DNA from: Geosiphon pyriformis uo1
Taxonomy: Eukaryota; Fungi; Glomeromycota
Length of the DNA: 64,000 bases
Assembly: GCA_016748015.1 (NCBI GenBank)
Contig: JAAOMT010000227.1
Location: 121,239-185,238 of the forward strand
Reading direction: 5' to 3'
Below, piece after piece: positions 1-64,000 of the stretch. Below the pieces are notes generated by a model, which was not told where the DNA came from, made no database searches, and worked only from the letters and a program-made list of their open reading frames with translations. The position numbers and the translations under genes were made by a program. The number at the start of each line of letters is the position of its first letter. Within the stretch, counting starts at the first letter, position 1.

Positions 1-106
1 TCTTAAATATGGACATTCCTTCCATAAAACGCATGTAATTACAAAATGAATGAATAGTTATGCATGGAAAACTGATTTACAAATTTGTTAAGCTCTACTC
101 TATGTC

Positions 107-378
107 TCAAGTTACGAAGTCGTTACCTGTCTTATTAGTTTCTATAAAGTGATCTTGTAATTTTTCCATCTGCAACTCCCATCTATCTTTACTCTTTTTT
201 AGCTCTTTCACTTCTTCTTCCAACTCTTCCTTTTCTTCTATCCACTTCTTCCTTTGCTTTTCGTCCACATCCTCCTCCTCTCTCAAATTCTTCTTTAATT
301 CATTTAACCTATCTAGCTTCTCCACGCATCTCCTATACTCGGTCGTAACCACCTCTTAATATCTTCAACGCTCGCCAT
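107..378 (-). pseudogene. First (coiled-coil) exon of a Crinkler-like gene, paralog of 18321-20828; gene continues off the left edge
   Basis: ATG at 378-376 (MASVEDIK), then TTEYRRCVEKLDRLNELKKNLREE, aligning with 20532-20828. A 10-nt deletion relative to the paralog after ATTAAG shifts the frame. Probable GTAACG donor near 127. CpGs are retained here. Confidence 0.6.
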
Positions 379-399
379 GGTGTTTTGTGTGTTTGTTAT

Positions 400-1200
400 G
401 GTTTGGGAAGATATGGCCTAATATATGTTTGGTTCGTGTCAATGACGTTTCAGATCTTTGATTTATCAGTATAAATTTGCTATTTAGGTAACAAACCCGC
501 CTTTGTTAAATTACTAATTGTTTTTTTAATAATTATTGTATTATATTCATTAAATTATTTTTGTTTTGTTAAATTAACATTATTATTGTTTTATATATTT
601 TAATATTGAATAAAATTCGTTTTATTATTTTAAAATAAAAATAATTGTAAATTTTAAAATTGGAAAAAATTAAACCAGTATTAAATATATTTTTATTATA
701 TATATATATATATATATATAACTTTATATTAATTTTAAACTTATTAAATAAAATTTATATATTTAATTTATAAATAAAACAAATTTAATAATGTTATTTG
801 TATGTATTAATTAAATATAATTTAATTAAAACTTAAAATATTACTTACATATTTTTTATATATAACCAATAATTTAAGCTATATAAATTAAAAAAACTAT
901 TTGTTTTTATTTTATTTAAGTATTTAACAATTTTTTATTTTAATGCTTATTTAATTTTTTATTTTAAACATATTTATATATTTATATTTAATAACTTTTA
1001 CATTAATACTTTATATTTTTTACAAAATTATTAATTATTTATTTTTATTAATAAATTTATATTATTTAAAAGATATATATTATAGTTTTATAAATTTTTA
1101 AACAACAAAATAATAATAATAATAAAACTTTTAATATAAAAAAATTTTGGTATTTATTTTTAATAATCAATAAAAAAAATAATTTAAATTATTAAAACAC
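400..1200. repeat. AT-rich upstream region duplicated at ~20840-21480 (direct orientation)
   Basis: Shared blocks such as gtttgttatggtttgg.aagatatggc, aaaattggaaaaaattaaaccagtattaaa and tatgtattaattaaatataatt.aattaaaacttaaaata. Includes a (TA)n run at 698-720. Confidence 0.8.
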
Positions 1201-1419
1201 TAATAAATTTAATTATATATTTATTAAATGAGTCAATTTTTGTAAGTAATAAAACATAAATAATAATAAACTATTACTATACTTTTAAATTTTTTTATTA
1301 TTATTTTTATTATTTTTATTATTATTTATTTACTCAAATTTATAACAGAAAAGTAGTTTTTTTATAAAATTTTTATTTTATTTTTTATTTTTTTATTAAT
1401 GTATTTAATAAATGAAGTT

Positions 1420-4400
1420 CAACTGCTATCTAATACATAGAACCAAATTAAGTAACCCAAACTAAATATAACTTATATACTTATTACATATGGCTAGCCA
1501 TTCAGACCAGACAAAGCAATACTAGACTTCTATATTAATCTGCACAGCACCACCCAGACCAGAAAAGAAACAACATAGTTTATAATAACCAAAGTTAACT
1601 ACAAAAGATTCAATTACACTAAGCAACCTAATCACACCATCAGACAATAACAAAAACACACCACAAGACAGCCCAAAAATCACATCACCATCATAAACCA
1701 AACCAGCTCATTCCATATTCACCTTGTAACTAGACTTTACTAATCATGCCCTTTTATGATACAACTCCATGACAAACCTCACAAAATCAACAACCTGACC
1801 AGTAGTCTCTTTCCTATTATCGAAAGCACCATAAACTTTATTACACCACTCTTTCAATACAAACCTCTTATACAATATAGCATATAATCTAACATCTAAG
1901 AAGCATTAAGACAGAATACACAAAATGGCAAATGCAAATAAATTAGAAACACCAGCCAAAGTAGATTAATGTGCAGAAGCTTTAGCCAAAATTTCATTTC
2001 AAATACCAGCATTACAAACACAAGTAAAAGCATAATCAGAAAACTTCATTTCATTATACAATAAATACAACACTCCAAAGTAATACTTATTATATATTCT
2101 CTTTCTGACTACCACTGGTAACTGTCTGTGTATAGTCTTTATTAAATATGTACATAGGCAAGAAAACTTTCAACTAGTAAATTCAGCAAGCATATAAGAA
2201 TTAGAATACCACACCTTTGTGGTAGCAACCCAGTTTACACATTCGACTAACACATTTACAACCACATTATAACCTGGCCCAGCTTCCCAATGAGCTTGAC
2301 TAATTGACTAAAAAATATTTCTGACAAAATAACAAGTATTACCAAAAACAGCTGTGTCTTTAGCCACCAAAAAGTGCTCATACACTTCAGCCAACAGTAA
2401 AAAAGGAGACTGAGCAGCCACCCCAGCTGCCAAATCAGCCTTTATATTACCAGAAACCCTTGAATGTTTTCTAATCTTGACCCAAACTACATTCAGATTC
2501 TTCTCTCTGACCAAATTAGAAATATAATGCCTTTCTATCCAGCATGAGTTGCAAAAATCAGGTGCAGCAAATGACAATTCAGCTATGCAAATATTGATTG
2601 CAGCTTGGCTGTCGAGATACAAAACTACCGAACAAGAAGATAGAACACATTCCAAGGACAAAGCAACAGTCTACAGCTCGGCCATAGTAGAAAATAAAAG
2701 ACCACAGACCAAAACACCAACACATAGATTCAAAGCCAGAAAATAAGCAGCCATATCACTAGTAACTATAGCAGTACCAGCATCCTTTAGCAATCCATCA
2801 GTGAACACTTCAAAGAAGCCAGACCAAACCTTATGCAAACCATCTTTCACAACAAAAAATTCATCTGACTCAAGAATGTCTATGCCATATGGCTGACTGG
2901 ATATAGTAAAACCAGATAAAAGAAAACTTAAACCCAACAAATGCTCAGACACAACCACAAATCAGCAAGGAACAGAACCACATGAATCTAGCCTTTTTCA
3001 ATGATAAAAAGTTTTCCAATCTAACACTTCACCCTTTTTATCAAAAAGCTGATCACCAAAAACAACCCCAAAACACTTCAGAGAACAAACAAAATTGAAG
3101 TACAAAAACTTCCCAAGGATTAATAACAATAGATAATGACCAGGATTATGGAAAGTATTTGGAAGGTTGTTAACCAATGAAAGCTTATTGTCCAAAAAAA
3201 TTTTTATCATTTCAGCCAAAAAGTTATTTACCAGACTAATATGTAACTTAACAAAAAACTACAAAGAATTCAAAGGAGCCCAATTCAAAACCTGTAAGTT
3301 CAAGAATCTATGACTGAACAAATGTCCAAGAATGTCTATATTATTGGAAAAAAAAATCAGAACAGCCACATTTGCTTTAGACTGCACTTGCTCAAAAGGC
3401 TTCAAGCCATACAAGAAGGAATGATACAAAACTACATCTGAAAAATTATAGAGCAGACACACTTTTATTTTGAGATTCTTCTTGACTATAACATCCCACT
3501 TGCAACACACATTTGACAAAACAAAACTGAATTGAATTCAATAACTAATTATAGGCTGCAGAATAGCTGACACTAAATAAGAAAATTGCTTATTTGTAAT
3601 AGCTTTTTGAAATACAACATTAACAAAAAAATAAACATCAGAATGAGCCTTGGTAACACTCGGCTTGAACAAGTTATTGGTAAACAAAAAAATTTCCAGA
3701 TAACAATAAACATCATCTTTCTTGACAATTGTAATTGGTTAACCACAGATACTCAAAAAAATAACCCTAACCCTCTGATTTATGAGGATAGCCACTGTTT
3801 TTTTACTGTTGATAGAAATATCATTGATTTCAAAAAACTTGCTGGCAATCTTCAAAGCATACTGAGTGGAGGCCTAATAACTACTAACCCAAATAGTGTC
3901 ATCAACAAACACATCTGCTGCAAAAAATATAGTCATCCCACCACTATTTTCAACTCTGTCAGTCTTTGAAACAAACTTAGTATTAATTTAGTACTCACAC
4001 AAATGTTTATGTCTTTTAATTTTACACAAAAGTGAATCATAAAAGATCTTCCACAAAAGTGGTAAAAAAATCTCACTCTAATTCAACCTATCAAGCATCC
4101 TATAACCATTTGACAAACCAAAATTAATCATTACTCTGTTAATTCTATTCTCATAAATACTACTAAAAAACCAGATGAATTTTTCACATATTTTAATACA
4201 TCACAAGCTATTCCTTAAGTAGTACCATCTAATTGAATTGTACATTTTATGCATGTTTTGCAGAACCAACCAAACCTCTCTATTTTTTTCAAGAGCATCC
4301 TCAATCATTGATTCAACAGCAAACACAGAAGATTGTGTGGATGTACCTCTCAACACCAAAAAATTATTGTCCTAAAGAATATTGAACTTGCTGCATGCCA

Positions 4401-6200
4401 ACAAAATACAATCAAACAAAATTTTAGATAGGATTTTCCTAGCAGTTTTGATTAAAGGTATGAGTTATATGTTTGTAAGAACCCCATCCCAGTCATAAAG
4501 TTTAGAGATCATTGAAATTCAAGTCCTTTTCCACAAAGCAGGCACATTATCAACAGTCAAACATATATTCAACAGCACCAAAAGACATCCCAATACATCC
4601 TTACTATTATGTTTCTACAGTTTATTAGGAATGCCAGATAAGCCAGCAGCTTTACCATCAAGCAAACTGCCAACAACCAAGAGCAACTCATTCATACTGA
4701 TTGCATCTATTATGCCCGAAAAAGCATTATTCTTAACATAGTTTAATGGTACATACTAGTAAGCCCAGAGATTAGGTAACATCAAAGGCACTATACGTTT
4801 TCTTGTTTAACCCTCCATGATTCTATTTACATTTGATAACACCTTCTCTAGTTTCAAAACCAACTCATCATTCACCACTAAGTGATTCAAAACTACCTTG
4901 TGAAAAGGTCACTTCAAAACACTATGAATCATATTATCTTTATTGGAACAAAAATTTTCCATATGTATTACAATTGTTTTTCTAATAGAAGCCTCTTCAG
5001 CCAACCTTGACTTATGTATCTTAGACTTTCTATATTTTTTACAAGCTAATGACAAATGTTTAAAAACCACCACAGATTTCACTTTCAAACACACTAGATC
5101 AGCAAAATTATGAGCCTTAATATCATCCAAAGTTGATCATATTTTTATGAGATAATCAACCTCAAACATATTACCAGAGCTGAATTTTCTAACAATTTTG
5201 ACAACCAACAATTCCAAACCAAAAAACTTAGAAGAATGTTTATTTCTTAAACACTAAAACTCACTAAACCAATTTCTTAAAAATATTTCATCAACTGATT
5301 CCATTATTACCCTTTTTAAAATCATCTATATACCATCCACATTGCCACAGTACATAGCATTAGAGAATTTATCAGCAATCATTAAAAGCTTGGCAGAAGA
5401 ACAGTTCTTAAAATCAGCCCATTTGGAGCTATTAGCATCCTTGATTTTAAACTTTCAACAATTTTTGTTAGTTTGTTTGCACAAACTGTTTAAACAAACA
5501 TCTAAGAGCCCACCCAAGCTGATTGAAACCATAACTGCATTGTGATTAGTGTCAAAAAAATTGGAAACAGAGCAAATCTGATGACTAGTAACAGCAGATA
5601 ATAAATTCCTATTGACAAGAATATAATTAATTGTTTTTTCAACATTTTTGAAATTACTCCATATAGAAGCCTTTATCAAACAATAAGTCGCAAATGAATT
5701 AACCAAACCTAATTCCAAACAGAACTTAAAACTCGCACTTTTTCCAGACCTATTTTCATTAAAATTTCCACCCAAAACCACAAAAGTGCTAGAGTTAATG
5801 GCCTTTACAATTAGAGAGTTCACCTCTAAAGCCTAACCAAACCTAGTTTCAGAGAAAGTGCCAGCATATAAATCCAGAATCATAACCAAAAGCTTGCTCT
5901 TAAATAAAAGATGCATTAAAATAACCTAATTAGGAATCTCTTCCATCTTAAATACATGACAAGCCAATAAATTATTCATAATTATGGCCACTGCAGTACC
6001 AAAAAATTTTTTATCTAGGCCAGATATAAAAACATGTACACTCTTAAACCTATTAGCAATCTATGGCTTAACACTAGACCACAATTTGGTTTTCATAACA
6101 AAAAACACAAGACTATTAAAATTCATATGCCAATGGACAATATCTATTTGTTTTGCAAGAATATTAATACCTTGGACATTGCACATAGCAAATTTCACTT
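1420..6200 (-). pseudogene. LINE-1 ORF2: AP endonuclease, reverse transcriptase, RNase H, C-terminal Cys motif
   Basis: APE: CNVQGIN, VVLGGNFN (GDFN), TINYI, DTNH. RT: KAAGLSGIP, PLLWKIFYD, VFVDDTIW (~3890-3915). RNase H: VFTDGLL, STMAEL, YLDSQAA, GNIKAD. Many stop codons. Confidence 0.9.
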
Positions 6201-8193
6201 ATTGGAATAAAAAATATAATAAAGAACCCAAACCAGAACACAATTGATCTAATCTAGCCAACACTAAACTAATTAACTCTTCCAAAAACATCATCTTTAC
6301 TTCTAAGCCACCTATTTTATTAGTCAGCATCTTGAAGCTACTCAAACTGGGTACAACATCATTAACAACAGAGAGAGGAATAATCGGTGGCACTAGTGCA
6401 CCATCTAAAGCCATATCTGATTCCAAACCCAAGATTGATAATTCAGACACAGAAGAAAGAAAAACAAAAAATGAGGGCACCAAAAATACCAATTCTACAA
6501 AGCTTAGCTTTTTCACAATGACAGAAATCCAATCTGCCAAAAGTTTTAAAGAGCACTCTAAAGATGCCAAACAATCATTCAAACTAGAGACCACAAGAGA
6601 GTTAGAACCTAATGAGAAAGATTTTACACCTAGAAGTAAACCAGTGCCAGAAGTGACAGAATAAACCACTTGAGAAAAAAAGCCATCAGCAACTTGGACC
6701 CAAGTTTTCTCACTAAAAGAAACTGGGCAAACAATAAATGCCTGCTTTTTTTTATATATATTGGCCAAGCAAACCTGATTTTGAGAGATCACTATCTGCT
6801 TACCATACACACCAGAATTTCTACCCATTGAACACACATCAGAGACATGATTAAGTTGTTTACACTTAGCACAACAGGCCAAAGAAAGACCTCTTTGGTG
6901 CAAATTTACTCTTTTAAAAACTGGCAAAAAACCAATAACAGCATTTTTTGACTTCTTGTCACCAAAACAAATAACAGTACTTTTATTGTAAACATATAAA
7001 ACCAGATTATGGCCAATAAAACAGGTCTTTCTACCATATAAATTCAACAAATCTGACAAATTATAAGCTGTAGTACCAATTAAAAAAGTATAGAGCAGAG
7101 TCTGATGCTGATTCTTATTTATCTATGAATCTTTGTCATTAACAGTTAGAGCCACCTGCACTGAATTTTTATCCACAAGAACTGACTATTTAGAAATAAC
7201 TGAACAGACCACCTCTGAAGATTCAAACTCAATTAAAGCTTTCTGTCAAAGACCAATTAGCTGTAGCTTGATTGAATTAATTTTACCAAATTTAGAAAAG
7301 ACTGTTTCTACTGCTGATTTAAAAAGATCCACTGGAATTTTTTTAACAATTATTTCCCAATTGGTATGACCAGTTGTCTTTTTTACATCATTATTAACCA
7401 GAATTTTTTTGCAGATTGCCAAATTTTTTGCCTTATTCAAACTTGATTCAGATATAAAAAAGGATCTGATAATCCCTAAGAATTTCGAGGGAGTAGAAAC
7501 TTCTCCAAAACCATTTACATGATAAAAAATTTTTTTAACAGAAATTAATTTATCATCAATAGTCTTACCAGATACCATAGATAGCTCAATATCTAACACA
7601 AATGATTTAACTGATTCAAAGCTATGTTTTTTCAGAACACATAACTTAACAAATAGCAGCTGATTAGACCCAACAAATTTAGGTGCTGAGAGTACCAACT
7701 CAATATTATTATTATTTAGATTTTTAAAAGATAGTACTTTTGGTAGTTGCCCCAAGATGTAAGTCTTTGTTTATGTCTTTCTTGGAATTGTGTTGTCTAT
7801 CATATTGTCTGTATTCAAAGCATTGAAGTTGACATAGCTTGTCTTTTTAGTTATTGTGTTTTTTAAATTTTCAACATCCAATATCTCACTCACACTGCAT
7901 TTGTCATTTTCAATCTCACTATCCCAGAATATCTTATGTTCCTCACTTTCAGCTTGGAAAACATCAACAGAAATAAGACCAGCTAACAAATTTACTAAAC
8001 TACCAGTAACTTCAGGAATCTTAGACTTTCTGTATGAAGGGCCATAAGAGTAGATATTTTTAATATACACCTTTTTCTTAATGTTAGACCAGGTTCTTAA
8101 CCTAGTTGAAATAAAACCAGAACCACTAGCTGAAGTACTTACTGGATTTATAGCAACAAAAAAAGGCATGTTGAAAGAAATAACTGAAGACAA
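6199..8193 (-). pseudogene. LINE-1 ORF1 (gag-like, CCHC knuckle)
   Basis: ORF fragments 7771-8193, 7246-7755 and 6199-7059. CAKCKQLNHVSDVC fits CX2CX4HX4C. Confidence 0.8.
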
Positions 8194-8589
8194 AAGGGGA
8201 GAGGAAAAGGAAGTAAGCTAAAACTTTGACAAAATAAAGCTCTTATTGTGGTCAAGGAATTGATAAAAGAAAAAAAAAAATTTTATAAAATTTTCAAAAT
8301 TTATTTTATTATTTATTTTATAAATAATTATTTATATTTACTATAATAATTAAAAAAATATTGTTTAAAACACAACAAAAATAACTTAAATTTTATTAAA
8401 CTTAATTTTTTGTTTTTTTGTTTAATTTATTTTTTTATTAAAAATTAATTTTATAGATAATTTTAAAACTTTTAAAACTTTTAAAACTTTTTTTTAAATA
8501 AGCATTTAGTTAAAATTTGTATTATTTATAATATATTTTTATTAAATTTATTAAAAACTTTTTTAAAAAAACAATATTTTTTTATTATT

Positions 8590-11500
8590 ATTATGAGATT
8601 AATGAGTAAAGCCCAACTGTTATCTAATACATAAAACCAAACTAAATGGAATAAACTAAATACAGCTCATGTACTTACTATATATGGCTAGCTATTTAAA
8701 CCAGACAAGGCAATACTAAACACTCATATCTACAAATATATTACCATTTAAACCTGAAAAAAAACTACATATCTTGTACTATTACAGTTCAAAGATTTAA
8801 TAAAAATTATAAATAATATAAATTAGCCAATCATAAAATAGCACAGCAACAATTTATAAAAAAAAAAAGAAATAATTTACAAATAACACCAAGCACTACT
8901 ATACAATAGCAGCAAGCACTATTGTGCAAAAGCAGCAAGCACTATTTTATAATAGCAGCAAGCACTATTTAGAAATAATAGAAATAGAGTATTACAAGAC
9001 ATTATTTTGTAAAACAATAATTATATATATATACAATAGTTTTTAATAATGAAAAATCTAATAGCTTTAATTAAAAGCAACAAATATCTAAATAAAATCT
9101 TATTCAAAAAGAATTAATAAAAATAATAAATTGAATTAATATTACAATTACGAAATTAACAATAGAATTCACATATCCTTTCGAGTGAATAAAACTATTA
9201 TTCCATCTATGAACCCTTTGGAAAAATAATTCCTGATCAAGATTATTCACGTGATTACTAATTAAATTGAAAAAGCTTTATTATATACTTAAGGAAATCG
9301 CAAAAAAGCCATTAATATTCCATGTTTCTAGATTAGAAAAACACATTAAGCAATTGCAAGAATAGCCTCAAAAAAAATCCCAAACAGTAAGTAAATTTCA
9401 GATTAGCCTCTGGGAAAGATTACATAATCTACAAAAACAATTAGAATTAAAGAAAAGACTTATATCACAACATCAAAAGAAAACCTTCAGTATATTATCA
9501 TTAATATCCAATATATAAAATTAAGGAACTCACAAAAAACTGATTGCAATTAAAATAAGATATCAACAATTAAAATATACCAAAAAAAACCTCCCATAAC
9601 AGTATCTACCAAAACTAACAACAAAAAATTCTATAATACTAAGCATATAAACCACTCCATTTAACAACAAAGACACTACACAATGAGACAAACCTACAAC
9701 CATACTATTATTATTGACCAAACCAGTTTTTTTCATATTTACTCTATATTTGTATCTAACAACTCATACTTTGATATAATGTAATTCTACCACAAATCTA
9801 ACATATTTGATAAAAGTCAAAGCAGCTTTTTTCTTTTTCTCAAAAACCAAAACTGCCTTAGTGAGCCAATTACTTAACACAAAATCTTTGCAAATTACAG
9901 CATAAAAACCTATATCCAAAGAACATATCAAAAGTGAATACAAAACAGCTAAAAAAGATGGACAAAAAAGATTTGTCAAAAACATCTATTTTACAACAGT
10001 TTCTGCTAAAATGTTTTTACAAAGACAGATATCACCAAAACAAATAAAAACGTAATCAAACAACTTTATCTCACCATATAACAAGCACAGTACTTTAGAA
10101 TAAGCCTTGTTATACAATTTTTTTCTAACAGTTACCAACAGTTACCTATATATTGCTTTTATTAAGTAGATGTGCAAATTAGCCAATTTTTTACTAGTAA
10201 ATTCAGATAGCATATGTGAATCAGGTTGTCATACCATCACAATAACAGCCCAGTTAATCTTTTTAATCATAGAACTTAGAACCATATTATAACCAGAACC
10301 AGCTTTCTAATAAGCACAACAAATTAACTGGTATAGATTATGGACAAAGTGACAAGTATTACCAGAAACAACACTATCTTTAGCAACCAAAAACTGTTCT
10401 TGAATCTTAACTGGCAGAGAAAAAGAAGAAAAAGTGGCCTTACCAGCCAACACATTAGTCTTGACATTGTCCAAAATCTCTGAATAATTTTTAACTTTCA
10501 CCCAATTAACTGAAATATTTTTATTCTTAATTAAATTGACTATATGCAATTTCTTAATCTAACATTGATTATGGAAGTCAAGTACAGTAAACAAAACTTC
10601 AGAAACACAAGCATCAATTGTAAATTGGCTATCCAAATAAAAAACCACAGCACAAGATAACAAAACACACTTCAGAACCAAAGTAATAGCTTACAATTCA
10701 GCCAAAGTAGAAGACAAAAGTCCAAACACCTTAACCCTAATGCTCACATCTGTAGCCAAAAAGTAAGCAGCCACCCCATTTATCACATTGATAGAACCAG
10801 CACCCTTCAAGGACTTATCTGTATAAACTTCTATACAATCTGACCAAATCTCCAGCAAACTATTATGCATAACAGAGAACTTCTCAGAATTCAACACATT
10901 TAACACAAACAATTTGGAGTTAACAGTAAATTTGATTTCTAAAAAAATATTATTACACATAAACTTAGAAGCCAATATAAACCAATAAGAAACAGGGCCT
11001 TTTGGATTCAATTTTTTTTACCACCAAAATGTTTTTTAGTCCATTATTTTCCCTTTTTTGTCCAAAAATCTGTCATTAAATACAACTCCAAATTACTTTA
11101 GAAAAAGAACTAAGTTATAATACAAGAATTTCCTCAAGATGCCAGACATCAAAAATCTACCAGACTCATAAAAAACACTAGGCAAATTGTTCACTAAAGA
11201 TAGCTTATTCTCTAAAAATATTTTCACTATACCAGCCAAAAAATTATTTACTAAACTAATACACAACTTGACAAAAAACTGCAAAGAATTCAAAGAAGTT
11301 TATTCCAAAACTTGTAAATCCAAAAATCTATGTTCAAACAACTGCCCAAGAATACTACTGGTATTAAAAAAGGAAACTAGTAAAGCCAACTTCCCTCAGA
11401 TTGTACTTGCTTAAAAGATTTCAGATCATATAAAGAAGAATAATGTAAAATTTCATTGAGAAAATCGTGTGACAAATCAGTTTTTAACTTAAAACTCTTC

Positions 11501-12155
11501 CTAATCATAACATCTCATTTGTGACACATATTTGAAAAGATAAAACTAAATTGAGTCTGATAATTAACTATAGACTATAAAACAGCTGAAACCAAGTAAA
11601 AAAATAGTTTATCTGTAATCACTTTTCTAAGCATTACATTAGAAAAAAACCTGATATCCACATGAGCCTAAGCCAAACTAGGCTTGAAAAAATCCTTAAT
11701 AGACAGAAAAATACCCAAGTAACAATATGATTCACCTTTTTTAGTAATTGAAATTGGCAAACCATTAATGAAAAACAAGACAGATTTAACACCTTGATTA
11801 ATAAGAATAGCCACTGTTTTGTCATTATTAATTGAAATGTCATTAATAATAAAAAACTTACTGGCAATATTCAAAATGTACTGTACAGAGGCCTGACAAC
11901 TTTTGATTTAAATTGTATCATTAATAAAAGCACCAACAGCAAAAAAAAAAGTTTTTTCTCCAACAGTTTCAACTTTATTAGACTTAGCCACAATTTAGTA
12001 TGAATTCTGTATTTGCACAAGTGTTCATGTCTCTTTATTTTACACAAAAGTGGGTCATAAAAAATTCTCCAAAGAAGTAAGGAAAACATTTTACCTTGAT
12101 CCAGACTATCATGAACCTTATAACCATTTGAGAGTCCAAAATCTGTTATCACTTT
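8590..12155 (-). mobile_element. LINE-2: 3' half (RT, RNase H) of the same LINE family, interrupted by a solo LTR and truncated at ~12155
   Basis: DQGKMFSLLLWRIFYDPLL, IEVYTDKSLKGAG, SSTLAEL and VNWVKVK; colinear with LINE-1. Confidence 0.9.
8780..9601 (+). mobile_element. Solo LTR, family A, inserted in LINE-2
   Basis: Termini tattaca...ataaca (eroded TG..CA); 4-bp TSD gtac/gtat; agcagcaagcactatt sub-repeats at 8890-8970. Homologous to 13638-14057, 29834-30385 and 61768-62644. Confidence 0.85.
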
Positions 12156-12156
12156 A

Positions 12157-12802
12157 TTGAACTGCTGGACTTATAAGTGGAATGGCCAATTCTGTGCCAG
12201 TTACTTTATGTAGTTACATTGTAGTAAATATTAACTCTTTCCAGGAATTGCTTGTCTGAAAGCTCATTAAAAATGTGTAGTTATTTTGCTGTAAAATTCA
12301 ACTTTTTTACAAGAATTTGGTTTTCGAATATTTAATTTTTATTTAAAATGTGTAAAAGATGATTTGTTTTAATTAAGATCTCTAAAATAAGATACTATGA
12401 TAAGATATGAGAAGATAAATTTTCTTGAAGAAAGAAGCTTTTTTTTTATATAACTTGTTATAGTACTAGTTTTTGAACTTGCACTTTTCTTTTTGTTATA
12501 ATTTTGGGTAAACTAAAAATACATTTTGGCAAACTACAAGTTATTTCACTGAACTATTGATTATTTCGGCCAATTTTTATTAATTTTTATTAATTTTGAC
12601 TATGTTATATAGTTTAAGGTATTGTGTAATTTGATTATCTTAATTTTTATGGTACAAATTGGATTATTAATTAAATAATGATCTTTGATAATTTAATTAA
12701 ATAATAAGTAATAATAAAAATGATACTAATATATACTAATTAATAATAGAAATTATAAGAGTAATTTTATGCTAATTAATAGCTAAAATTCTACTGGTAA
12801 TA
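12157..12802 (-). mobile_element. Truncated 3' LTR, family B
   Basis: Colinear with 25351-26195 apart from one ~200-bp indel. Ends gtaata and is followed by a PPT (minus-strand aaggaggagatta, 12803-12815). Confidence 0.8.
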
Positions 12803-12812
12803 TAATCTCCTC

Positions 12813-13448
12813 CTTAAGATTGAGTTTCATCAAAGTCCAAGCACTATCTGTAATGTTGAGATAGTAGTCCAAAATAATTAAAGTAATCTGGTCTGAAAAT
12901 TGTTGAAATTTCAGATCTGTGAGCTTGTTAATATATTGAATTTTCATTGAATGAAGTATTGGATTTTGTAAAATATTTTTACAAGTATTAAATAGATCAT
13001 AAAGTCTAAAAGCTGCTTTAAGTTTGTAGCAAGTGTTTGTTAATCCAGCTGCTGTCTTAAATTCATTGTAGATTTGTTTTTGTATAGCTTCAGAAGTAAA
13101 GTTTATTGTTTCAAGTTCCAGTTTTTATTCATAAAGTGTTTTTTTAATTTGAAAATATCTATAAATAAGAGTATGTTTATTGTTTTGTTTATTGAGAAAT
13201 AGTAAAAGTTTTTGTTGAATTGTGGTATTTGGTAAAATGCCAATAGAAGCAAATAAGAGGTTTTCTTTTAAAGCTTGCTTTAAAAGTTCTGGTAATTGAT
13301 TTCCAATATAACTTCTTGTGTTTCTTCTATAGGAGTAATAATTTTGATAATTATTTACTACTAAAGCTGTGGTTTTTTTCTGAATGTATTGAATTTGACT
13401 TCCATTAATCGTTATGGATAAGTCAGGAAGTGTTTTTAAAGCTAACAT
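12813..13448 (-). pseudogene. Accessory 3' ORF of the family-B LTR element, unknown function
   Basis: ORF 13125-13448 reads on in frame past one stop (KQIYNEF...KLKAAFRLYDLF...IQYINKLTD) towards the PPT. Confidence 0.6.
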
Positions 13449-13637
13449 TAGTTTTTGGAATATTTGTTAAATATTTTAGAGAATAATCATGATAAAAATA
13501 ACTAACTAATAAAAAAAAATAAAGAAGATTATTTTTAAATATAGGGTTTTTTATTTGTTTTTGGGTTTTAGTGTTTCTTGTAATTATTTACTATTTTTTT
13601 TTGGTGTATTATTAAAAAAATTATTGTAAAAGTTAAA

Positions 13638-14057
13638 TATTATTTATTAAATAAAATTATTATTCATCAACTGAATTCTTTGGAAAAATAATTCCTGATC
13701 AAGATTATTCATGTTGTTACTAATTGATAAAAACTTTATTGTAAGAATTAAGAAAAATACTAAAAGCTATTATTATTTTATGTTTTTAAATTAAAAAAAC
13801 ATTTCAAACAATTGCAAAAATAACCTCAAAGAAAATTCCAAACAGCAAGTAGATTTCAGTTCAGCCTCTAAAAAGGAGTACATAAACACACACAATAATC
13901 AAAAATTGAAAAATAACTTCTATTATAACATCAAAAAAAAGTCTTCAGTATAACAGTAACATTGTTACACAAGTAGAATTGAGGAATTCATGAGAGACTG
14001 TTTGTACTTAAAATAGGATATTAACATTTAATATACCAAAAAAACAATTCCATAATA
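13638..14057 (+). mobile_element. Partial LTR, family A (3' half)
   Basis: Core tttggaaaaataattcctgatcaagattattca; ends ccataata like the other family-A copies. Confidence 0.8.
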
Positions 14058-14379
14058 CTGGTTAGAATTACTAATTGTTTCTGAGTTTTTTATTGACAAA
14101 AAAATAAATGTAAGAAAATAAAAAGTTTTAATTTATGGAATTGCTAAATCGACCTATTTACAACATATAATATTATTTACATTATAGTTTTGTATTTAAC
14201 TATATATAAGAACATATTAACAAGTTTATAATCAAAGAGTTCTAGAATAAACTTAATAAGTTTTTATAAAATTACAGATTATATTCATATGATGTTATCA
14301 TCTTAAAAAACATCATATAGCTTTTGTAAAATAATACAAAGTTTTAACACCTTTACATATTTCCAAGGATATATAGTTA

Positions 14380-15215
14380 CAAAACAATGCTCTTCTGCTA
14401 ATAATACTCATATTATTTTCAAATATGATCGGAAAAATGAATATATTGTTTCTAAAAAACTTGTATTAAAAGATCAATAACAAAAAACAGCAACTCAATT
14501 AACAAACTGCCCTTTTATTATATATATAAATAATTACTTAAAGTTAATGAATGCTGGTATTTAACAATTCACAATATAGAACATAATCATGAGTTATCTA
14601 ATAATATTGTTAGACATCCTGCTGTTTAATAACTTAAATCCAAATAGAAAGTATTAGTTTCACAAATATTAAGTAAAAACATTGCACCAAAAGCAATTTT
14701 AACAGTATTATAACAAGAAAATCTTGAACAACATGTAATTTCAAAAACTATTTATAATAAAAAAACACATTTTTGAAAAATAGAGCTTGCTAATTGTTCA
14801 TTTATACTAGTTTTATTTTATTTGGCATCTAGTAAATACAAATCATATTTTTATAATAATTAATCCTGAAGTTAATATTTCAACAATTATTCTAAGTTTG
14901 GATCCATTACTTGAAGAAATAAATTGAATATATCAACTTTTGGCTCCACATTAACAAGAAGCAATGTGCACTTAATTAATTCAGATTTTAATTATATCTC
15001 TTGCAATTAAGAATTTTTTTAATCAATAAACTTAAGAACATCTTTTAGGTACTTTAAATTGCTTTCAACAAAATATTGCTCATCAAAAATTATCTATTCA
15101 ACAAAATTTATTCTAATTTGAAATTATTGAAAATATTTTTTCTTAAATTCAAGTATGTAAATATAAAATTTGTAAGAAACAAAACCATAATATTTGGACT
15201 TGTCCACAACAAGGT
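14380..15215 (+). pseudogene. Internally deleted MULE (FAR1/Hop-like) transposase remnant
   Basis: FAR1/WRKY-like KYDR...TQLTNCPF...WYLTIHNIEHNHEL...HP, then PKAIL...SKTIYN, then a C-terminal knuckle KICKKQNHNIWTCP. No room for the DDE core. Confidence 0.65.
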
Positions 15216-15529
15216 GTTTTTTAATTATAAATTAATATCATGTGTTGTGAATAGTTGATTTAGCAAAAAAAATGCAATTTTCTTAATTTATATATGTATT
15301 TATGGCTTTATTGTTATGATGAAAATGTTATTCCATTATTGAGTTATCATGTACAAATATATTTTATTTTTGTTTTTTTTGTTTTTCCTAGTCTATCTAC
15401 AACAGCTAACATCTTTAAAACCTAAAGACAATTTCTTTTTAGTATCAGTCATTAGAAAATAAAACTAGCATGATATTTTTTCAATTACAAATAAATTGAT
15501 TTTTTTATTGTAGTATTATAGTATAATTA

Positions 15530-15615
15530 GTAAAGCAATTGGAAAGAAGAGTTTGAATATTATCAAAAAGTGGCCAAAGATGAACATTGAGAAGCTCAAT
15601 TAATTTTGGGAATAA
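15530..15615 (+). pseudogene. Possible single Sel1-like repeat remnant
   Basis: EEFEYYQKVAKDEH*EAQLILG resembles the Sel1 consensus AF.YYQKAAE.G...AQ..LG. Confidence 0.35.
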
Positions 15616-18320
15616 TCTTACTTATTTGTTAATAAAGTTAAGAGCTTTAAAGTTTATGTAATTATTGATCATGAGATTTTTTGATATTTATTTTAATTAG
15701 TTTTTTTGATATTTTAAATTTTGATTATATCTATCAAACATGATATTAGATTATAGTCTTTTTTTTTGCTTTGAGTCTCAAGTCCAAAATTATAAACATT
15801 CTTTTGGCTTTAAAAAACAGCTAAAAATATTTGTGGTCAATAAATAAAGAAAGCATATAAAAGGAAGACTCGTGGAAAAATTGTTTAGGCTGGGAAAGAA
15901 TTTGGAGTTTGAGCAATAAGTATCATATATATATGTAATGCTTAGTTTATAATATATATGTTAATGCAAGTTCTATTTTTACTCATTTATTGTGAATGTA
16001 GATGATAAAATAATCAAGCAACATTTTGGCAAATAGGAACTGTATGAGATCAATTACACATCTAGTTCACAGATGTTTAAGTATTCAAATAAAATTACAG
16101 CCTATTTGGACAAATTTGTAAACAAGCTAAATGTTTTACCTCTATAGTTTAATTTATATATAACATTAAAAAGCTGCTAAATTATTATTTTTGTCTTAAT
16201 AGATAGATCTCAAAGTATCATTAAAGAAAAATATTGCCCAGAATTATCACAAAAAACACTATAACATTGATTACATACTCTATCAAGAACTTTTTAAATA
16301 ACTTAAGAATAATTAACAAAATATTACTCACTTTTAATCAATAATTAAGCAGTTAGTAAGAGTGGTTTTTGAATAAAAAAAAATTGAATATATACTGACT
16401 AACATATTTGGATTTATGACTTGAGATTGTGTTCCAAAATAGTTATTCAATCTGCCTTAGTGCATAATAAGATAGTGAATAGTTAGAACTCTGTATTATA
16501 ATAGACTGTTAATGCTATTTTTGTTGAATACTTAAGTGTTTCAGTTTATTTTTGAACTGGCATATTTGAGTTTATGACTTAAGACTTGTTTTAGAATAAT
16601 TATGCAGTCTGACTTTGTATATGTTAAAATTACTTGTTTTTATATATATTTTTTAGTTTTACAAAATTATTTTTAATTGTTTGTTATTACTAGCTATTGC
16701 TTGCTATTTCTGTTATTGTTTTATTCTTTTACACTATAACTAGTTATCTTATATTATGACTAGTTATTTTGTGTTTTTTTACATTATTGTGTTATCTTGT
16801 ATTATCTTGAATTATTATGTATTATTCTGTGTTATTTTATATTATCATATTTTTTTTATGTTATCATGCTTTAATCACATTTTTTTAATAATTTTTGGAT
16901 TGTCTTTTTTATTTAAGTAATACTGGTTAATTTTGTTAATTAAATTTGATAATATAAATCTTTTTCACATAATTTTAATAGTAATTTCTTTAGTATATTA
17001 TTGTAATTTTTGTATTAAAAATCATAAAAATTTTTGGTAATATTAAGAAAACAATTATAACATAATACACTAATAAATAACTCTTTTGCTAATATTTTAT
17101 TTTTAGAGTATAATAAAAAAAATACTAATAAATTTATGTTTTAGCAATAATTAGAAAATTATACTAAAATATGTAATATTTTTTTAATATTAAAAAATAT
17201 AAAAACACTTTCTGTTACTTATTTAAATAATATAAAGAGATAGCTATTCATTTTACAAAAAATAATGTGTTTTTTTTACTTATGACAACAAAAAAAAATA
17301 GTTATTACTTATAACACCAAAAAAAAATAGTTATTACTTAAAACTACTTTATATATTAAAATATTGTAATAAAATTAAAATATCTAAATATAATGTCTAT
17401 TGTTTTTTAACTATAAGCAATTATATTTATTTTTGTTATTTTATTTACAATACATATTTTTTAATACTTTTATTAATTGTATTATACAAAAAAAACTAAT
17501 ATTTAAGATAATAAGAATAATTAGTTAAACAAAAATAATCTACTAATTTAATTGATAATTTTTCTATTAATTTTAGACAAATACTAGTCTATAAAATTAT
17601 AAGATATTCTTAAAAAAAATAAGAAAACAACCAAATTTTTTATAATCTTAAGTCTTAAAAAGTTTTATAATTAAGAAATAAAAAAAAATTATAGTTTAAT
17701 ATATAAATTAGATTATATTTCTATATTTTAATTGACTAATATATTATGTATTATTTAAAATTATATAATATTGATATTTTTATATTTTTTTTATAATAAC
17801 ATAATATATATTTGTTTTCTTAGTTAATTTAGTTTTTAATTATAATAATTTAATTGTAATTATATTAAGTAAATTTATTTTTATAAATCCAATATAGTTT
17901 AATTTTAATCAACTTAACTGGTTAATTATATGTAAATAAAGTATAAATTATGTTTAATTTAAAATATTTTAATATTATATTGTATTAAACTATGTTTTAT
18001 TAAAACATAAAAAAAAATATACTGTTTGTTATTTTATAAAAAAATATTGCATTTATGTATTTTAATTAATGTTTTATAATTATTTTATTTATAATAACTT
18101 TATAATTATTGTTAATCTTAAATATTTTTAATTTTATTTTTACTACATTATGCAAAAAAATAGTTAATAAGCAAAAAATTAACACTTAAATCTGTTTATT
18201 ATTAAATGATTAAAATAAATTAGCTATAGCCCTATTATATATAATGTTTTTGAAATATAATGTTTTTTATTATATTTCCAATGTTTTTTCAGACAAGTAG
18301 TAATCTTATTTATGAAATTG

Positions 18321-20828
18321 TTAAACTTCAGCACCAAACTTTTCTAACCATTTTTTTTTATCAGTTATTTTCCATCTATTCGCATCCTCAACAGATACAA
18401 TAAATTGTTTCAGCACTCTCTTCAATTTATCTATTAACTCTAACAATGACATTTTTTTTTCAAACTTGATAATTGCAATGATTTGACACAATTTGATGTA
18501 GTTCTGAATAATTGTTTGACATAAATTGAATAGAAGTTGCAGCATGGTTGCAAGACCAAAATCAATAAAATAAAAACATTTATTTCTTCATATAATATTC
18601 CGAATTGTGATATTTCCATGTGTATAATAATTGGAGTGAATCTGTTTTAGACATAACCATAAATCCAGAATGATTTGAAAAAGGGTGTAATTATTTATAT
18701 TACTGTTATTAGAAATCCAAGATTCCAAAGATTGTTCTACAAAGTCTGTTATTATTGCTTGGAATCCTTCTATTGTATGGCCTTCAAAAAGAATTTTGGG
18801 AACACAAAAAAGATTGCTTAGTACATGTAATGCTGATATTTCTTGATAAATTTAAGAAAATTCAGAGTTTTTGCAGACCTCAATCTTCAATTAAAAAAAA
18901 TTAGTTGATCAATATAATAAGTTTAATATACAAATATGGGAATTAATATCTTTAGAACAGCCTTCTTTATTCCATAATCCTGTAATTGTACCAAAAATAC
19001 TAGACTCTCTTTTCCAATTCCGAGGTAAAATATAACTTGTACATGAATATTATTTCCAGAGTCTAATTTAATAATAAAATTTTTTTTGATAAAAGAAACC
19101 ATAAGATTTTTAGGAGTTAATAATAACTTAAGAGACATATAAGCCTTATTATTATTTGGAGAATTTTTTTTTTGCTAGATGCTTTTAACAAGTATTCATT
19201 ATAATAATGATTGATTAAGCCAGTGATAAGTGAAGCCATTTAAACATTCCATATATACAGTTTACTTTCTTCTATTGCCAATTTGTTTTGGGTTTTATTT
19301 ATGGTGACTTTCATAAATTGTCAATGGTTTCTGTCAGTTAAACATCTATAGAAGACTGATATTAAAGAAACATTTGTTGTAAGGTATATACTGACATACT
19401 TTACTATTTGTTTTTTTTCTGTTCTTGCTTTTGTCTGATCAGTTATATCATTTTTGACTTTTCAACCTAACTCTTTTGATAAATCAGGTGGATTATTCAT
19501 TAATTGACTATAGTATTGATTTAAATCAATTATAATATTAGCATAAGCTTCTTTTTCTTTTTTATTACTGTTATCTCCAAGTACAAGTAAGTTTTTCAAC
19601 CCCAAAAATTGTATTGTTTCATTTACAACATTTTTGCAAAATGGCTGGTGTTTTTTTACTTTATCTGATCTATTAATAGAAAATAATTTTTCAAATATTT
19701 GGGCACCAATCTGTGATAGTGTCTGTATCTTATTCTTCATCCTCCATATTTTTACCCAGTTATTTTGTATCATATATCTGTATACAGATGAGAAATTTTT
19801 GGATTTGCCTGTCTCAAGTTGTAATATCACTAATTGCAGGTCTGCAACTGTGTTTTTAGATTCTTGTGAATGAATTAATGATAGTGAGGCACAAGTTAAA
19901 AAATAACAGTGAAAAAAGCAGTGTAGATGAAATGCAAAATTTAAAATAAAATTAGAGCATTGACATAAGAATATCTAAAAAAAATTATCGATCATAATAT
20001 CAGAAAACTCTATTATTGTGTCTATTCTATCCTATAGAAGTAAAAAGGAGAAAACAACATATTTGAAGCATGGATCCAGTTGATAAAATAAAACAGGATA
20101 TATGCAAATAGAGAACAGTAATAAATCCACAAGTTAGTCAACATCAAAAAAATTTCCATAAACAGATAATAAACAAGGCAGAAGTGATGCATTAAAAATA
20201 AACATTCATATCAAATGCTTATCTTTGTCTAAAAAAATAGGTTTGACAACAGAAAATAAGAGATAAAAAAAAAATAACCACTTGTTAGTCAGCTATCAGT
20301 CAATAACAAAAATGCATAACATAAACCAAAAAACACTTATTGAATTAAAAAAAAAAGCAGTAGAGGTAGATATGTAAACACGTTCAGAAAGTACATTACA
20401 CAAAAAAAAGGAGAATAAAACACAGACAGCAAAAAAAAAAACATTGTTAATTGTCATAAACTCTATTCTAACCTAGTATATACTATTCTACCACCCCAAC
20501 ACTTAAACAACAAATTCATAATAAAAGAAAATCATATTATAAAGTTGTTACTTGTATCATCTATTGCTGTACATAGTTTTTCTGTCCATTTTAGCAACTT
20601 CTCTTTCCACTCATTTTTTTTTACTTTTAAATTATTTGCTTCTTCTTTGAACTCTTCCTTTTCTTTTATCCACTTTTTTCTTTGTTTTTTATCTATATCC
20701 TTCTTCTCTCTCAAATTCTTCTTTAATTCACTTAACCTATCTAGCTTCTTTACACATCTGTCATACTTGCTTTTAGCTTTTTTCAATGCTTGTTTAATAT
20801 TTTCAACATCCACCATGGTGTTTTGCAT
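18321..20828 (-). pseudogene. Crinkler-like pseudogene: coiled-coil header + PD-(D/E)xK REase-like domain + protein kinase
   Basis: Exon 1 at 20545-20828. REase-like ELG*KVK...FYRCLTDRNH*QF (19310-19470). Kinase: YLGIGKESLVF, AVLK, HGNITIRNIM (HGD..RN), IDFGLAT. Stops and frameshifts present. Confidence 0.7.
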
Positions 20829-21699
20829 GTTTGTTATGGTTTGGAAAGATATGGCTTATCAATATAAATTTACTATTTAGGTGACAAACCCATCTTTGTT
20901 ACAATATTAATTATTTTTATATTTTTAATGTTGTATAAAATTGGTTTTATTATTTTAAAATAAAAATAATTCTAAGTTTTAAAAATTAGAATTAATACTA
21001 TCAAAATTGGAAAAAATTAAACCAGTATTAAAATATATATTTATTATTATTTTGTAATTTTATATTAATTTTAAACTTATTAAATAAAAGTTTATGTATT
21101 TTAATTTAGAAATTATTTTTTATGTATTAATTAAATATAATTGAATTAAAACTTAAAATATTTAAAAAAAAATTTTACTTACATATTTTTTATATATAAC
21201 TAGTTATTAAAACTTATATTAAGTTAAAAAACTATTTGTTTATATCTTTATTTAACAACTTTTAATTTTAAACATATTTATATATTTAAGTTTAATAATT
21301 TTATTATTAATCTTATGTTATTACTTTATATTTTTTACAAATTTATTAATAAGTTAATTTTTTTTAAAATTTTAAATAATAATAATGTATTTTATTCCAA
21401 ATATTAAAATACTTAATTTTAAATAAAGTAATAAAAAATATTTTTTTAGCACTAATAAAAGCTTATAATATGATTTATTATAATTTTGTAAATAATTAAA
21501 ATATTTACTTATTTAATATAATATTAAATATTAAAATAAAAATAAATCTAAATAAAACATAAAAAAAAACTTCATTTTTTTCTATGTCCAAAATTCTCCA
21601 AAGAGCACTTTTTTAAAAAAAAAGTTTTTATTTTTTTTTGTTGTTTTTTTTCAATATTTTTTTAACTAACAACTTTTTCATTGTGAACTTGGAAACTAT

Positions 21700-23556
21700 T
21701 TTAAGTAATAGCATATTTAAAAAAAAAGGTACTTAAAGATACTTTTTATGGTCTTGCTGGTGGTTTCTTCTTTCAAAAAAAAATAGTTGTTTTTGAAAAT
21801 ATTAAACACTCTGATAATAAAAAAAATATTTCTTTAATTAAGTCTGGATCTGATAATAGTATATATTTAAATATAAACAGTATGTTTAGTGATAATAAAA
21901 ATAATAGCATAACTAGTGTTAATAGTAAATCTTTTTTGAATTTGGCTGCAATTATTTTTAAAACAAAAAGAATAGTTATTGGTTTAAATTGTGGTTCCTT
22001 TTTCAGTTCTCTTAATTTTAACATAGATAAAAAAATTAGGTTCTTTCCATCTCCTTTTAATGTTTTTTTAAACAGAAGATGAGTGGATTCTAAAATAGTA
22101 AAAACTTAAGTAAAAGTACTTGTTAGAAAATTATTTGTCTTGGATATTAATCTTTTAGCAATAGAAAACAAATCAGCTATGGCAAAAACTCAGTTTATTA
22201 AAATTTTTTTTTCAACAATTAGTGGTTTTGGAAAAGGCCACTACTTTCTTAAAATTTGAAAAAATTATCAAATCTATGTTTATATTAGAAAAAAGCATGG
22301 TAAAGGCCACTTTATTGGCCAAAAAAAAGACATTATATTAAACAATAATTTTATAAAACAAGAAGTAAATTCAGATTTGGGCTGTGATAATTAAGGAAAT
22401 TCTCATAAACATGCCAAAAGAAATAATTATTGTTGTAATTGCTAAGTATAATCAAATTGTGTTAATCAAAATTCAACTCATTGAAATATAGCAGAAAACT
22501 GTGGTAAAGTTTGTCAATTCAAAACAAACTAATTAGTTGATGGCAAAATGATTATTCTTAATCGAAAAAAATTCTGTGTATATAGCCAAGACTATAGAAA
22601 ATCATGAGATTTGGGCATCTAAAGATTAGTTTAGGATGCTTTTGTTTATCTTGCCTATAGAAATAATAGCTCATGATTTGTGTACTCTATTAGAAGAAGT
22701 CAGTAGAAAAATCTGTATTATTAATTATTCACTTAAAACTGACAACCAGGTTTGCTGTGCTGTGATTGTTTTTAAATTAGATAAAAAACTGGAGTTTGTC
22801 TTTTACATGGAGCCAATTTTTAGTGGCATAAAACTTTCATAGGTTAAGATGAATTTGGTTTAGTGTAAAAAGTATGAGAGATTCAAACATTCTGCTTTAA
22901 AGTGTAATATAACAGATATATCTACTCCTAAGTTTTTAAAGTTATTTAAAAAAATGGTTTTAAATATAAGTTGTCTTTAGTTGACCAAATTATATGTAAA
23001 AAAAAGTGTTTATATTTCTCATTCTGCTGTTTTTGGTGACAAATTTTGGGCCCAAGTAACTTTACTTGCTATATCTCTTAATAATACTTATTTTGGTTTT
23101 AGTTCTGGTTTTTCTTCTTTTAGTACATCATATAATAAGAAAAATTTACCCATTGTACAAAATAATTTATCTATTAGTGCTTATTTGGTTTCTTTGGAAT
23201 GTTTTTTAGAGCTGTTGGTTAATCAAGTATCTGATATTATGCAGAAATTAAGTATTATGAATTTGGTGCTTTTGGTGTCTGCTTTTCAATCTCTTTTTTT
23301 CATAGTATCTGTTTTTTCAAAGTCGAATTTGGATCTAAATATGGTTTTGGATAATCCACTTATGCTATCTGTTTTTTTTCTTTGGTTTCAAATTATATGG
23401 TTTCAGATAGGTGTGAATAGATTAAAAATTTTAATCACTAAAGTAAGTGGATTGAAATCTAAAATAATGTCTCTTAAAGTTTTCATTAATATAGTTTTGA
23501 CAAAATTAGATCAGTTGTGTATTAGCTTAGATTCTTTGGTATCTCCTTTCTCTTAA
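21700..23556 (+). pseudogene. LINE-3 ORF1
   Basis: Homologous to LINE-1 ORF1 (DKFWAQV, SLECFLELL, KVSGLKSK, KLDQLC). Confidence 0.75.
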
Positions 23557-25224
23557 TAAGTAATCTGGTTTAAAAATTTGCTATATGTAATATTTGGAAT
23601 ATCAACATCTCTGCCAAGCAAAAAAATGTTGTTTATTAACATATGAAATTAGAAAATATGGTTTTTTTTGTAACAAAAATAAAGCTAAAATCTAATGTCA
23701 AACTGTAAATTGCAAATAAGTTTGATAAGATGTAATTTTTTATGTTTGGTTTAAAAAGAGTTTTTTTGGTGTTAGTATGATTATTATTATAAAAAATTTC
23801 TTAGCTTGACATGTTTTAAAAATGAAGGAGATTTCTAGTTATATTATTTTAATACAGCTTTTTTTTAAAGACAAGTTTTCAATTACAATTTTGGATTTGT
23901 ATGCTGGTATTTCTGTTGAAGTTAAATTTAGTCAGACATCAAATATTAATTTTTTTATTGCTAAAATGGTTAACTCCAGTATTTTTGTGGTCTTAAGTGA
24001 AGTTTTCAATAAAGATAAATCTAAGAAAAGTGCAAATTTCAAGTTTTATGCAAGTTTGAGTTTGGTTAACTTACTTAAAAGATATTTATTAGTTAGGACT
24101 TCTACTTGAAACAATTTAAAAAGTGTTGAAAAAGTTATTAATTACATTTTTGTGAATAAAAGTCTAATATCTGTAGTTGTCAACCATGTGATCAAATTAG
24201 TATTTGAATTTTTTGACACTGATTACAAGGCTGTTTTAATTTCAATCAGTTTAGGTGGTCTTTTAAATATTTATTTAAACAACATATACAAGCAAGCTAA
24301 CAAAGATTGTTGAAAATTCAAAATCAAAAATACAGATAATATCAAGTAGATATATTTTATAGATTGTTCTTTTGCTAAAATATTTTTGTGGTTAATTAGG
24401 TTTTTGAATACTAAGAGTTATAAAAACCTAAATTCTATATGGAATATTCTAAATAGAATAGTGGCAAATTCAATAGAGTTGGTTTTTTCTAAACAATGGT
24501 TCAATATTTTTAATTATTCTAAACACAAACATTTTTTTCAGTTTTATAGACTTGAATTGTTAATTGTTAAGATAGTCAAAGCTTGTAATCTAAATAATTG
24601 CTCAGAATTTGCTCACCTAGTTAAAATTTTGTCAGATTTTGATGAAATAAAAGCTGTTAAAGTTGTTAATTTGCTTAGTATAGATGCCAATTCCTTAGAA
24701 ATTATTTAATAACTATTAAAGTACAAAAAAAATTAATACAAATCCAAGTATTATGAATTAGAGTTGGCCAAAAATACATCTATAAACAAAGCAATTAAGA
24801 AACATATAGAAAACTTTAAATTAAATAAAAAAAGTATGATTAAAAGTGTTTTAAAACATTTTTTTAGTAAAGTGGTACTGGATTATTTGGTTGTTGAAGA
24901 TATATTAATTTTAAAGCTGATTGATGTAAAACTTAGAGTTGATAAAATTATGATAAGTTGGATGAAAAAGCACACAATACTTTTAGTGTTATCTGTATTA
25001 TAATCTTACCAATATGAATATTTGAGCTACATAAATAAGAACATTTTTTCTAAAGTTATAGATAAAATAAGCATGAATAATTTGGCTTTAGTTATTAGTA
25101 ATATACTTGATGGTAAGGCTGCTGGCCTTTTGGGTATTTTGAATAAACTATAGAAACATAGTAGAAATATGATATTAAGATGTCTTTTGAACCTGATTAA
25201 TGCTTGTTTATTACTTGATAACAT
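23556..25224 (+). pseudogene. LINE-3 ORF2 5' part (APE to start of RT)
   Basis: ILDLYAG, FVVLSEVFN, DTDYKAV, GKAAGLLGI. Confidence 0.8.
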
Positions 25225-26195
25225 TGTTACTAAAGGTTTTTGGTCTCTTTTCTTAATTGTTGTTAATGTCTGTCTGTTGCTAGTTTTATGTTTTCTGAAT
25301 GCAATCAAACCTCCAATAACTGAATTTATCTTCAAATTATCTTCTATAATTTGAACTACTGGGCTTATAAATGAAATAACCAATTCCATGCCAGTTACTT
25401 TGTGTAGTTATATTGTAGTAAACATCAACTTTTTCCCAGAAATTGCTCATCTGGAAGCTCACTAAAAATGTGTAGTTATTTTGCTGTGAAAGTCAACTTT
25501 TCTACAGAAATCTTGTCTGTAGGCTACCTTAATAATTGTAATAAGAAAATAAAAGAAAAATAAAAAAAGTATAAAAGAAATAGAATTTTGTTAAGAGAAA
25601 CGTTTTCTATTCAGGTTTGGAGTTACTAACAAATTACTGAAATTGGTAGCTAATTAATTTCGAAATGTTAATTGTGTTGAGAAAATTTCCAGTGTAATAA
25701 TTAAAGATTTGGGTTTCGAATATTTAATTTTTATTTGAAATATTTAAAAGATAATTTGTTTTAATTAAGATATCTAAAGTAAAGTACTATGATAAAATAC
25801 TATGAGAAGATATATTTTCTTGAAGAAAGAAGCTTTTTTTTATACAACTTGTTATAGTACTAGTTTTTGAACTTGCACTTTTCTCTTTGCTACAATTTGG
25901 GTAAACTAAAAATACATTTTGGCAAACTACAAGTTATTTTACTGAACTATTGATTATTTCGGCCAATTTTCATTAATTTCGACGAATTTTGACTATGTTA
26001 AATGGTTCAGGGTATTGTGTAATTTGATCATCTTAATTTCTATGGTACAAATCAAATTATTGATTGAGTAATAATATTTGATAATTTGATTAAATAATAA
26101 GTGATATTCAAAATAATAATAATATATACTAATTAATAATAGGAATTATAAGGGTAATTTCATGCTAATTAATAGCTAAAATTCTACAAGTAACA
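25225..26195 (-). mobile_element. Complete solo LTR, family B (971 bp)
   Basis: tgttac...gtaaca termini; TSD acat/atat; LINE-3 is continuous across it. Confidence 0.9.
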
Positions 26196-26254
26196 ATATT
26201 TCAGCTTTTTAGAAAAACACTTGAGTCTCAATAATTTCTAAATTATATAACTGG

Positions 26255-27174
26255 TATTACAGATAATTATTTGGGGTCTCAAAGCAAATAACAAACCCAT
26301 AACTTGGTGCTTAATAATAGATACAATTGGTAATATCTGAAGATTTTGGTTGAGTTCCTTATATAATAAACAGAGATTCAATAGTTGTTTTTAGTAGTCT
26401 TCTAGAATCACAATTCCATCAATTTCTTTCTCAACTTGATGGCCAATACTTTTCTGGTAAGCAATCTGTATTTCTTACATGTTTTACTCACTTGCAGAGG
26501 TTTTTTATTAGGCAATCTTTGATGTCAATTTATTCAGCACTTAATCCTTAATTAATTAGTAAACAACAAAAAACAAAAAAAAAGATGAAAAATAAAAGGA
26601 AATAAAAAAATAAGCCAAGGCAATAAAAGTTAGTATTCCATTAATAGCTATGATCAAGAGCTATTGTTCTAGTGTAGTTAAGTAGTGAATTTTATCAATA
26701 TAAAGTGTTGATAAATAGAAAAGTGATTCAATTCTCAAACAAATAATAATAACATAGATTAGATAATAATAAGTGTATTTTATTTAATATTTGAGGATTT
26801 CACTTCTATTGATAGTAATTATTCTTAAAGTGATTCAATGAATAAGAAAGAATAAAGATTTTTATCCTAGAATAGATGTTTTTTTTGCTTCTAATACTAC
26901 TGCTATATATACATAATTCTTTTTACACAAAAAATCTTTTTTTGTTGCTAGATTTTCTGCAAAATCCTTGATTTTCTGAAACATCCAAAATTTCCTAAAA
27001 AATTCTCAACTTTTCTGAAATATCTTGAATTTCCTGAATAATCTTGAATTTTCTGAAACATTCAGAATTTTCTGAAAAACTCTTTTTTTTCTTCTATTCT
27101 AATTGGCTAGTTTATAGTCATGTGTTTTTACTTTTTTGATTATGTATTATTTTTTCTCTTTTTTAAGTATAACA
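26255..27174 (-). repeat. G1 3' LTR
   Basis: tattaca...tataaca; PPT at 27175-27190; colinear with 59349-60267. Confidence 0.9.
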
Positions 27175-27189
27175 TTATTTTCTTTTTTT

Positions 27190-27950
27190 TAATATTAAGC
27201 TTCATTAAAATCTCTTAATATTTTTTTTGTAATAATTCCATAATTTTTTTTCTAATATTATCTTATCTATTTTTCTATGGAGTTTTTCAAATTGGCTGTT
27301 GGTTATTTTTCTTTATTGATTAATAGATAAGCTACTGATTTCTGATTATAATAGTATCTTTAAATAGTTTTGAAATATAGTGTATATTTGGTAGATAGTT
27401 TTGATATATATACCCAAATTAGATTTCTTTCCAATAAAGTTTTTATGTCTTGTATAATCTTTTGATTAAAGACTCTTTTGGTTTTATTCATATATAAATT
27501 CTGAATCATTAATTTTTGTTTCAGATGCCAATAGCAATATAAGACTGGAAATTGTTCTATCTATTGATCCTAATTTTTTGTTGTTACTTCTCTTGGTTAA
27601 ATAATGACAGTTGGTTTTTTGAGAGCACTTTTTACTTTTTCAACAATTTTGTCAATATTATTGCTACTTTTTTTATGTATTTGTTGATATGATATAGTCT
27701 TTTTCTTTTCTCTTTTAGTGTTTTTATAGCAGATGGTTTAATGATTGATTGTTATTTTCATGTTTGTTTGTTGTTAATTTATGGCTTGAAATAATTGTTG
27801 TACTAGTTGGTAAATGTGGTCTGGAATTTCCATTTTCTGTTGTTATTGTCATGTGCTTTGGTTTCTTATATATTGTTTTAGTAAATTAGATCAATGTGTT
27901 TTGGTTCAATATGTATGATTGATTCCAAATCTCATGAAATCTTATCTGGT
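27190..27950 (-). pseudogene. G1 accessory ORF downstream of integrase
   Basis: Homologous to G2 34790-35550 (CYWHLKQK...IYQIYTIFQNYL...INQ*RK). Confidence 0.55.
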
Positions 27951-27989
27951 TTCACTAATATTTTTTGTACTCTCAATTGTAGAATACTA

Positions 27990-30900
27990 TTAGTAGATAA
28001 TGATGTGTAGTGATATGGTTTTAGTCAATTACTATATGCTGTTTTGGCTAAGATTTTGTTGTTTTATCTTAGCTTGTATGCTTTATTTTCCAAAATTTTT
28101 TTAATGTGAAATGGTCCATTTTATTTGGGGTCAAACTTTCTATTCCATTGTTTTTCCACTTTGATATGATGTAAGAGTATTTTGCCTCCAATTTTGAATT
28201 TGACTGGTTTATCTAATAACTGGTTATCATGCCATTCTTTTTGTTTTTTTTGTGACTTTTAAATGTTATTAGTAGCTTTTCATCATTTATTTTCTAGCAT
28301 TTTTATTAAGTCATATGTTCTTCTTAACAATGTTTCTTGGAAATTGTCTTTTGTTATTGGTTCAATTGGATATGTATTAACTTTTATCTTAATTGATAAT
28401 ATTGCTGTTCTATTTATACTAACTCAAATAATATTGCTTGTGTAGTATCTTGCTTTATTATTCAGTAAGCAAATAGTACTGATGGTATAAACAAATCCTA
28501 TTTATCCTGGTTTTTTTGACTGATTTTGGCAATTGTTTTACACAATGTTCTGTTTAACTTTTTCATTAAACCATTTGTTTGTGGATGGTATGGTGATGAT
28601 AATAGTTTTTTGATTCCAAATTTTTGATTTAATTCTACTAGTGTTCTGTTTACAAAGTGAGTTTTTTGATCTGATAACAATTTTTTTGGACATTCATGTT
28701 AGCAAATTAGATCTTAATAAATGAATTCAGCTATGGATTCTGCATCTGCTTTGTAAATTGCTTTCACTTCTGGCCATTTTGTAAAATAATTCATGACTAC
28801 TACAATGTATCTGTTGCTTCTGCTAATAATTATTAATGGTCCAACTAAATCAATTCTAATCCAGTCAAATGGTTGTTCTACTTTAATTGGTCTTAATGAT
28901 TTACTTGGTCTTGTTCTTCTTCTTCTCTAACAAACATCATAATTTTGGATATATTGAATGATATCTGAATACATTGATAGTTAATAGTATCTTTTTTTAG
29001 TTTTTCCTATGATTGTTTCTTTATAGAAATGTCCTGCTATTAGATCTAAGTGTATGTTGAATAGTATTGTTTTTTTCTCTGGTTTTGTGATTACTTTGAG
29101 TGGTTGCTCTGGATTTTTTCTGTTTTTCCAATATAGTATATTTTGGTGAGTAATAAAATATTTTGATTGTTGTTTTATGTTGTTTTATTCTTTTTAAGAT
29201 AATTTTATTTTGAATTATTGGGTATTGATATAGTATTAGAGTTGTTAGTATTTTTGTGTATTCATTTTTTGGTATATTTTTGGATTTAAAATATTCTTAG
29301 ATTTGTTTTATCTATGACAAACTATTAACATTTCTATTTTTTTTTCCTTTTTTATAATGTACTGTATAATTAAATGGTAAAAGCTCTATTTTCTATTTCG
29401 CATAGTGATGATCTACAAATTTTTGCTTTTAAATAGATGTCAACTCTTTGTGGTCTATATAGACATCAAATTTTTGGCTTAAATATTCCTTTTATTTTAT
29501 TACAGTCCAATAAATGACCAAATGTTCTAGTACTGAAATGTCATAGTTTTTTTCAGCTGGACTTAAATTTTGACTAACATATACCACTGAATGTTCTCAT
29601 TCATCTACTTCTTTTTGCAATAATACTGCTTCCAATGTGTGATTAGATGCATTGGTGATAATAATAAATGACTTACTATAATCTAAATATAGTAATACTA
29701 GAGCTTGAATGAGTTTTTTTTTAAGATATTGAAAGCATTTTGTTGAGCTTCTGTCTATTCATATTTTATGTTTTTTATCTAAAGCTAGTGGAATGATTGA
29801 GCCAATTTGGAAAAGTTCTGAATGAAATACCAATATTACAGAAAAGTTTTTTTGGTATATTTTAATTGTTGATATCTCGTTTTAATTGCAATTAGTCTTT
29901 CATAAGTTCCTTAATTTTATGTGTTAGATATTAATGATAATATACTGAAGGTTTTTTCTTAATATTGTAATATAAGTCTTCTCTTTAATTCTAGTTGTCT
30001 TTGTATGTTGTGTACTTCTTTCTAGAGACTAATCTAAAATTTATCTGTTGTTTGAAGTCTTTTCTGAGGCTATTTTTGCAATTGTCTGATGTGTTTCTCT
30101 AATCTAAAAACATGGAATGTTAATGGCCTTTTCGTGATTTTCTTAAGTATATAATAAAGCTTTTTTTCAACTTAATTAGTAATCACATGAATAATCTTGA
30201 TCAAAAATTATTCTTCCAAAAAGTTTAAAGATGGAATGATAGTTTTATTTACTAGAGAGGGTATGTAAATTCTATTGTCAATCTTGCAATTGTAATGTTC
30301 ATTCAATTTATTATTTTTATTAATTCTTTTTGAATAAAATTTTATTTAGATATTTGTTGCTTTTAGTTGAAGCTATCTGTTTTTTTATTATTAAGTTTTT
30401 AACAATTTTGATCTTATTTGGATCTGTCTTGATGCCATCTTTGCTGACTATATGTCCCAAAAACTTGAGTTTTATTTTTTCAAAAAAGCATTTTTCAGCA
30501 TTTAATTTCAATCTTGCTCTTCTTAATCTTTCAAATACTTGTTGAAGATGATAGAAATAATCATCAAATGTTTTTGAAAACACATTGGTGTCATCTAGAT
30601 ATATTATCACGAATTTTCATAGTAATTTAGTGTACACAATTTTTATAAATTGTTAAAAAATGGCTGAAGTATTTATCAATCCAAATGGCATTACATTAAA
30701 TTCAAAGTTTCTCTTTCTGGTAATAAATACTGTTTTTTCTTGGTCTTCTGGGCTCATGGCTACTTACCAATATTTACTGTCTAAGTCTAATGTCAAAAAC
30801 CATTTATTTTTTTCAAAAGTGTCAAATAATTCTTGAATTTATAGAGTTGGATAACTGTTTTCACAAGTTATACTGTTGAGCTTTCTATAGTTTACACAAA

Positions 30901-32921
30901 AGCAGATTTTTCTATTTTTCTTCTGGACAAGTACTACTAGTAATAATCATGGGCTTATTGATGATTGAATTAGCTCATTGTCCAATATTTGGTGGATTTC
31001 TTAATAGATGATTTTATGGCTGGCTGGTGGTATTCTGTATGCTTATTGTTTTATTGGCATTGCATCTTTGGTTTTGATTTGGTGATGAATGATATCAGTT
31101 TTGCCAAATTTGTTTTCATTTGCAAAAATGTTAGTAAAATTGTTAAGCAGCATCTTGAGTTGCATTTACTGCAGTAGATCTAAATTACCTAAGTTTATTT
31201 GGTTTAGTTGTTCTGGCTGTAGTAAATAACACCATTTTTTTATAGATTACTTGTGATGTTACATCCACATATCTACATAACTGTGAAGAATTTAAAATAA
31301 TAGTTGGTGGTAGGTTTTTAACTTTAGTGTTCAAGTATTCCATGATAGTTTTAATTGGTATTTTAATGAGATTCCTCATTGTGTTGTGTATGAAAATTTT
31401 GATGTGTTTGTGGTTTTTGGCTAGTATATACAAGTTGGTGATAGCAATTTCTCTTAATTTGTAAATGCTGGTTTCCACTTCAAAAATTTGAGGCTGATTT
31501 CTTACTTTTCTTTCTATAACTAATATATACTAGTCATATAGTAGAATAGTAATTGATTAACTGATAAAAATAATTTTTTCCTTGTTAATTGGTTCCTCTT
31601 CTATTATATTAATTGGTATGTCTATTTTATTAATAAATCCAAATTTTTTTATTTCTTTGGCTATAATTCCTAATTTTTCCCTTGTTTTTACTAACACTAG
31701 CTGAGCTATTTTTACTAGAAATAAAAATATTGCCTATGTTATTTTTTTGTTTAGTTCTATTGTGTATCCTTTTTCTGAATCATTTTGTAATATTGCAATG
31801 ATATTTTCTATATATTTTGTATCAATTATTCTTTCTCTAATGTTAATCTTTTTTTTTGGTAAACTAAATCTGGATGCTAGCTAAATTATTGTTGTTGCTA
31901 AAATTTTCAGTGCTATTTTCAAATCTATACTGGTGCATGAGTGTGGTTTCAATCTAATGACAGCTTTTCTTGGATATTTAAAATCAAACTCTGCATCAGT
32001 ATTATACACACATTCTGGCATAATATTTTTATCATTATTACTGAACTATTTAAGTTTCTGTTCTTTGGAGAGATCAGAAAGTGTAATGTATTGTTTGGAG
32101 TTTGAAACAGAGTTTAAATAATTGTTGCCATTGTTGCCAATTTGAACAGAGCTGGAATTATTGTTATTATTATCATTGTCAGAATCTAAATTGAAATTGA
32201 ACTGTGATTCTGATTCTAATGCATAGCTGCTGATTGGTTCTTCTTTTTTTGGAATTGTGTAGATCATGTGTGATGGTAGATTGTAAATGAGATCACACTT
32301 ATTACAATATTAGAAGTCATATGGAATTAAGCAATATTGACAAAATTAAGTGTTCAACTGTTCTAACCACTGCTTTTGTTCTTTTTTGGTAAATGCTAAA
32401 TTCTGATAATGTTTATGAAATTGCTCGGAATTGTCCTCAATATTATTGAAAACATTGTCGGAAATATTAAAAGTTAAGATGTATTTGAGTTCAGAAAATA
32501 AAAATAAGTTGTTTTTAATTTTTAATAGTTTACTGGTCAAAGCACCTTCAACTTTGGCACTTGCTATTTTCCAGATTTTGTGCTTGTTATATGAATATTC
32601 TTCTAGATATCTAAGTGCTTATTTTTAGGTATTATCAATTGGGGTCATTTTTCTTATCCAGTTGTTTATGAAAATTATGTATTGACATATTTTGTTGCAT
32701 GTTTCTTCTTATCCAAAAATTTCATTCCATATTTTTTTATCAGGCAAAATTGCTTTACACACTAAGCAAGGTTTATTATCCCATTTTTCTTGTCACTTGA
32801 GTCACTCAAAATGTTCAAGAATGTATAAGTGGCAATAGAACTTAGTTGCTATTGGTTATTTTTTATTATTGCCATAGCATGTGTCTATTGTTGACAATTT
32901 TTTGCCACAATTAACACATAT
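27990..32921 (-). pseudogene. G1 pol, 3' part: Cys-rich spacer, dUTPase (~31640-32050), RT, RNase H, integrase
   Basis: DAEFDLKY, IYLDDTNVF, ITNASN, YFTKWPE, SSPYHPQTNGL, KFDPK*NGPF. Confidence 0.88.
29834..30385 (-). mobile_element. Truncated family-A LTR inside G1 RT
   Basis: Reverse complement of the family-A core at ~30185-30250. About 50 bp of RT is missing at the right junction compared with G2. Confidence 0.8.
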
Positions 32922-33620
32922 GAGTCATACTGCAACAAAACCAGACAAAGTGAACATTTGTATTACCAAGAATTTCAGGAATTAAAATTTGTAATGTAAT
33001 TATTAAAATTTTCTATTTGTTTAATATTAAGTAATATATAAAATTACTTCTATATAAAAATAGTTAATATGAAGTTAATTTACATTAGATCTACTATGAA
33101 ATCCAAAAATTATAGTATTATTAGAAGTATTCTAAAAAAAAAACAAAATGAAAAAATTGCTCCTTATATTTTCAAAATAAATAATACTTAAACATTAAAA
33201 ACTTATCTAAAAAAAAAAAGAATTACTTATAAAATTTACCAAGAAAAAAAAAATAATAAATGTTAAGAAAAGAAAGAAGCATAAAAATGTATTATTAACT
33301 AATAAAAAGCAAAAATCTTTAAATGAAAAATAACTACTATTTTTTTTAATAGGTGGAATGAATTTTAATTTATACAGAAGAAGATTTCCTTAATTACTTT
33401 TTTACTTTCAATTAAAATTATTTTTTAGTCTTTTTGATTTTAATTTGAGCAGTTAATTGACCATTCTGTTGATCTTTTAATTTACTGTTTTCTTCTTTCA
33501 GATAATTAATTTTCTCTTTTAAACTTTTTATCTTATTCAACAACTTTTGCTTTTGCCTTTTACTTCATTTCTTGGATTTCTCTTGAAATTTGGTTATTTT
33601 TTCCCTTTTAATTTCTAAGA
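32922..33620 (+). repeat. Left terminal inverted repeat
   Basis: gagtcatactgcaacaaaaccagacaaagtgaacatt... matches the reverse complement of 55772-56462, with mostly transition differences. Confidence 0.92.
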
Positions 33621-34789
33621 CTTTTTTAGTCTCATTTAGTTGTTTTTGTAGGGAGTTTATTTGTCTTTCATAAAAAGTAGGCTGACTTATTTCTTCATGA
33701 GATAAGAGAAAAAGTTTTTTCTCTTCTAAATCTTCATTGTTTCTAATACAGTAACAAATATTCTTATTATTAACAATATCAAAATCTAACTTAGTTTGCA
33801 ATTTACCACATCTATTGCACTTTGACAATTCATTATCCCAATACTTTTCTTCACATCTTTCACAAACCATGTCATCTGAAATTTATTTTCTAGTTACTTT
33901 GCTATAAGATCTTATTTGGTAAACAGATTTATTATTTTTGTTTTCAAATTTAGAGCAAAAATCACAAGTTTTTTTACTTTTTTTTTCTAATTCTAAAACT
34001 GTTGTTACAGATAATTATTTGGGGTCTTAAATCAAATAACAAACTTATAACTTAGTGCTTAATAGCTTTTCTGGTTAGTAATATCTGAAAATTTCGTGAA
34101 TTTAAAGGTTTGGTGTTCAGTTCTTTGTATAATAGACAAAGATTTAAGTATTGTAATCTATAGCTTTTCAAAATCGCAATTTTGTCAATTTTTTTCTCAG
34201 TGTAATGGCCAGTAATTCTCCTGGTAAGCTATTTTCTATTAAGTGTTCTATTCTTATTTTTGGGTCTTTTACCAGTTACTTTGATGTTGATAACTCTGTG
34301 CATTAATCTTTAATCAATTAGTAAACAACAAAAAAAAAAAAAAAAAAAAAAAAATACAAGAAAATAAAAAAGTTAAGCCAAGGCAATTAAGTTAATATTT
34401 TGTCAATAGCCATAATCAAGAGCTATTGTTTTAGTGTGGTCAAGTATTAATTACTATCAACACTTTATGTTAATAGTAGAAAGTGAATTAAGATAGCAAA
34501 TAGTTATTTATTGATATTTGTGATTTGGAATAGTTGCTTAAATAAAATCTAAACTAAGAGATCTGTCTTTTCTGCTTTTAATGCTTTTACTATATATATA
34601 TAATTTAGGTTCTACAAGATCACTCACATTTCTAAGTGATGTGTTATAACTTCTTAAACAATGCTCATATTGTTAAACAACATGCTCATATGCTAATTAC
34701 TACTCTCCTATTAGTCTATCTGTTTTTTCTACTATTTTTTTTTAGACATTTTCTTTATGAGTAACATTATTTCTTCCTTTTAATATTGA

Positions 34790-35550
34790 GCTCTGTCGAA
34801 ATTTTTACTTTGAATTAAGTTTAATATTTTTTTTTCTAATACTGTTTGTTCAACTTTATTTCTTATATCTTCAATTTGTGTGTTGTTCATTTTTCCTCAT
34901 TGGTTAATAGTGATTGTCTCCATGTCTGTGTGTAACAATATTTCTGGGTAATTTTGAAATATCATGTATAGTCAATAGATTGTTTTAATTTGTAGTGTTA
35001 GATTTGTTTTCTTTCTGATAATATTTCCAATATTCTATATTATTTCTTGATTGAATATCCTTTTGGTTGGATCCAGATATAATTTTTAAATGTTCACTTT
35101 TTGTCTTAACTGATAATAACAATATGGTATTAGAAGTTGTTTTATCTATTGCTTTCAATTTTCTTTTAAAAATTCTTCTGTTGAAATCATGATAATCATT
35201 TTTTTAAAGGTGTTTTTTACTTTCTTTATTATTTTATCTGACCAGTTTATTGATTGTTTCTGTAGTTGCTAGTATAGTGTACTTTTTCCTTTTTGTTTGG
35301 TGTTTCAATAGCAAATTGTTTGGTAGTTAATGACAATTTCTATGTTTAATTGCTGTTAACTTAAGGCCTAAAACAATTGTTAAGCTAAAGTGTGAATATG
35401 ATCTGGTATTTCCATTTTTTTTTGTTGTTTTTGTTGCATATACCATGTCTTTATATATTTTTTTAATTGTTCAATTTAACATGTTTGGTGTCAATAATGA
35501 TGATTGGTTCTAGATTTTATGGAATCTTATCTGGTTGGACTAGTATTTTT
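34790..35550 (-). pseudogene. G2 accessory ORF downstream of integrase
   Basis: CYYQLRQKV...IY*LYMIFQNYPEILLHTDMETITINQ*GKMNNTQIEDIR in a single frame. Confidence 0.6.
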
Positions 35551-35589
35551 TATATTTTTAGTTGTGAAATATTATTGGTAGATAATAAT

Positions 35590-38150
35590 GTGTAGTGATA
35601 AAGTTTTAGTCAATCACTATGTACTGCTTTGACTAAAATTTTGTTGTCCAATCTTAGCTTGTATGCTCCATTTTCTAAAATTTTTTTAATGTAAAATGAT
35701 CCATTCCATTTGGGATTAAACTTTCTACTCCATTGTTTTTCTGCTTTGGTATGATATAAAAGTACTTTGTTTCCAATCCTGAATTCAACTGGTTTGTCTG
35801 GTAATTGGTTATCATGTCTTTTTTTTTGTTTTGCTTATGACCTTTAAATGCTATCAGCTGCTTTTTGCTGTTTGTTTTCTAGTGTTTTCATTAAATTATA
35901 TGCTCTTTTCAACAATGTTTCTTGGAAATTGTCTTCTGTTGTTGGTTTAATTGGGTATGTATTGACTTCTATTTCAACTGGTAGTGTTGCTGTTTTATCA
36001 TATACTAATTCAAATGATGTCTTTTAAGTGGTATTTTGTTTTATTGTCTAATAAGCAAATAATACTAATAGTATCAACAAATCTCATTCATCCTGATTTT
36101 TTTGGCTGATCTTGGCAATTGCTTTACACAATGTTTTGTTGAACTTTTTAACTAAACCATTTGTTTGTGGATGGTATAGTGATGATAATAGTCTTTTATT
36201 CCAAATCTTTGACTTAGATCCTTAGTTGAATAACAATTCTTTTGGATATTTATGTCGACAAATTAGATTTTAATGAATAAATTTGACAACAGATTTTGCA
36301 TTTGCTTTTTGAATGGCTTTTGCTTCTGGCCATTTAGTAAGAAAATCCATAACTACTATAATATATTAGTTTCCTCTACTGGTAATTGTTAATGGTCTAA
36401 CTAAGTTGATTCTGACTTGATCAAATAGCTATTCTACTTTAATTAGTTTTAATGGTTTGCTGGTTCTTGTTTCTTCTCTTCTTTGACATACATTAGAGTT
36501 TTGAACATATTGAATAATGTCTGGATACATTAATGACCAATAGTATCTTTTTTTGGTTTTTTCCATAGTTGCTTCTTTGTGAAAATATTCTGTTGTTGGA
36601 TCTGAATACATGTTAAATAATATTGTCTCTTTCTCTGGTTCTGTAATTACTTTGATTAGTTGGTCTGGATTTCTTCTGTTCTTTTGATAAAGTGTATTTT
36701 AGTAAGTAATAAAGTATTTAGATTGTTGTTTGATATTGTTTTATTCCTTTTGAGATAATTTTTCCTTAAACTGTTAAGTATTTATATAATGCTATAGTTG
36801 TTAATATTTTTGTGTATTCATTTTTTTGTTATATTTTTGGGTTGAAATGTTTCTTAAATTTGTTTCATTTGTGACAAACCATCAGTATTTTCATTGTTTT
36901 TTTCTTTTTTATAATGTACTGTATACTTGAATGATAAAAGTTCTATTTTCCATCTGACATGGCAATTATTTCCAAATTTTTGCTTTTGGATTGATGTCAG
37001 TATATATATCAAATTTCTGGCTTAAGTATTTCTTTCATTTCATGACTGCCCAATAGATAGTTAAGTGTTTTAGTGCTGGTGTTCTATAGTTTTTTCTACT
37101 GAACTCAAACTTTGGCTGGTATATGCTACTGAATATTTTCTTCTATCCAGTTTTTTTTAAGATAGTACAGCTCTCAATGCTTGACCAGGTATATCAGTTG
37201 TAATAATAAATGGCTTGCTGTAATCTGAATATATTAGTACTGGTGCTTGGATAAGCTTTTTTCATAATATGTTGAAGGTTTTTTGCTGGGTTTCAGTCTA
37301 CTCATACTTGATATTTTTGACTTATAGTTGATAGAGTAATTAAGCCAGTTTGGAAAAATCTTTGATAAAGCAGCAATAATAACCTGTAAATCCCAAAAAT
37401 GCTCTTAGTTCTGTCAAGTTGGTTGGTATTAAAAAGTTTTTGACTATTTCAATTTTGTTTAAATCTGTTTTAATGCCATTTTTGCTCATAACATATTCCA
37501 AAAACTTGAGTTCTGTTTTGTCAAAGAAACATTTAGTTGAATTTAATTTTAATTCTACTCGTCTGAGCCTTTAAAACACTTGCTGTAGATGATAAAAATA
37601 ATTATCAAATGTTTTTGAGAACACATTGGTATCATTCAAATATATGACTACAGATTTTTATAGTAGTCCAGTGTAAATGATTTCTATTAGCCATTGGAAC
37701 ATGGTTAAAGCATTCATTAAGCTGAATAGTATTACTTTAAATTCAAAGTTCTTTTTTTTTGTGGTAAATGCTGTCTTCTCTTTGTCAGCTGAATTTATGG
37801 CTACTTGCCAGTAATTATTGTTTAAATCAAGTGTTGAGAACCATTTTTTTCCTCTGAAAATATCAAATAATTTTTGGATCTGTAAAATTGAATAGCTGTT
37901 TCTATGGATAATACTGTTGAGTTTTTTATAATCTGGATTTTCCCATTTTTCTTCTGGACTAATACCATTGGTGATGACCATGGATTTATTGATAGTTGAA
38001 TTAACCTGTTGTCTAACATCTAATTGATTTTCTGTTGGATGATTTCATGGTTAGCTAATGATACTTTGTATGCTTGCTGTTTTATTGGCATTGCATCTTC
38101 AGTTTTGATCTGATGTTAAATTATGTTGGTTCTGCCAAATTCATTTTTAT
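35590..38150 (-). pseudogene. G2 RT-RNase H-integrase
   Basis: NPWSSPMVLV, WFSTLDL..NYWQV, KTAF, IYLNDTNVF; integrase YYWSLMYPDIIQY...VCQR, FLTKWPEA, YHPQTNGL. Confidence 0.9.
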
Positions 38151-38659
38151 TTGCAAAAATGTTGGTGAAATTGTTGAATAACATTTTGGATTACATACAT
38201 TAAAGTGGGTCTAAGTTTTCTATGTTCATTTGTTCTAATTGTTCTGGTTGGAGCAAATAATATTTGTTCTGTCCATAGATTATTTGTAATATAATGTCTA
38301 TATATCCACACAGTTGTAGAAAATCTGGAATAGAGCTTGGTGCTTGATCTTCAATTTTGGTGCTTATGTATCCAATAATAGTTCCTTCCAGTATTTCTAT
38401 AATATTTCCCATATTGTTATAGATGAGAATTTTAATGTGACTATAGTTCTTGGCTGGTATGTAGAAATTGACTAATCCAATCTTTTCTGATTCACAAAGT
38501 GTTGCTTCTGCTTCAAAAATCTGATTTTGATCCTTCACTTTTCTTTTTATAGCTAATATGTACTGATCATATAATGGAATAGAAATTGATTGATAGATGG
38601 AGATAATTTTTCCTTTGTCAATAACTTCTTTTTCTGCCATATTAATTGGTATATCTATT

Positions 38660-39060
38660 CTACTTATGGATCCAAATCCATTAATTTCTCTTGCCATAAT
38701 CTCTAGTTTTTCTCTACTTCCCATTGATACTAACTGAGCTATTTTAACCAGAGACAGGAATATTGCTGTGCTATCTTTTCATTTGGCTCTATGGTATAGG
38801 TTTTTTCAAAATCATTTTGTAGTATTGCAATAATATTTCTTACATATCTTGCATCAATTATTCCTCCTTTGATGTTAATTTCTTTTTTTACTAAACTACT
38901 CTTAGATGCTAGTTGAACCATTGTTGTTGTTGAAATCTCTAGTGCTATTTTTATATTAATGCAGGTGCATAAATATGGTTTCAATTTAATGGCATTTTTT
39001 CTCAAATATCTCAGATCAAACCCTACATTGGTATTATGTACATGTTCTGGCATGATACCT
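38660..39060 (-). pseudogene. dUTPase domain within G2 pol
   Basis: Trimeric dUTPase motifs: VGFDL (I), ASKSS (II), GGIIDARYVR (III), EKIAQ (IV), REINGFGS (V). Confidence 0.88.
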
Positions 39061-40199
39061 TCATCATTATTACTGAACCATTTTAGTTCCTGCTTCTTGG
39101 AGAGGTCAGGGAGCATAATATATTGTTTAGAATTTGAATTAGAGTTTGAATCATTATTGTTATTATTGTTAATTTGAATTGAGCTGAAACTATTGTTGTT
39201 GTCATTATTGTCAGAGTCTGAATTAGAATTGAACTATAATTCCAATTCTAATGCACAGCTGCTAATTGGTTCTTTCTCTACAGAGATCATGTAAATCATG
39301 CATGATAGTGGATTGTAAACAATGTCACAATCATCACAATATTTGAAGTTACTGAGAATTAAACAATGTCTGCATAGTCAGATATTCAACTGTTTTAACT
39401 GTTGCTTTTGTTTTTTTCTAATAGGTGTTAGGTTTTGGTAGTGCTCATGAAATTGCTCAGGATTGTCTTTGCTGTCATTAAAAATGTTCAAAGTTACAAT
39501 GTATTTGGGTTCAAGAAGAGTAAGTAAATTGTTTTTGATTTCTAGTATTTCACTGGTTGAAGCTCTTTTTGCTTTTGTGCTCACCATTTTCCAGATTTTA
39601 TGTTTGTCATATAGATACCCTTCCAATCATTACAGTACTCACTTCCAGATGTTGTTGATTGGAGTTTCTTTTCATATCTAGTTATTGATAAGAATTATGT
39701 ATTGACACAATTTATTGCATGTTTTTCCTCTTCCTAAAATGTTGTTCCATATTTCTTTGTCAGATAAAATAGTTCTACATGCTAAACAAGGTTTGTTATT
39801 CTATTTTTTTGTTGTTTGGATCATCTAAACTGTTTAAAAATGCATGGATAGCAGTAAAATTTAGTTGCTATTGGCCATTTTTTGTTGTCACTATAACATG
39901 CACCCATTGTAAACAATTTTTTGCCACAATTGACACATATGAGCTTGGGTCAATAATAATTTGTTTGAGATAGTATGGTGTATAGAATATACATAATAGT
40001 AGTTATTTGTGCTAACTCTTCTTCTTTTTCCTTCTTTTTTTCTTTTTTCTTTTCTTCCCAAGTCAAAATTAATGGTAATTCATTGTGGTTATTATCAGAT
40101 TATGAAACTTGATAAGCCTTCCAGGTAGGGGTTTTTTTTTTCTTCAAATTTGATTAATGGTGCTAATATGGTGCTGTTTAGTTTGAAGTGATCACACAT

Positions 40200-42880
40200 G
40201 ACTGGCATTCTTATATGTTGTTTGTTCTGACTAAGCTGTAGCTTTTGCATGTTCCAGTCAAGCACAGCATTGGTTTTGACTAGCCAGTCATTATCAATTA
40301 GTACTTAGTATTAAGTAGTTTCTATTACCAAAACTTTGATTGGTGTAATAATACTATTAACTTTAAATAAGAAATTATCAATCTTGTCAATAGAAGTTTT
40401 GGTTATTCTATTAGCTATTATTATCCTGGTGCTGGCAGCATAATTAACTCAGCAACTTAATTGGTCCATGAATTGTTGTGTGATGATGCTGTCTGCTAAT
40501 CCACTATCCAAAATCAGTTTAATAGTCTGTCTATTGACTTTAGTGTTAGTATACATAGCAGTGGTGAGTTTAATATTGAGTGCAGCTCCACTAAAAAGAG
40601 ACATTGTTGATTTTTTAAGTTCAAAGAAAAAGATGGCTGCAAGAAATTTGTCTTCCATAATAGTTGCTGAAGATATATTGCTAGTAAATGGCTCTTAATT
40701 GGTTTTCCAGTTGTTGAATATGGCATCTTCTGAGGTAACTAAGAGACTTAAATAATTATGAGAATTCAAATTTTGATTATACCTAGTTCCCAAACTCCAC
40801 TGTTATAATTCTGATGGTTGATTTGATAAACTGGGGATTGGTTGGTACATAACTATTGCCAATTGCCAGTTTTGTTGAGTATGGGTGATTTTTGGTTTTT
40901 AATTTTTAGATGTTAAATAAGCTGAGTTTAATGACAATGTTTAAATTGGTTGGAGTTGATAAATTACTTGTGGCTGCAGTGGTTAATAAATTACTGGTGC
41001 TGTTGGCTAATAAATTAGAGGTACATATATTGGCTGTTGTGTCATTTGGGTGTAATGAAATTGATATTGATCCTAATTTAGATAATAACTTGGAGTTTGA
41101 AATCTGCAATTAGGGTTTTAGTATTGATTTTCTGATTGTAAGTTATTATAAAATCAGCAGTCAGCTCTTAGATGACATTGTTTGCCACAATTGTGGCAGA
41201 CACACATTTTTTGTTATCATGGTTGATTTGATGATAATGAGGAATATGACTGATTTTGGAAATAATTCATGTTTCCTGGATTATTGTGTCATTGGAGAGA
41301 TTAATAGATTGCCTGATTATTAGCTAAGTATCCTTTTAATTTCTGATTAATTGAATCACTGAATTGTTTCAGTTTAGAATTCAATTTAGATGATCCATTC
41401 ATTACTAGATTTATGGCTTGGGTGTGGTTGGCTTCTAATTAAGTGGTTTTAAAATTTTTGGCATAAATGACTGTGGCTTGAAAGTCTGCTAAATGTAATA
41501 GACATATACATTAGAGGATGCTACTGTACAGGCCTCTAATAAATTAATCCAAAATTTGTGGTATGATAAAATAATCAGCTTGTATTGCTTGAATTTGGTG
41601 CAGATTTCTGTAAAAGTGTTCCAAGTAAGTAGTGACTGCTTCAGTTTTTCCTTGTTTAATAGTAATAAAGGTGTTGGCTAAGCAGTTGATACTGTTATTA
41701 TTGCTAAAATATCACAGAAACTTAAGCTTAAATTTATTGAAATCTTGGAGTTTGTTGACCAAACTTTGATATCACAAGTTGGCAGTATTCTGGAGAAAAT
41801 ATAAAATGACTTGTATGGCTCTGGCATTGTTTCATTCATTGGCTGTGATGACTTTTTTTATATTGTTCAGCCATACTTGTGCATCATTTTTTTCACCAGT
41901 AAACTTTTCAAGCTTGACAATAGATACATATGTCATTGGTATAATTAGTGGTTGCTATTGTACTGGTAGTTGTTGAAGTAAGATTGGCAGCTGTTGCTAT
42001 ATTGGTTCAACAATCAGGTCAATTAGTGGTTGATTAATCATGATTACTAAAGGTAAGTTTTGCTAATTAATAAGATTGGGGTTTGGATTGTGCTGATTTT
42101 TCTGAGTTTAAATATTTAGAGTTTCAACTTCCAGGTTTTCTAAAATCAGGTTGTGATAATAGAATTTTTGATTGTTGTTTTCTTCTTCTTCTGATTTGGT
42201 TATTTCCCAGAAACTCACAATTCTGAAATCTGATTGAGATAGTGGTGATCAAAATCCTAATGGTATTAGTGATCACGATTTAAATCCTTCAAAATAATCA
42301 TTGTAAGTTCCTAATAATTCTGCTTTCTTTTGTTTACTTTGAAATAGAAGTCATTCAAATGTTGATGTCATATTTGATGTAAATATATCTGCTAATGTAA
42401 TATTGATAGTACTTCTAGGTGTGTGATGATATAATAGATATAGTGGAGATTCAATTTTTTGTTTCTTTTACATTGGTAATTGTATTTCTTTTGGAATTGC
42501 TGTTGGTGTTTGTAACTTTTTTTTACTCTTATCTGCATAGGTAATAGAGAATTGTTGTTGAGTATATCTTTTAATTTCTTGATAGATTTCCCTAATGATT
42601 GGTACAAAACTGTGATTTTGTAATAAACTGGTGTGTTGAATTAATTTTGTATAGAAATTTTTTCTTGCTAATTCAATGTCAACTGGTCTTCCTAGAAAGT
42701 CTGTGATTCTTTTGTTGATGTAAAAGTTGAAGGCTGATTCTATTGGATAATGGTTGTTGGTTAAGTCCAATTGTTAGCTGTACTGTTGAAATAAAAATTT
42801 GGCAAATTCTAAATGGTTTGTTCTTATTATTTCTGATTCTGCCACTTTTGAATGATTGCTGTTGGTGCTGGTTCTTTGTA
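40200..42880 (-). pseudogene. G2 gag and aspartic protease
   Basis: KLEKFTGE..DAQVWL gag; knuckle CHNCGKQCHLRADC (~41160-41205); protease IKLILDSG. Confidence 0.85.
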
Positions 42881-42887
42881 GGATTAT

Positions 42888-42905
42888 ACTTTACAGGAAG
42901 CACTA
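42888..42905 (-). other. G2 primer-binding site
   Basis: TAGTGCTTCCTGTAAAGT, 2 nt inside the 5' LTR; equivalent to G1 TGGTGCTCTCTGTGAAAT. Confidence 0.7.
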
Positions 42906-43694
42906 AATGTTACAAGTGATTATTTAGGATCTCAAATCAAATAACAAACTTATAACTTGGTGCTCAATAGCTTCTCTGGTTAGTGATATCTGAAGATTTT
43001 ATGAATTTGAAGGTTTGGTGTTGAGTTCTTTGTATAATAGACAGATATTCAAGTGTTGTAATCCATAAACTTCCTGGAATTACAATTCTGTCAATTTTTT
43101 TTTTAGCATAATAGCCAGTAATTTTCCTGGTAAGCTATTTTCTATCAAGTATTTTACTCTTATTTTTGGGTTTTTTACCAGTCACTTTGATGTTGATAAT
43201 TTCATGCATTAATCTTTAATCAATTAGTAAACAACAAAAAAAACAAACAAAAAAAAGAAAAAAAAAAATACAAGAAAATAAAGAAGTTAAGCCAAGACAA
43301 TTAAGTTAGTATCCTGTCAATAGCCATGATCAAGAGTTATTGTTTCAGTATAGTCAAGTATTAATTTTTATTAACATAAAGTGTTGATAGTAAAAAGTGA
43401 ATTGAAATAGCAAATAGGTATTTATTAATATTTGTAATTTGGAATAATTGGTTAGATAAAATTTAAACTAAGAGGTCTGTCTTTTCTGCTTTTAATGCTT
43501 TTGCTATATATACATAATTTAAGTTCTACAAGATTGCTTATATTCTCAAGTGATGTGCTATGACTTCTTAAGCAATGTGTTTACATGCTAACTATTACTT
43601 TTTTATTGGTCTATCTGTTTTTTCTACTATTTTTCTTTAGACTTTTTTTTTATGAGTAACACTGTGTATTTCAGTTCTCTCATTGTAATTTATT

Positions 43695-44700
43695 TTTTAT
43701 TTAAACTTGACTTTTACTTGAGCAATTATTTCTTGGTTGTAGAATTTTTTTTTTGATTAATTTTTGTAATTTTTGGAACTTAACTTTTGCTTTTGTTTTT
43801 AATTGCTTAAAAATGTTCTGTTTAATTGATAATTTGTTCTTTTTTACAGATAAAACAAGTAAAGATTTATTATTTAAGTAGAATAAATTCTTTAGATTTT
43901 CATTTTGTGTTTCACTATCAATTAATTGCTTATTTAATTTTTCTATTTTTTTGCTCTTTTAACTTGATTTTTCTTCCAACTTTTCAACTCAGGCTTCTAG
44001 ATAAGAAATCTTTACACTAGTATTTTTAAGTTTCTTGTTTTTCTCTTTTATGTCTTCTGTCTGATTTTTGCTTTATTTTTCACCAACTGCTATGACTTCT
44101 TTAACTTGTTTCTGTTCTATCTTTATTCTTTCTTCTAGTTTTTCTATCTCTGTCTTTAAATCTTTAATTCTTTCAACTTTACTTTCAATAATGTCTTTAA
44201 GAATTATATTCTTAGCTGGTTAACCAAAAATTTCATCTTTTTTTTATTTAAGAAAAAATATAAGCTCTTTGATTTCATAATTTTCAATCTTTTTTTAATT
44301 CAGTGGCTAATTCAGTGTCTTCAAAATAATCTATAATAATTCTCTCAAATACTTTTTCTAGATTTTCTTTACCTTTTTATTTATAATTGTGCATAAGACT
44401 ATGTTGAAAACAACCATTTATAAACTGATTTCTTAGAGGTTTGCTAATCAATTTTTTTAAATTTTGTTCAATATTCTTACTACAATGAGGAAATCTATTT
44501 TTTATATTTACCAATATTTGGTAAATTTGGTCAATTGCTTTTTGCTTAAATTCTGCTTCTTTTTGTTCACTTACTTCTAGATTTTTTAATTCAGTAATTT
44601 CTTGTTTTTTATTAGATAATTGCTTTTTCAATGTTTCAATTTTATTGATTAGTTCTTTATTTGCTTGTAGTTGTTTATTTATTATGTTTTTTATGATTTT
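43695..44700 (-). pseudogene. Decayed intronless coiled-coil gene(s), MRE-like, directly upstream of the 43683 start
   Basis: K/E/Q-rich frames (44377-44631). The last frame ends QEIIAQVKVKFK* about 12 nt before the next ATG. Confidence 0.45.
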
Positions 44701-44802
44701 TATTAATTATATTCTTCAATTTTTAATAAATACTTAATATCTTTTTTTTTATAAAAGCAATATTAAGTATATAATTATTTTATTAGTTTATTTTTAAATT
44801 TT

Positions 44803-46560
44803 CTATTCATTGTCAGCATAAATTAGTTTTGGACAAGTAACATTTTTAAATTTATTCTTTACAAATAGACAAATATTATTATAAAGGTATTCTTGTCTTT
44901 TGTAATCCAAAAGAGGTGGTGTTAACACTAAAATAAATAAAGCTTTAATTTTTTCAAAAATATCTGTTCTCCTAATTTTTAATAAATTAAATTCAACAAA
45001 AAAACCATTAGCAACTTTTTGAACTTTTACTGTACCAAAATTAGATGTTTTAAAAAAAAAATTTTGATATTTTTGTAAACTATTTAATTTTTTAAAATAA
45101 ATTTCCAAAATAGCTTTAATATCCAAATATTAAAAAATTTTTCCATCTTTATAATATTGAGCTTTATTTAATTCTGCTGGACTAGATTTTTTTACCACCT
45201 CAATCACATAATTCAAACAGTCTACTCTTGTTCTTCTATAGAGTTTTTAATCATCTTAAAATTGCTATCATATTTGAATTTAGTATGTTCTAGAACCATG
45301 AAATTTAATTCAATGTTTTCATAATAACCACAAATTACCAAATATAAATAAAACCAAACTGTTACATTGTTTTTATTTTGTCCACCTGCATTATTACAAG
45401 TAATCTTTAAATGTTTTTCATCTCTATTTATTTTCTTAATTTTATCAAAAATCATATTAAGAGTGTCATTGAGTTCTTTTTTTATAATTTTATCTTTATT
45501 AAAAACATAATTAATTTGTTTTTTTGCTGTTTTATCTTAAATACCAAATAAATAAACTTTACATAAACTAAAATAATAAATTTTACTTATTTGTTGATCT
45601 AAATAAGACACATGAACATTTTGGGTTTAATTATAACTATAATAAACAGTAGTATTAATACTGCAATATTGTGTTTTACTCTTTGAATATTTTTGGTTAA
45701 CTAGTTTTCTTTGTTCTTTTGCTAATTTTATATTTTTATTATAAAATTTTTTTTCTATTTTGGTCTTGAATAAATGTTCTTTAAATCTTTTGAGCAAATC
45801 TTTAGTTTCTTTTTTTTGGCAAACATTGTAATATAAACTATCTCTAAAATGTTAACAAGTATTACATAGATCAGTTTTTGGACTTATAATTTGAATTTTT
45901 GGTGTTAATTGATGTCATAATTTTTTGAAAGCATTATATTTTAAGGATTTTATATTATTATTATTTTCTTTTATACCAGCCAGAAAATTTTTGTGGACTG
46001 ATTTATAACTCATTTCAGCTGGTAAGAATACAATTGATTGAGTTATTCTATTGATACTTCTTTCTGGACTTGGCAATCTATAGATTTTTGCATAATTTTC
46101 TAGAAAATTCTTTACTACTTCTGTAATATCTTTGTCAATCACTATCTTAGTTATTCATTGAAGTATTTTTTTTATGTTATCATAAACTCTTGGTAAAAGA
46201 CTATTGTTTATCAGATAATTTCTAAGATTCTTAAAATAAGTTCTATTAATGCCCAACATATTGAGATAAGTTTTTTGACAAAAAAGAGTATTATGATCCC
46301 AGTAATAAAAAGTTCTTTTATTAGATCTAGTTTTCTTTTTAAAATGGCTGCTAGCACTTCTTGATCCACTATCTATGGCTTTAAGTTGGATTATTAAAAA
46401 TGTGTTTTTGTTCTGATTTAAAAAAAGCTTAAAAAAATTCTCTTAATTCTGCAAATTCTTCTTTGGAAATTCTTGAAGAACAACTACAATTACATCTTTT
46501 TTCTAAAAAATCAATGGCTTTTTAATATATATTAGAACTATTATATTTATTACTTTTCAT
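44803..46560 (-). pseudogene. Sola1-like DDD transposase
   Basis: SPKTDLCNTC; YYSYN*TQNVHV (eroded YDWAQ); TCNNAGGQNKNN (DNxGGQNKN); FMVLEHTKFKYDSNF (GHT...D); KRQEYLYNNIC...TCP. Family assignment is from remembered motifs. Confidence 0.8.
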
Positions 46561-46989
46561 ATATATACTTATCTTTATATATATAATTTATGTTTACTTT
46601 GTAGGTTTTTTTATTATGTTCAAAAGACATTATACCTGTATTATTACATAAATAAATTGAAAACAAAGTTCTCTTACATACTATCATTAGAATATTTGGT
46701 TCTTACTTTATTTTTAAAAACATCAATTAATGCTTTAAAATTATTTTTAGTCAAATCAACAATTAAAAAAATCAATGAACAAATTATTCTAACTCTTATA
46801 TATAAAATTTCAAAAAACATATTTACAATTAAGCAAAAATAAAATAAAATTTCTAAGCTAGAAGAGTATAATACTAAAATACAGTTATTACTTATTAGTT
46901 ATTCAATCTCTGTTTTTTCTTATTTATTATTTTTTCTCTTTTAACATTTGAAATAATATTATTATTGTTCAAATCATTACTTAAGGTTA

Positions 46990-47290
46990 TTTGCTCACAT
47001 AAAAGTTCATTGATAATAGTAAACACTTGACAAACTTCATTTTTTAGAGTTTCTTAACAAGTACTTATTTTATCAAATGATATATGGTAGATATTTTGGC
47101 TTGTTGAAATTATGTCATAATTTGCTGAAAAAGCAATAAAAAACCAGCTTGTAATATCAATGACAATTCTATAAACACTATTATCTTTATGCTTGTATTT
47201 AGTATTTTCTTATATAAAATATTGTAATTCAATATCTATAGTCTATTAACAATTCTTATACAGAAAAATAAACTGTAAAATACTCTAGTA
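46990..47290 (-). pseudogene. REase-fold (Crinkler-associated type) remnant
   Basis: ENTKYKHKDNSVYRIVIDITSWFFI...TSQNIYHI...VCQVFTIINELL resembles the AMF ..KRK....YGIVT....W.F family. Confidence 0.45.
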
Positions 47291-48175
47291 ACAGCTCCCA
47301 ATTAAACCAAATTTTGTGCTACTCCCCCAAACAAATTCTGCATCTTTGCTTTAGTAATATATATAACATTTTGTTTGTAGTAAATTTGGAAGTTTAAAGA
47401 ATCTTAACCATGTGTTCCAGATGAATGTTATTCGATGCAAACACTAATTTTATCTGCATTCTTCTTAAGTACTTTTCAACAAAAGTGAACAGTGTTGTGG
47501 ATTATGCTAAATATAAATTCAAATTAAGTTGCTTTATTACTGTCACTAAGCATACCCAAATTATCTTGTCATTTTTGAATTTAGAGAACATAAATAAGCA
47601 ATTTGTTTCCAAATTGAAAAAAGTCGCAGTATGTTCTACATATTTTATTGTAACAATAAAAAATAGGTATTTTAAGATTTTTAATTAAAGAAATATACAA
47701 TGTATTATGTGTTATTTTTTCATATAATAACTAATTTTTCTTAATATTTTATATAATAGAAAATACAGCAAATACACAATCTAAAATCAATTCATTATTA
47801 CTGCAGAATAAATAAATCTTATGTTATAAATTTGATTTCAATGATGCTATCACTGAAATTTCAATTACATGATTTTGATTTTTATATAAATTAGTGACTA
47901 AATTTTAATAGCATAATAGAATTTTTAAATGTGGATCATTTTTCAAAAATTGTTACATGGTTATTTATATTATTTTACAATAGTTACCTTATTAAAAATA
48001 ATGCTATTATATGACAAGTCACAGATTTGTATATCAAAAAAAAAATTTTTTTTATAGACATGTAATTTTCAAGCTTTTTTATTATATCCTATATTCTAAT
48101 CAAATCTGATCAAAAGTTTTCTCATAATAATACAATAAATAAAATTTATAATAATAGGAGATTTAAAATGTTATA

Positions 48176-48636
48176 TGGTTGGCTTGGTCTAAAGACCTCC
48201 TATTTTTGTGCCATATGATCAAAAATTTCAAAAATAGCAATTTTGTAATTCATTTAAAATACAATAAATTTTTTTTAAAAATTTTTGAAAATAGGGTTTT
48301 ACGTAATTTGGGGTTTAAAAATTATTTCATACTGCCAAATTTATATATAATGATCATGTGCTAATCTAAATTTAAAAATAATTTTTGTGGTTTGGTCTAA
48401 ATTTAGTAATAATCCTAAAAACCAAATTCCTCATGAACATAGTAAAGTACATGTTCTAAAAAAAAATAGAACTTTACAACAAATAATTTTTTTGAAAATA
48501 TCTCATTATTATATTAAAAATAAAGACTTATTCTATCAACTAATAATACTATTTTTTTAAAAAGTAGGACAGAAAGTGACTTTTATATTTTTAATATTTA
48601 TGCAAAATTTAAGAGATTTTTAGACTAAGCCAATTA
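48176..48636. mobile_element. MITE (461 bp) with ~24-bp TIRs and probable TA TSD
   Basis: tggttggcttggtctaaagacctc versus the reverse complement of gagatttttagactaagccaatta; TA on both sides. Confidence 0.65.
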
Positions 48637-49458
48637 TAATAACACATACAAATTTAAAATATGAAATAAAAGAATCAATAAACTTAACAGTATAAAAGAA
48701 ACAAGAAACTAATAATATTACAAATAAGTAAAAATAAAATATTATTATTATATATTTACAAATTTAATTTTTATGAAAAAATTTAAGAATTGAACTTAAT
48801 AATTACCTTTTTTTTGGATATATTTAGAAATTTAAAATAGTATTATATATTTAGAACAAAGATAATTTTTTACCATTCTTTTATTTAAAGCATTATGAAA
48901 TTCAATTGTCTTCCAACTGGTATCTTTTGCTGCTAAATACAATTCAATATATAATTTGTAATCATTTACAAACTTATTTCTCATTTCAGTTATTTGATTA
49001 TAAAGCAATATACAAAACATGTTATAAGCATGCAAGAAAACAATGCACAAAACATGTAAAATTTGTGAAACAGCATGTAAATATGTTTATTAACACAACA
49101 GAAATGTTAATATTCTATTTACTAATAAAATAATGATTTTTTTTTTAATAAAGACAATATCCTGTTTATATAATTAAAGTAAAATATAATAAAAATAATT
49201 CACAAAATAAATTCCAAATTAATTTTATATAAGACTATTCCTCAAAATAATTAATATATATATATATACACACATATATATTTAAATTTAATTTTTCACG
49301 TAAAATAATGATTAGAATTAAATTTCATATATATTAAGATAATAAATAAATTCTAGCCAATAAACTCAATTAAATTTGTCGATCATTATTGACCAATCAC
49401 AAAGAAATTTTGTTATGCTAATCTTAATGTTAATACAAAATTTGTTTACTCTATAATT

Positions 49459-52127
49459 ATGGCTATGCCTAATGAAAACAGATAACTTATTGATTTTTTT
49501 TTATGAGATCTAACACAATAGTAACCCTGCTTTTCCTCTGTCCATACTCTAAAACAGATTCTTGAATATTTCAATTGCATGTCTTCCAAATGGAATATTT
49601 TAAACTTCTTAGATAAATGTGATCTGAAACAATTTGATCAGAAAATAGGGCTATACCTTAAATCTCTGGAAAAAATTGCCAATAAAGAAAAAGGTAAAAG
49701 ACAATAAAAAGCACTTATCCTGCTCAAAAAATACAGAATGGCAAGTGTTAGTTTAGAACTCCTGTTAAAGATTTGGTGGCATGGGAGGAATCTAGAAGGT
49801 TTCTGTCATTCAAGTCTAGAAGGTAAGCCACAAAGCTAATGTTAGGGCCCAGGTGATCTAGAAGATTGCCTGGTGTTTAAGGCTAGAAGCTAACCTAACA
49901 TTGGCCCCACAGGGCGCGGACAATCTAGAAGGTTGGCCAAGTTTAAGGCTAAAAGCTGAACCTGTGGGATAAATAAAAAAGTTAGGAATTTGTTAATTAA
50001 AAATTTGCTAATTCTTTGAATCTTCTTTATTAAGGTGCTTAATCTGATTACAATTTGGCAAAAAAATAGAAAAGTGAGCATGAATCAACTAGTGCCATTG
50101 GTGAACCTTCAGTTTACCTTCATAATCCAACATTTATAGGAAATCCTTTGGTAAAAAATACTGGAAACATTAATGATAGGACTTTTAAATTATCTGAAGA
50201 AAGTGTGCCAAAAAGGAAAAAGAACAATGATCATAAAAAGATATATGTACACATTTTTTTAGATATATTTATTACTTTGTAATTTTATTCCTAATGAAGA
50301 CCTTAATATTTAGGATAATCCAAAACGAACAAAAACTATTGATAAAGCAGAAAATATAGATGATAGTAGGACAGATTCAGAATATGATAAGAAAAATTTA
50401 AACTATGACGATGATTTAGACTATGATAATAATAATGATAATGTAGATTATAATAACTACGATATCAATCCAAATATTGAGTTATCAGAAAAACAAATAC
50501 CAGTCCAAAATCACTTAAAGTACCCCAATAAAAACAGTTCAGACAATATTTGGAAGTTGCCTTCTGGCAAATCTATTAATAAAATAATTTGTGGCCCTAA
50601 AAATTTGCACAAATTGCAATAGGTTTTATCTTCTTTATTTCTTCTCTTTATGTTTCTTGATCTAACAAATTAGCCCATGTAATTTGTATATAGCCCATCA
50701 TATTTAAGTATTTTACACATTGGATCAAAAATCAGGAAGCCGGAATGGATTAAGCAAGAGAATTGGAATTATTTAAATTCAAGTGTTGAATATTCACATT
50801 ACAATTTATCAACCAAAATTGAAGATCTATTCAATGTACTATTAGAAACTGTAAGTACAAATAGTAAAAATGCTCATTTATTTTAATGAAAATGTTATTT
50901 ATATATTTTTATTATTAATTAATAACAGAATTCATTAAATAAGTATAAAAATTGTCTTTATAATATCACATTTGACCATGAGAAAAATATAAAAATGACA
51001 TTTGTAACAGATGTTCTATTATGGTTGTAAGTATAAAAGTTTTGTAGAAGTACTGTTTATTTCTCACAATTTATTTTTTAATTTATTTTAATTTTAAAGT
51101 GCAAAAAACATATTCAACACTAAAAATGAAGCATTGTTGAGATCATTTATGATTCATCTAGTACTACAATATCTTGTAAATACAACCAATCACATTATAT
51201 ATGTGCCGTATGTTTTTTGATTAAAATATCAAATTAATACTTTCATTTTTCTTTATAATATTAAATATGCAAGTTTTTTCAAAAAATAGAGGTAAGATTT
51301 ATCTTAAAGCTAATGCAAATTAGTGATTATTATGATGTAACTTCAAACCTGATAATGATAAACTCTTGGACATGAAAGTTGATGGTTCTTTCTAGTTTCC
51401 AAATGATAAAAGACTAGAAATTGGCATGGTTGAATTATCTAGTAGATACTTAACCAAGAATACACTTTGTTATTTAAAGAATCACGTAAAAAAAAATTGG
51501 GGATGCCATGATCTCTTTAATAAAATAATTAAAAAATACAATCATGATAACTATAAAATTCTGAAACATTTATGTGTTTGGTTTTTCTATATACATGGTA
51601 AGTTAATAGATAAGCTGAATTTTAATTTTTGCATTTGTTAATAAATTGTCTTTGCTTGTGCATAAATCTTGAAGTACAAATATGGGGCATAGATTTGCCT
51701 GTTGCAAAAACTTATTGAATGTTTCTTATTGATGTCTTTTATCTTCCAATCAGTTGGAATAACCATTATAAACTAGTCCACGCATTAAGGGTTTTGCAAA
51801 ATCTTAGGGTAAGAAAAATCTTCATTCCTTTGTATTGAAAGTATTGAAATATCTCATTTTGATCATTATTTATTTTCATACAGAGAGGTTTAAATGATTC
51901 TCTTAAGGTACTTGAAGAATTCAAAAAGTCACATCACCAAAATACAATTATATGCTTTCAATCTCCAACACTAAAAAGATATATGGGTGATGCTAAGAAT
52001 TCACCACAAAAACCTATGGGAAAAAAATCACATATCATAAATCCAGTAATGCATCACATGTATCATGATCATGATGATTCCAACAATTAATATGATCCAT
52101 TTTCACCATCTCCATCAAGACATTAAA
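49459..52127 (+). pseudogene. Multi-exon Glomeromycota-type gene with C-terminal PD-(D/E)xK-like domain (cargo)
   Basis: EYFNCMSSKWNILNFLDKCDL...; acidic tract; IWKLPSGKS; VDGSF...LEIGMVELSS; QIWGIDLP. Several short GT-AG introns and one GC-donor intron; in-frame stops. Confidence 0.65.
49772..49968 (+). ncRNA. Candidate intronic structured RNA: three abutting three-way-junction units
   Basis: Units 49772-49834, 49835-49905 and 49906-49968. Each has a different outer stem that still pairs, and two hairpins with C(UAGAA)G loops. Confidence 0.7.
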
Positions 52128-53046
52128 GATGAAATTAAAGTTTTTATTTACTATACATTGAATTTAAATTTAATGAAACATTTTTTTAACATGATTATTG
52201 AATTATTGGTTAGCGAGTATGTGTAAAATTTATTTTGCATTCTTAAAATAATATTCTTGAGATATGAAATGGAAATTGTTAAGTCTTACTATAAAAGTAT
52301 AATAAAAAATTAATAAAGTAATCCACAATAAAACTTATTAATCATTATCAAATTGCATAATTTGCAATGTTTTTATTTATGATTTAGTCTTGATTTGATA
52401 CTGTAAACATTCAAATAATTATCACAATTATTTAATGGTTTTAATAAAAAGATAATTTAATTGTTTTAAAATTACAAAAGTTATCTTTTATTTGATTAAA
52501 TTTTAGTCCTTTAAATAATAAAATTACATGTTTTAAAATAATATAAATTATAAATTATATTGTAATAATTAAATAAATTAAAATACAATCTCTAGATTGT
52601 ATGAAAAGCTTATAGACTTCTCAGAAAATACAATCATAGTTAAAGATAACTTTTATTAAACATAATATAAAAATAATAAATAATATAATAATATTCTCCT
52701 CAATCTAACAATATGAATAATAATATAACATCTAAAACCTCTAATAAAATATATGATTACAATTATAATAATATCTTTAATTCTTTAGCACCATAACAAT
52801 AATACTGATTGTTAACAGGATTTTTTTGGATTACCAAATATGGTAATAAAAATTAATTACCAAATTAGAATTATTATATTTTTTTTTTGTGATCAATAAT
52901 AATTCAAAGATTGTTACAGATACCCTGTGATAAACATATTTGATTCATATTTTTTGGAATTTTTGATGACAGTCCGTTGCCAAAAATTTAATACTTTAGT
53001 TATATTTTAAATAAATAATAAGATATAAAAAATCTATTACTAAAAC

Positions 53047-54845
53047 ATGCAATCTGAAATTGATTCACTAAAGCAATGAATTTCTGAGCTTGAAACCAAG
53101 AATGCCAAGCTTTTAAAACAGGTTATGGAAGAGAATGCCAAGTGAAAAGCTGAAAATGCTGAGCTTAAGGCCAGAATCAAAGAGCTAGAGAAAAATAAAA
53201 TAGATACTACTAACCTTAAGGCTGAGAACAATAAGCTTAATACCAGGGTTGTAAAATTAGAACAGTCATCAAACAATATTACACACGAATTAGAAAATTC
53301 TGTTCTCTACAAAGCATCGTCTATAAAGTTGTGAGTGAAACTCTTCCAAAAATCAGTCATGGAGTTTTGACATGTCATACACTAATTGTTTATTAGAGTT
53401 TTGCAGAGTTTCGCATTTTGGGGGTTTTGACAATTGACAGATTTTTAATAGGTTGCACATTAATTGTTTATTAGAGTTTCAACAGAGTTTCAACTAGTCA
53501 CTAAGAGGTTTTGCCCATAACTTTAATCATTCGATATTTCTTCCAATATATGTGCACCCCCATCCAAGTCTAAATTGTTAGAAGATATAGAGACTGATAA
53601 TTTTCTAGATGTGCAGAGTAAGAAAGAGGTTAGTGATATGATAAGAAAGAAAAGCAAGAAAAAGAAACTTCAAACTCAAGGGTTACATAATACCTCTTTA
53701 CCAATGTCAACTCTGTTGATATTATCTGAAATATTAATTTCTAATGATAATTCACCTGAAGTCTTTAAAGCTCTGGACTTAAAAACCAAGAATCAAAATC
53801 AAATTAAAAGCCAAAACAAATTACACAAGAAAAAAGGAACTAAGAATATTGCTCAAGTGATAGCTGATGGCATTTAGGATGCACTTGCACACAGCTTCAC
53901 TGATAATATCCATTCAGAATTGAATCATGTGACTGAAATTTCAGTGATGGGCCATTATCAAAATTTTGATACAATTTCATTATTTGATTTAGTTCAATTA
54001 TTTGATAAAGCAACTAATGCTGAATATTATGCTATGAAAGCTAACCAGAAAGAAACCTTATGCTGGATCAACTATGGAAATGAATTCATAATTCAGTATA
54101 ATAATCTTATAAAAAATAGTAATAGCAAAATTGATAAGAAAAAGGCAAAAAGTATAATTTGTAATAAAATATTACTATTATCTGTAAAAAAAAATCCAAG
54201 GAAATAGAATTACAGCTTTCAGAAATTTTACATAAAACTTTATTTAGAAAACCCAAAAAGCTGTAAAGACATATAAGTTATTTGAAAAAATATACAAAGA
54301 TAAAATTAAGTATCTTAAAACATATAGCACAAATTCTATTTCAGAGTTAACCAATGATCAAATTCAAAAGATTATCAATAATAATAATATTTTTGATTAT
54401 GATAAGTTCAATATAAAAGAAAAATCAAATCACATGACTGAAATTTCAACAACATTTTGTTACCAAAATCATAAAACTGAAATTTTGCCTGAGGTAAATA
54501 TATCTATCAAATCCAAATCTTTAACTCTTCTGTAAAAATAAAGAACTTATTAGAAGCCAAGATAAGTATACCATTTGTATTTCATTCCAAAAAGGCTTTA
54601 TTAGAAACTGAGATAAATGTATTATTAGTATTTTAATCTCAAACTGAAACAAAGACTTTATCTAAGAAACAAAATAATCTAATCTATGACTATGCTTACT
54701 TTCATAATAAGATATTGTTGTAATATTCAAATCTATATAAAACATTTATTGCTAAAAAATTTGATTACTATAGAATTAATGAGAGATCATTATGCCCAAT
54801 ATGTAAACTAGATTATAAAGATGAAAAAAGTATAAAAAAGTAATA
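53047..54845 (+). pseudogene. AMF-type expanded-family coiled-coil gene (MQSEIDSLKQ...), cargo
   Basis: MQSEIDSLKQ*ISELETKNAKLL...; EDIETDNFLD; ANQKETLCWINYG; TQKAVKTYKLFEK...STNSISELTNDQIQKII; C-terminal SLCPICKL. Confidence 0.65.
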
Positions 54846-55384
54846 CTAAAAAAAAGTAATATATAAATCTTTATGTATATAATGTATTAGAGTGTATAAT
54901 GTCCTAATTAAATCAAAATTAATTGGTAATCTGTCTATAAATCGGGACAAATAATCTACATTTAATAATAAATTTTGGATTAATAAAACATATCTCACTT
55001 TCTTTACTAATTAAACATTTTTATAAAAACATAAGTTTAATAAAAAAGTTAGATAATGAAGTGTGAATAAAGCAAAAAAAGGCTGAAAAAGCATTGAATA
55101 AAACCATAGAATAAAAAAAATAACAAATATTTGAAACTGTGTTAAAGCATAATACTGTAATAGACAAACTTCAAGACCAAATAAATTTATTAGAAAATAA
55201 TTTAGCTACTAAAAATCAGAAAATAAACTGAAAAAATTATTTAACAACCAAAAAATTACCATCTTTACCAAAGAAACAAAAAGAAAATAGATTATGCAAA
55301 CTCAAAAAATTAATAAGTAAAGTAAAAAAAAAGGCTAAAGAGAAATTCCAGACTTTTATTGTTTAAAAGAACAAGTAAACCAAT

Positions 55385-55981
55385 ATGAGATTAAAATATA
55401 GAATTCTGAAAATAGCCCAGAGAGATAAACAAGAGTGTAATTTCTGTTTTCTAGATTTTAATAACCCAATTCTCCTTAATTTTAATACTGCTCCTGCTAT
55501 TTATCAAATAGTGATTCATAATACTCCTGATGGTTATTTTAACATTGTCTTTATCTGTGGTAAATATAAAAAAAATTATGATAATAATACTCTTTCATGA
55601 TGTGAAAAATGTGGTAGGTTAAAAAGGAATAGAAACAGATGTTTTTGTAGTCATTTAAAAACTAAATCAACTAAACTACTTTTTAACAAAGAACTATTTT
55701 TACAAGTCTTTAGTTTTTGCCTAGAAAATAAAACTAAAAAACTAGAAAATGAGTTATCAATTACCAAAAAAGAATTAAAAGTTGAAAGAGAAAAAATAGC
55801 CAAGTTTTAGGAAAAATCAAAAAAGTAAAGTAAAAAGCAAAAACAAGAATTATTAAATAAGATAAAAAGTTTAGAAGAAAAAATTAATCATCTAAAAACA
55901 GAAAACAAAAAATTAAAAGATTAACAGAATGGTCAATTAACTGCTCAAATTAAAGTTAAAAAGACTAAAAGATGATCTTAA
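55385..55981 (+). pseudogene. Intronless Cys-rich + coiled-coil gene (MRE-like), running into the right TIR
   Basis: MRLKYRILK...CNFC...IYQI...LS-TGA-CEKCGRL...CFC...QLTAQIKVKKTKR-TGA-S-TAA; paralog of the left-end gene. Confidence 0.65.
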
Positions 55982-56462
55982 TTGAAAATAAAAAAGTAAT
56001 TAAGAAAATTTCTCTCTGTATAATTCCAAATATTAAAGAAAATGATATTTATTTTTTTTTTAAAGATTTTTGCTTTTTGTTAGGTAATAATACATTTTCA
56101 TGCTTCTTTTTTTTCTTAAAATTTATTATTTTTCTTTTTTTTTGATAAATTTCATAAGTAATCTTTTTTTTTTTTAGATAAGTTTCTAATGTTTAAGTAT
56201 TATTTATTTTGAAAATGTAAGGAGCAATTTTTTCACCTTGTTCTTTTTTTAGAATATTTTTGATAGTACTATAATTTTTGGGTTCCATAATAGATCTGAT
56301 GTAGATTAACTTTATATTAACTATTTTTATATAGAAGTAATTCTATATATTACTTAATATTAAACAAATGAGAAATTTTAATAATCACATTACAAATTTT
56401 GATCCCTAAAATTCTTGGTAATACTAATGTTCATTTTGTCTGATTTTGTTGTAACATGTTCC
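55772..56462 (-). repeat. Right terminal inverted repeat
   Basis: Reverse complement begins ggaacatgttacaacaaaatcagacaaaatgaacatt. Confidence 0.92.
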
Positions 56463-56466
56463 ATAT

Positions 56467-59320
56467 AAGTTTAGGTTGACAATAGTTTATTTATGATGTG
56501 GTGTTGTATGAAGTATAAGTAGAAATTATGGCTTGGGGTTGTTTTTCTTCTCTTTTTTTTCCAGATTAGAATTAGCAGTAATTTGTTATAGTTGTTGTTG
56601 GTCCAAGAAACTTGGTAAGCTTTCCAAGTAGGTTTTTCTTTTTTTTCTTTGAACTCTATTAGTAAAACTGACACAGTAGTAGTCTTGAAGTAACTGTAAG
56701 TTACAGGTATTTGTATGTGTTGTCCATTTTGACTTAGCTAGAGCTCTTGCATAGTTCAGTCTAGTATTGTGTTGGTTTTGACTAGCCAGTCATTGCCAAT
56801 TAGGGCTTGGTACTGAATAGCTTCTATTATTAAAACTTTAATTGGGGTAATAATACCATTGACTTCAAAGAAAAAGTTATCAATTTCACCAATAAAAGTC
56901 TTGGTAGCTCTATTAGCAGTGATAATTCTGGCACTAACAGTGCAATCAACTCGGCAACTTAATTGGTCCATGAGTTGTCAAATAATAATACTGCTTGTTA
57001 AATCACTGTTAAGAATCAGTTTAATAGACTGATTATCAACTTTGGCATTAGTATATATTGTAGTGATGGGTTTTGTATCAAGAGTGGCTCCACTAAATAA
57101 TAATGTCAAGAAAAATTTTTCTAATTTAAAAGAAAAGATAACTGCAAGTAATTCATCCTTAGTACTAATTGCTAGTGAGATATTGTTGGTAAATATTGTT
57201 GGATTGGCATTCTGGTTGTTGGTTTGAGAGTTTTCTGGAGTCATAAGAAGACTTAAATAGTTTTGGAAATTCAAGTTTTAAATGTACCCAGTTCCCAAAC
57301 TCTGCTGTTGTAATCTTGATTGTTGGTTGGAAAAACTGGAGATTGGTTGATGCATGACCATTATCAATCTCCAATTTTGTTGGGTTTGGGTAATTTTTGG
57401 TCTTTGGTTTCTGAGTGCTATTTGAACTGAGTTTGGTGGTGTTTGAATTGATGAAGTTTGATAAATTATTTGTGGCTGCTGTAGTTGATAAATTACAGGT
57501 GTTGAAGTTTGATAAATTGGTGCTTAATAAATTGGCTGCATTATTTAAAAGTAATGAGACTAATATTGGTATTGTTCAATTGATAAATTGTTAGCATAGT
57601 TTGGAGTTTGAAATCTGCAATCAGGATTTTGATATTAATTTTCTGATCATAGGTTATTATTATAAACTTGGCAGCTAGTTCTGATGTGATTTTGTTTACT
57701 GCAATTGTAACAGACATGCATTTTTTGTTGTCATGACTAATTAGCTGATGATAATGGATGTGACTAATTTTGAGATTAACTGGAGTTTCCTAAATTGTTA
57801 CAATATTGTGAAGATTAATAAATTGTCTAATTGTTAACTAAGTATTCTTCTAATTTCTGATTGATTTAGTTGCTAAATTATTTTAATTTAGAATCCAATT
57901 CAAATAATCTGTTCATTACTAGGTTTACAGCTTGGGCATAATTGGCTTCTAGTTTAGCTGATTCAAAGTCTCAGGCATAGGTAACTATGGCTTGGAGTAT
58001 TACTGGATGTAATAGGCATACATATTGCAGAATGCTGCTGTGTAATTTGCAAATGAACTGATTTAAGATTTGTGGTTTTGTGAAGTAAGCTGTGTTAATG
58101 GCTTGAATTTGGTACAGATTTTAATGAAAACATTTAAAGTAAGTAGTGATTGCTTTTGTGTCTTCCTGTTTAATAGTGGTGAAGATATTGACTAGATAGT
58201 TGATACTGTTATTATTGCTAAAATATCTTAGAAACTCAAGTTTAAGCATGTTGAAATCTTGGGGTTTATTTGCCAAGCTTTGATATCATGAATCAGCAGT
58301 ATTCTGAAAAAAATATGGGATAGCTTGTAGTGTTTTGGTATTATTCTATCTATTAGCTGTGATGGTTTTTTCTATATCATTTAGCCACATTTGTGTATCA
58401 TCTTCTTTACCAGAAAATTTCTTAATTTTAGCAATTGGTACATAGGTTATTGGTGCTAAGATTTGTGGTTGTTGTTGAGATAATGCAGCAACTAGTGGTG
58501 GATTAACTATGATTACTGGAAGTAAGTTCTGTTGATTAATATTAATGAGGTTTGGATTGTTTTAATTTGGCTAAGTTTGAACAATCAGAGTTTCAATTTC
58601 TGGTTTTTCTAGGATCAGGTTTTGATAATTATTTATTCCTTGATCACTGTCTTCCTTTTCCTCAGATTTGGTTATTTTTCAAGAGCTGGTAGTTCTAAAA
58701 TCTGGCTGTAATAGTGGTAATTGGCATTCTGATGGCATAATTGGTCACAAATTAAATCCCTTAAAATAATTGCCATAGGTTTCTAATAGTTTGGTTTTTT
58801 CTTGTTTACTTTGAAACAGAATTCTAGCTAATAATGTTTTTATATTTGCTGTAAACATGTCTACTGATACTATGTTAATAGTATTTCCAAGTATGTGATA
58901 ATATGATAGATTGATTAGTAATTTAACTTTTGGTTTTTTCCAAATAAATAGTTGTATTAGTTTTGGGGTTTCTGTTGGTGTTTGTAATTTTCTTTTTCCT
59001 TTGTCTGCAAAAGTAATAAGAAATTTTTGCTTGGCATACTTTTTGATATTTCTGTTTATTTTTGTGATTAAGAGTGCAAATAAATAGTTTTGAAGAAGTG
59101 TGGTGCTTTAAAGTAGCTTACTAAAAAAATTGTTAAAAACAGATTCTGAATCTCTTTAACCTCTCAAGTAGTAGGCAATTCTTTTGTTAACATAATAATT
59201 GAAAGCTAATTCTGTTGGCCAATTTTTATTTGTTAATCCGAGATGAATATGGTAATGTTGGAATAAGAATTTTGCAAATTCCAAGTGGTTTGTCTCTATT
59301 TTTTGGTGCTAGTTCTCTGT
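56467..59320 (-). pseudogene. G1 gag and protease
   Basis: Colinear with G2 39945-42880; knuckle CYNCSKQNHIRTSC; protease IKLILNSD and QALIGNDWL. Confidence 0.88.
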
Positions 59321-59328
59321 AGAATTAT

Positions 59329-59346
59329 ATTTCACAGAGAGCACCA
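59329..59346 (-). other. G1 primer-binding site
   Basis: TGGTGCTCTCTGTGAAAT, 2 nt inside the 5' LTR. Confidence 0.75.
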
Positions 59347-59348
59347 AA

Positions 59349-60267
59349 TATTACAAATGATTATTTGGGATCTTAAAGCAAATAACAAACCCATAACTTG
59401 GTATTTAATAGCAAATATGGTTGGTAATATCTAAAGGTTTTAATGAATCTGAAGGTTTTGATTGAGTTCTTTGTATAATGGACAAAAATTCAATAATTGT
59501 TTTTAGTTGCCTTCTGGAATCACAATTCTATCAATTTTTTTTTAGCTTAATGACCAGTACTTTTTTAATAAGCAATCCATATTTTTTACTTATTCTACCT
59601 ACTTGCAAAGATTTTTTACTAGGCAATTCTTAACATTAATTTATTTAGCACTTAATTTTTAATTAATTAGTAAACAACAAGAAACAAAAAAAAAGATGAA
59701 AAATAAAAGGAAATAAAAAAATAAGTTAAGACAATAAAAGTTAATATTCTATTAATAGCCATGATCAAGAATTATTGTTCTAGTGTAATTAAGTAGTAGA
59801 TTTTATTAACATAAAGTGTTAATAAATAGAAGAGTGATTCAATTCTTAAACAAATAACAATAATATAGATTGAATAATAATAAGTGTATTTTATTTGATA
59901 TTTGAGGATTTCACTTCTATTGATAGTAATTATCTTTAAAATAATTTAATAAATAGGTAAAAATGAAGATTTTTATCCTGGAATAGATGTTTTTTTTGCT
60001 TCTAAGCTACTACTATATATATATAATTTTCTTTACATAAAAATTTTTTTTTTATTGCTAAATTTCTTATAAAATCTTTGATTTTCTGAAACATTCAGAA
60101 TTTCCTGAAAATCCTCAACTTTTTTGAAATATCTTGGGTTTCCTGAAACATTTTGGATTTTTTGAAAAATCTTTTTTTCTTTTTCTCTATTCTAATTGGC
60201 TAGTTTATAGTCATGTATTTTCTCTTTTTTGATTATGTATTATTTTTTCTTTTTTCTAAGTGTAACA
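59349..60267 (-). repeat. G1 5' LTR
   Basis: tattaca...tgtaaca, followed by TSD ctag. Confidence 0.9.
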
Positions 60268-61767
60268 CTAGGATAGTAACTTCACAAATACATGAACTAT
60301 TATTTTAATTAAAATGGCTTGTAAAATCTTTTCAAAAATCTTATCAGATCACATTTTTTTGGCTTGCAGTAAATCTAATATTCTTTAAGGTAACAACTTC
60401 TTGGTCTTAAAAAATATTTCAACCCAATCACTTGTTTTTGCTGTCAGTTCAATAGTAGAGAATGCTTTAAAAAAAGGCCACAAACTGTAATTAGTTTTAC
60501 AAAATATGCATAAAGCATATAAATTAGTGTAGTGGCATTATTTTAAAGCTAGTTTAAAATAGATTAAAATATATAATAGTTTTATTGAATTTTTTGGAAA
60601 CATTTACTTGAATAAAACAAACAAAGTAATAACTGATTTTGGTCTTTTAAACAGTTATAAAGTATTAAACAGACTTAATCAAAGTGAAATTTTTTTCTTA
60701 TTTTTCTGGAAAATTTTCTATAATTCTTTGTTATGTAAAGTTAAAAAACATGAGTATTTGTGTGATTACAGAATTGATTCAAGATATGTAGAAAAATTTA
60801 GCAGAATAAAAATCTAAGCTGATATGACTACTTATCTTGCTGCTGAAGCATTTATAAATGATACTATTTGAATAAACTATAATTAGACTACTATATAATA
60901 TATTTTAGACATAGCCAGTAAATTTTTTGCAATTAATAACATTTCTATAAACAATAAAAAAACTGTTACTATCCCTATTAATCAAAGAATTAGTAATGTT
61001 TCTTTAAGTATTAACAGTTTACTTATTGCAGTAATCAGAAAGAGCAAATTATATTATTATCTAAACATATTTTTGTCAATAAAAAAAATATTAAAGTCTA
61101 ATTTGATCAAAGCACAGTTGAATATACAATTCTTTTCAAACATAATATTGCAAAAAGCTATTTCTAATAAACAATTTTGTTATTTGGTTTTTTTGGTTTT
61201 ACAGTTTATCATTAATTACAGAATGCAATTTAGTTTCATTTTTAAGAATATTTGTACTAAATAAGACACAATGATTAGAAAGAGCCTAAAGCTTAAGTCA
61301 AATTTCTTACATGATTTTTTTATAGATGCTTTGTTGTATTTATTTTTTTATGGAGTAAAAACTTTTGGTCAAGTTTAAGCCAAAAACAAAATTTCTTCTA
61401 TTATAAGTTTTATGAACACTTTAAGTGTCTTGAAACGGCTTTTTATCTATTAGTATTTGAATTTGCAGATCTCAAATTGGTTACTGGTACATTCATTGTA
61501 TTATTTTATTAAGTTAAGAGTTAATTCTAAGAATAATTTTTTAGTCAATATTATGAAAAAATTTTATTTTGTGGTTTGTCTTTTTCTGTAACTATACTAA
61601 GTGCTTTTTGTTTTTCTAATAGAATGCCAATATCTGAGGTCTTTGGAAGCACAGATTTTTTTGAAGCAGTTTATTCTCTAAAGTGTTATAACATAGTGTT
61701 TGCAAAACAGTTGCTGAACAAGAAAAGTAGTTGCTTTGATTAAAAATGTTTTAAATGTTGGAAACAT

Positions 61768-62644
61768 TGTTATGGTTTAAAAATTTAGCAAAAGAATCAT
61801 AAAATAATATAAATTATTCAAGCATAATATAGCACAGTAATAATTTTAGAAAGGTAATAATTAATATAATAACAAGTACCATCTCACAATAGTAATAAGC
61901 ACCAGCTCACAATAGTGGTTAACACCAGTGACAAACACCAGATTGAATACCAAAAAGAAAGTATTATAATGTTTTTTCTCGTAAAACTACAAACATATAT
62001 ATATAGTAGCTTTAATATTGAAAAAAACAATGATATTATTCAACAAGTCATAAAACAAATCATAAAAACAAGTTATTAAACAATTCATTCAACAGTTCTA
62101 CTTTAATTATCTTTTAGCCTTTACTTTTAAAATAAATATTCACAAAAACCTTTAATCAAAAAAAAATAAAAAAAAATAGAAAACTAAATGATCACAACCC
62201 AAAGTATTAAAAAACTTACTTGTATTATTTATTGAATAAAACTATCATTCATCAGCTAAATCTCTTGGAAGAATAATCTTTGATCAAGATTATTTATATT
62301 GTTACTAATTGATAAAAGCTTTATTATGAAAATTAAGAAAAACACTAAAGGCCATTAACATTCTATGTTTTTAGATTAGAGAAACACATCAGACAATTGC
62401 AAAGATAGCCTCAAAAAAAACCCTAAACAGTGGGTAGATTTCAGTTTAGCCTCTGGAAAGAAGTACATAAATACACACAACAATTAGAAATTGAGAAATA
62501 ATTTACATTGTAACATTAAAAAAAAAGTTTTCAGTATAATAGTAATATTATTACACAAATAAAATTAAGGAATTCATGAAAGACTGATTGCAATTAAAAT
62601 AAAATATTGGCAATTAAATATACCAAGAAAACCATTCTATAATA
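61768..62644 (+). mobile_element. Solo LTR, family A, in LINE-3
   Basis: tgttat...ataata; TSD acat/atat; the LINE reads CWKH|LD across it. Confidence 0.88.
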
Positions 62645-63287
62645 ATATCTAGATTCAAAAAACTCTATTTCTGTTTGGTTTAGCATAACTACTTGGTTTT
62701 TAAGAAACAAACTAACCACAGTTAACTGTTTGTCTTATTTCTTTGATGTGGGCTTCTTAAACTTCTATACAGCAGACTTAATTAGCAATACTAGGGATAT
62801 TTTGTTAAGATCTAGTTTAGATTCTTTTAATATGTATATAAATAGTTCTATTAAAAATTTTGGTTCAACTTTGGTTAATAGTAAAGTGGCTGCATTTTAT
62901 TCTGATGTTGATTTTAAAATTGAAATTAAAGTCCATAGTATTATGTTGTCAACTTTGGCCAAGCTTAAAGCTATCTTTTTTGTACTTGTTTGTGTTTCTG
63001 TAAGCAGTGGCATAACTGTTTATACAGACAGTCAGACTGCTATTTATGTTTGTATTAATAAGTCTAGATTGTTTTCACCTGACTTTAGAAAGTGTCTATA
63101 AATAGAATGATATTAGATTGTTAATATTATTAAAAAAAAATACTTGTAATGTTTTGAATTAAAATTAAAAAACATGTTAATATTGTAGATAATATGCATA
63201 TTAATAAGCTAGTCTTTGTCATTTGCTCTTTTAAGACAATCTTTTCTATTGTAGTCTGTAAGTTTTTTCTGTGTTTTGATAAGATAG

Positions 63288-64000
63288 TGTTATTTATAGA
63301 ACATAAGAAGTATATTAACATGTAAATTAGCCAATCAGAAATAGCCATAGTAAATGTGGAATTCCAGAATTTTTTTCAAGAGGAATTGCAAGATTCCAGA
63401 AATTTCAGAATTCTTGTACAAGAAATCGCAAGATTCCTGAATTCTTGGATTTCTCTCAAAAAAAATTGCAGGATTCCAGGAATTCCAGAATTTTTGGTGT
63501 GAAGAATTAAAAAATTGAGGAATCTCAATTATGTATATATAACAGTAGTATTAGAAGTAGAAAAAACAGACCTCTCAGTTTAGATTTGATCTAAGCAACC
63601 TTCCATTCACAAATATTAATAAATAATTATTCTTTATTTCCAATCTATTCTCTACTATTAACACTTCATGTTGATAGTAATTAATACTTAACCACACTGA
63701 AACAATAATTTTTGATCATAGCTATTGACAGAATACTAACTTGCAATTGCTTTTGTTTAAATTCTTTATCTTCTTTTATTTTTTATTTCTTTTGTATTTC
63801 TTTTTGGTTGACTAATTGATTAAGGATTAAAGCACTGAGTTATAAACATCATAGGGACTGGTAAAAAATCTGTGAAACAAGGGTAAAACACTCATAGATT
63901 TGAGGATAGCTTACCAAGAGAATTACCGGCCACCATACTGAGAAAGAAATTTAATGGAATTGCATTTCCAGAAGGCTACTAAAACAACTATTGAATCTCT
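63288..64000 (+). mobile_element. LTR related to G1/G2 LTRs, opposite orientation, running off the window
   Basis: Starts tgttat inside LINE-3; reverse-complement matches to G2 LTR blocks (aacagacctctcagtttagattt, gatcatagctattgacag); TATA at 63534-63542. Confidence 0.85.

Follow-up and report, generated by a model that had tools for sequence, protein, structure and literature searches.

The segment at positions 32922-56462 of the window (the whole stretch of 64,000 nucleotides that was analysed) is very probably an old, inactive copy of a Sola1-superfamily transposon, which possesses a cargo slot and lies nested between retrotransposon insertions in an AT-rich genome of the Glomeromycotina type. 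It is a single inserted unit of 23.5 kb. The relic is valuable as a clean and datable example, since its boundaries are proven by a paralogue of its empty insertion site and it is bracketed by two retrotransposon insertions, one older and one younger than itself.

Boundaries of the element and the surrounding retrotransposons

The element is bounded by TIRs at 32922-33630 (plus strand) and 55763-56462 (minus strand), which are 87.4% identical over 697 aligned bases. The left arm begins with GAGTCATACTGCAACAAAACC and the right arm, read on the minus strand, with GGAACATGTTACAACAAAATC; these termini, GAGTCAT and GGAACAT, are decayed forms of the family terminus GGGGCAT(G/A)CTGCAACAAAACCAGACAAAGTGAACAT. 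Directly outside the arms lie two copies of ATAT, at 32918-32921 on the left and 56463-56466 on the right. When the two flanks are joined, they align to positions 39781-40139 of a second retrotransposon copy (copy B, below) with one extra ATAT: the joined flanks carry ATATATAT, whereas copy B has one ATAT only (39937-39940) and serves as a paralogous "empty site" with which the Sola1 insertion of copy A can be compared. Because this paralogue is uninterrupted and contains a single ATAT, the repeat is a genuine target duplication of 4 bp, and the interruption was precise; because the flanks are contiguous there and differ by exactly one ATAT, all of the DNA between them entered at one site. The long inverted repeats, the symmetric termini and the exact ATAT duplication of the preliminary description are borne out by these alignments. 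The interruption of the flanking unit, called G1, also stands; G1 itself proved to be, rather than a host gene, an LTR retrotransposon of the Ty3/gypsy type, with RVT_1, dUTPase and Integrase_H2C2.

Both G1 and the block nested inside the element are copies of this Ty3/gypsy retrotransposon, in which the domains are ordered on the minus strand as PR-like, dUTPase, RT and IN, with direct LTRs at the flanks. The host copy (copy A) is divided into a left part at 26255-32917 (minus strand; LTR at 26255-26889, and RVT_1 at 30323-30610 on the minus strand) and a right part at 56467-60000 (minus strand; LTR at 59349-60000), in which blocks at 56685-57956 match 40183-41442 of copy B. The nested copy B occupies 34003-43577 on the minus strand, with LTRs at 34003-34663 and 42908-43577, and harbors RVT_1, dUTPase and Integrase_H2C2. 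In collinear blocks of the left part, copies A and B share 71-82% of their nucleotides. The LTR pair of copy A is 84-86% alike (83.8% by blastn and 86.3% by global alignment) and that of copy B 85-86.5% (85.4% and 86.5%, respectively). Dating by arm divergence gave no order, the divergence being about 13% in the TIR arms and in each of the two LTR pairs alike. The sequences that flank copy B sit about 0.8 kb apart in the sister element C648, and a clean target duplication for copy B was sought, with none found.

Subtracting the nested retrotransposon (34003-43577) leaves a native length of about 13.9-14.0 kb, in agreement with the 13.9 kb given earlier. The word "giant", applied to the element at the same time, was overstated in that the full 23.5 kb is partly due to the 9.6-kb nested retrotransposon (which had in fact been subtracted then); the remaining 14 kb compares with 4-8.6 kb in sister copies. 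At the DNA level the TIRs show no extension past 33630 and 55763 across the retrotransposon insertion, although further in there is protein-level similarity in ORF3 (below). None of the short-read contigs at the left junction bridges it.

It might be supposed that two family members, or an element and a solo end, had come by chance to frame ordinary host DNA. Neighbouring ends are plausible in themselves, since the family is an abundant one that has 140 termini and also miniature derivatives. However, the two flanks adjoin each other in the paralogous retrotransposon copy and differ from it by exactly one extra ATAT, the arms are collinear over a long distance and have diverged to an equal degree, and no internal family termini were found within 32922-56462, so that a chance pairing is extremely improbable. 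A composite of two elements is ruled out by the empty-site alignment.

Transposase, termini and family membership

Sola1 DNA transposons were reportedly treated by Bao and colleagues in 2009. The terminal sequence of the present family (about 35 bp) recurs in conserved form at 140 genomic sites, compared with 0 for a reversed control pattern, and at least 71 matches to the transposase are present. Flanks of the termini fit AWWT in 19 of 24 cases, whereas composition would predict about 2. In L043, L044, L045 and L048, as in the window, the transposase lies between paired ends, and the paired duplications across the five complete copies are ATAT in three (the window, L043 and L044) and AAAT in one (L048). 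The genome-wide terminus search proposed at the outset has thus revealed other loci at which paired TIRs with 4-bp AWWT duplications enclose the transposase. The closest sister copy, C788, has only the TIR and about 0.7 kb of subterminal sequence (55042-55770 of the window) in common with the present one, and the stretch C788:298000-307999 of its upstream region contained no match to terminus, transposase or cargo.

The transposase of the window copy, searched exon by exon, is a dead remnant (44827-46533, minus strand) that has a frameshift and stops. By tblastn to the intact copy L035 it consists of three exon-equivalents, namely, exon 1 at 46533-46408, exon 2 at 46145-45630 and exon 3 at 45581-44827 (in two frames). 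The DNxGGQNKN/GHT motif noticed previously is indeed carried by this remnant, in the forms CNNAGGQNKNN and LEHT, against CDNAGGQNKNN and PGHT, respectively, in intact copies. Pfam DUF7869 was detected in the remnant (E = 1.6e-9) and in L035 (E = 1.6e-16); clusters with this domain are mostly from Mollusca, Arthropoda and Rotifera. A segment downstream of the transposase (44380-44706, minus strand) matches L060, in the sister C648 (tblastn, 71% over 28 aa). The transposase is dead, and the copy is old, inactive and without a function of its own.

The core of L035 reads ...KVTCDNAGGQNKNN...VPGHTKFKCD, and that of Sola1-1_AP ...FYSDNCGGQNRNR...ERGHTQS, whereas the cores of Sola2-1_HM and Sola3-1_HM read TDGCAGQYKN...SHG and SDNASSYHGN, respectively (Majorek 2014 supplement). 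Judged by eye on these short motifs, the family matches Sola1-1_AP and differs from the other two. The AWWT target duplication is a hallmark of Sola1 (PMC3845634), and Sola1 has already been reported from Rhizophagus irregularis, a member of the Glomeromycotina (Muszewska et al. 2017, PMC5751038). The motif comparison and the AWWT target duplications, which are seen at several loci, support the assignment of the family to cut-and-paste transposons of the Sola1 type, as the preliminary description had read it. The likeness to Sola1 comprises the 4-bp AWWT duplication, the TIRs and an RNase H-like core with DNxGGQN(K/R)N and GHT as in Sola1-1_AP. The family here differs from it in having very long TIRs (0.43-0.7 kb) that contain coding sequence and a variable 5' slot with extra genes, the window copy having a native length of 14 kb.

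A short ORF (MKLIYIRST...) reads inward in the left TIR (33069-33191, plus strand) and is mirrored in the right arm. No other part of the TIR is so well conserved across the copies, most of which share positions 115-340 of the TIR query; the ORF is intact, with 85 aa, at L044:1252-1509 and had no match in Pfam. Next to the TIRs, the subterminal ORF3 (33568-33882, minus strand), with CxxC...CxxC followed by a coiled coil, reads toward the left terminus and is 35% identical in amino acids to its counterpart in C648 (L060). The subterminal region at the other end (55042-55762, plus strand; 76% nucleotide identity to C788:311896-312574) includes ORF3-right at 55379-55798, which reads outward and shares 65% of its amino acids with L003/L056 and 36% with L060. 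The coiled-coil ORF, formerly counted as a passenger, is instead the element's own subterminal part, and is also present in the sisters C788 and C648.

The cargo slot and its genes

The comparison of copies supports the presence, in this Sola1 family, of a variable cargo slot that extends from the 5' TIR to the transposase. In the window, the slot is the region of about 9 kb between the right-end (5') TIR and the transposase, and it contains a decayed ORF2 and the remnants of two further genes, X and Y. Only the TIR and the transposase are common to the sister copies, and the content of the slot differs among them: it is ORF2 in L044 and a FunK1 kinase (PF17667, E = 2.7e-13) in L049, whereas the slot of L048 is without an insert. 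A tblastn search of the window with ORF2 from L044, FunK1 from L049 and the cargo ORFs of L047 gave no match, and a Pfam search with ten cargo ORF pieces from the window and sister copies left the window pieces without any match. The comparison of cargo among copies that had been proposed therefore yields a variable slot, with ORF2 or FunK1, and no copy that shares X or Y. As for the passenger remnants previously put at five or more, one with an REase fold (47299-47544, minus strand) is confirmed and X and Y have been added, whereas the second of the two REase-fold remnants amounts to a weak lead, the coiled-coil ORF belongs to the element, and no evidence was found for MRE-like genes in the cargo.

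The confirmed remnant is the core of ORF2, which encodes a Crinkler-type protein of Ubl and PD-(D/E)xK nuclease domains. It was recognized by the profile of the ORF2 family (A1; positions 244-321, 20.4 bits, with stops read as X) and is highly diverged from the L044 clade, matching by profile only and not by tblastn. Its full extent is likely to be about 46990-48280, directly upstream of the transposase and on the same strand. All five of the other ORF2 loci in the genome likewise occupy the slot of sister elements, on the same strand, with amino acid identities ranging from 83% down to 42%. A contig of Ambispora leptoticha contains the same element with ORF2 (81-82% nucleotide identity). In the tree, the transposon-borne ORF2s form one clade (100/100 support) nested among solitary host genes, and within this clade the protein divergence between Paraglomus, Ambispora and Geosiphon-type sequences is only 10-18%. 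Neither a transposase nor a terminus lies within 7-8 kb of the solitary homologues from R. irregularis, G. rosea, D. epigaea and Ambispora.

A structure model of ORF2 has two beta-grasp domains (residues 24-200) and a C-terminal REase fold, and its closest matches in fold are BpuSI (Z 13.3), DrdV (10.3) and HsdR (10.2); HSDR_N was found in the G. rosea homologue (E = 4e-5). The ORF2 profile matches five proteins from relatives in Mortierella and Apophysomyces (P0226, P0234, P0235, P0238 and P0250) at E ≤ 1e-29, and these bear the Crinkler N-domain PF20147 at E values of 1e-18 to 1e-41. Thus, the modelled combination of an N-terminal beta-grasp with a C-terminal PD-(D/E)xK domain resembles that of Crinkler proteins, and the REase domain is homologous to that of the PF20147-bearing proteins. 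ORF2, as known here from sequence and model, differs from Crinklers in that it has two beta-grasp domains, is transposon-borne and gave no match to PF20147 at E ≤ 1 in L044 (nor did the AMF homologues P0142, P0147 and P0154).

Gene X is a pseudogenised multi-exon gene of host type at 53113-54840 (plus strand), collinear by tblastn with Gigaspora rosea L066:9971-12144 (best match 49% over 121 aa, E = 2e-28). An intact-looking paralogue exists on C732 (L059; 82% nucleotide identity over 152 bp), and the exons from G. rosea and C732 belong to no Pfam family. The remnant of gene Y extends approximately over 50070-52223 (plus strand), with verified pieces at 50683-50883 and 51396-51638, both of which match two distant paralogues, C654:119064-119924 and C661:21771-22708, collinearly with 29-40% amino acid identity. 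Gene Y had no match in Pfam, and its look-alikes in the Atlas are only uncharacterised clusters of Mucoromycota; a PD-(D/E)xK cluster at 0.76 in the Atlas search is a weak lead only. X and Y may have moved with the element, although a second genomic copy of it that also contains this X/Y cargo did not come to light.

How far these genes belong to the element can be argued in two directions. One is that X and Y, and perhaps ORF2, are later independent insertions or filler from break repair, and that the transposed element was an ordinary Sola1 of 4-7 kb. One large internal block, the gypsy copy, demonstrably did insert afterwards, X and Y are shared with no sister copy, and both are on the strand opposite to the transposase. 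However, no TIR or LTR pair, and no inverted or direct repeat pair, was found to bound X or Y within the slot, the ORF2 remnant is exactly where ORF2 sits in five sister copies, and the different genes that other copies have in the same slot fit replacement of the slot better than random hits; later entry is thus unlikely. Somewhat less unlikely, yet still doubtful, is the opposite extreme, in which ORF2 is a long-standing accessory gene of the Sola1 lineage, for example a nuclease partner of the transposase or a selfish toxin-like module. The constancy of position and strand at all five other loci, together with the wide range of identities, would indicate a long association; the arrangement recurs in Ambispora, and the ORFs in L044 and L067 are intact while the neighbouring transposase has stops. 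Against this, copies with apparently complete transposase exons lack ORF2 or hold other content (L048 and L049), solitary homologues occur in the four fungi named above, and host genes surround the transposon-borne clade in the tree.

Proposed history and relation to other cargo-bearing transposons

For the old Sola1 copy with its cargo slot, the evidence gives the following history. A Sola1 transposase recognises the conserved termini of about 35 bp and inserts the element at AWWT, duplicating 4 bp. The window copy entered an ATAT inside retrotransposon copy A, another copy of the same retrotransposon (B) later inserted into the Sola1 element, and all three layers then decayed by transition-type mutation. 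ORF2 probably stems from a single capture out of a host gene family and seems to have travelled with the Sola1 lineage since then. X and Y may have been acquired at the DNA level, through template switching in gap repair or recombination in the slot, and carried passively.

AMF genomes contain many lineage-specific families in high copy number (kinases, Crinkler-like genes and orphan genes). A cut-and-paste family with genes in a fixed slot offers a concrete way for such genes to be duplicated, and possibly to pass from one AMF lineage to another; for one family of Crinkler-type nucleases, every other locus in the genome is inside a Sola1 slot. The earlier proposal that gene shuttling expands Crinkler-like families thus holds for one small family (the window remnant and five loci), and its wider form was overstated. 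We tentatively suggest, as a possibility that we would not yet favour, that the Sola1 lineage in several Glomeromycotina orders uses the slot for cargo, a long-kept Crinkler-type Ubl and REase gene in some copies and FunK1 or other genes elsewhere, and so may serve as a vehicle by which conflict-type or effector-like genes are copied inside AMF genomes and possibly from one such genome to another.

Pack-MULEs, CACTA elements and Helitrons are gene-capturing DNA transposons, and the present family is like them in that host genes or their fragments lie inside the ends and multiply with the element. In fish, the Crinkler-like AACRNL has spread with hAT elements, being amplified through neighbouring transposons (PMC12957317). 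All of these systems belong to other superfamilies and hosts, whereas in the family described here the cargo occupies a fixed slot, with the 5' TIR on one side and the transposase on the other. The preliminary description had suggested that such a cargo-bearing element might be undescribed; however, chimeric Sola2-Fanzor1 elements of Dictyostelium and Polysphondylium have already been published (Bao and Jurka 2013, PMC3627910). These are also of Sola type, with AT-rich 4-bp duplications (ATAT, AAAT and ATTT), and they similarly combine a common transposase part with a wholly different part that contains a captured gene. They differ in being Sola2, in contrast to the Sola1 motifs found here, and in carrying Fanzor/TnpB instead of a Crinkler-type Ubl and REase gene, a FunK1 kinase and other host genes; their TIRs are 12-21 bp, whereas those of the present family are long.

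Ends, insertion site and transposase of the element

The window is located on contig C686 of an assembly of 128 Mb in 792 contigs, and its G+C content is 21–34%. Almost all protein relatives come from Glomeromycotina, and the nearest named proteins are those of Geosiphon, Ambispora and Paraglomus. Three collinear inverted blocks recovered by a repeat finder jointly pair 32902–33630 with 55763–56482, and in a gapped alignment 32922–33630 is 87.4% identical to the reverse complement of 55763–56462 (697 aligned bases). Genome-wide, 140 matches to a 26-base core of the terminus were counted (69 forward and 71 reverse), compared with zero for a reversed control pattern. Alignment of 24 termini gave the family end GGGGCAT(G/A)CTGCAACAAAACCAGACAAAGTGAACAT, of which the window ends, GAGTCAT and GGAACAT, read as decayed forms; 19 of the 24 flanks adjoining a terminus read ATAT, AAAT, ATTT or AATT, with about two expected from base composition. 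When the left and right flanks of the element were joined and aligned to an uninterrupted paralogue at 39781–40139 in the window, ATATATAT was found in the joined flanks versus a single ATAT in the paralogue, with collinearity on both sides; a 4-bp duplication and a precise insertion at a single site are thus proven. Two separate elements that happen to enclose host DNA are excluded by the same empty-site alignment. Among the sister elements, the target duplication is ATAT in L044 and L043, the non-palindromic AAAT in L048, and imperfect in L045. The unit proposed in the preliminary description (32922–56462) is therefore real, its boundaries being proven by the TIR pair and by the ATAT duplication, and conserved termini and AWWT-type 4-bp duplications flank other copies genome-wide. 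Paired termini elsewhere suggest element sizes of 0.35–8.6 kb, miniature derivatives included, and none of the elements listed exceeds the window copy in size. Head-to-head termini only 350–520 bp apart (C348:37702–38102, C637:372078–372545, C419:114637–114995, C612:132065–132587 and C718:2169530–2170048) probably represent miniature (MITE-like) elements derived from the Sola1 family.

The transposase, which was searched exon by exon, remains on the minus strand at 46533–46408, 46145–45630 and 45581–44827; the last block is frameshifted and several stops are present, and the gene, as judged from its sequence, is dead. Its segment 45222–45455 matches Pfam DUF7869 (E = 1.6e-9; 1.6e-16 for the intact copy L035) and has at least 71 genomic matches, and the DUF7869 look-alike clusters come chiefly from molluscs, arthropods and rotifers. 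The motifs CNNAGGQNKNN and LEHT of the window correspond to CDNAGGQNKNN and PGHT in intact copies. The RNase H-like cores of Sola1-1_AP, Sola2-1_HM and Sola3-1_HM are printed in the supplement of Majorek et al. 2014, with the motifs FYSDNCGGQNRNR and ERGHTQS for Sola1, TDGCAGQYKN and SHG for Sola2, and SDNASSYHGN for Sola3. The family of the window element has KVTCDNAGGQNKNN, VPGHTKFKCD, and YYLSPRKVHLFGIQD versus FYYKRKFAVYNFTVYD, and so appears to follow the Sola1 pattern, an assignment made by comparison of motifs and target duplications. AWWT duplications are a hallmark of Sola1 (PMC3845634), a superfamily previously reported in Rhizophagus (PMC5751038), and the earlier Sola1 reading is supported in substance by core motifs like those of Sola1-1_AP together with these duplications.

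Most genomic transposase copies (for example, C640:162212–162424, C692:618160–618372 and C718:921463–921675) have exactly one in-frame TGA in the 71-codon core match, a codon that the window copy and a small number of others lack; a change from TGG to TGA, recurrent or inherited and putatively at the W of TIWFYLY, is the probable cause. Two relatives of the transposase (P0075 and P0139; 52–56% identity, DUF7869) are annotated in metagenome-assembled (MAG) contigs, one of 124,773 bp, of Candidatus Moeniiplasma glomeromycotorum, a Mollicutes-related endobacterium of AMF, and reflect either the binning of fungal contigs with those of the bacterium or a transfer between host and endobacterium.

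A variable slot upstream of the transposase

Only the TIR and the transposase are common to the window and sister copies. Among the sisters, the TIR (about 300–430 bp) is conserved, as is all sequence beyond a point about 70 bp before exon 1, and the stretch between them is completely different. This slot measures 365 bp from terminus to exon 1 in L048, 3.1 kb with an intact 443-aa ORF (ORF2) in L044, 2.7 kb in L049, where two ORFs make up a FunK1 kinase (PF17667, E = 5.9e-6 and 2.7e-13), about 4.6 kb with no recognisable family in L047, and 9.9 kb in the window. In two further sisters, L043 (about 1900–4380) and L052 (about 5911–9190), the slot is a run of N that begins right after a common ORF (MQYSTKPVTVFKLFS).

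ORF2 of L044 has counterparts at five other genomic loci, namely C566 (80% identity), C641 (75–83%), C568 (46%), C656 (42%) and the window remnant, and by their coordinates relative to TIR and transposase matches all lie between the 5' TIR and the transposase, on the transposase strand. With a profile (A1) built from 20 ORF2 homologues, and with stops read as X, the window remnant was recognized at 47299–47544 (minus strand; 20.4 bits against profile positions 244–321, the block with the D...E-x-K motif), immediately upstream of the transposase as in the sister copies. In an AlphaFold model of ORF2 (pLDDT 82.7), residues 24–200 form two beta-grasp domains matching ISG15, di-ubiquitin and PB1 domains, and residues 198–429 form a PD-(D/E)xK domain (Z = 13.3 to BpuSI, 10.3 to DrdV and 10.2 to HsdR); the G. 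rosea homologue comes close to a Pfam HSDR_N match (E = 4e-5). A profile search returned 1290 cluster representatives, and in members from Mortierella, Entomortierella and Apophysomyces the Pfam Crinkler N-domain precedes the homologous nuclease domain. Because ORF2 itself does not match the Pfam Crinkler N-domain model, it is Crinkler-type in architecture and not a proven Crinkler.

Two other gene remnants, both on the plus strand, occupy the window slot. Gene X (53113–54840) consists of six blocks collinear with a G. rosea gene (best 49% over 121 aa, E = 2e-28) that lies directly downstream of an ORF2-like gene; an intact-looking X paralogue with three exons exists at C732 (82% nucleotide identity over 152 bp), and the N-terminal half of X has no other match in the genome. 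Gene Y (50683–50883 and 51396–51638) matches C654 and C661 in like order and spacing at 29–40% amino acid identity, and searches of Pfam and of look-alike clusters assigned no family to it. The rest of the 9.1 kb is almost unique in the genome at the DNA level. Since X and Y match host-type genes and no internal TIR or LTR pair bounds them within the slot, they are pseudogenised host-type copies in a single-site unit; no second copy with X and Y in transit was found. In G. rosea (QKWP01000166.1, 7986–12144 of L066), the ORF2-like Ubl+REase gene and the X homologue adjoin and share a strand, and neither a Sola1 transposase nor a family terminus lies near them; the two families also occur together, differently arranged, in the window slot. 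A 21–26-bp motif encoding NH(V/M)(T/I)EIS is present at 53923–53948 and 54428–54448 in gene X and once more, inverted and 92% complementary, at 47849–47874 in the region of the ORF2 remnant.

The ends of the element are themselves coding. Where the TIR is best conserved, it contains a short ORF reading inward, which in L044 is 85 aa long and includes a basic PRKKRK stretch close to its end. A further ORF, ORF3, is found in the inner end of the window element, C788 and C648; it reads outward and combines two CxxC pairs with a coiled coil. The preliminary description had counted at least five passenger remnants, one of them of a coiled-coil family; that ORF is ORF3, and because it also exists in the ends at C788 and C648 it belongs to the element and is no passenger. 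In short, the cargo idea is supported in substance, more strongly for the family than for the decayed window copy, and several details of the cargo list are not supported.

Probable origin and spread of ORF2

Within 7–8 kb of the ORF2 homologues in R. irregularis, G. rosea and D. epigaea, and of that at one Ambispora locus, no family transposase or terminus was found. On an Ambispora leptoticha contig (L067), a terminus is combined with ORF2 and the transposase, in an arrangement that matches L044 collinearly at 81–82% nucleotide identity. In a maximum-likelihood tree, from which the C568 and C656 copies were left out, the transposon-borne ORF2s form one clade (100/100 support) with short branches, nested among solitary genes; its members come from the Geosiphon pyriformis uo1 genome, from Ambispora L067, from two entries for Geosiphon and one for Paraglomus, and from Ambispora L068, a solitary copy. 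The simplest reading is one capture event, after which ORF2 spread together with the element. The copies at C568 and C656, with 42–46% identity, show either a long-standing association or repeated capture.

The transposon-type ORF2 proteins attributed to Paraglomus occultum, Ambispora leptoticha and Geosiphon pyriformis (P0001–P0006, L067 and L068) are 66–90% identical to the copy of the window genome, a far lower divergence than other paralogues show between these lineages; horizontal spread among AMF orders, or cross-sample carry-over in single-nucleus assemblies, is a possible cause. In Funneliformis caledonium (CAJVPQ010000289.1), about 200 bp separate the end of a Glomerales-clade ORF2 homologue (78–1950 of L069) from a recognisable family terminus (TGGGGTATACTGCAACAAAATAAGGCAAAGTGAACAC) oriented towards it; upstream, the contig stops after 78 bp, and the remainder of the putative element would lie beyond.

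Sola2 elements have been described with a common transposase part, a differing part with captured Fanzor1 genes, and ATAT, AAAT and ATTT duplications (PMC3627910); in fish, a Crinkler-like gene was reportedly amplified via neighbouring hAT elements (PMC12957317). The AMF transposon surveys searched mention neither Sola nor cargo, and in the limited literature covered, which is no proof of novelty, we found no description of a Sola1 family in AMF whose slot holds a Crinkler-type nuclease or a kinase.

Retrotransposon layers and decay

The repeat flanking the element is a Ty3/gypsy LTR retrotransposon, and a cellular gene as the interrupted host sequence was therefore rejected. The interrupted copy A spans 26255–32921 and 56463–60000 (LTRs 26255–26889 and 59349–60000), and copy B (34003–43577; LTRs 34003–34663 and 42908–43577) lies wholly within the TIR element. 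Minus-strand remnants of RVT_1, dUTPase and Integrase_H2C2 were recognized in copy B, and of RVT_1 in copy A. Copy B is a later insertion, because the sequences flanking it are only about 0.8 kb apart in the sister element C648; a target duplication of its own was sought and none was identified. Without copy B the element measures about 13.97 kb, in agreement with the native length of 13.9 kb proposed previously.

The order of the layers is taken from their nesting, as divergence is about 13% in the TIR arms and in both LTR pairs and cannot order them. The ratios of transitions to transversions are 75:13 for the TIR arms, 81:8 for the LTRs of copy B and 84:3 for those of copy A, and this extreme bias suggests one common C-to-T type decay of repeats and not independent ageing, with deamination of methylated C or a RIP-like process as suggested causes. 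A separate repeat of about 550 bp exists in four copies in the window (9043–9588, 13638–14032, 29847–30394 and 62223–62618); the one inside copy A is an insertion relative to copy B (offset shift of about 520 bp), and is inverted relative to the copy at 9043–9588, with 85–88% identity.

Follow-up and report, generated by a model that had tools for sequence, protein, structure and literature searches.

A putative family of three tandem three-way-junction RNA modules, with loop sequences that differ between paralogues, in a first intron of Glomeromycotina and Endogonales

Features of the locus

The window analysed here is a stretch of 64,000 nucleotides from the genome of Geosiphon pyriformis (contig JAAOMT010000227.1, positions 121,239 to 185,238 of the forward strand). 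It holds a tandem array of three RNA-like units that lies between homologues of exon 1 and exon 2 of a host gene, and the features of this region are as follows, with positions counted from the first letter of the window.

49580-49740, + strand: exon 1 of the host gene, with about 53 codons kept (jackhmmer against Jimgerdemannia flammicorona exon 1, E 6.5e-26)
49741-49752, + strand: candidate 5' splice sites, GCAAGT at 49741-46 or GTTAGT at 49747-52, both phase 0
49772-49834, + strand: unit 1 (class u1), 63 nt; 66.6 bits, E 3.9e-15 with covariance model R1, which was built from four loci of this genome only and has the window units among its training set
49792-98 and 49816-22, + strand: loops of unit 1, both CTAGAAG
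49835-49905, + strand: unit 2 (class u2), 71 nt; 77.4 bits with R1, again as a member of the training set
49858-64 and 49883-89, + strand: loops of unit 2, both CTAGAAG
49906-49968, + strand: unit 3 (class u3), 63 nt; 67.2 bits with R1, likewise as a member of the training set
49925-31 and 49949-55, + strand: loops of unit 3, CTAGAAG and CTAAAAG
49969-50034, + strand: 3' part of the intron, with an AAUAAA-like run just past the array, a candidate branch point CTAAT at 50008-50012 and AG at 50033-50034
50035-50279, + strand: exon 2 homologue (jackhmmer against J. flammicorona exon 2, E 1.4e-8)
50314-52087, + strand: later open pieces of 102, 67, 81 and 75 codons, which may be later exons

The tandem array at 49772-49968 has the sequence reported in a first-pass annotation of this DNA, and its three units abut without a spacer. 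Each unit is composed of an outer stem, a hairpin of about 12 bp, a UYAA linker, a 3-bp hairpin and a final (G)AA; in unit 1 the linker is UCAA and the ending is AA. On checking by hand, the outer stem comprises 8 bp and one bulged G in unit 1, 12 bp (one of them a U-G pair) in unit 2 and a perfect 8 bp in unit 3. The long hairpins are as annotated in the first two units, with 11 of 12 positions paired in unit 1 (three as G-U, plus one G/G mismatch) and 12 bp with one bulge in unit 2, but the hairpin of unit 3 is weaker than the annotation implied, with 9 of 12 positions paired and 3 mismatches. C(UAGAA)G is the sequence of five loops out of six, C(UAAAA)G that of the remaining one, and the loop-linker-loop pattern is matched three times in the window and not once in 100 shuffles. 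With a likeness of 60-70% and covarying stems, the units are not identical repeats, and the G+C content of the array region is 40-42%, compared with about 20% in its surroundings.

The + strand of the array folds with a free energy of -74.4 kcal/mol (z -3.9, with 0 of 200 shuffles as good), compared with -52.1 kcal/mol (z -1.5) for the - strand, a strand difference of 22 kcal/mol. The best-folded unit is unit 2, at -33.8 kcal/mol (z -5.5). Within the window units, the 5' strand runs unbroken through the outer stem and the long hairpin for 21, 24 and 20 nt, as would suit a small-RNA precursor in which these two parts form a coaxial helix of 20-24 bp for a Dicer-type enzyme. The 3' strand of this helix is interrupted by the side hairpin, however, and conserved loops are not typical of such precursors; this origin is considered very unlikely.

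RNA family and covariation

A cmscan search of window positions 49000-50800 against Rfam 15, at E values up to 10, returns only two chance-level rows, namely lincRNA-p21 at 18.3 bits (gathering score 75) and mir-297 in an AT repeat. The same search on four related loci, with the E limit set to 1, gives no match, and ARAGORN reports 0 tRNA genes in the window. The UUCAAG linker found in the family is like a T-loop word but is not accompanied by a closing T-stem. The annotation of the units as an undescribed structured RNA is in keeping with this lack of an Rfam match in the window and in the four related loci.

Model R1 detects all three units of J. flammicorona (Endogonales) at E 1e-10 to 1e-5, in a perfect array. 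A second covariance model, R2, finds about 57 units at about 25 loci in this genome and scores the window units at 55.0-72.3 bits. In the family module, the outer stem is directly stacked on the hairpin of about 12 bp, which is followed by a conserved (U)UCAAG linker, a 3-bp hairpin and GA. The window array has this layout, together with the loop agreement and the intron 1 position seen in the rest of the family.

Over 36 units, 84.0% of the cells are paired, compared with 69.2% in shuffles and 30-49% in slid registers, and 165 cells carry double changes against 70.2 in shuffles, all of these counts being inflated by an alignment that is fitted to the model and by unit classes that are paralogous. 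Across the family alignment, G-U pairs outnumber A-C pairs by 171 to 28. The excess of paired cells and of double changes over shuffles, along with the covariation, upholds the earlier claim of selection on structure, and the ratio of G-U to A-C pairs upholds that of a sense-strand RNA. The stems had also been described as freely varying, which is true among the three window units but not across loci, where each unit class (u1, u2 and u3) has fairly similar stems with compensatory changes. The array is 62-82% identical in nucleotide sequence to that of J. flammicorona, compared with 52-61% for the flanking exons. Minimum free energy folding of G+C-rich copies is no better than shuffles (z +0.4 for the copy labelled C688 and z -1.0 for that of J. 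flammicorona), and the support for these two copies is taken to be comparative, not thermodynamic. As judged from sequence comparison, the window array belongs to a conserved family of structured RNAs that are read from the sense strand and consist of three tandem three-way-junction modules.

The array might instead be a repeat that acts as DNA, for example a fragment of a MITE or SINE, or a cluster of recombinase or nuclease sites, in which case the inverted repeats that flank each loop and the sixfold occurrence of the same 7-bp word would be expected. Such a repeat is hard to square with the preference for G-U over A-C pairs and the strand asymmetry in folding, with a fixed place in a single intron of a single gene family and with window flanks that are single-copy, and this explanation is given almost no weight.

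Loop sequences within and between loci

Throughout the family the loops are 7 nt long and have the form C-U-NNNN-G. They are alike on both hairpins and in all modules of a locus and differ between paralogues, the two loops of one unit showing 1.03 mismatches and loops from different loci 3.09, and at least 9 loop words occur at other loci besides that of the window. Other paralogues (C692 and C648) and Endogone genes have different repeated-loop structures in the same intron. Because the loops agree within a locus and differ between loci, a paralogue-specific partner for the loops is suggested. The two loops of a module are carried on arms of very different length, an arrangement that is awkward for a simple symmetric dimer.

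This variation also bears on the proposal that the units are self-cleaving ribozymes or ligand-sensing riboswitches in triplicate. The three-way-junction architecture, the conserved junction nucleotides and an intronic location like that of fungal TPP riboswitches all point in that direction. No Rfam family is matched even at E up to 10, however, and the unpaired parts under the strongest constraint within a gene, the loops, vary by paralogue in a way that is unlike a catalytic core or a ligand pocket. The ribozyme put forward in the first-pass annotation finds no support, nor does a riboswitch, and either function is highly improbable.

Within +/-1.5 kb of the array, a search for a cis complement of the loop finds 3 7-mer matches among 16 loci, with about 2.9 expected, and these share no common position. 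Two further candidates were rejected: kissing between loops as a general rule, since a palindrome (CUAG or CUCGAG) is present in only some loop words, and a kink-turn of the box C/D type formed from GUGA and CUGA, since GUGAC belongs to the covarying long hairpin. The outcome of the complement search is compatible with a purely architectural role, in which the modules would shorten the distance from the 5' splice site to the branch point, as yeast 'zipper' stems do, or slow the spliceosome, and the loops would have come to be identical through descent, biased mutation or micro-conversion with no partner involved. The regular spacing of the array to the splice sites (described below) is also in its favour. 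On the other hand, the six loops change jointly between paralogues while the stems stay orthologous, which is hard to obtain without selection on loop sequence; the shared tracts, at only about 7 nt, are too short for conversion; and the conserved UUCAAG and GA junction implies more than bulk structure. A role of this kind is judged unlikely.

Host gene and intron 1

A homologue of exon 1 lies upstream of the array at 14 of 18 loci and a homologue of exon 2 downstream at 11 of 18. In Gigaspora rosea and J. flammicorona the full family exons come after the array, and in other fungi arrays are followed by family genes that are either annotated or mapped by HMM. The intronic location given in the first-pass annotation is borne out by these flanking exons and by the family genes that follow them. 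At all loci inspected, 22-35 nt separate the 5' splice site from the array and 40-70 nt separate the array from the 3' splice site, and the array appears to take up the greater part of intron 1 in a gene family of Glomeromycotina and Endogonales.

Of the two candidate 5' splice sites in the window, GCAAGT (49741-46) corresponds to the position used by relatives, as deduced from reading phase. For exon 1 to stay in phase with exon 2 at L064, L072 and C688 and in J. flammicorona, the intron has to start at GCAAGU, GCGAGU or GCACGU, and reading phase likewise indicates a GC intron start at L074; the locus C654 has GUAUGG at this position. Intron 1 of the family thus often seems to start with GC, which is a weak splice site. 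The 3' end of the intron is assigned from the point where homology to exon 2 sets in, at 50035. When the window is translated from exon 1 onward, retention of the intron leads to an early stop.

The host gene in the window does not look intact. Exon 1 is interrupted by an in-frame TAA (49705-49707) in place of the CAA of relatives (copies C669 and C566 compared). In the exon 2 homologue the frame breaks and a TAG occurs around 50060-50070, within an A-run, and window frames 1 and 0 each match one half of J. flammicorona exon 2. The frame break, lying as it does in an A-run, could be an assembly error. The later open reading frames of the window, searched one at a time, match neither the family profile HMM nor Pfam and give no match with hhalign; a resemblance to family members seen by eye was rejected on these results. 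The host gene in the window looks broken or dead, and the window copy is probably a recent relic, or else it works independently of the protein.

The window had also been annotated as carrying the gene on a transposon. No other long match to window positions 50000-52300 or 46500-49550 is present in the 128-Mb genome, so the gene body and upstream DNA are single-copy, and no convincing terminal inverted repeats are seen around the gene; the transposon claim is not upheld. An independently mobile array, considered for the locus C693 that is without exon 1, was rejected as C693 and C566 have the downstream intron and exon 2 in common.

In apparently dead copies the array, at 81-89%, is kept better than its flanks, namely exon 1 (75%) and the downstream intron (57-60%). 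With the host gene of the window broken yet its array better kept than the flanks, an RNA function that is independent of the protein fits at least as well. The intron might accordingly host a stable non-coding RNA that acts in trans with the nuclease-like protein, the excised array persisting as an RNA of about 200 nt or as single modules and serving as a cognate cofactor, inhibitor (an 'antitoxin' of the kind that ToxI is for ToxN) or specificity element, in which case the host exons would matter less. Array conservation that is equal to or above that of the coding exons, arrays that outlast their flanks in apparently dead copies, gene-specific loops and a multi-copy family with many decayed members, like selfish genes, would all fit. 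No processing signals are identified, however, and the modules are not identical repeats, unlike those of ToxI. A trans-acting RNA is regarded as a possibility of rather low probability.

Protein family

The gene family is multi-copy, with many of its members decayed. In the predicted structure of one member, P0005, the C-terminal domain (residues 362-576) gives VIA Z values of 10.6 to 5.2 against restriction-endonuclease-fold chains, among them 10.6 (7a5f_s3), 7.7 (DrdV), 7.3 (BpuSI), 6.3 (HsdR) and 6.1 (TT1808). The pLDDT is 69 for the model and 85-96 for the domain. A Foldseek search with this model yields no match at E<=0.001, Pfam is blank on the family protein with no RNA-binding domain recognised, and a word-based search that takes the first 120 residues of the Endogone protein as its query retrieves only that protein itself. 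On the P0005 comparison, the C-terminal domain of the family models as a putative restriction-endonuclease-like (PD-(D/E)XK-type) fold. The first-pass description of a nuclease-fold gene is in this way supported for relatives through the P0005 model, but it does not extend to the downstream reading frames of the window.

Discussion

The explanation preferred here, which is itself tentative, is that the array acts as a multivalent docking platform for a paralogue-specific partner that decides whether intron 1 is removed, which agrees with the multivalent or autoregulatory site put forward in the first-pass annotation. On the pre-mRNA, the array would dock this partner, most simply the gene's own protein and perhaps as a dimer or multimer, and binding would determine removal or retention of the first intron. 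A retained intron would place a stop codon after exon 1 and limit the output of the nuclease-like protein, and the distinct loops would prevent cross-talk between paralogues.

Twin-loop sites for autoregulatory proteins are known from the U1A polyadenylation-inhibition element and from the E. coli thrS operator, which has two anticodon-like hairpins. Both are like the family array in displaying two loops of the same sequence on one folded RNA in the gene's own transcript, and this arrangement suggests that two copies of a protein are bound with feedback on RNA processing or translation. The family array is unlike them in having six loops on three tandem three-way junctions, in being intronic and in having a paralogue-specific loop sequence. 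Twin stem-loops with matching 7-nt loops are also found in the Ire1 substrates HAC1 and XBP1 mRNA, where the loop consensus is CNGNNGN and the hairpins mark unconventional processing by a nuclease. Only some loop variants of the family agree with CNGNNGN, however, the array has three modules in place of one pair, and the nuclease has another fold.

Among the structured introns of fungi that govern their own splicing are those with the RPL30 and RPS14 pre-mRNA sites and those with the TPP riboswitch. Yeast 'zipper' stems are a further type (PMC12350175). No match in sequence or model links any of these to the family array, which differs from them in being modular and tandem with paralogue-specific loops and in belonging to a nuclease-like host gene rather than to a ribosomal or vitamin-pathway gene.

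Repeated hairpins also occur in sponge and antitoxin RNAs, such as CsrB and RsmZ for CsrA and the ToxI repeats for the ToxN nuclease. In these systems, as in the family array, tandem modules show the same short motif and are encoded beside, or act on, a cognate protein; ToxI-ToxN pairs are cognate-specific, and the family loops are gene-specific. In contrast to the family array, these RNAs are bacterial, are not intronic and have near-identical rather than covarying repeats, and the toxin folds of ToxI-type systems differ from PD-(D/E)XK. Near-identical repeats of the type III toxin-antitoxin kind are not found among the window units, given their degree of likeness. It is conceivable, though doubtful, that the paralogues of a selfish, multi-copy nuclease-like gene each carry their own cognate RNA partner in intron 1, as a eukaryotic counterpart of an RNA antitoxin or RNA cofactor. 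The three modules would then show six copies of a paralogue-specific 'address' loop, holding the nuclease inactive or directing it, and selection on the RNA would continue even where the coding exons have decayed.

To our knowledge, few structured RNA families with solid covariation have been described in eukaryotic nuclear introns besides snoRNAs and the TPP riboswitch. The family reported here is modular, is conserved from Glomeromycotina to Endogonales at least as well as the flanking exons and has the rare pattern of six displayed loops that shift together from paralogue to paralogue. The biological weight of the window copy is lower because its host gene looks dead. At the level of the family, a structured RNA is linked with uncharacterised nuclease-like genes whose family has expanded in mycorrhizal fungi. 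Under the docking explanation, with the loops of each gene serving as an address for its own protein, the paralogues would form a natural set of orthogonal RNA-protein pairs and a new mode of control for a potentially dangerous enzyme.

Structure of the array

The array at window 49772-49968 consists of three units without spacer, and its loops are C(UAGAA)G five times and C(UAAAA)G once, in agreement with the first-pass annotation. Each unit runs from an outer stem through a directly abutting hairpin of about 12 positions, a UYAA linker and a 3-bp hairpin to AA or GAA. The long hairpin that had been described is present in every unit, but that of unit 3 contains three mismatches and is weaker than stated.

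Units of the array, in window positions
49772-49834, + strand: unit 1, outer stem of 8 bp with a bulge
49835-49905, + strand: unit 2, outer stem of 12 bp
49906-49968, + strand: unit 3, outer stem of 8 bp

The G+C content of the region is 40-42% against a background of about 20%, and the window holds three matches to the loop-linker-loop pattern, whereas 100 shuffles hold none. The array folds at -74.4 kcal/mol on the + strand (z -3.9) versus -52.1 on the - strand (z -1.5), and unit 2 folded by itself reaches z -5.5. The Rfam scan that had been named as a check returned nothing meaningful for the array at E up to 10, nor did ARAGORN for tRNA. A spurious mir-297 row in the Rfam results derives from a (TA)n/(TG)n microsatellite at window 49254-49281.

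Spread of the RNA family

Contigs C693, C566 and C688 of the same 128-Mb genome also carry homologous arrays, as pattern and DNA searches showed. Ten units at these loci and the window, with no foreign sequence, were used to build a covariance model (R1), which detects units at a dozen further loci of this genome. A second model (R2) from 36 units raises the count to at least 57 units at about 25 loci or more, a lower bound since scoring covered 150 first-look candidates. The units form three orthologous classes (u1, u2 and u3) in constant order at each locus. The covariance-model search proposed earlier also extends beyond this genome, as an array in Jimgerdemannia flammicorona (Endogonales) is matched by R1 in each of its three units (E 1e-10, 1e-7 and 1e-5). 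The Gigaspora rosea copy is degenerate with an insertion, and in an Endogone sp. gene the version is looser and has CUUUAUG loops. To the extent that Rfam and text searches of the literature show, this RNA family is undescribed.

Covariation and strand

In the alignment of 36 units, whose counts call for caution because it is fitted to the model and spans three paralogous classes, standard pairs occupy 84.0% of cells compared with 69.2% in shuffles and 30-49% with partners slid, both sides change in 20 of 24 pairs, and double-change cells number 165 against 70.2 expected in shuffles; an alignment of 35 units behaves similarly. Compensatory changes also occur inside each orthologous class, and the outer stems of u2 and u3 differ between the window and C688 by replacements such as U-A to G-C and A-U to U-A. 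Cells with G-U outnumber those with A-C by 171 to 28, which fits an RNA from the gene's sense strand, the strand that also folds better. Selection acts on the structure of the sense-strand RNA, and both parts of this statement had been anticipated in the first-pass annotation.

Loop words

The 7-nt loop word agrees between the long and short hairpins and among all units of a locus, and varies between loci.

Loop words by locus (C numbers are contigs of the window's genome)
CUAGAAG: window, C693, C566
CUCUAAG: C688, C630, C651
CUCAAGG: C669
CUCUUCG: C654
CUGCUCG: C701
CUGUUAG: C646
CUGCUGG: C715
UUUCUUG: C779
CUACUAG: C662
CUGCGGG: J. flammicorona
CUGCUAG: G. rosea

The mean mismatch is 1.03 between the two loops of one unit versus 3.09 between loci, a difference that is inflated by kinship of the loci, although the pattern is plain nonetheless. 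The (U)UCAAG linker is conserved throughout, as is the GA that follows the short hairpin; no word complementary to the loop occurs at a consistent nearby position. The constrained unpaired nucleotides vary from one paralogue to the next and Rfam has no matching family, which makes a ribozyme or riboswitch unlikely. A small-RNA precursor is also unlikely: the side hairpin breaks the 3' strand, and such precursors do not characteristically conserve their loops. The concerted loop changes would go unexplained under a purely architectural role, which is nonetheless possible.

In paralogues on C692 and C648, and in a second Endogone gene, intron 1 contains structured inserts of quite another kind, each repeating one short loop word. 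The C692 (L041 ~3065-3320) and C648 (L040 ~2690-2920, minus strand) paralogues are intact and not matched by the model; their inserts carry CUCUUAG at least three times and a UCUGG-type loop, respectively. Intron 1 of the Endogone sp. gene for protein P0111 (L078 ~1870-2150) contains a duplicated element of ~120 nt with repeated CCCUGCG words; R1 does not match it, and it is another variant of the repeated-loop theme.

Gene setting and probable decay

The arrays are preceded by a conserved first exon of ~60 codons and followed by a conserved second exon, from which they are separated by 40-70 nt with a CTAAT/CTAAC-type branch-point candidate and AG. With the J. flammicorona exons queried individually, by reference, 14 of 18 loci had an exon 1 homologue upstream and 11 an exon 2 homologue downstream, which bears out the intronic placement first suggested. 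The remainder of the gene lies downstream in J. flammicorona, G. rosea, Endogone and C688. At several loci the sole in-phase join of the two exons would use a GC start (GCAAGU, GCGAGU or GCACGU). In the public J. flammicorona gene model (P0074; L074 1650-1990) a splice junction falls inside the array, and what follows '...DLETGR' is translated from unit 3; the annotated protein is thus partly an artefact. Immediately 3' of the array, the window/C566/C693 lineage has an AAUAAA word (window 49969-49982, L001 and L005) where other lineages have AUGGGA; it could be a polyadenylation signal yielding a short exon-1-plus-array transcript.

Between J. flammicorona and the own-genome copies, nucleotide identity is 62-82% in the array and 52-61% in the flanking exons, even in local alignment. 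In comparisons of the window copy, it is 81-89% in the array versus 75% in exon 1 and 57-60% in the downstream intron. The main rival to a regulatory role within the intron, that the array itself, once excised, is stable and serves the protein as a cofactor or inhibitor, would account for the array outlasting the coding exons.

The window copy is probably a relic. In exon 1, TAA at 49705-49707 takes the place of the CAA found in relatives, and exon 2 has a TAG and a frame change in an A-run (~50060-50070), the latter possibly an assembly error; the nearest relatives (C566, C693 and C669) are likewise broken. Later open pieces at 50314-52087 are long for DNA so A+T-rich and match neither the family profile, by hhalign or otherwise, nor Pfam, and the nuclease fold originally proposed finds no support in the window's own reading frames. 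Both the gene body and the DNA upstream of it occur once in the genome and no transposon was seen, which leaves the proposed transposon carriage unsupported. Single-copy flanks and the one-strand bias of pairing and folding energy make a DNA-level repeat unlikely. At 53047-53340 (+) lies a coiled-coil-like open frame whose sole interruptions are three in-frame TGA codons.

Host protein family

A search of 1.84 billion proteins gave 107 representatives of the host family at E<=0.001; they come from Glomeromycotina (including a Geosiphon protein), Endogonales and one chytrid, and no Pfam domain was found in the family. The C-terminal domain of one member's AlphaFold model is confident, and several chains of restriction-endonuclease fold align with it (Z 10.6 over 207 residues, then 7.7, 7.3, 6.3 and 6.1); Foldseek alone gave no significant match to this model. 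'Nuclease-like' is accordingly meant as a statement on predicted fold, not activity. Restriction-endonuclease-fold proteins are often dimers. The G+C-rich C688 paralogue (L012 6334-6858, minus strand) has a C-terminal exon with 89% protein identity to partial P0001 of Endogone sp. FLAS-F59071, compared with 50-66% for other cross-lineage identities; this may reflect contamination, or a horizontal transfer linking Endogonales and the window's genome.

Proposed role

Conserved, modular and read from the sense strand, the array is an RNA structure of intron 1 whose repeated loops are specific to each paralogue; an intronic regulatory or binding platform is the best available idea of its function. 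The six identical loops would be binding sites for one partner, most simply the product of the same gene, with partner specificity varying by paralogue. Binding near a weak 5' splice site may decide between intron removal and retention, and retention would lead to an early stop, as translation of the window sequence shows.
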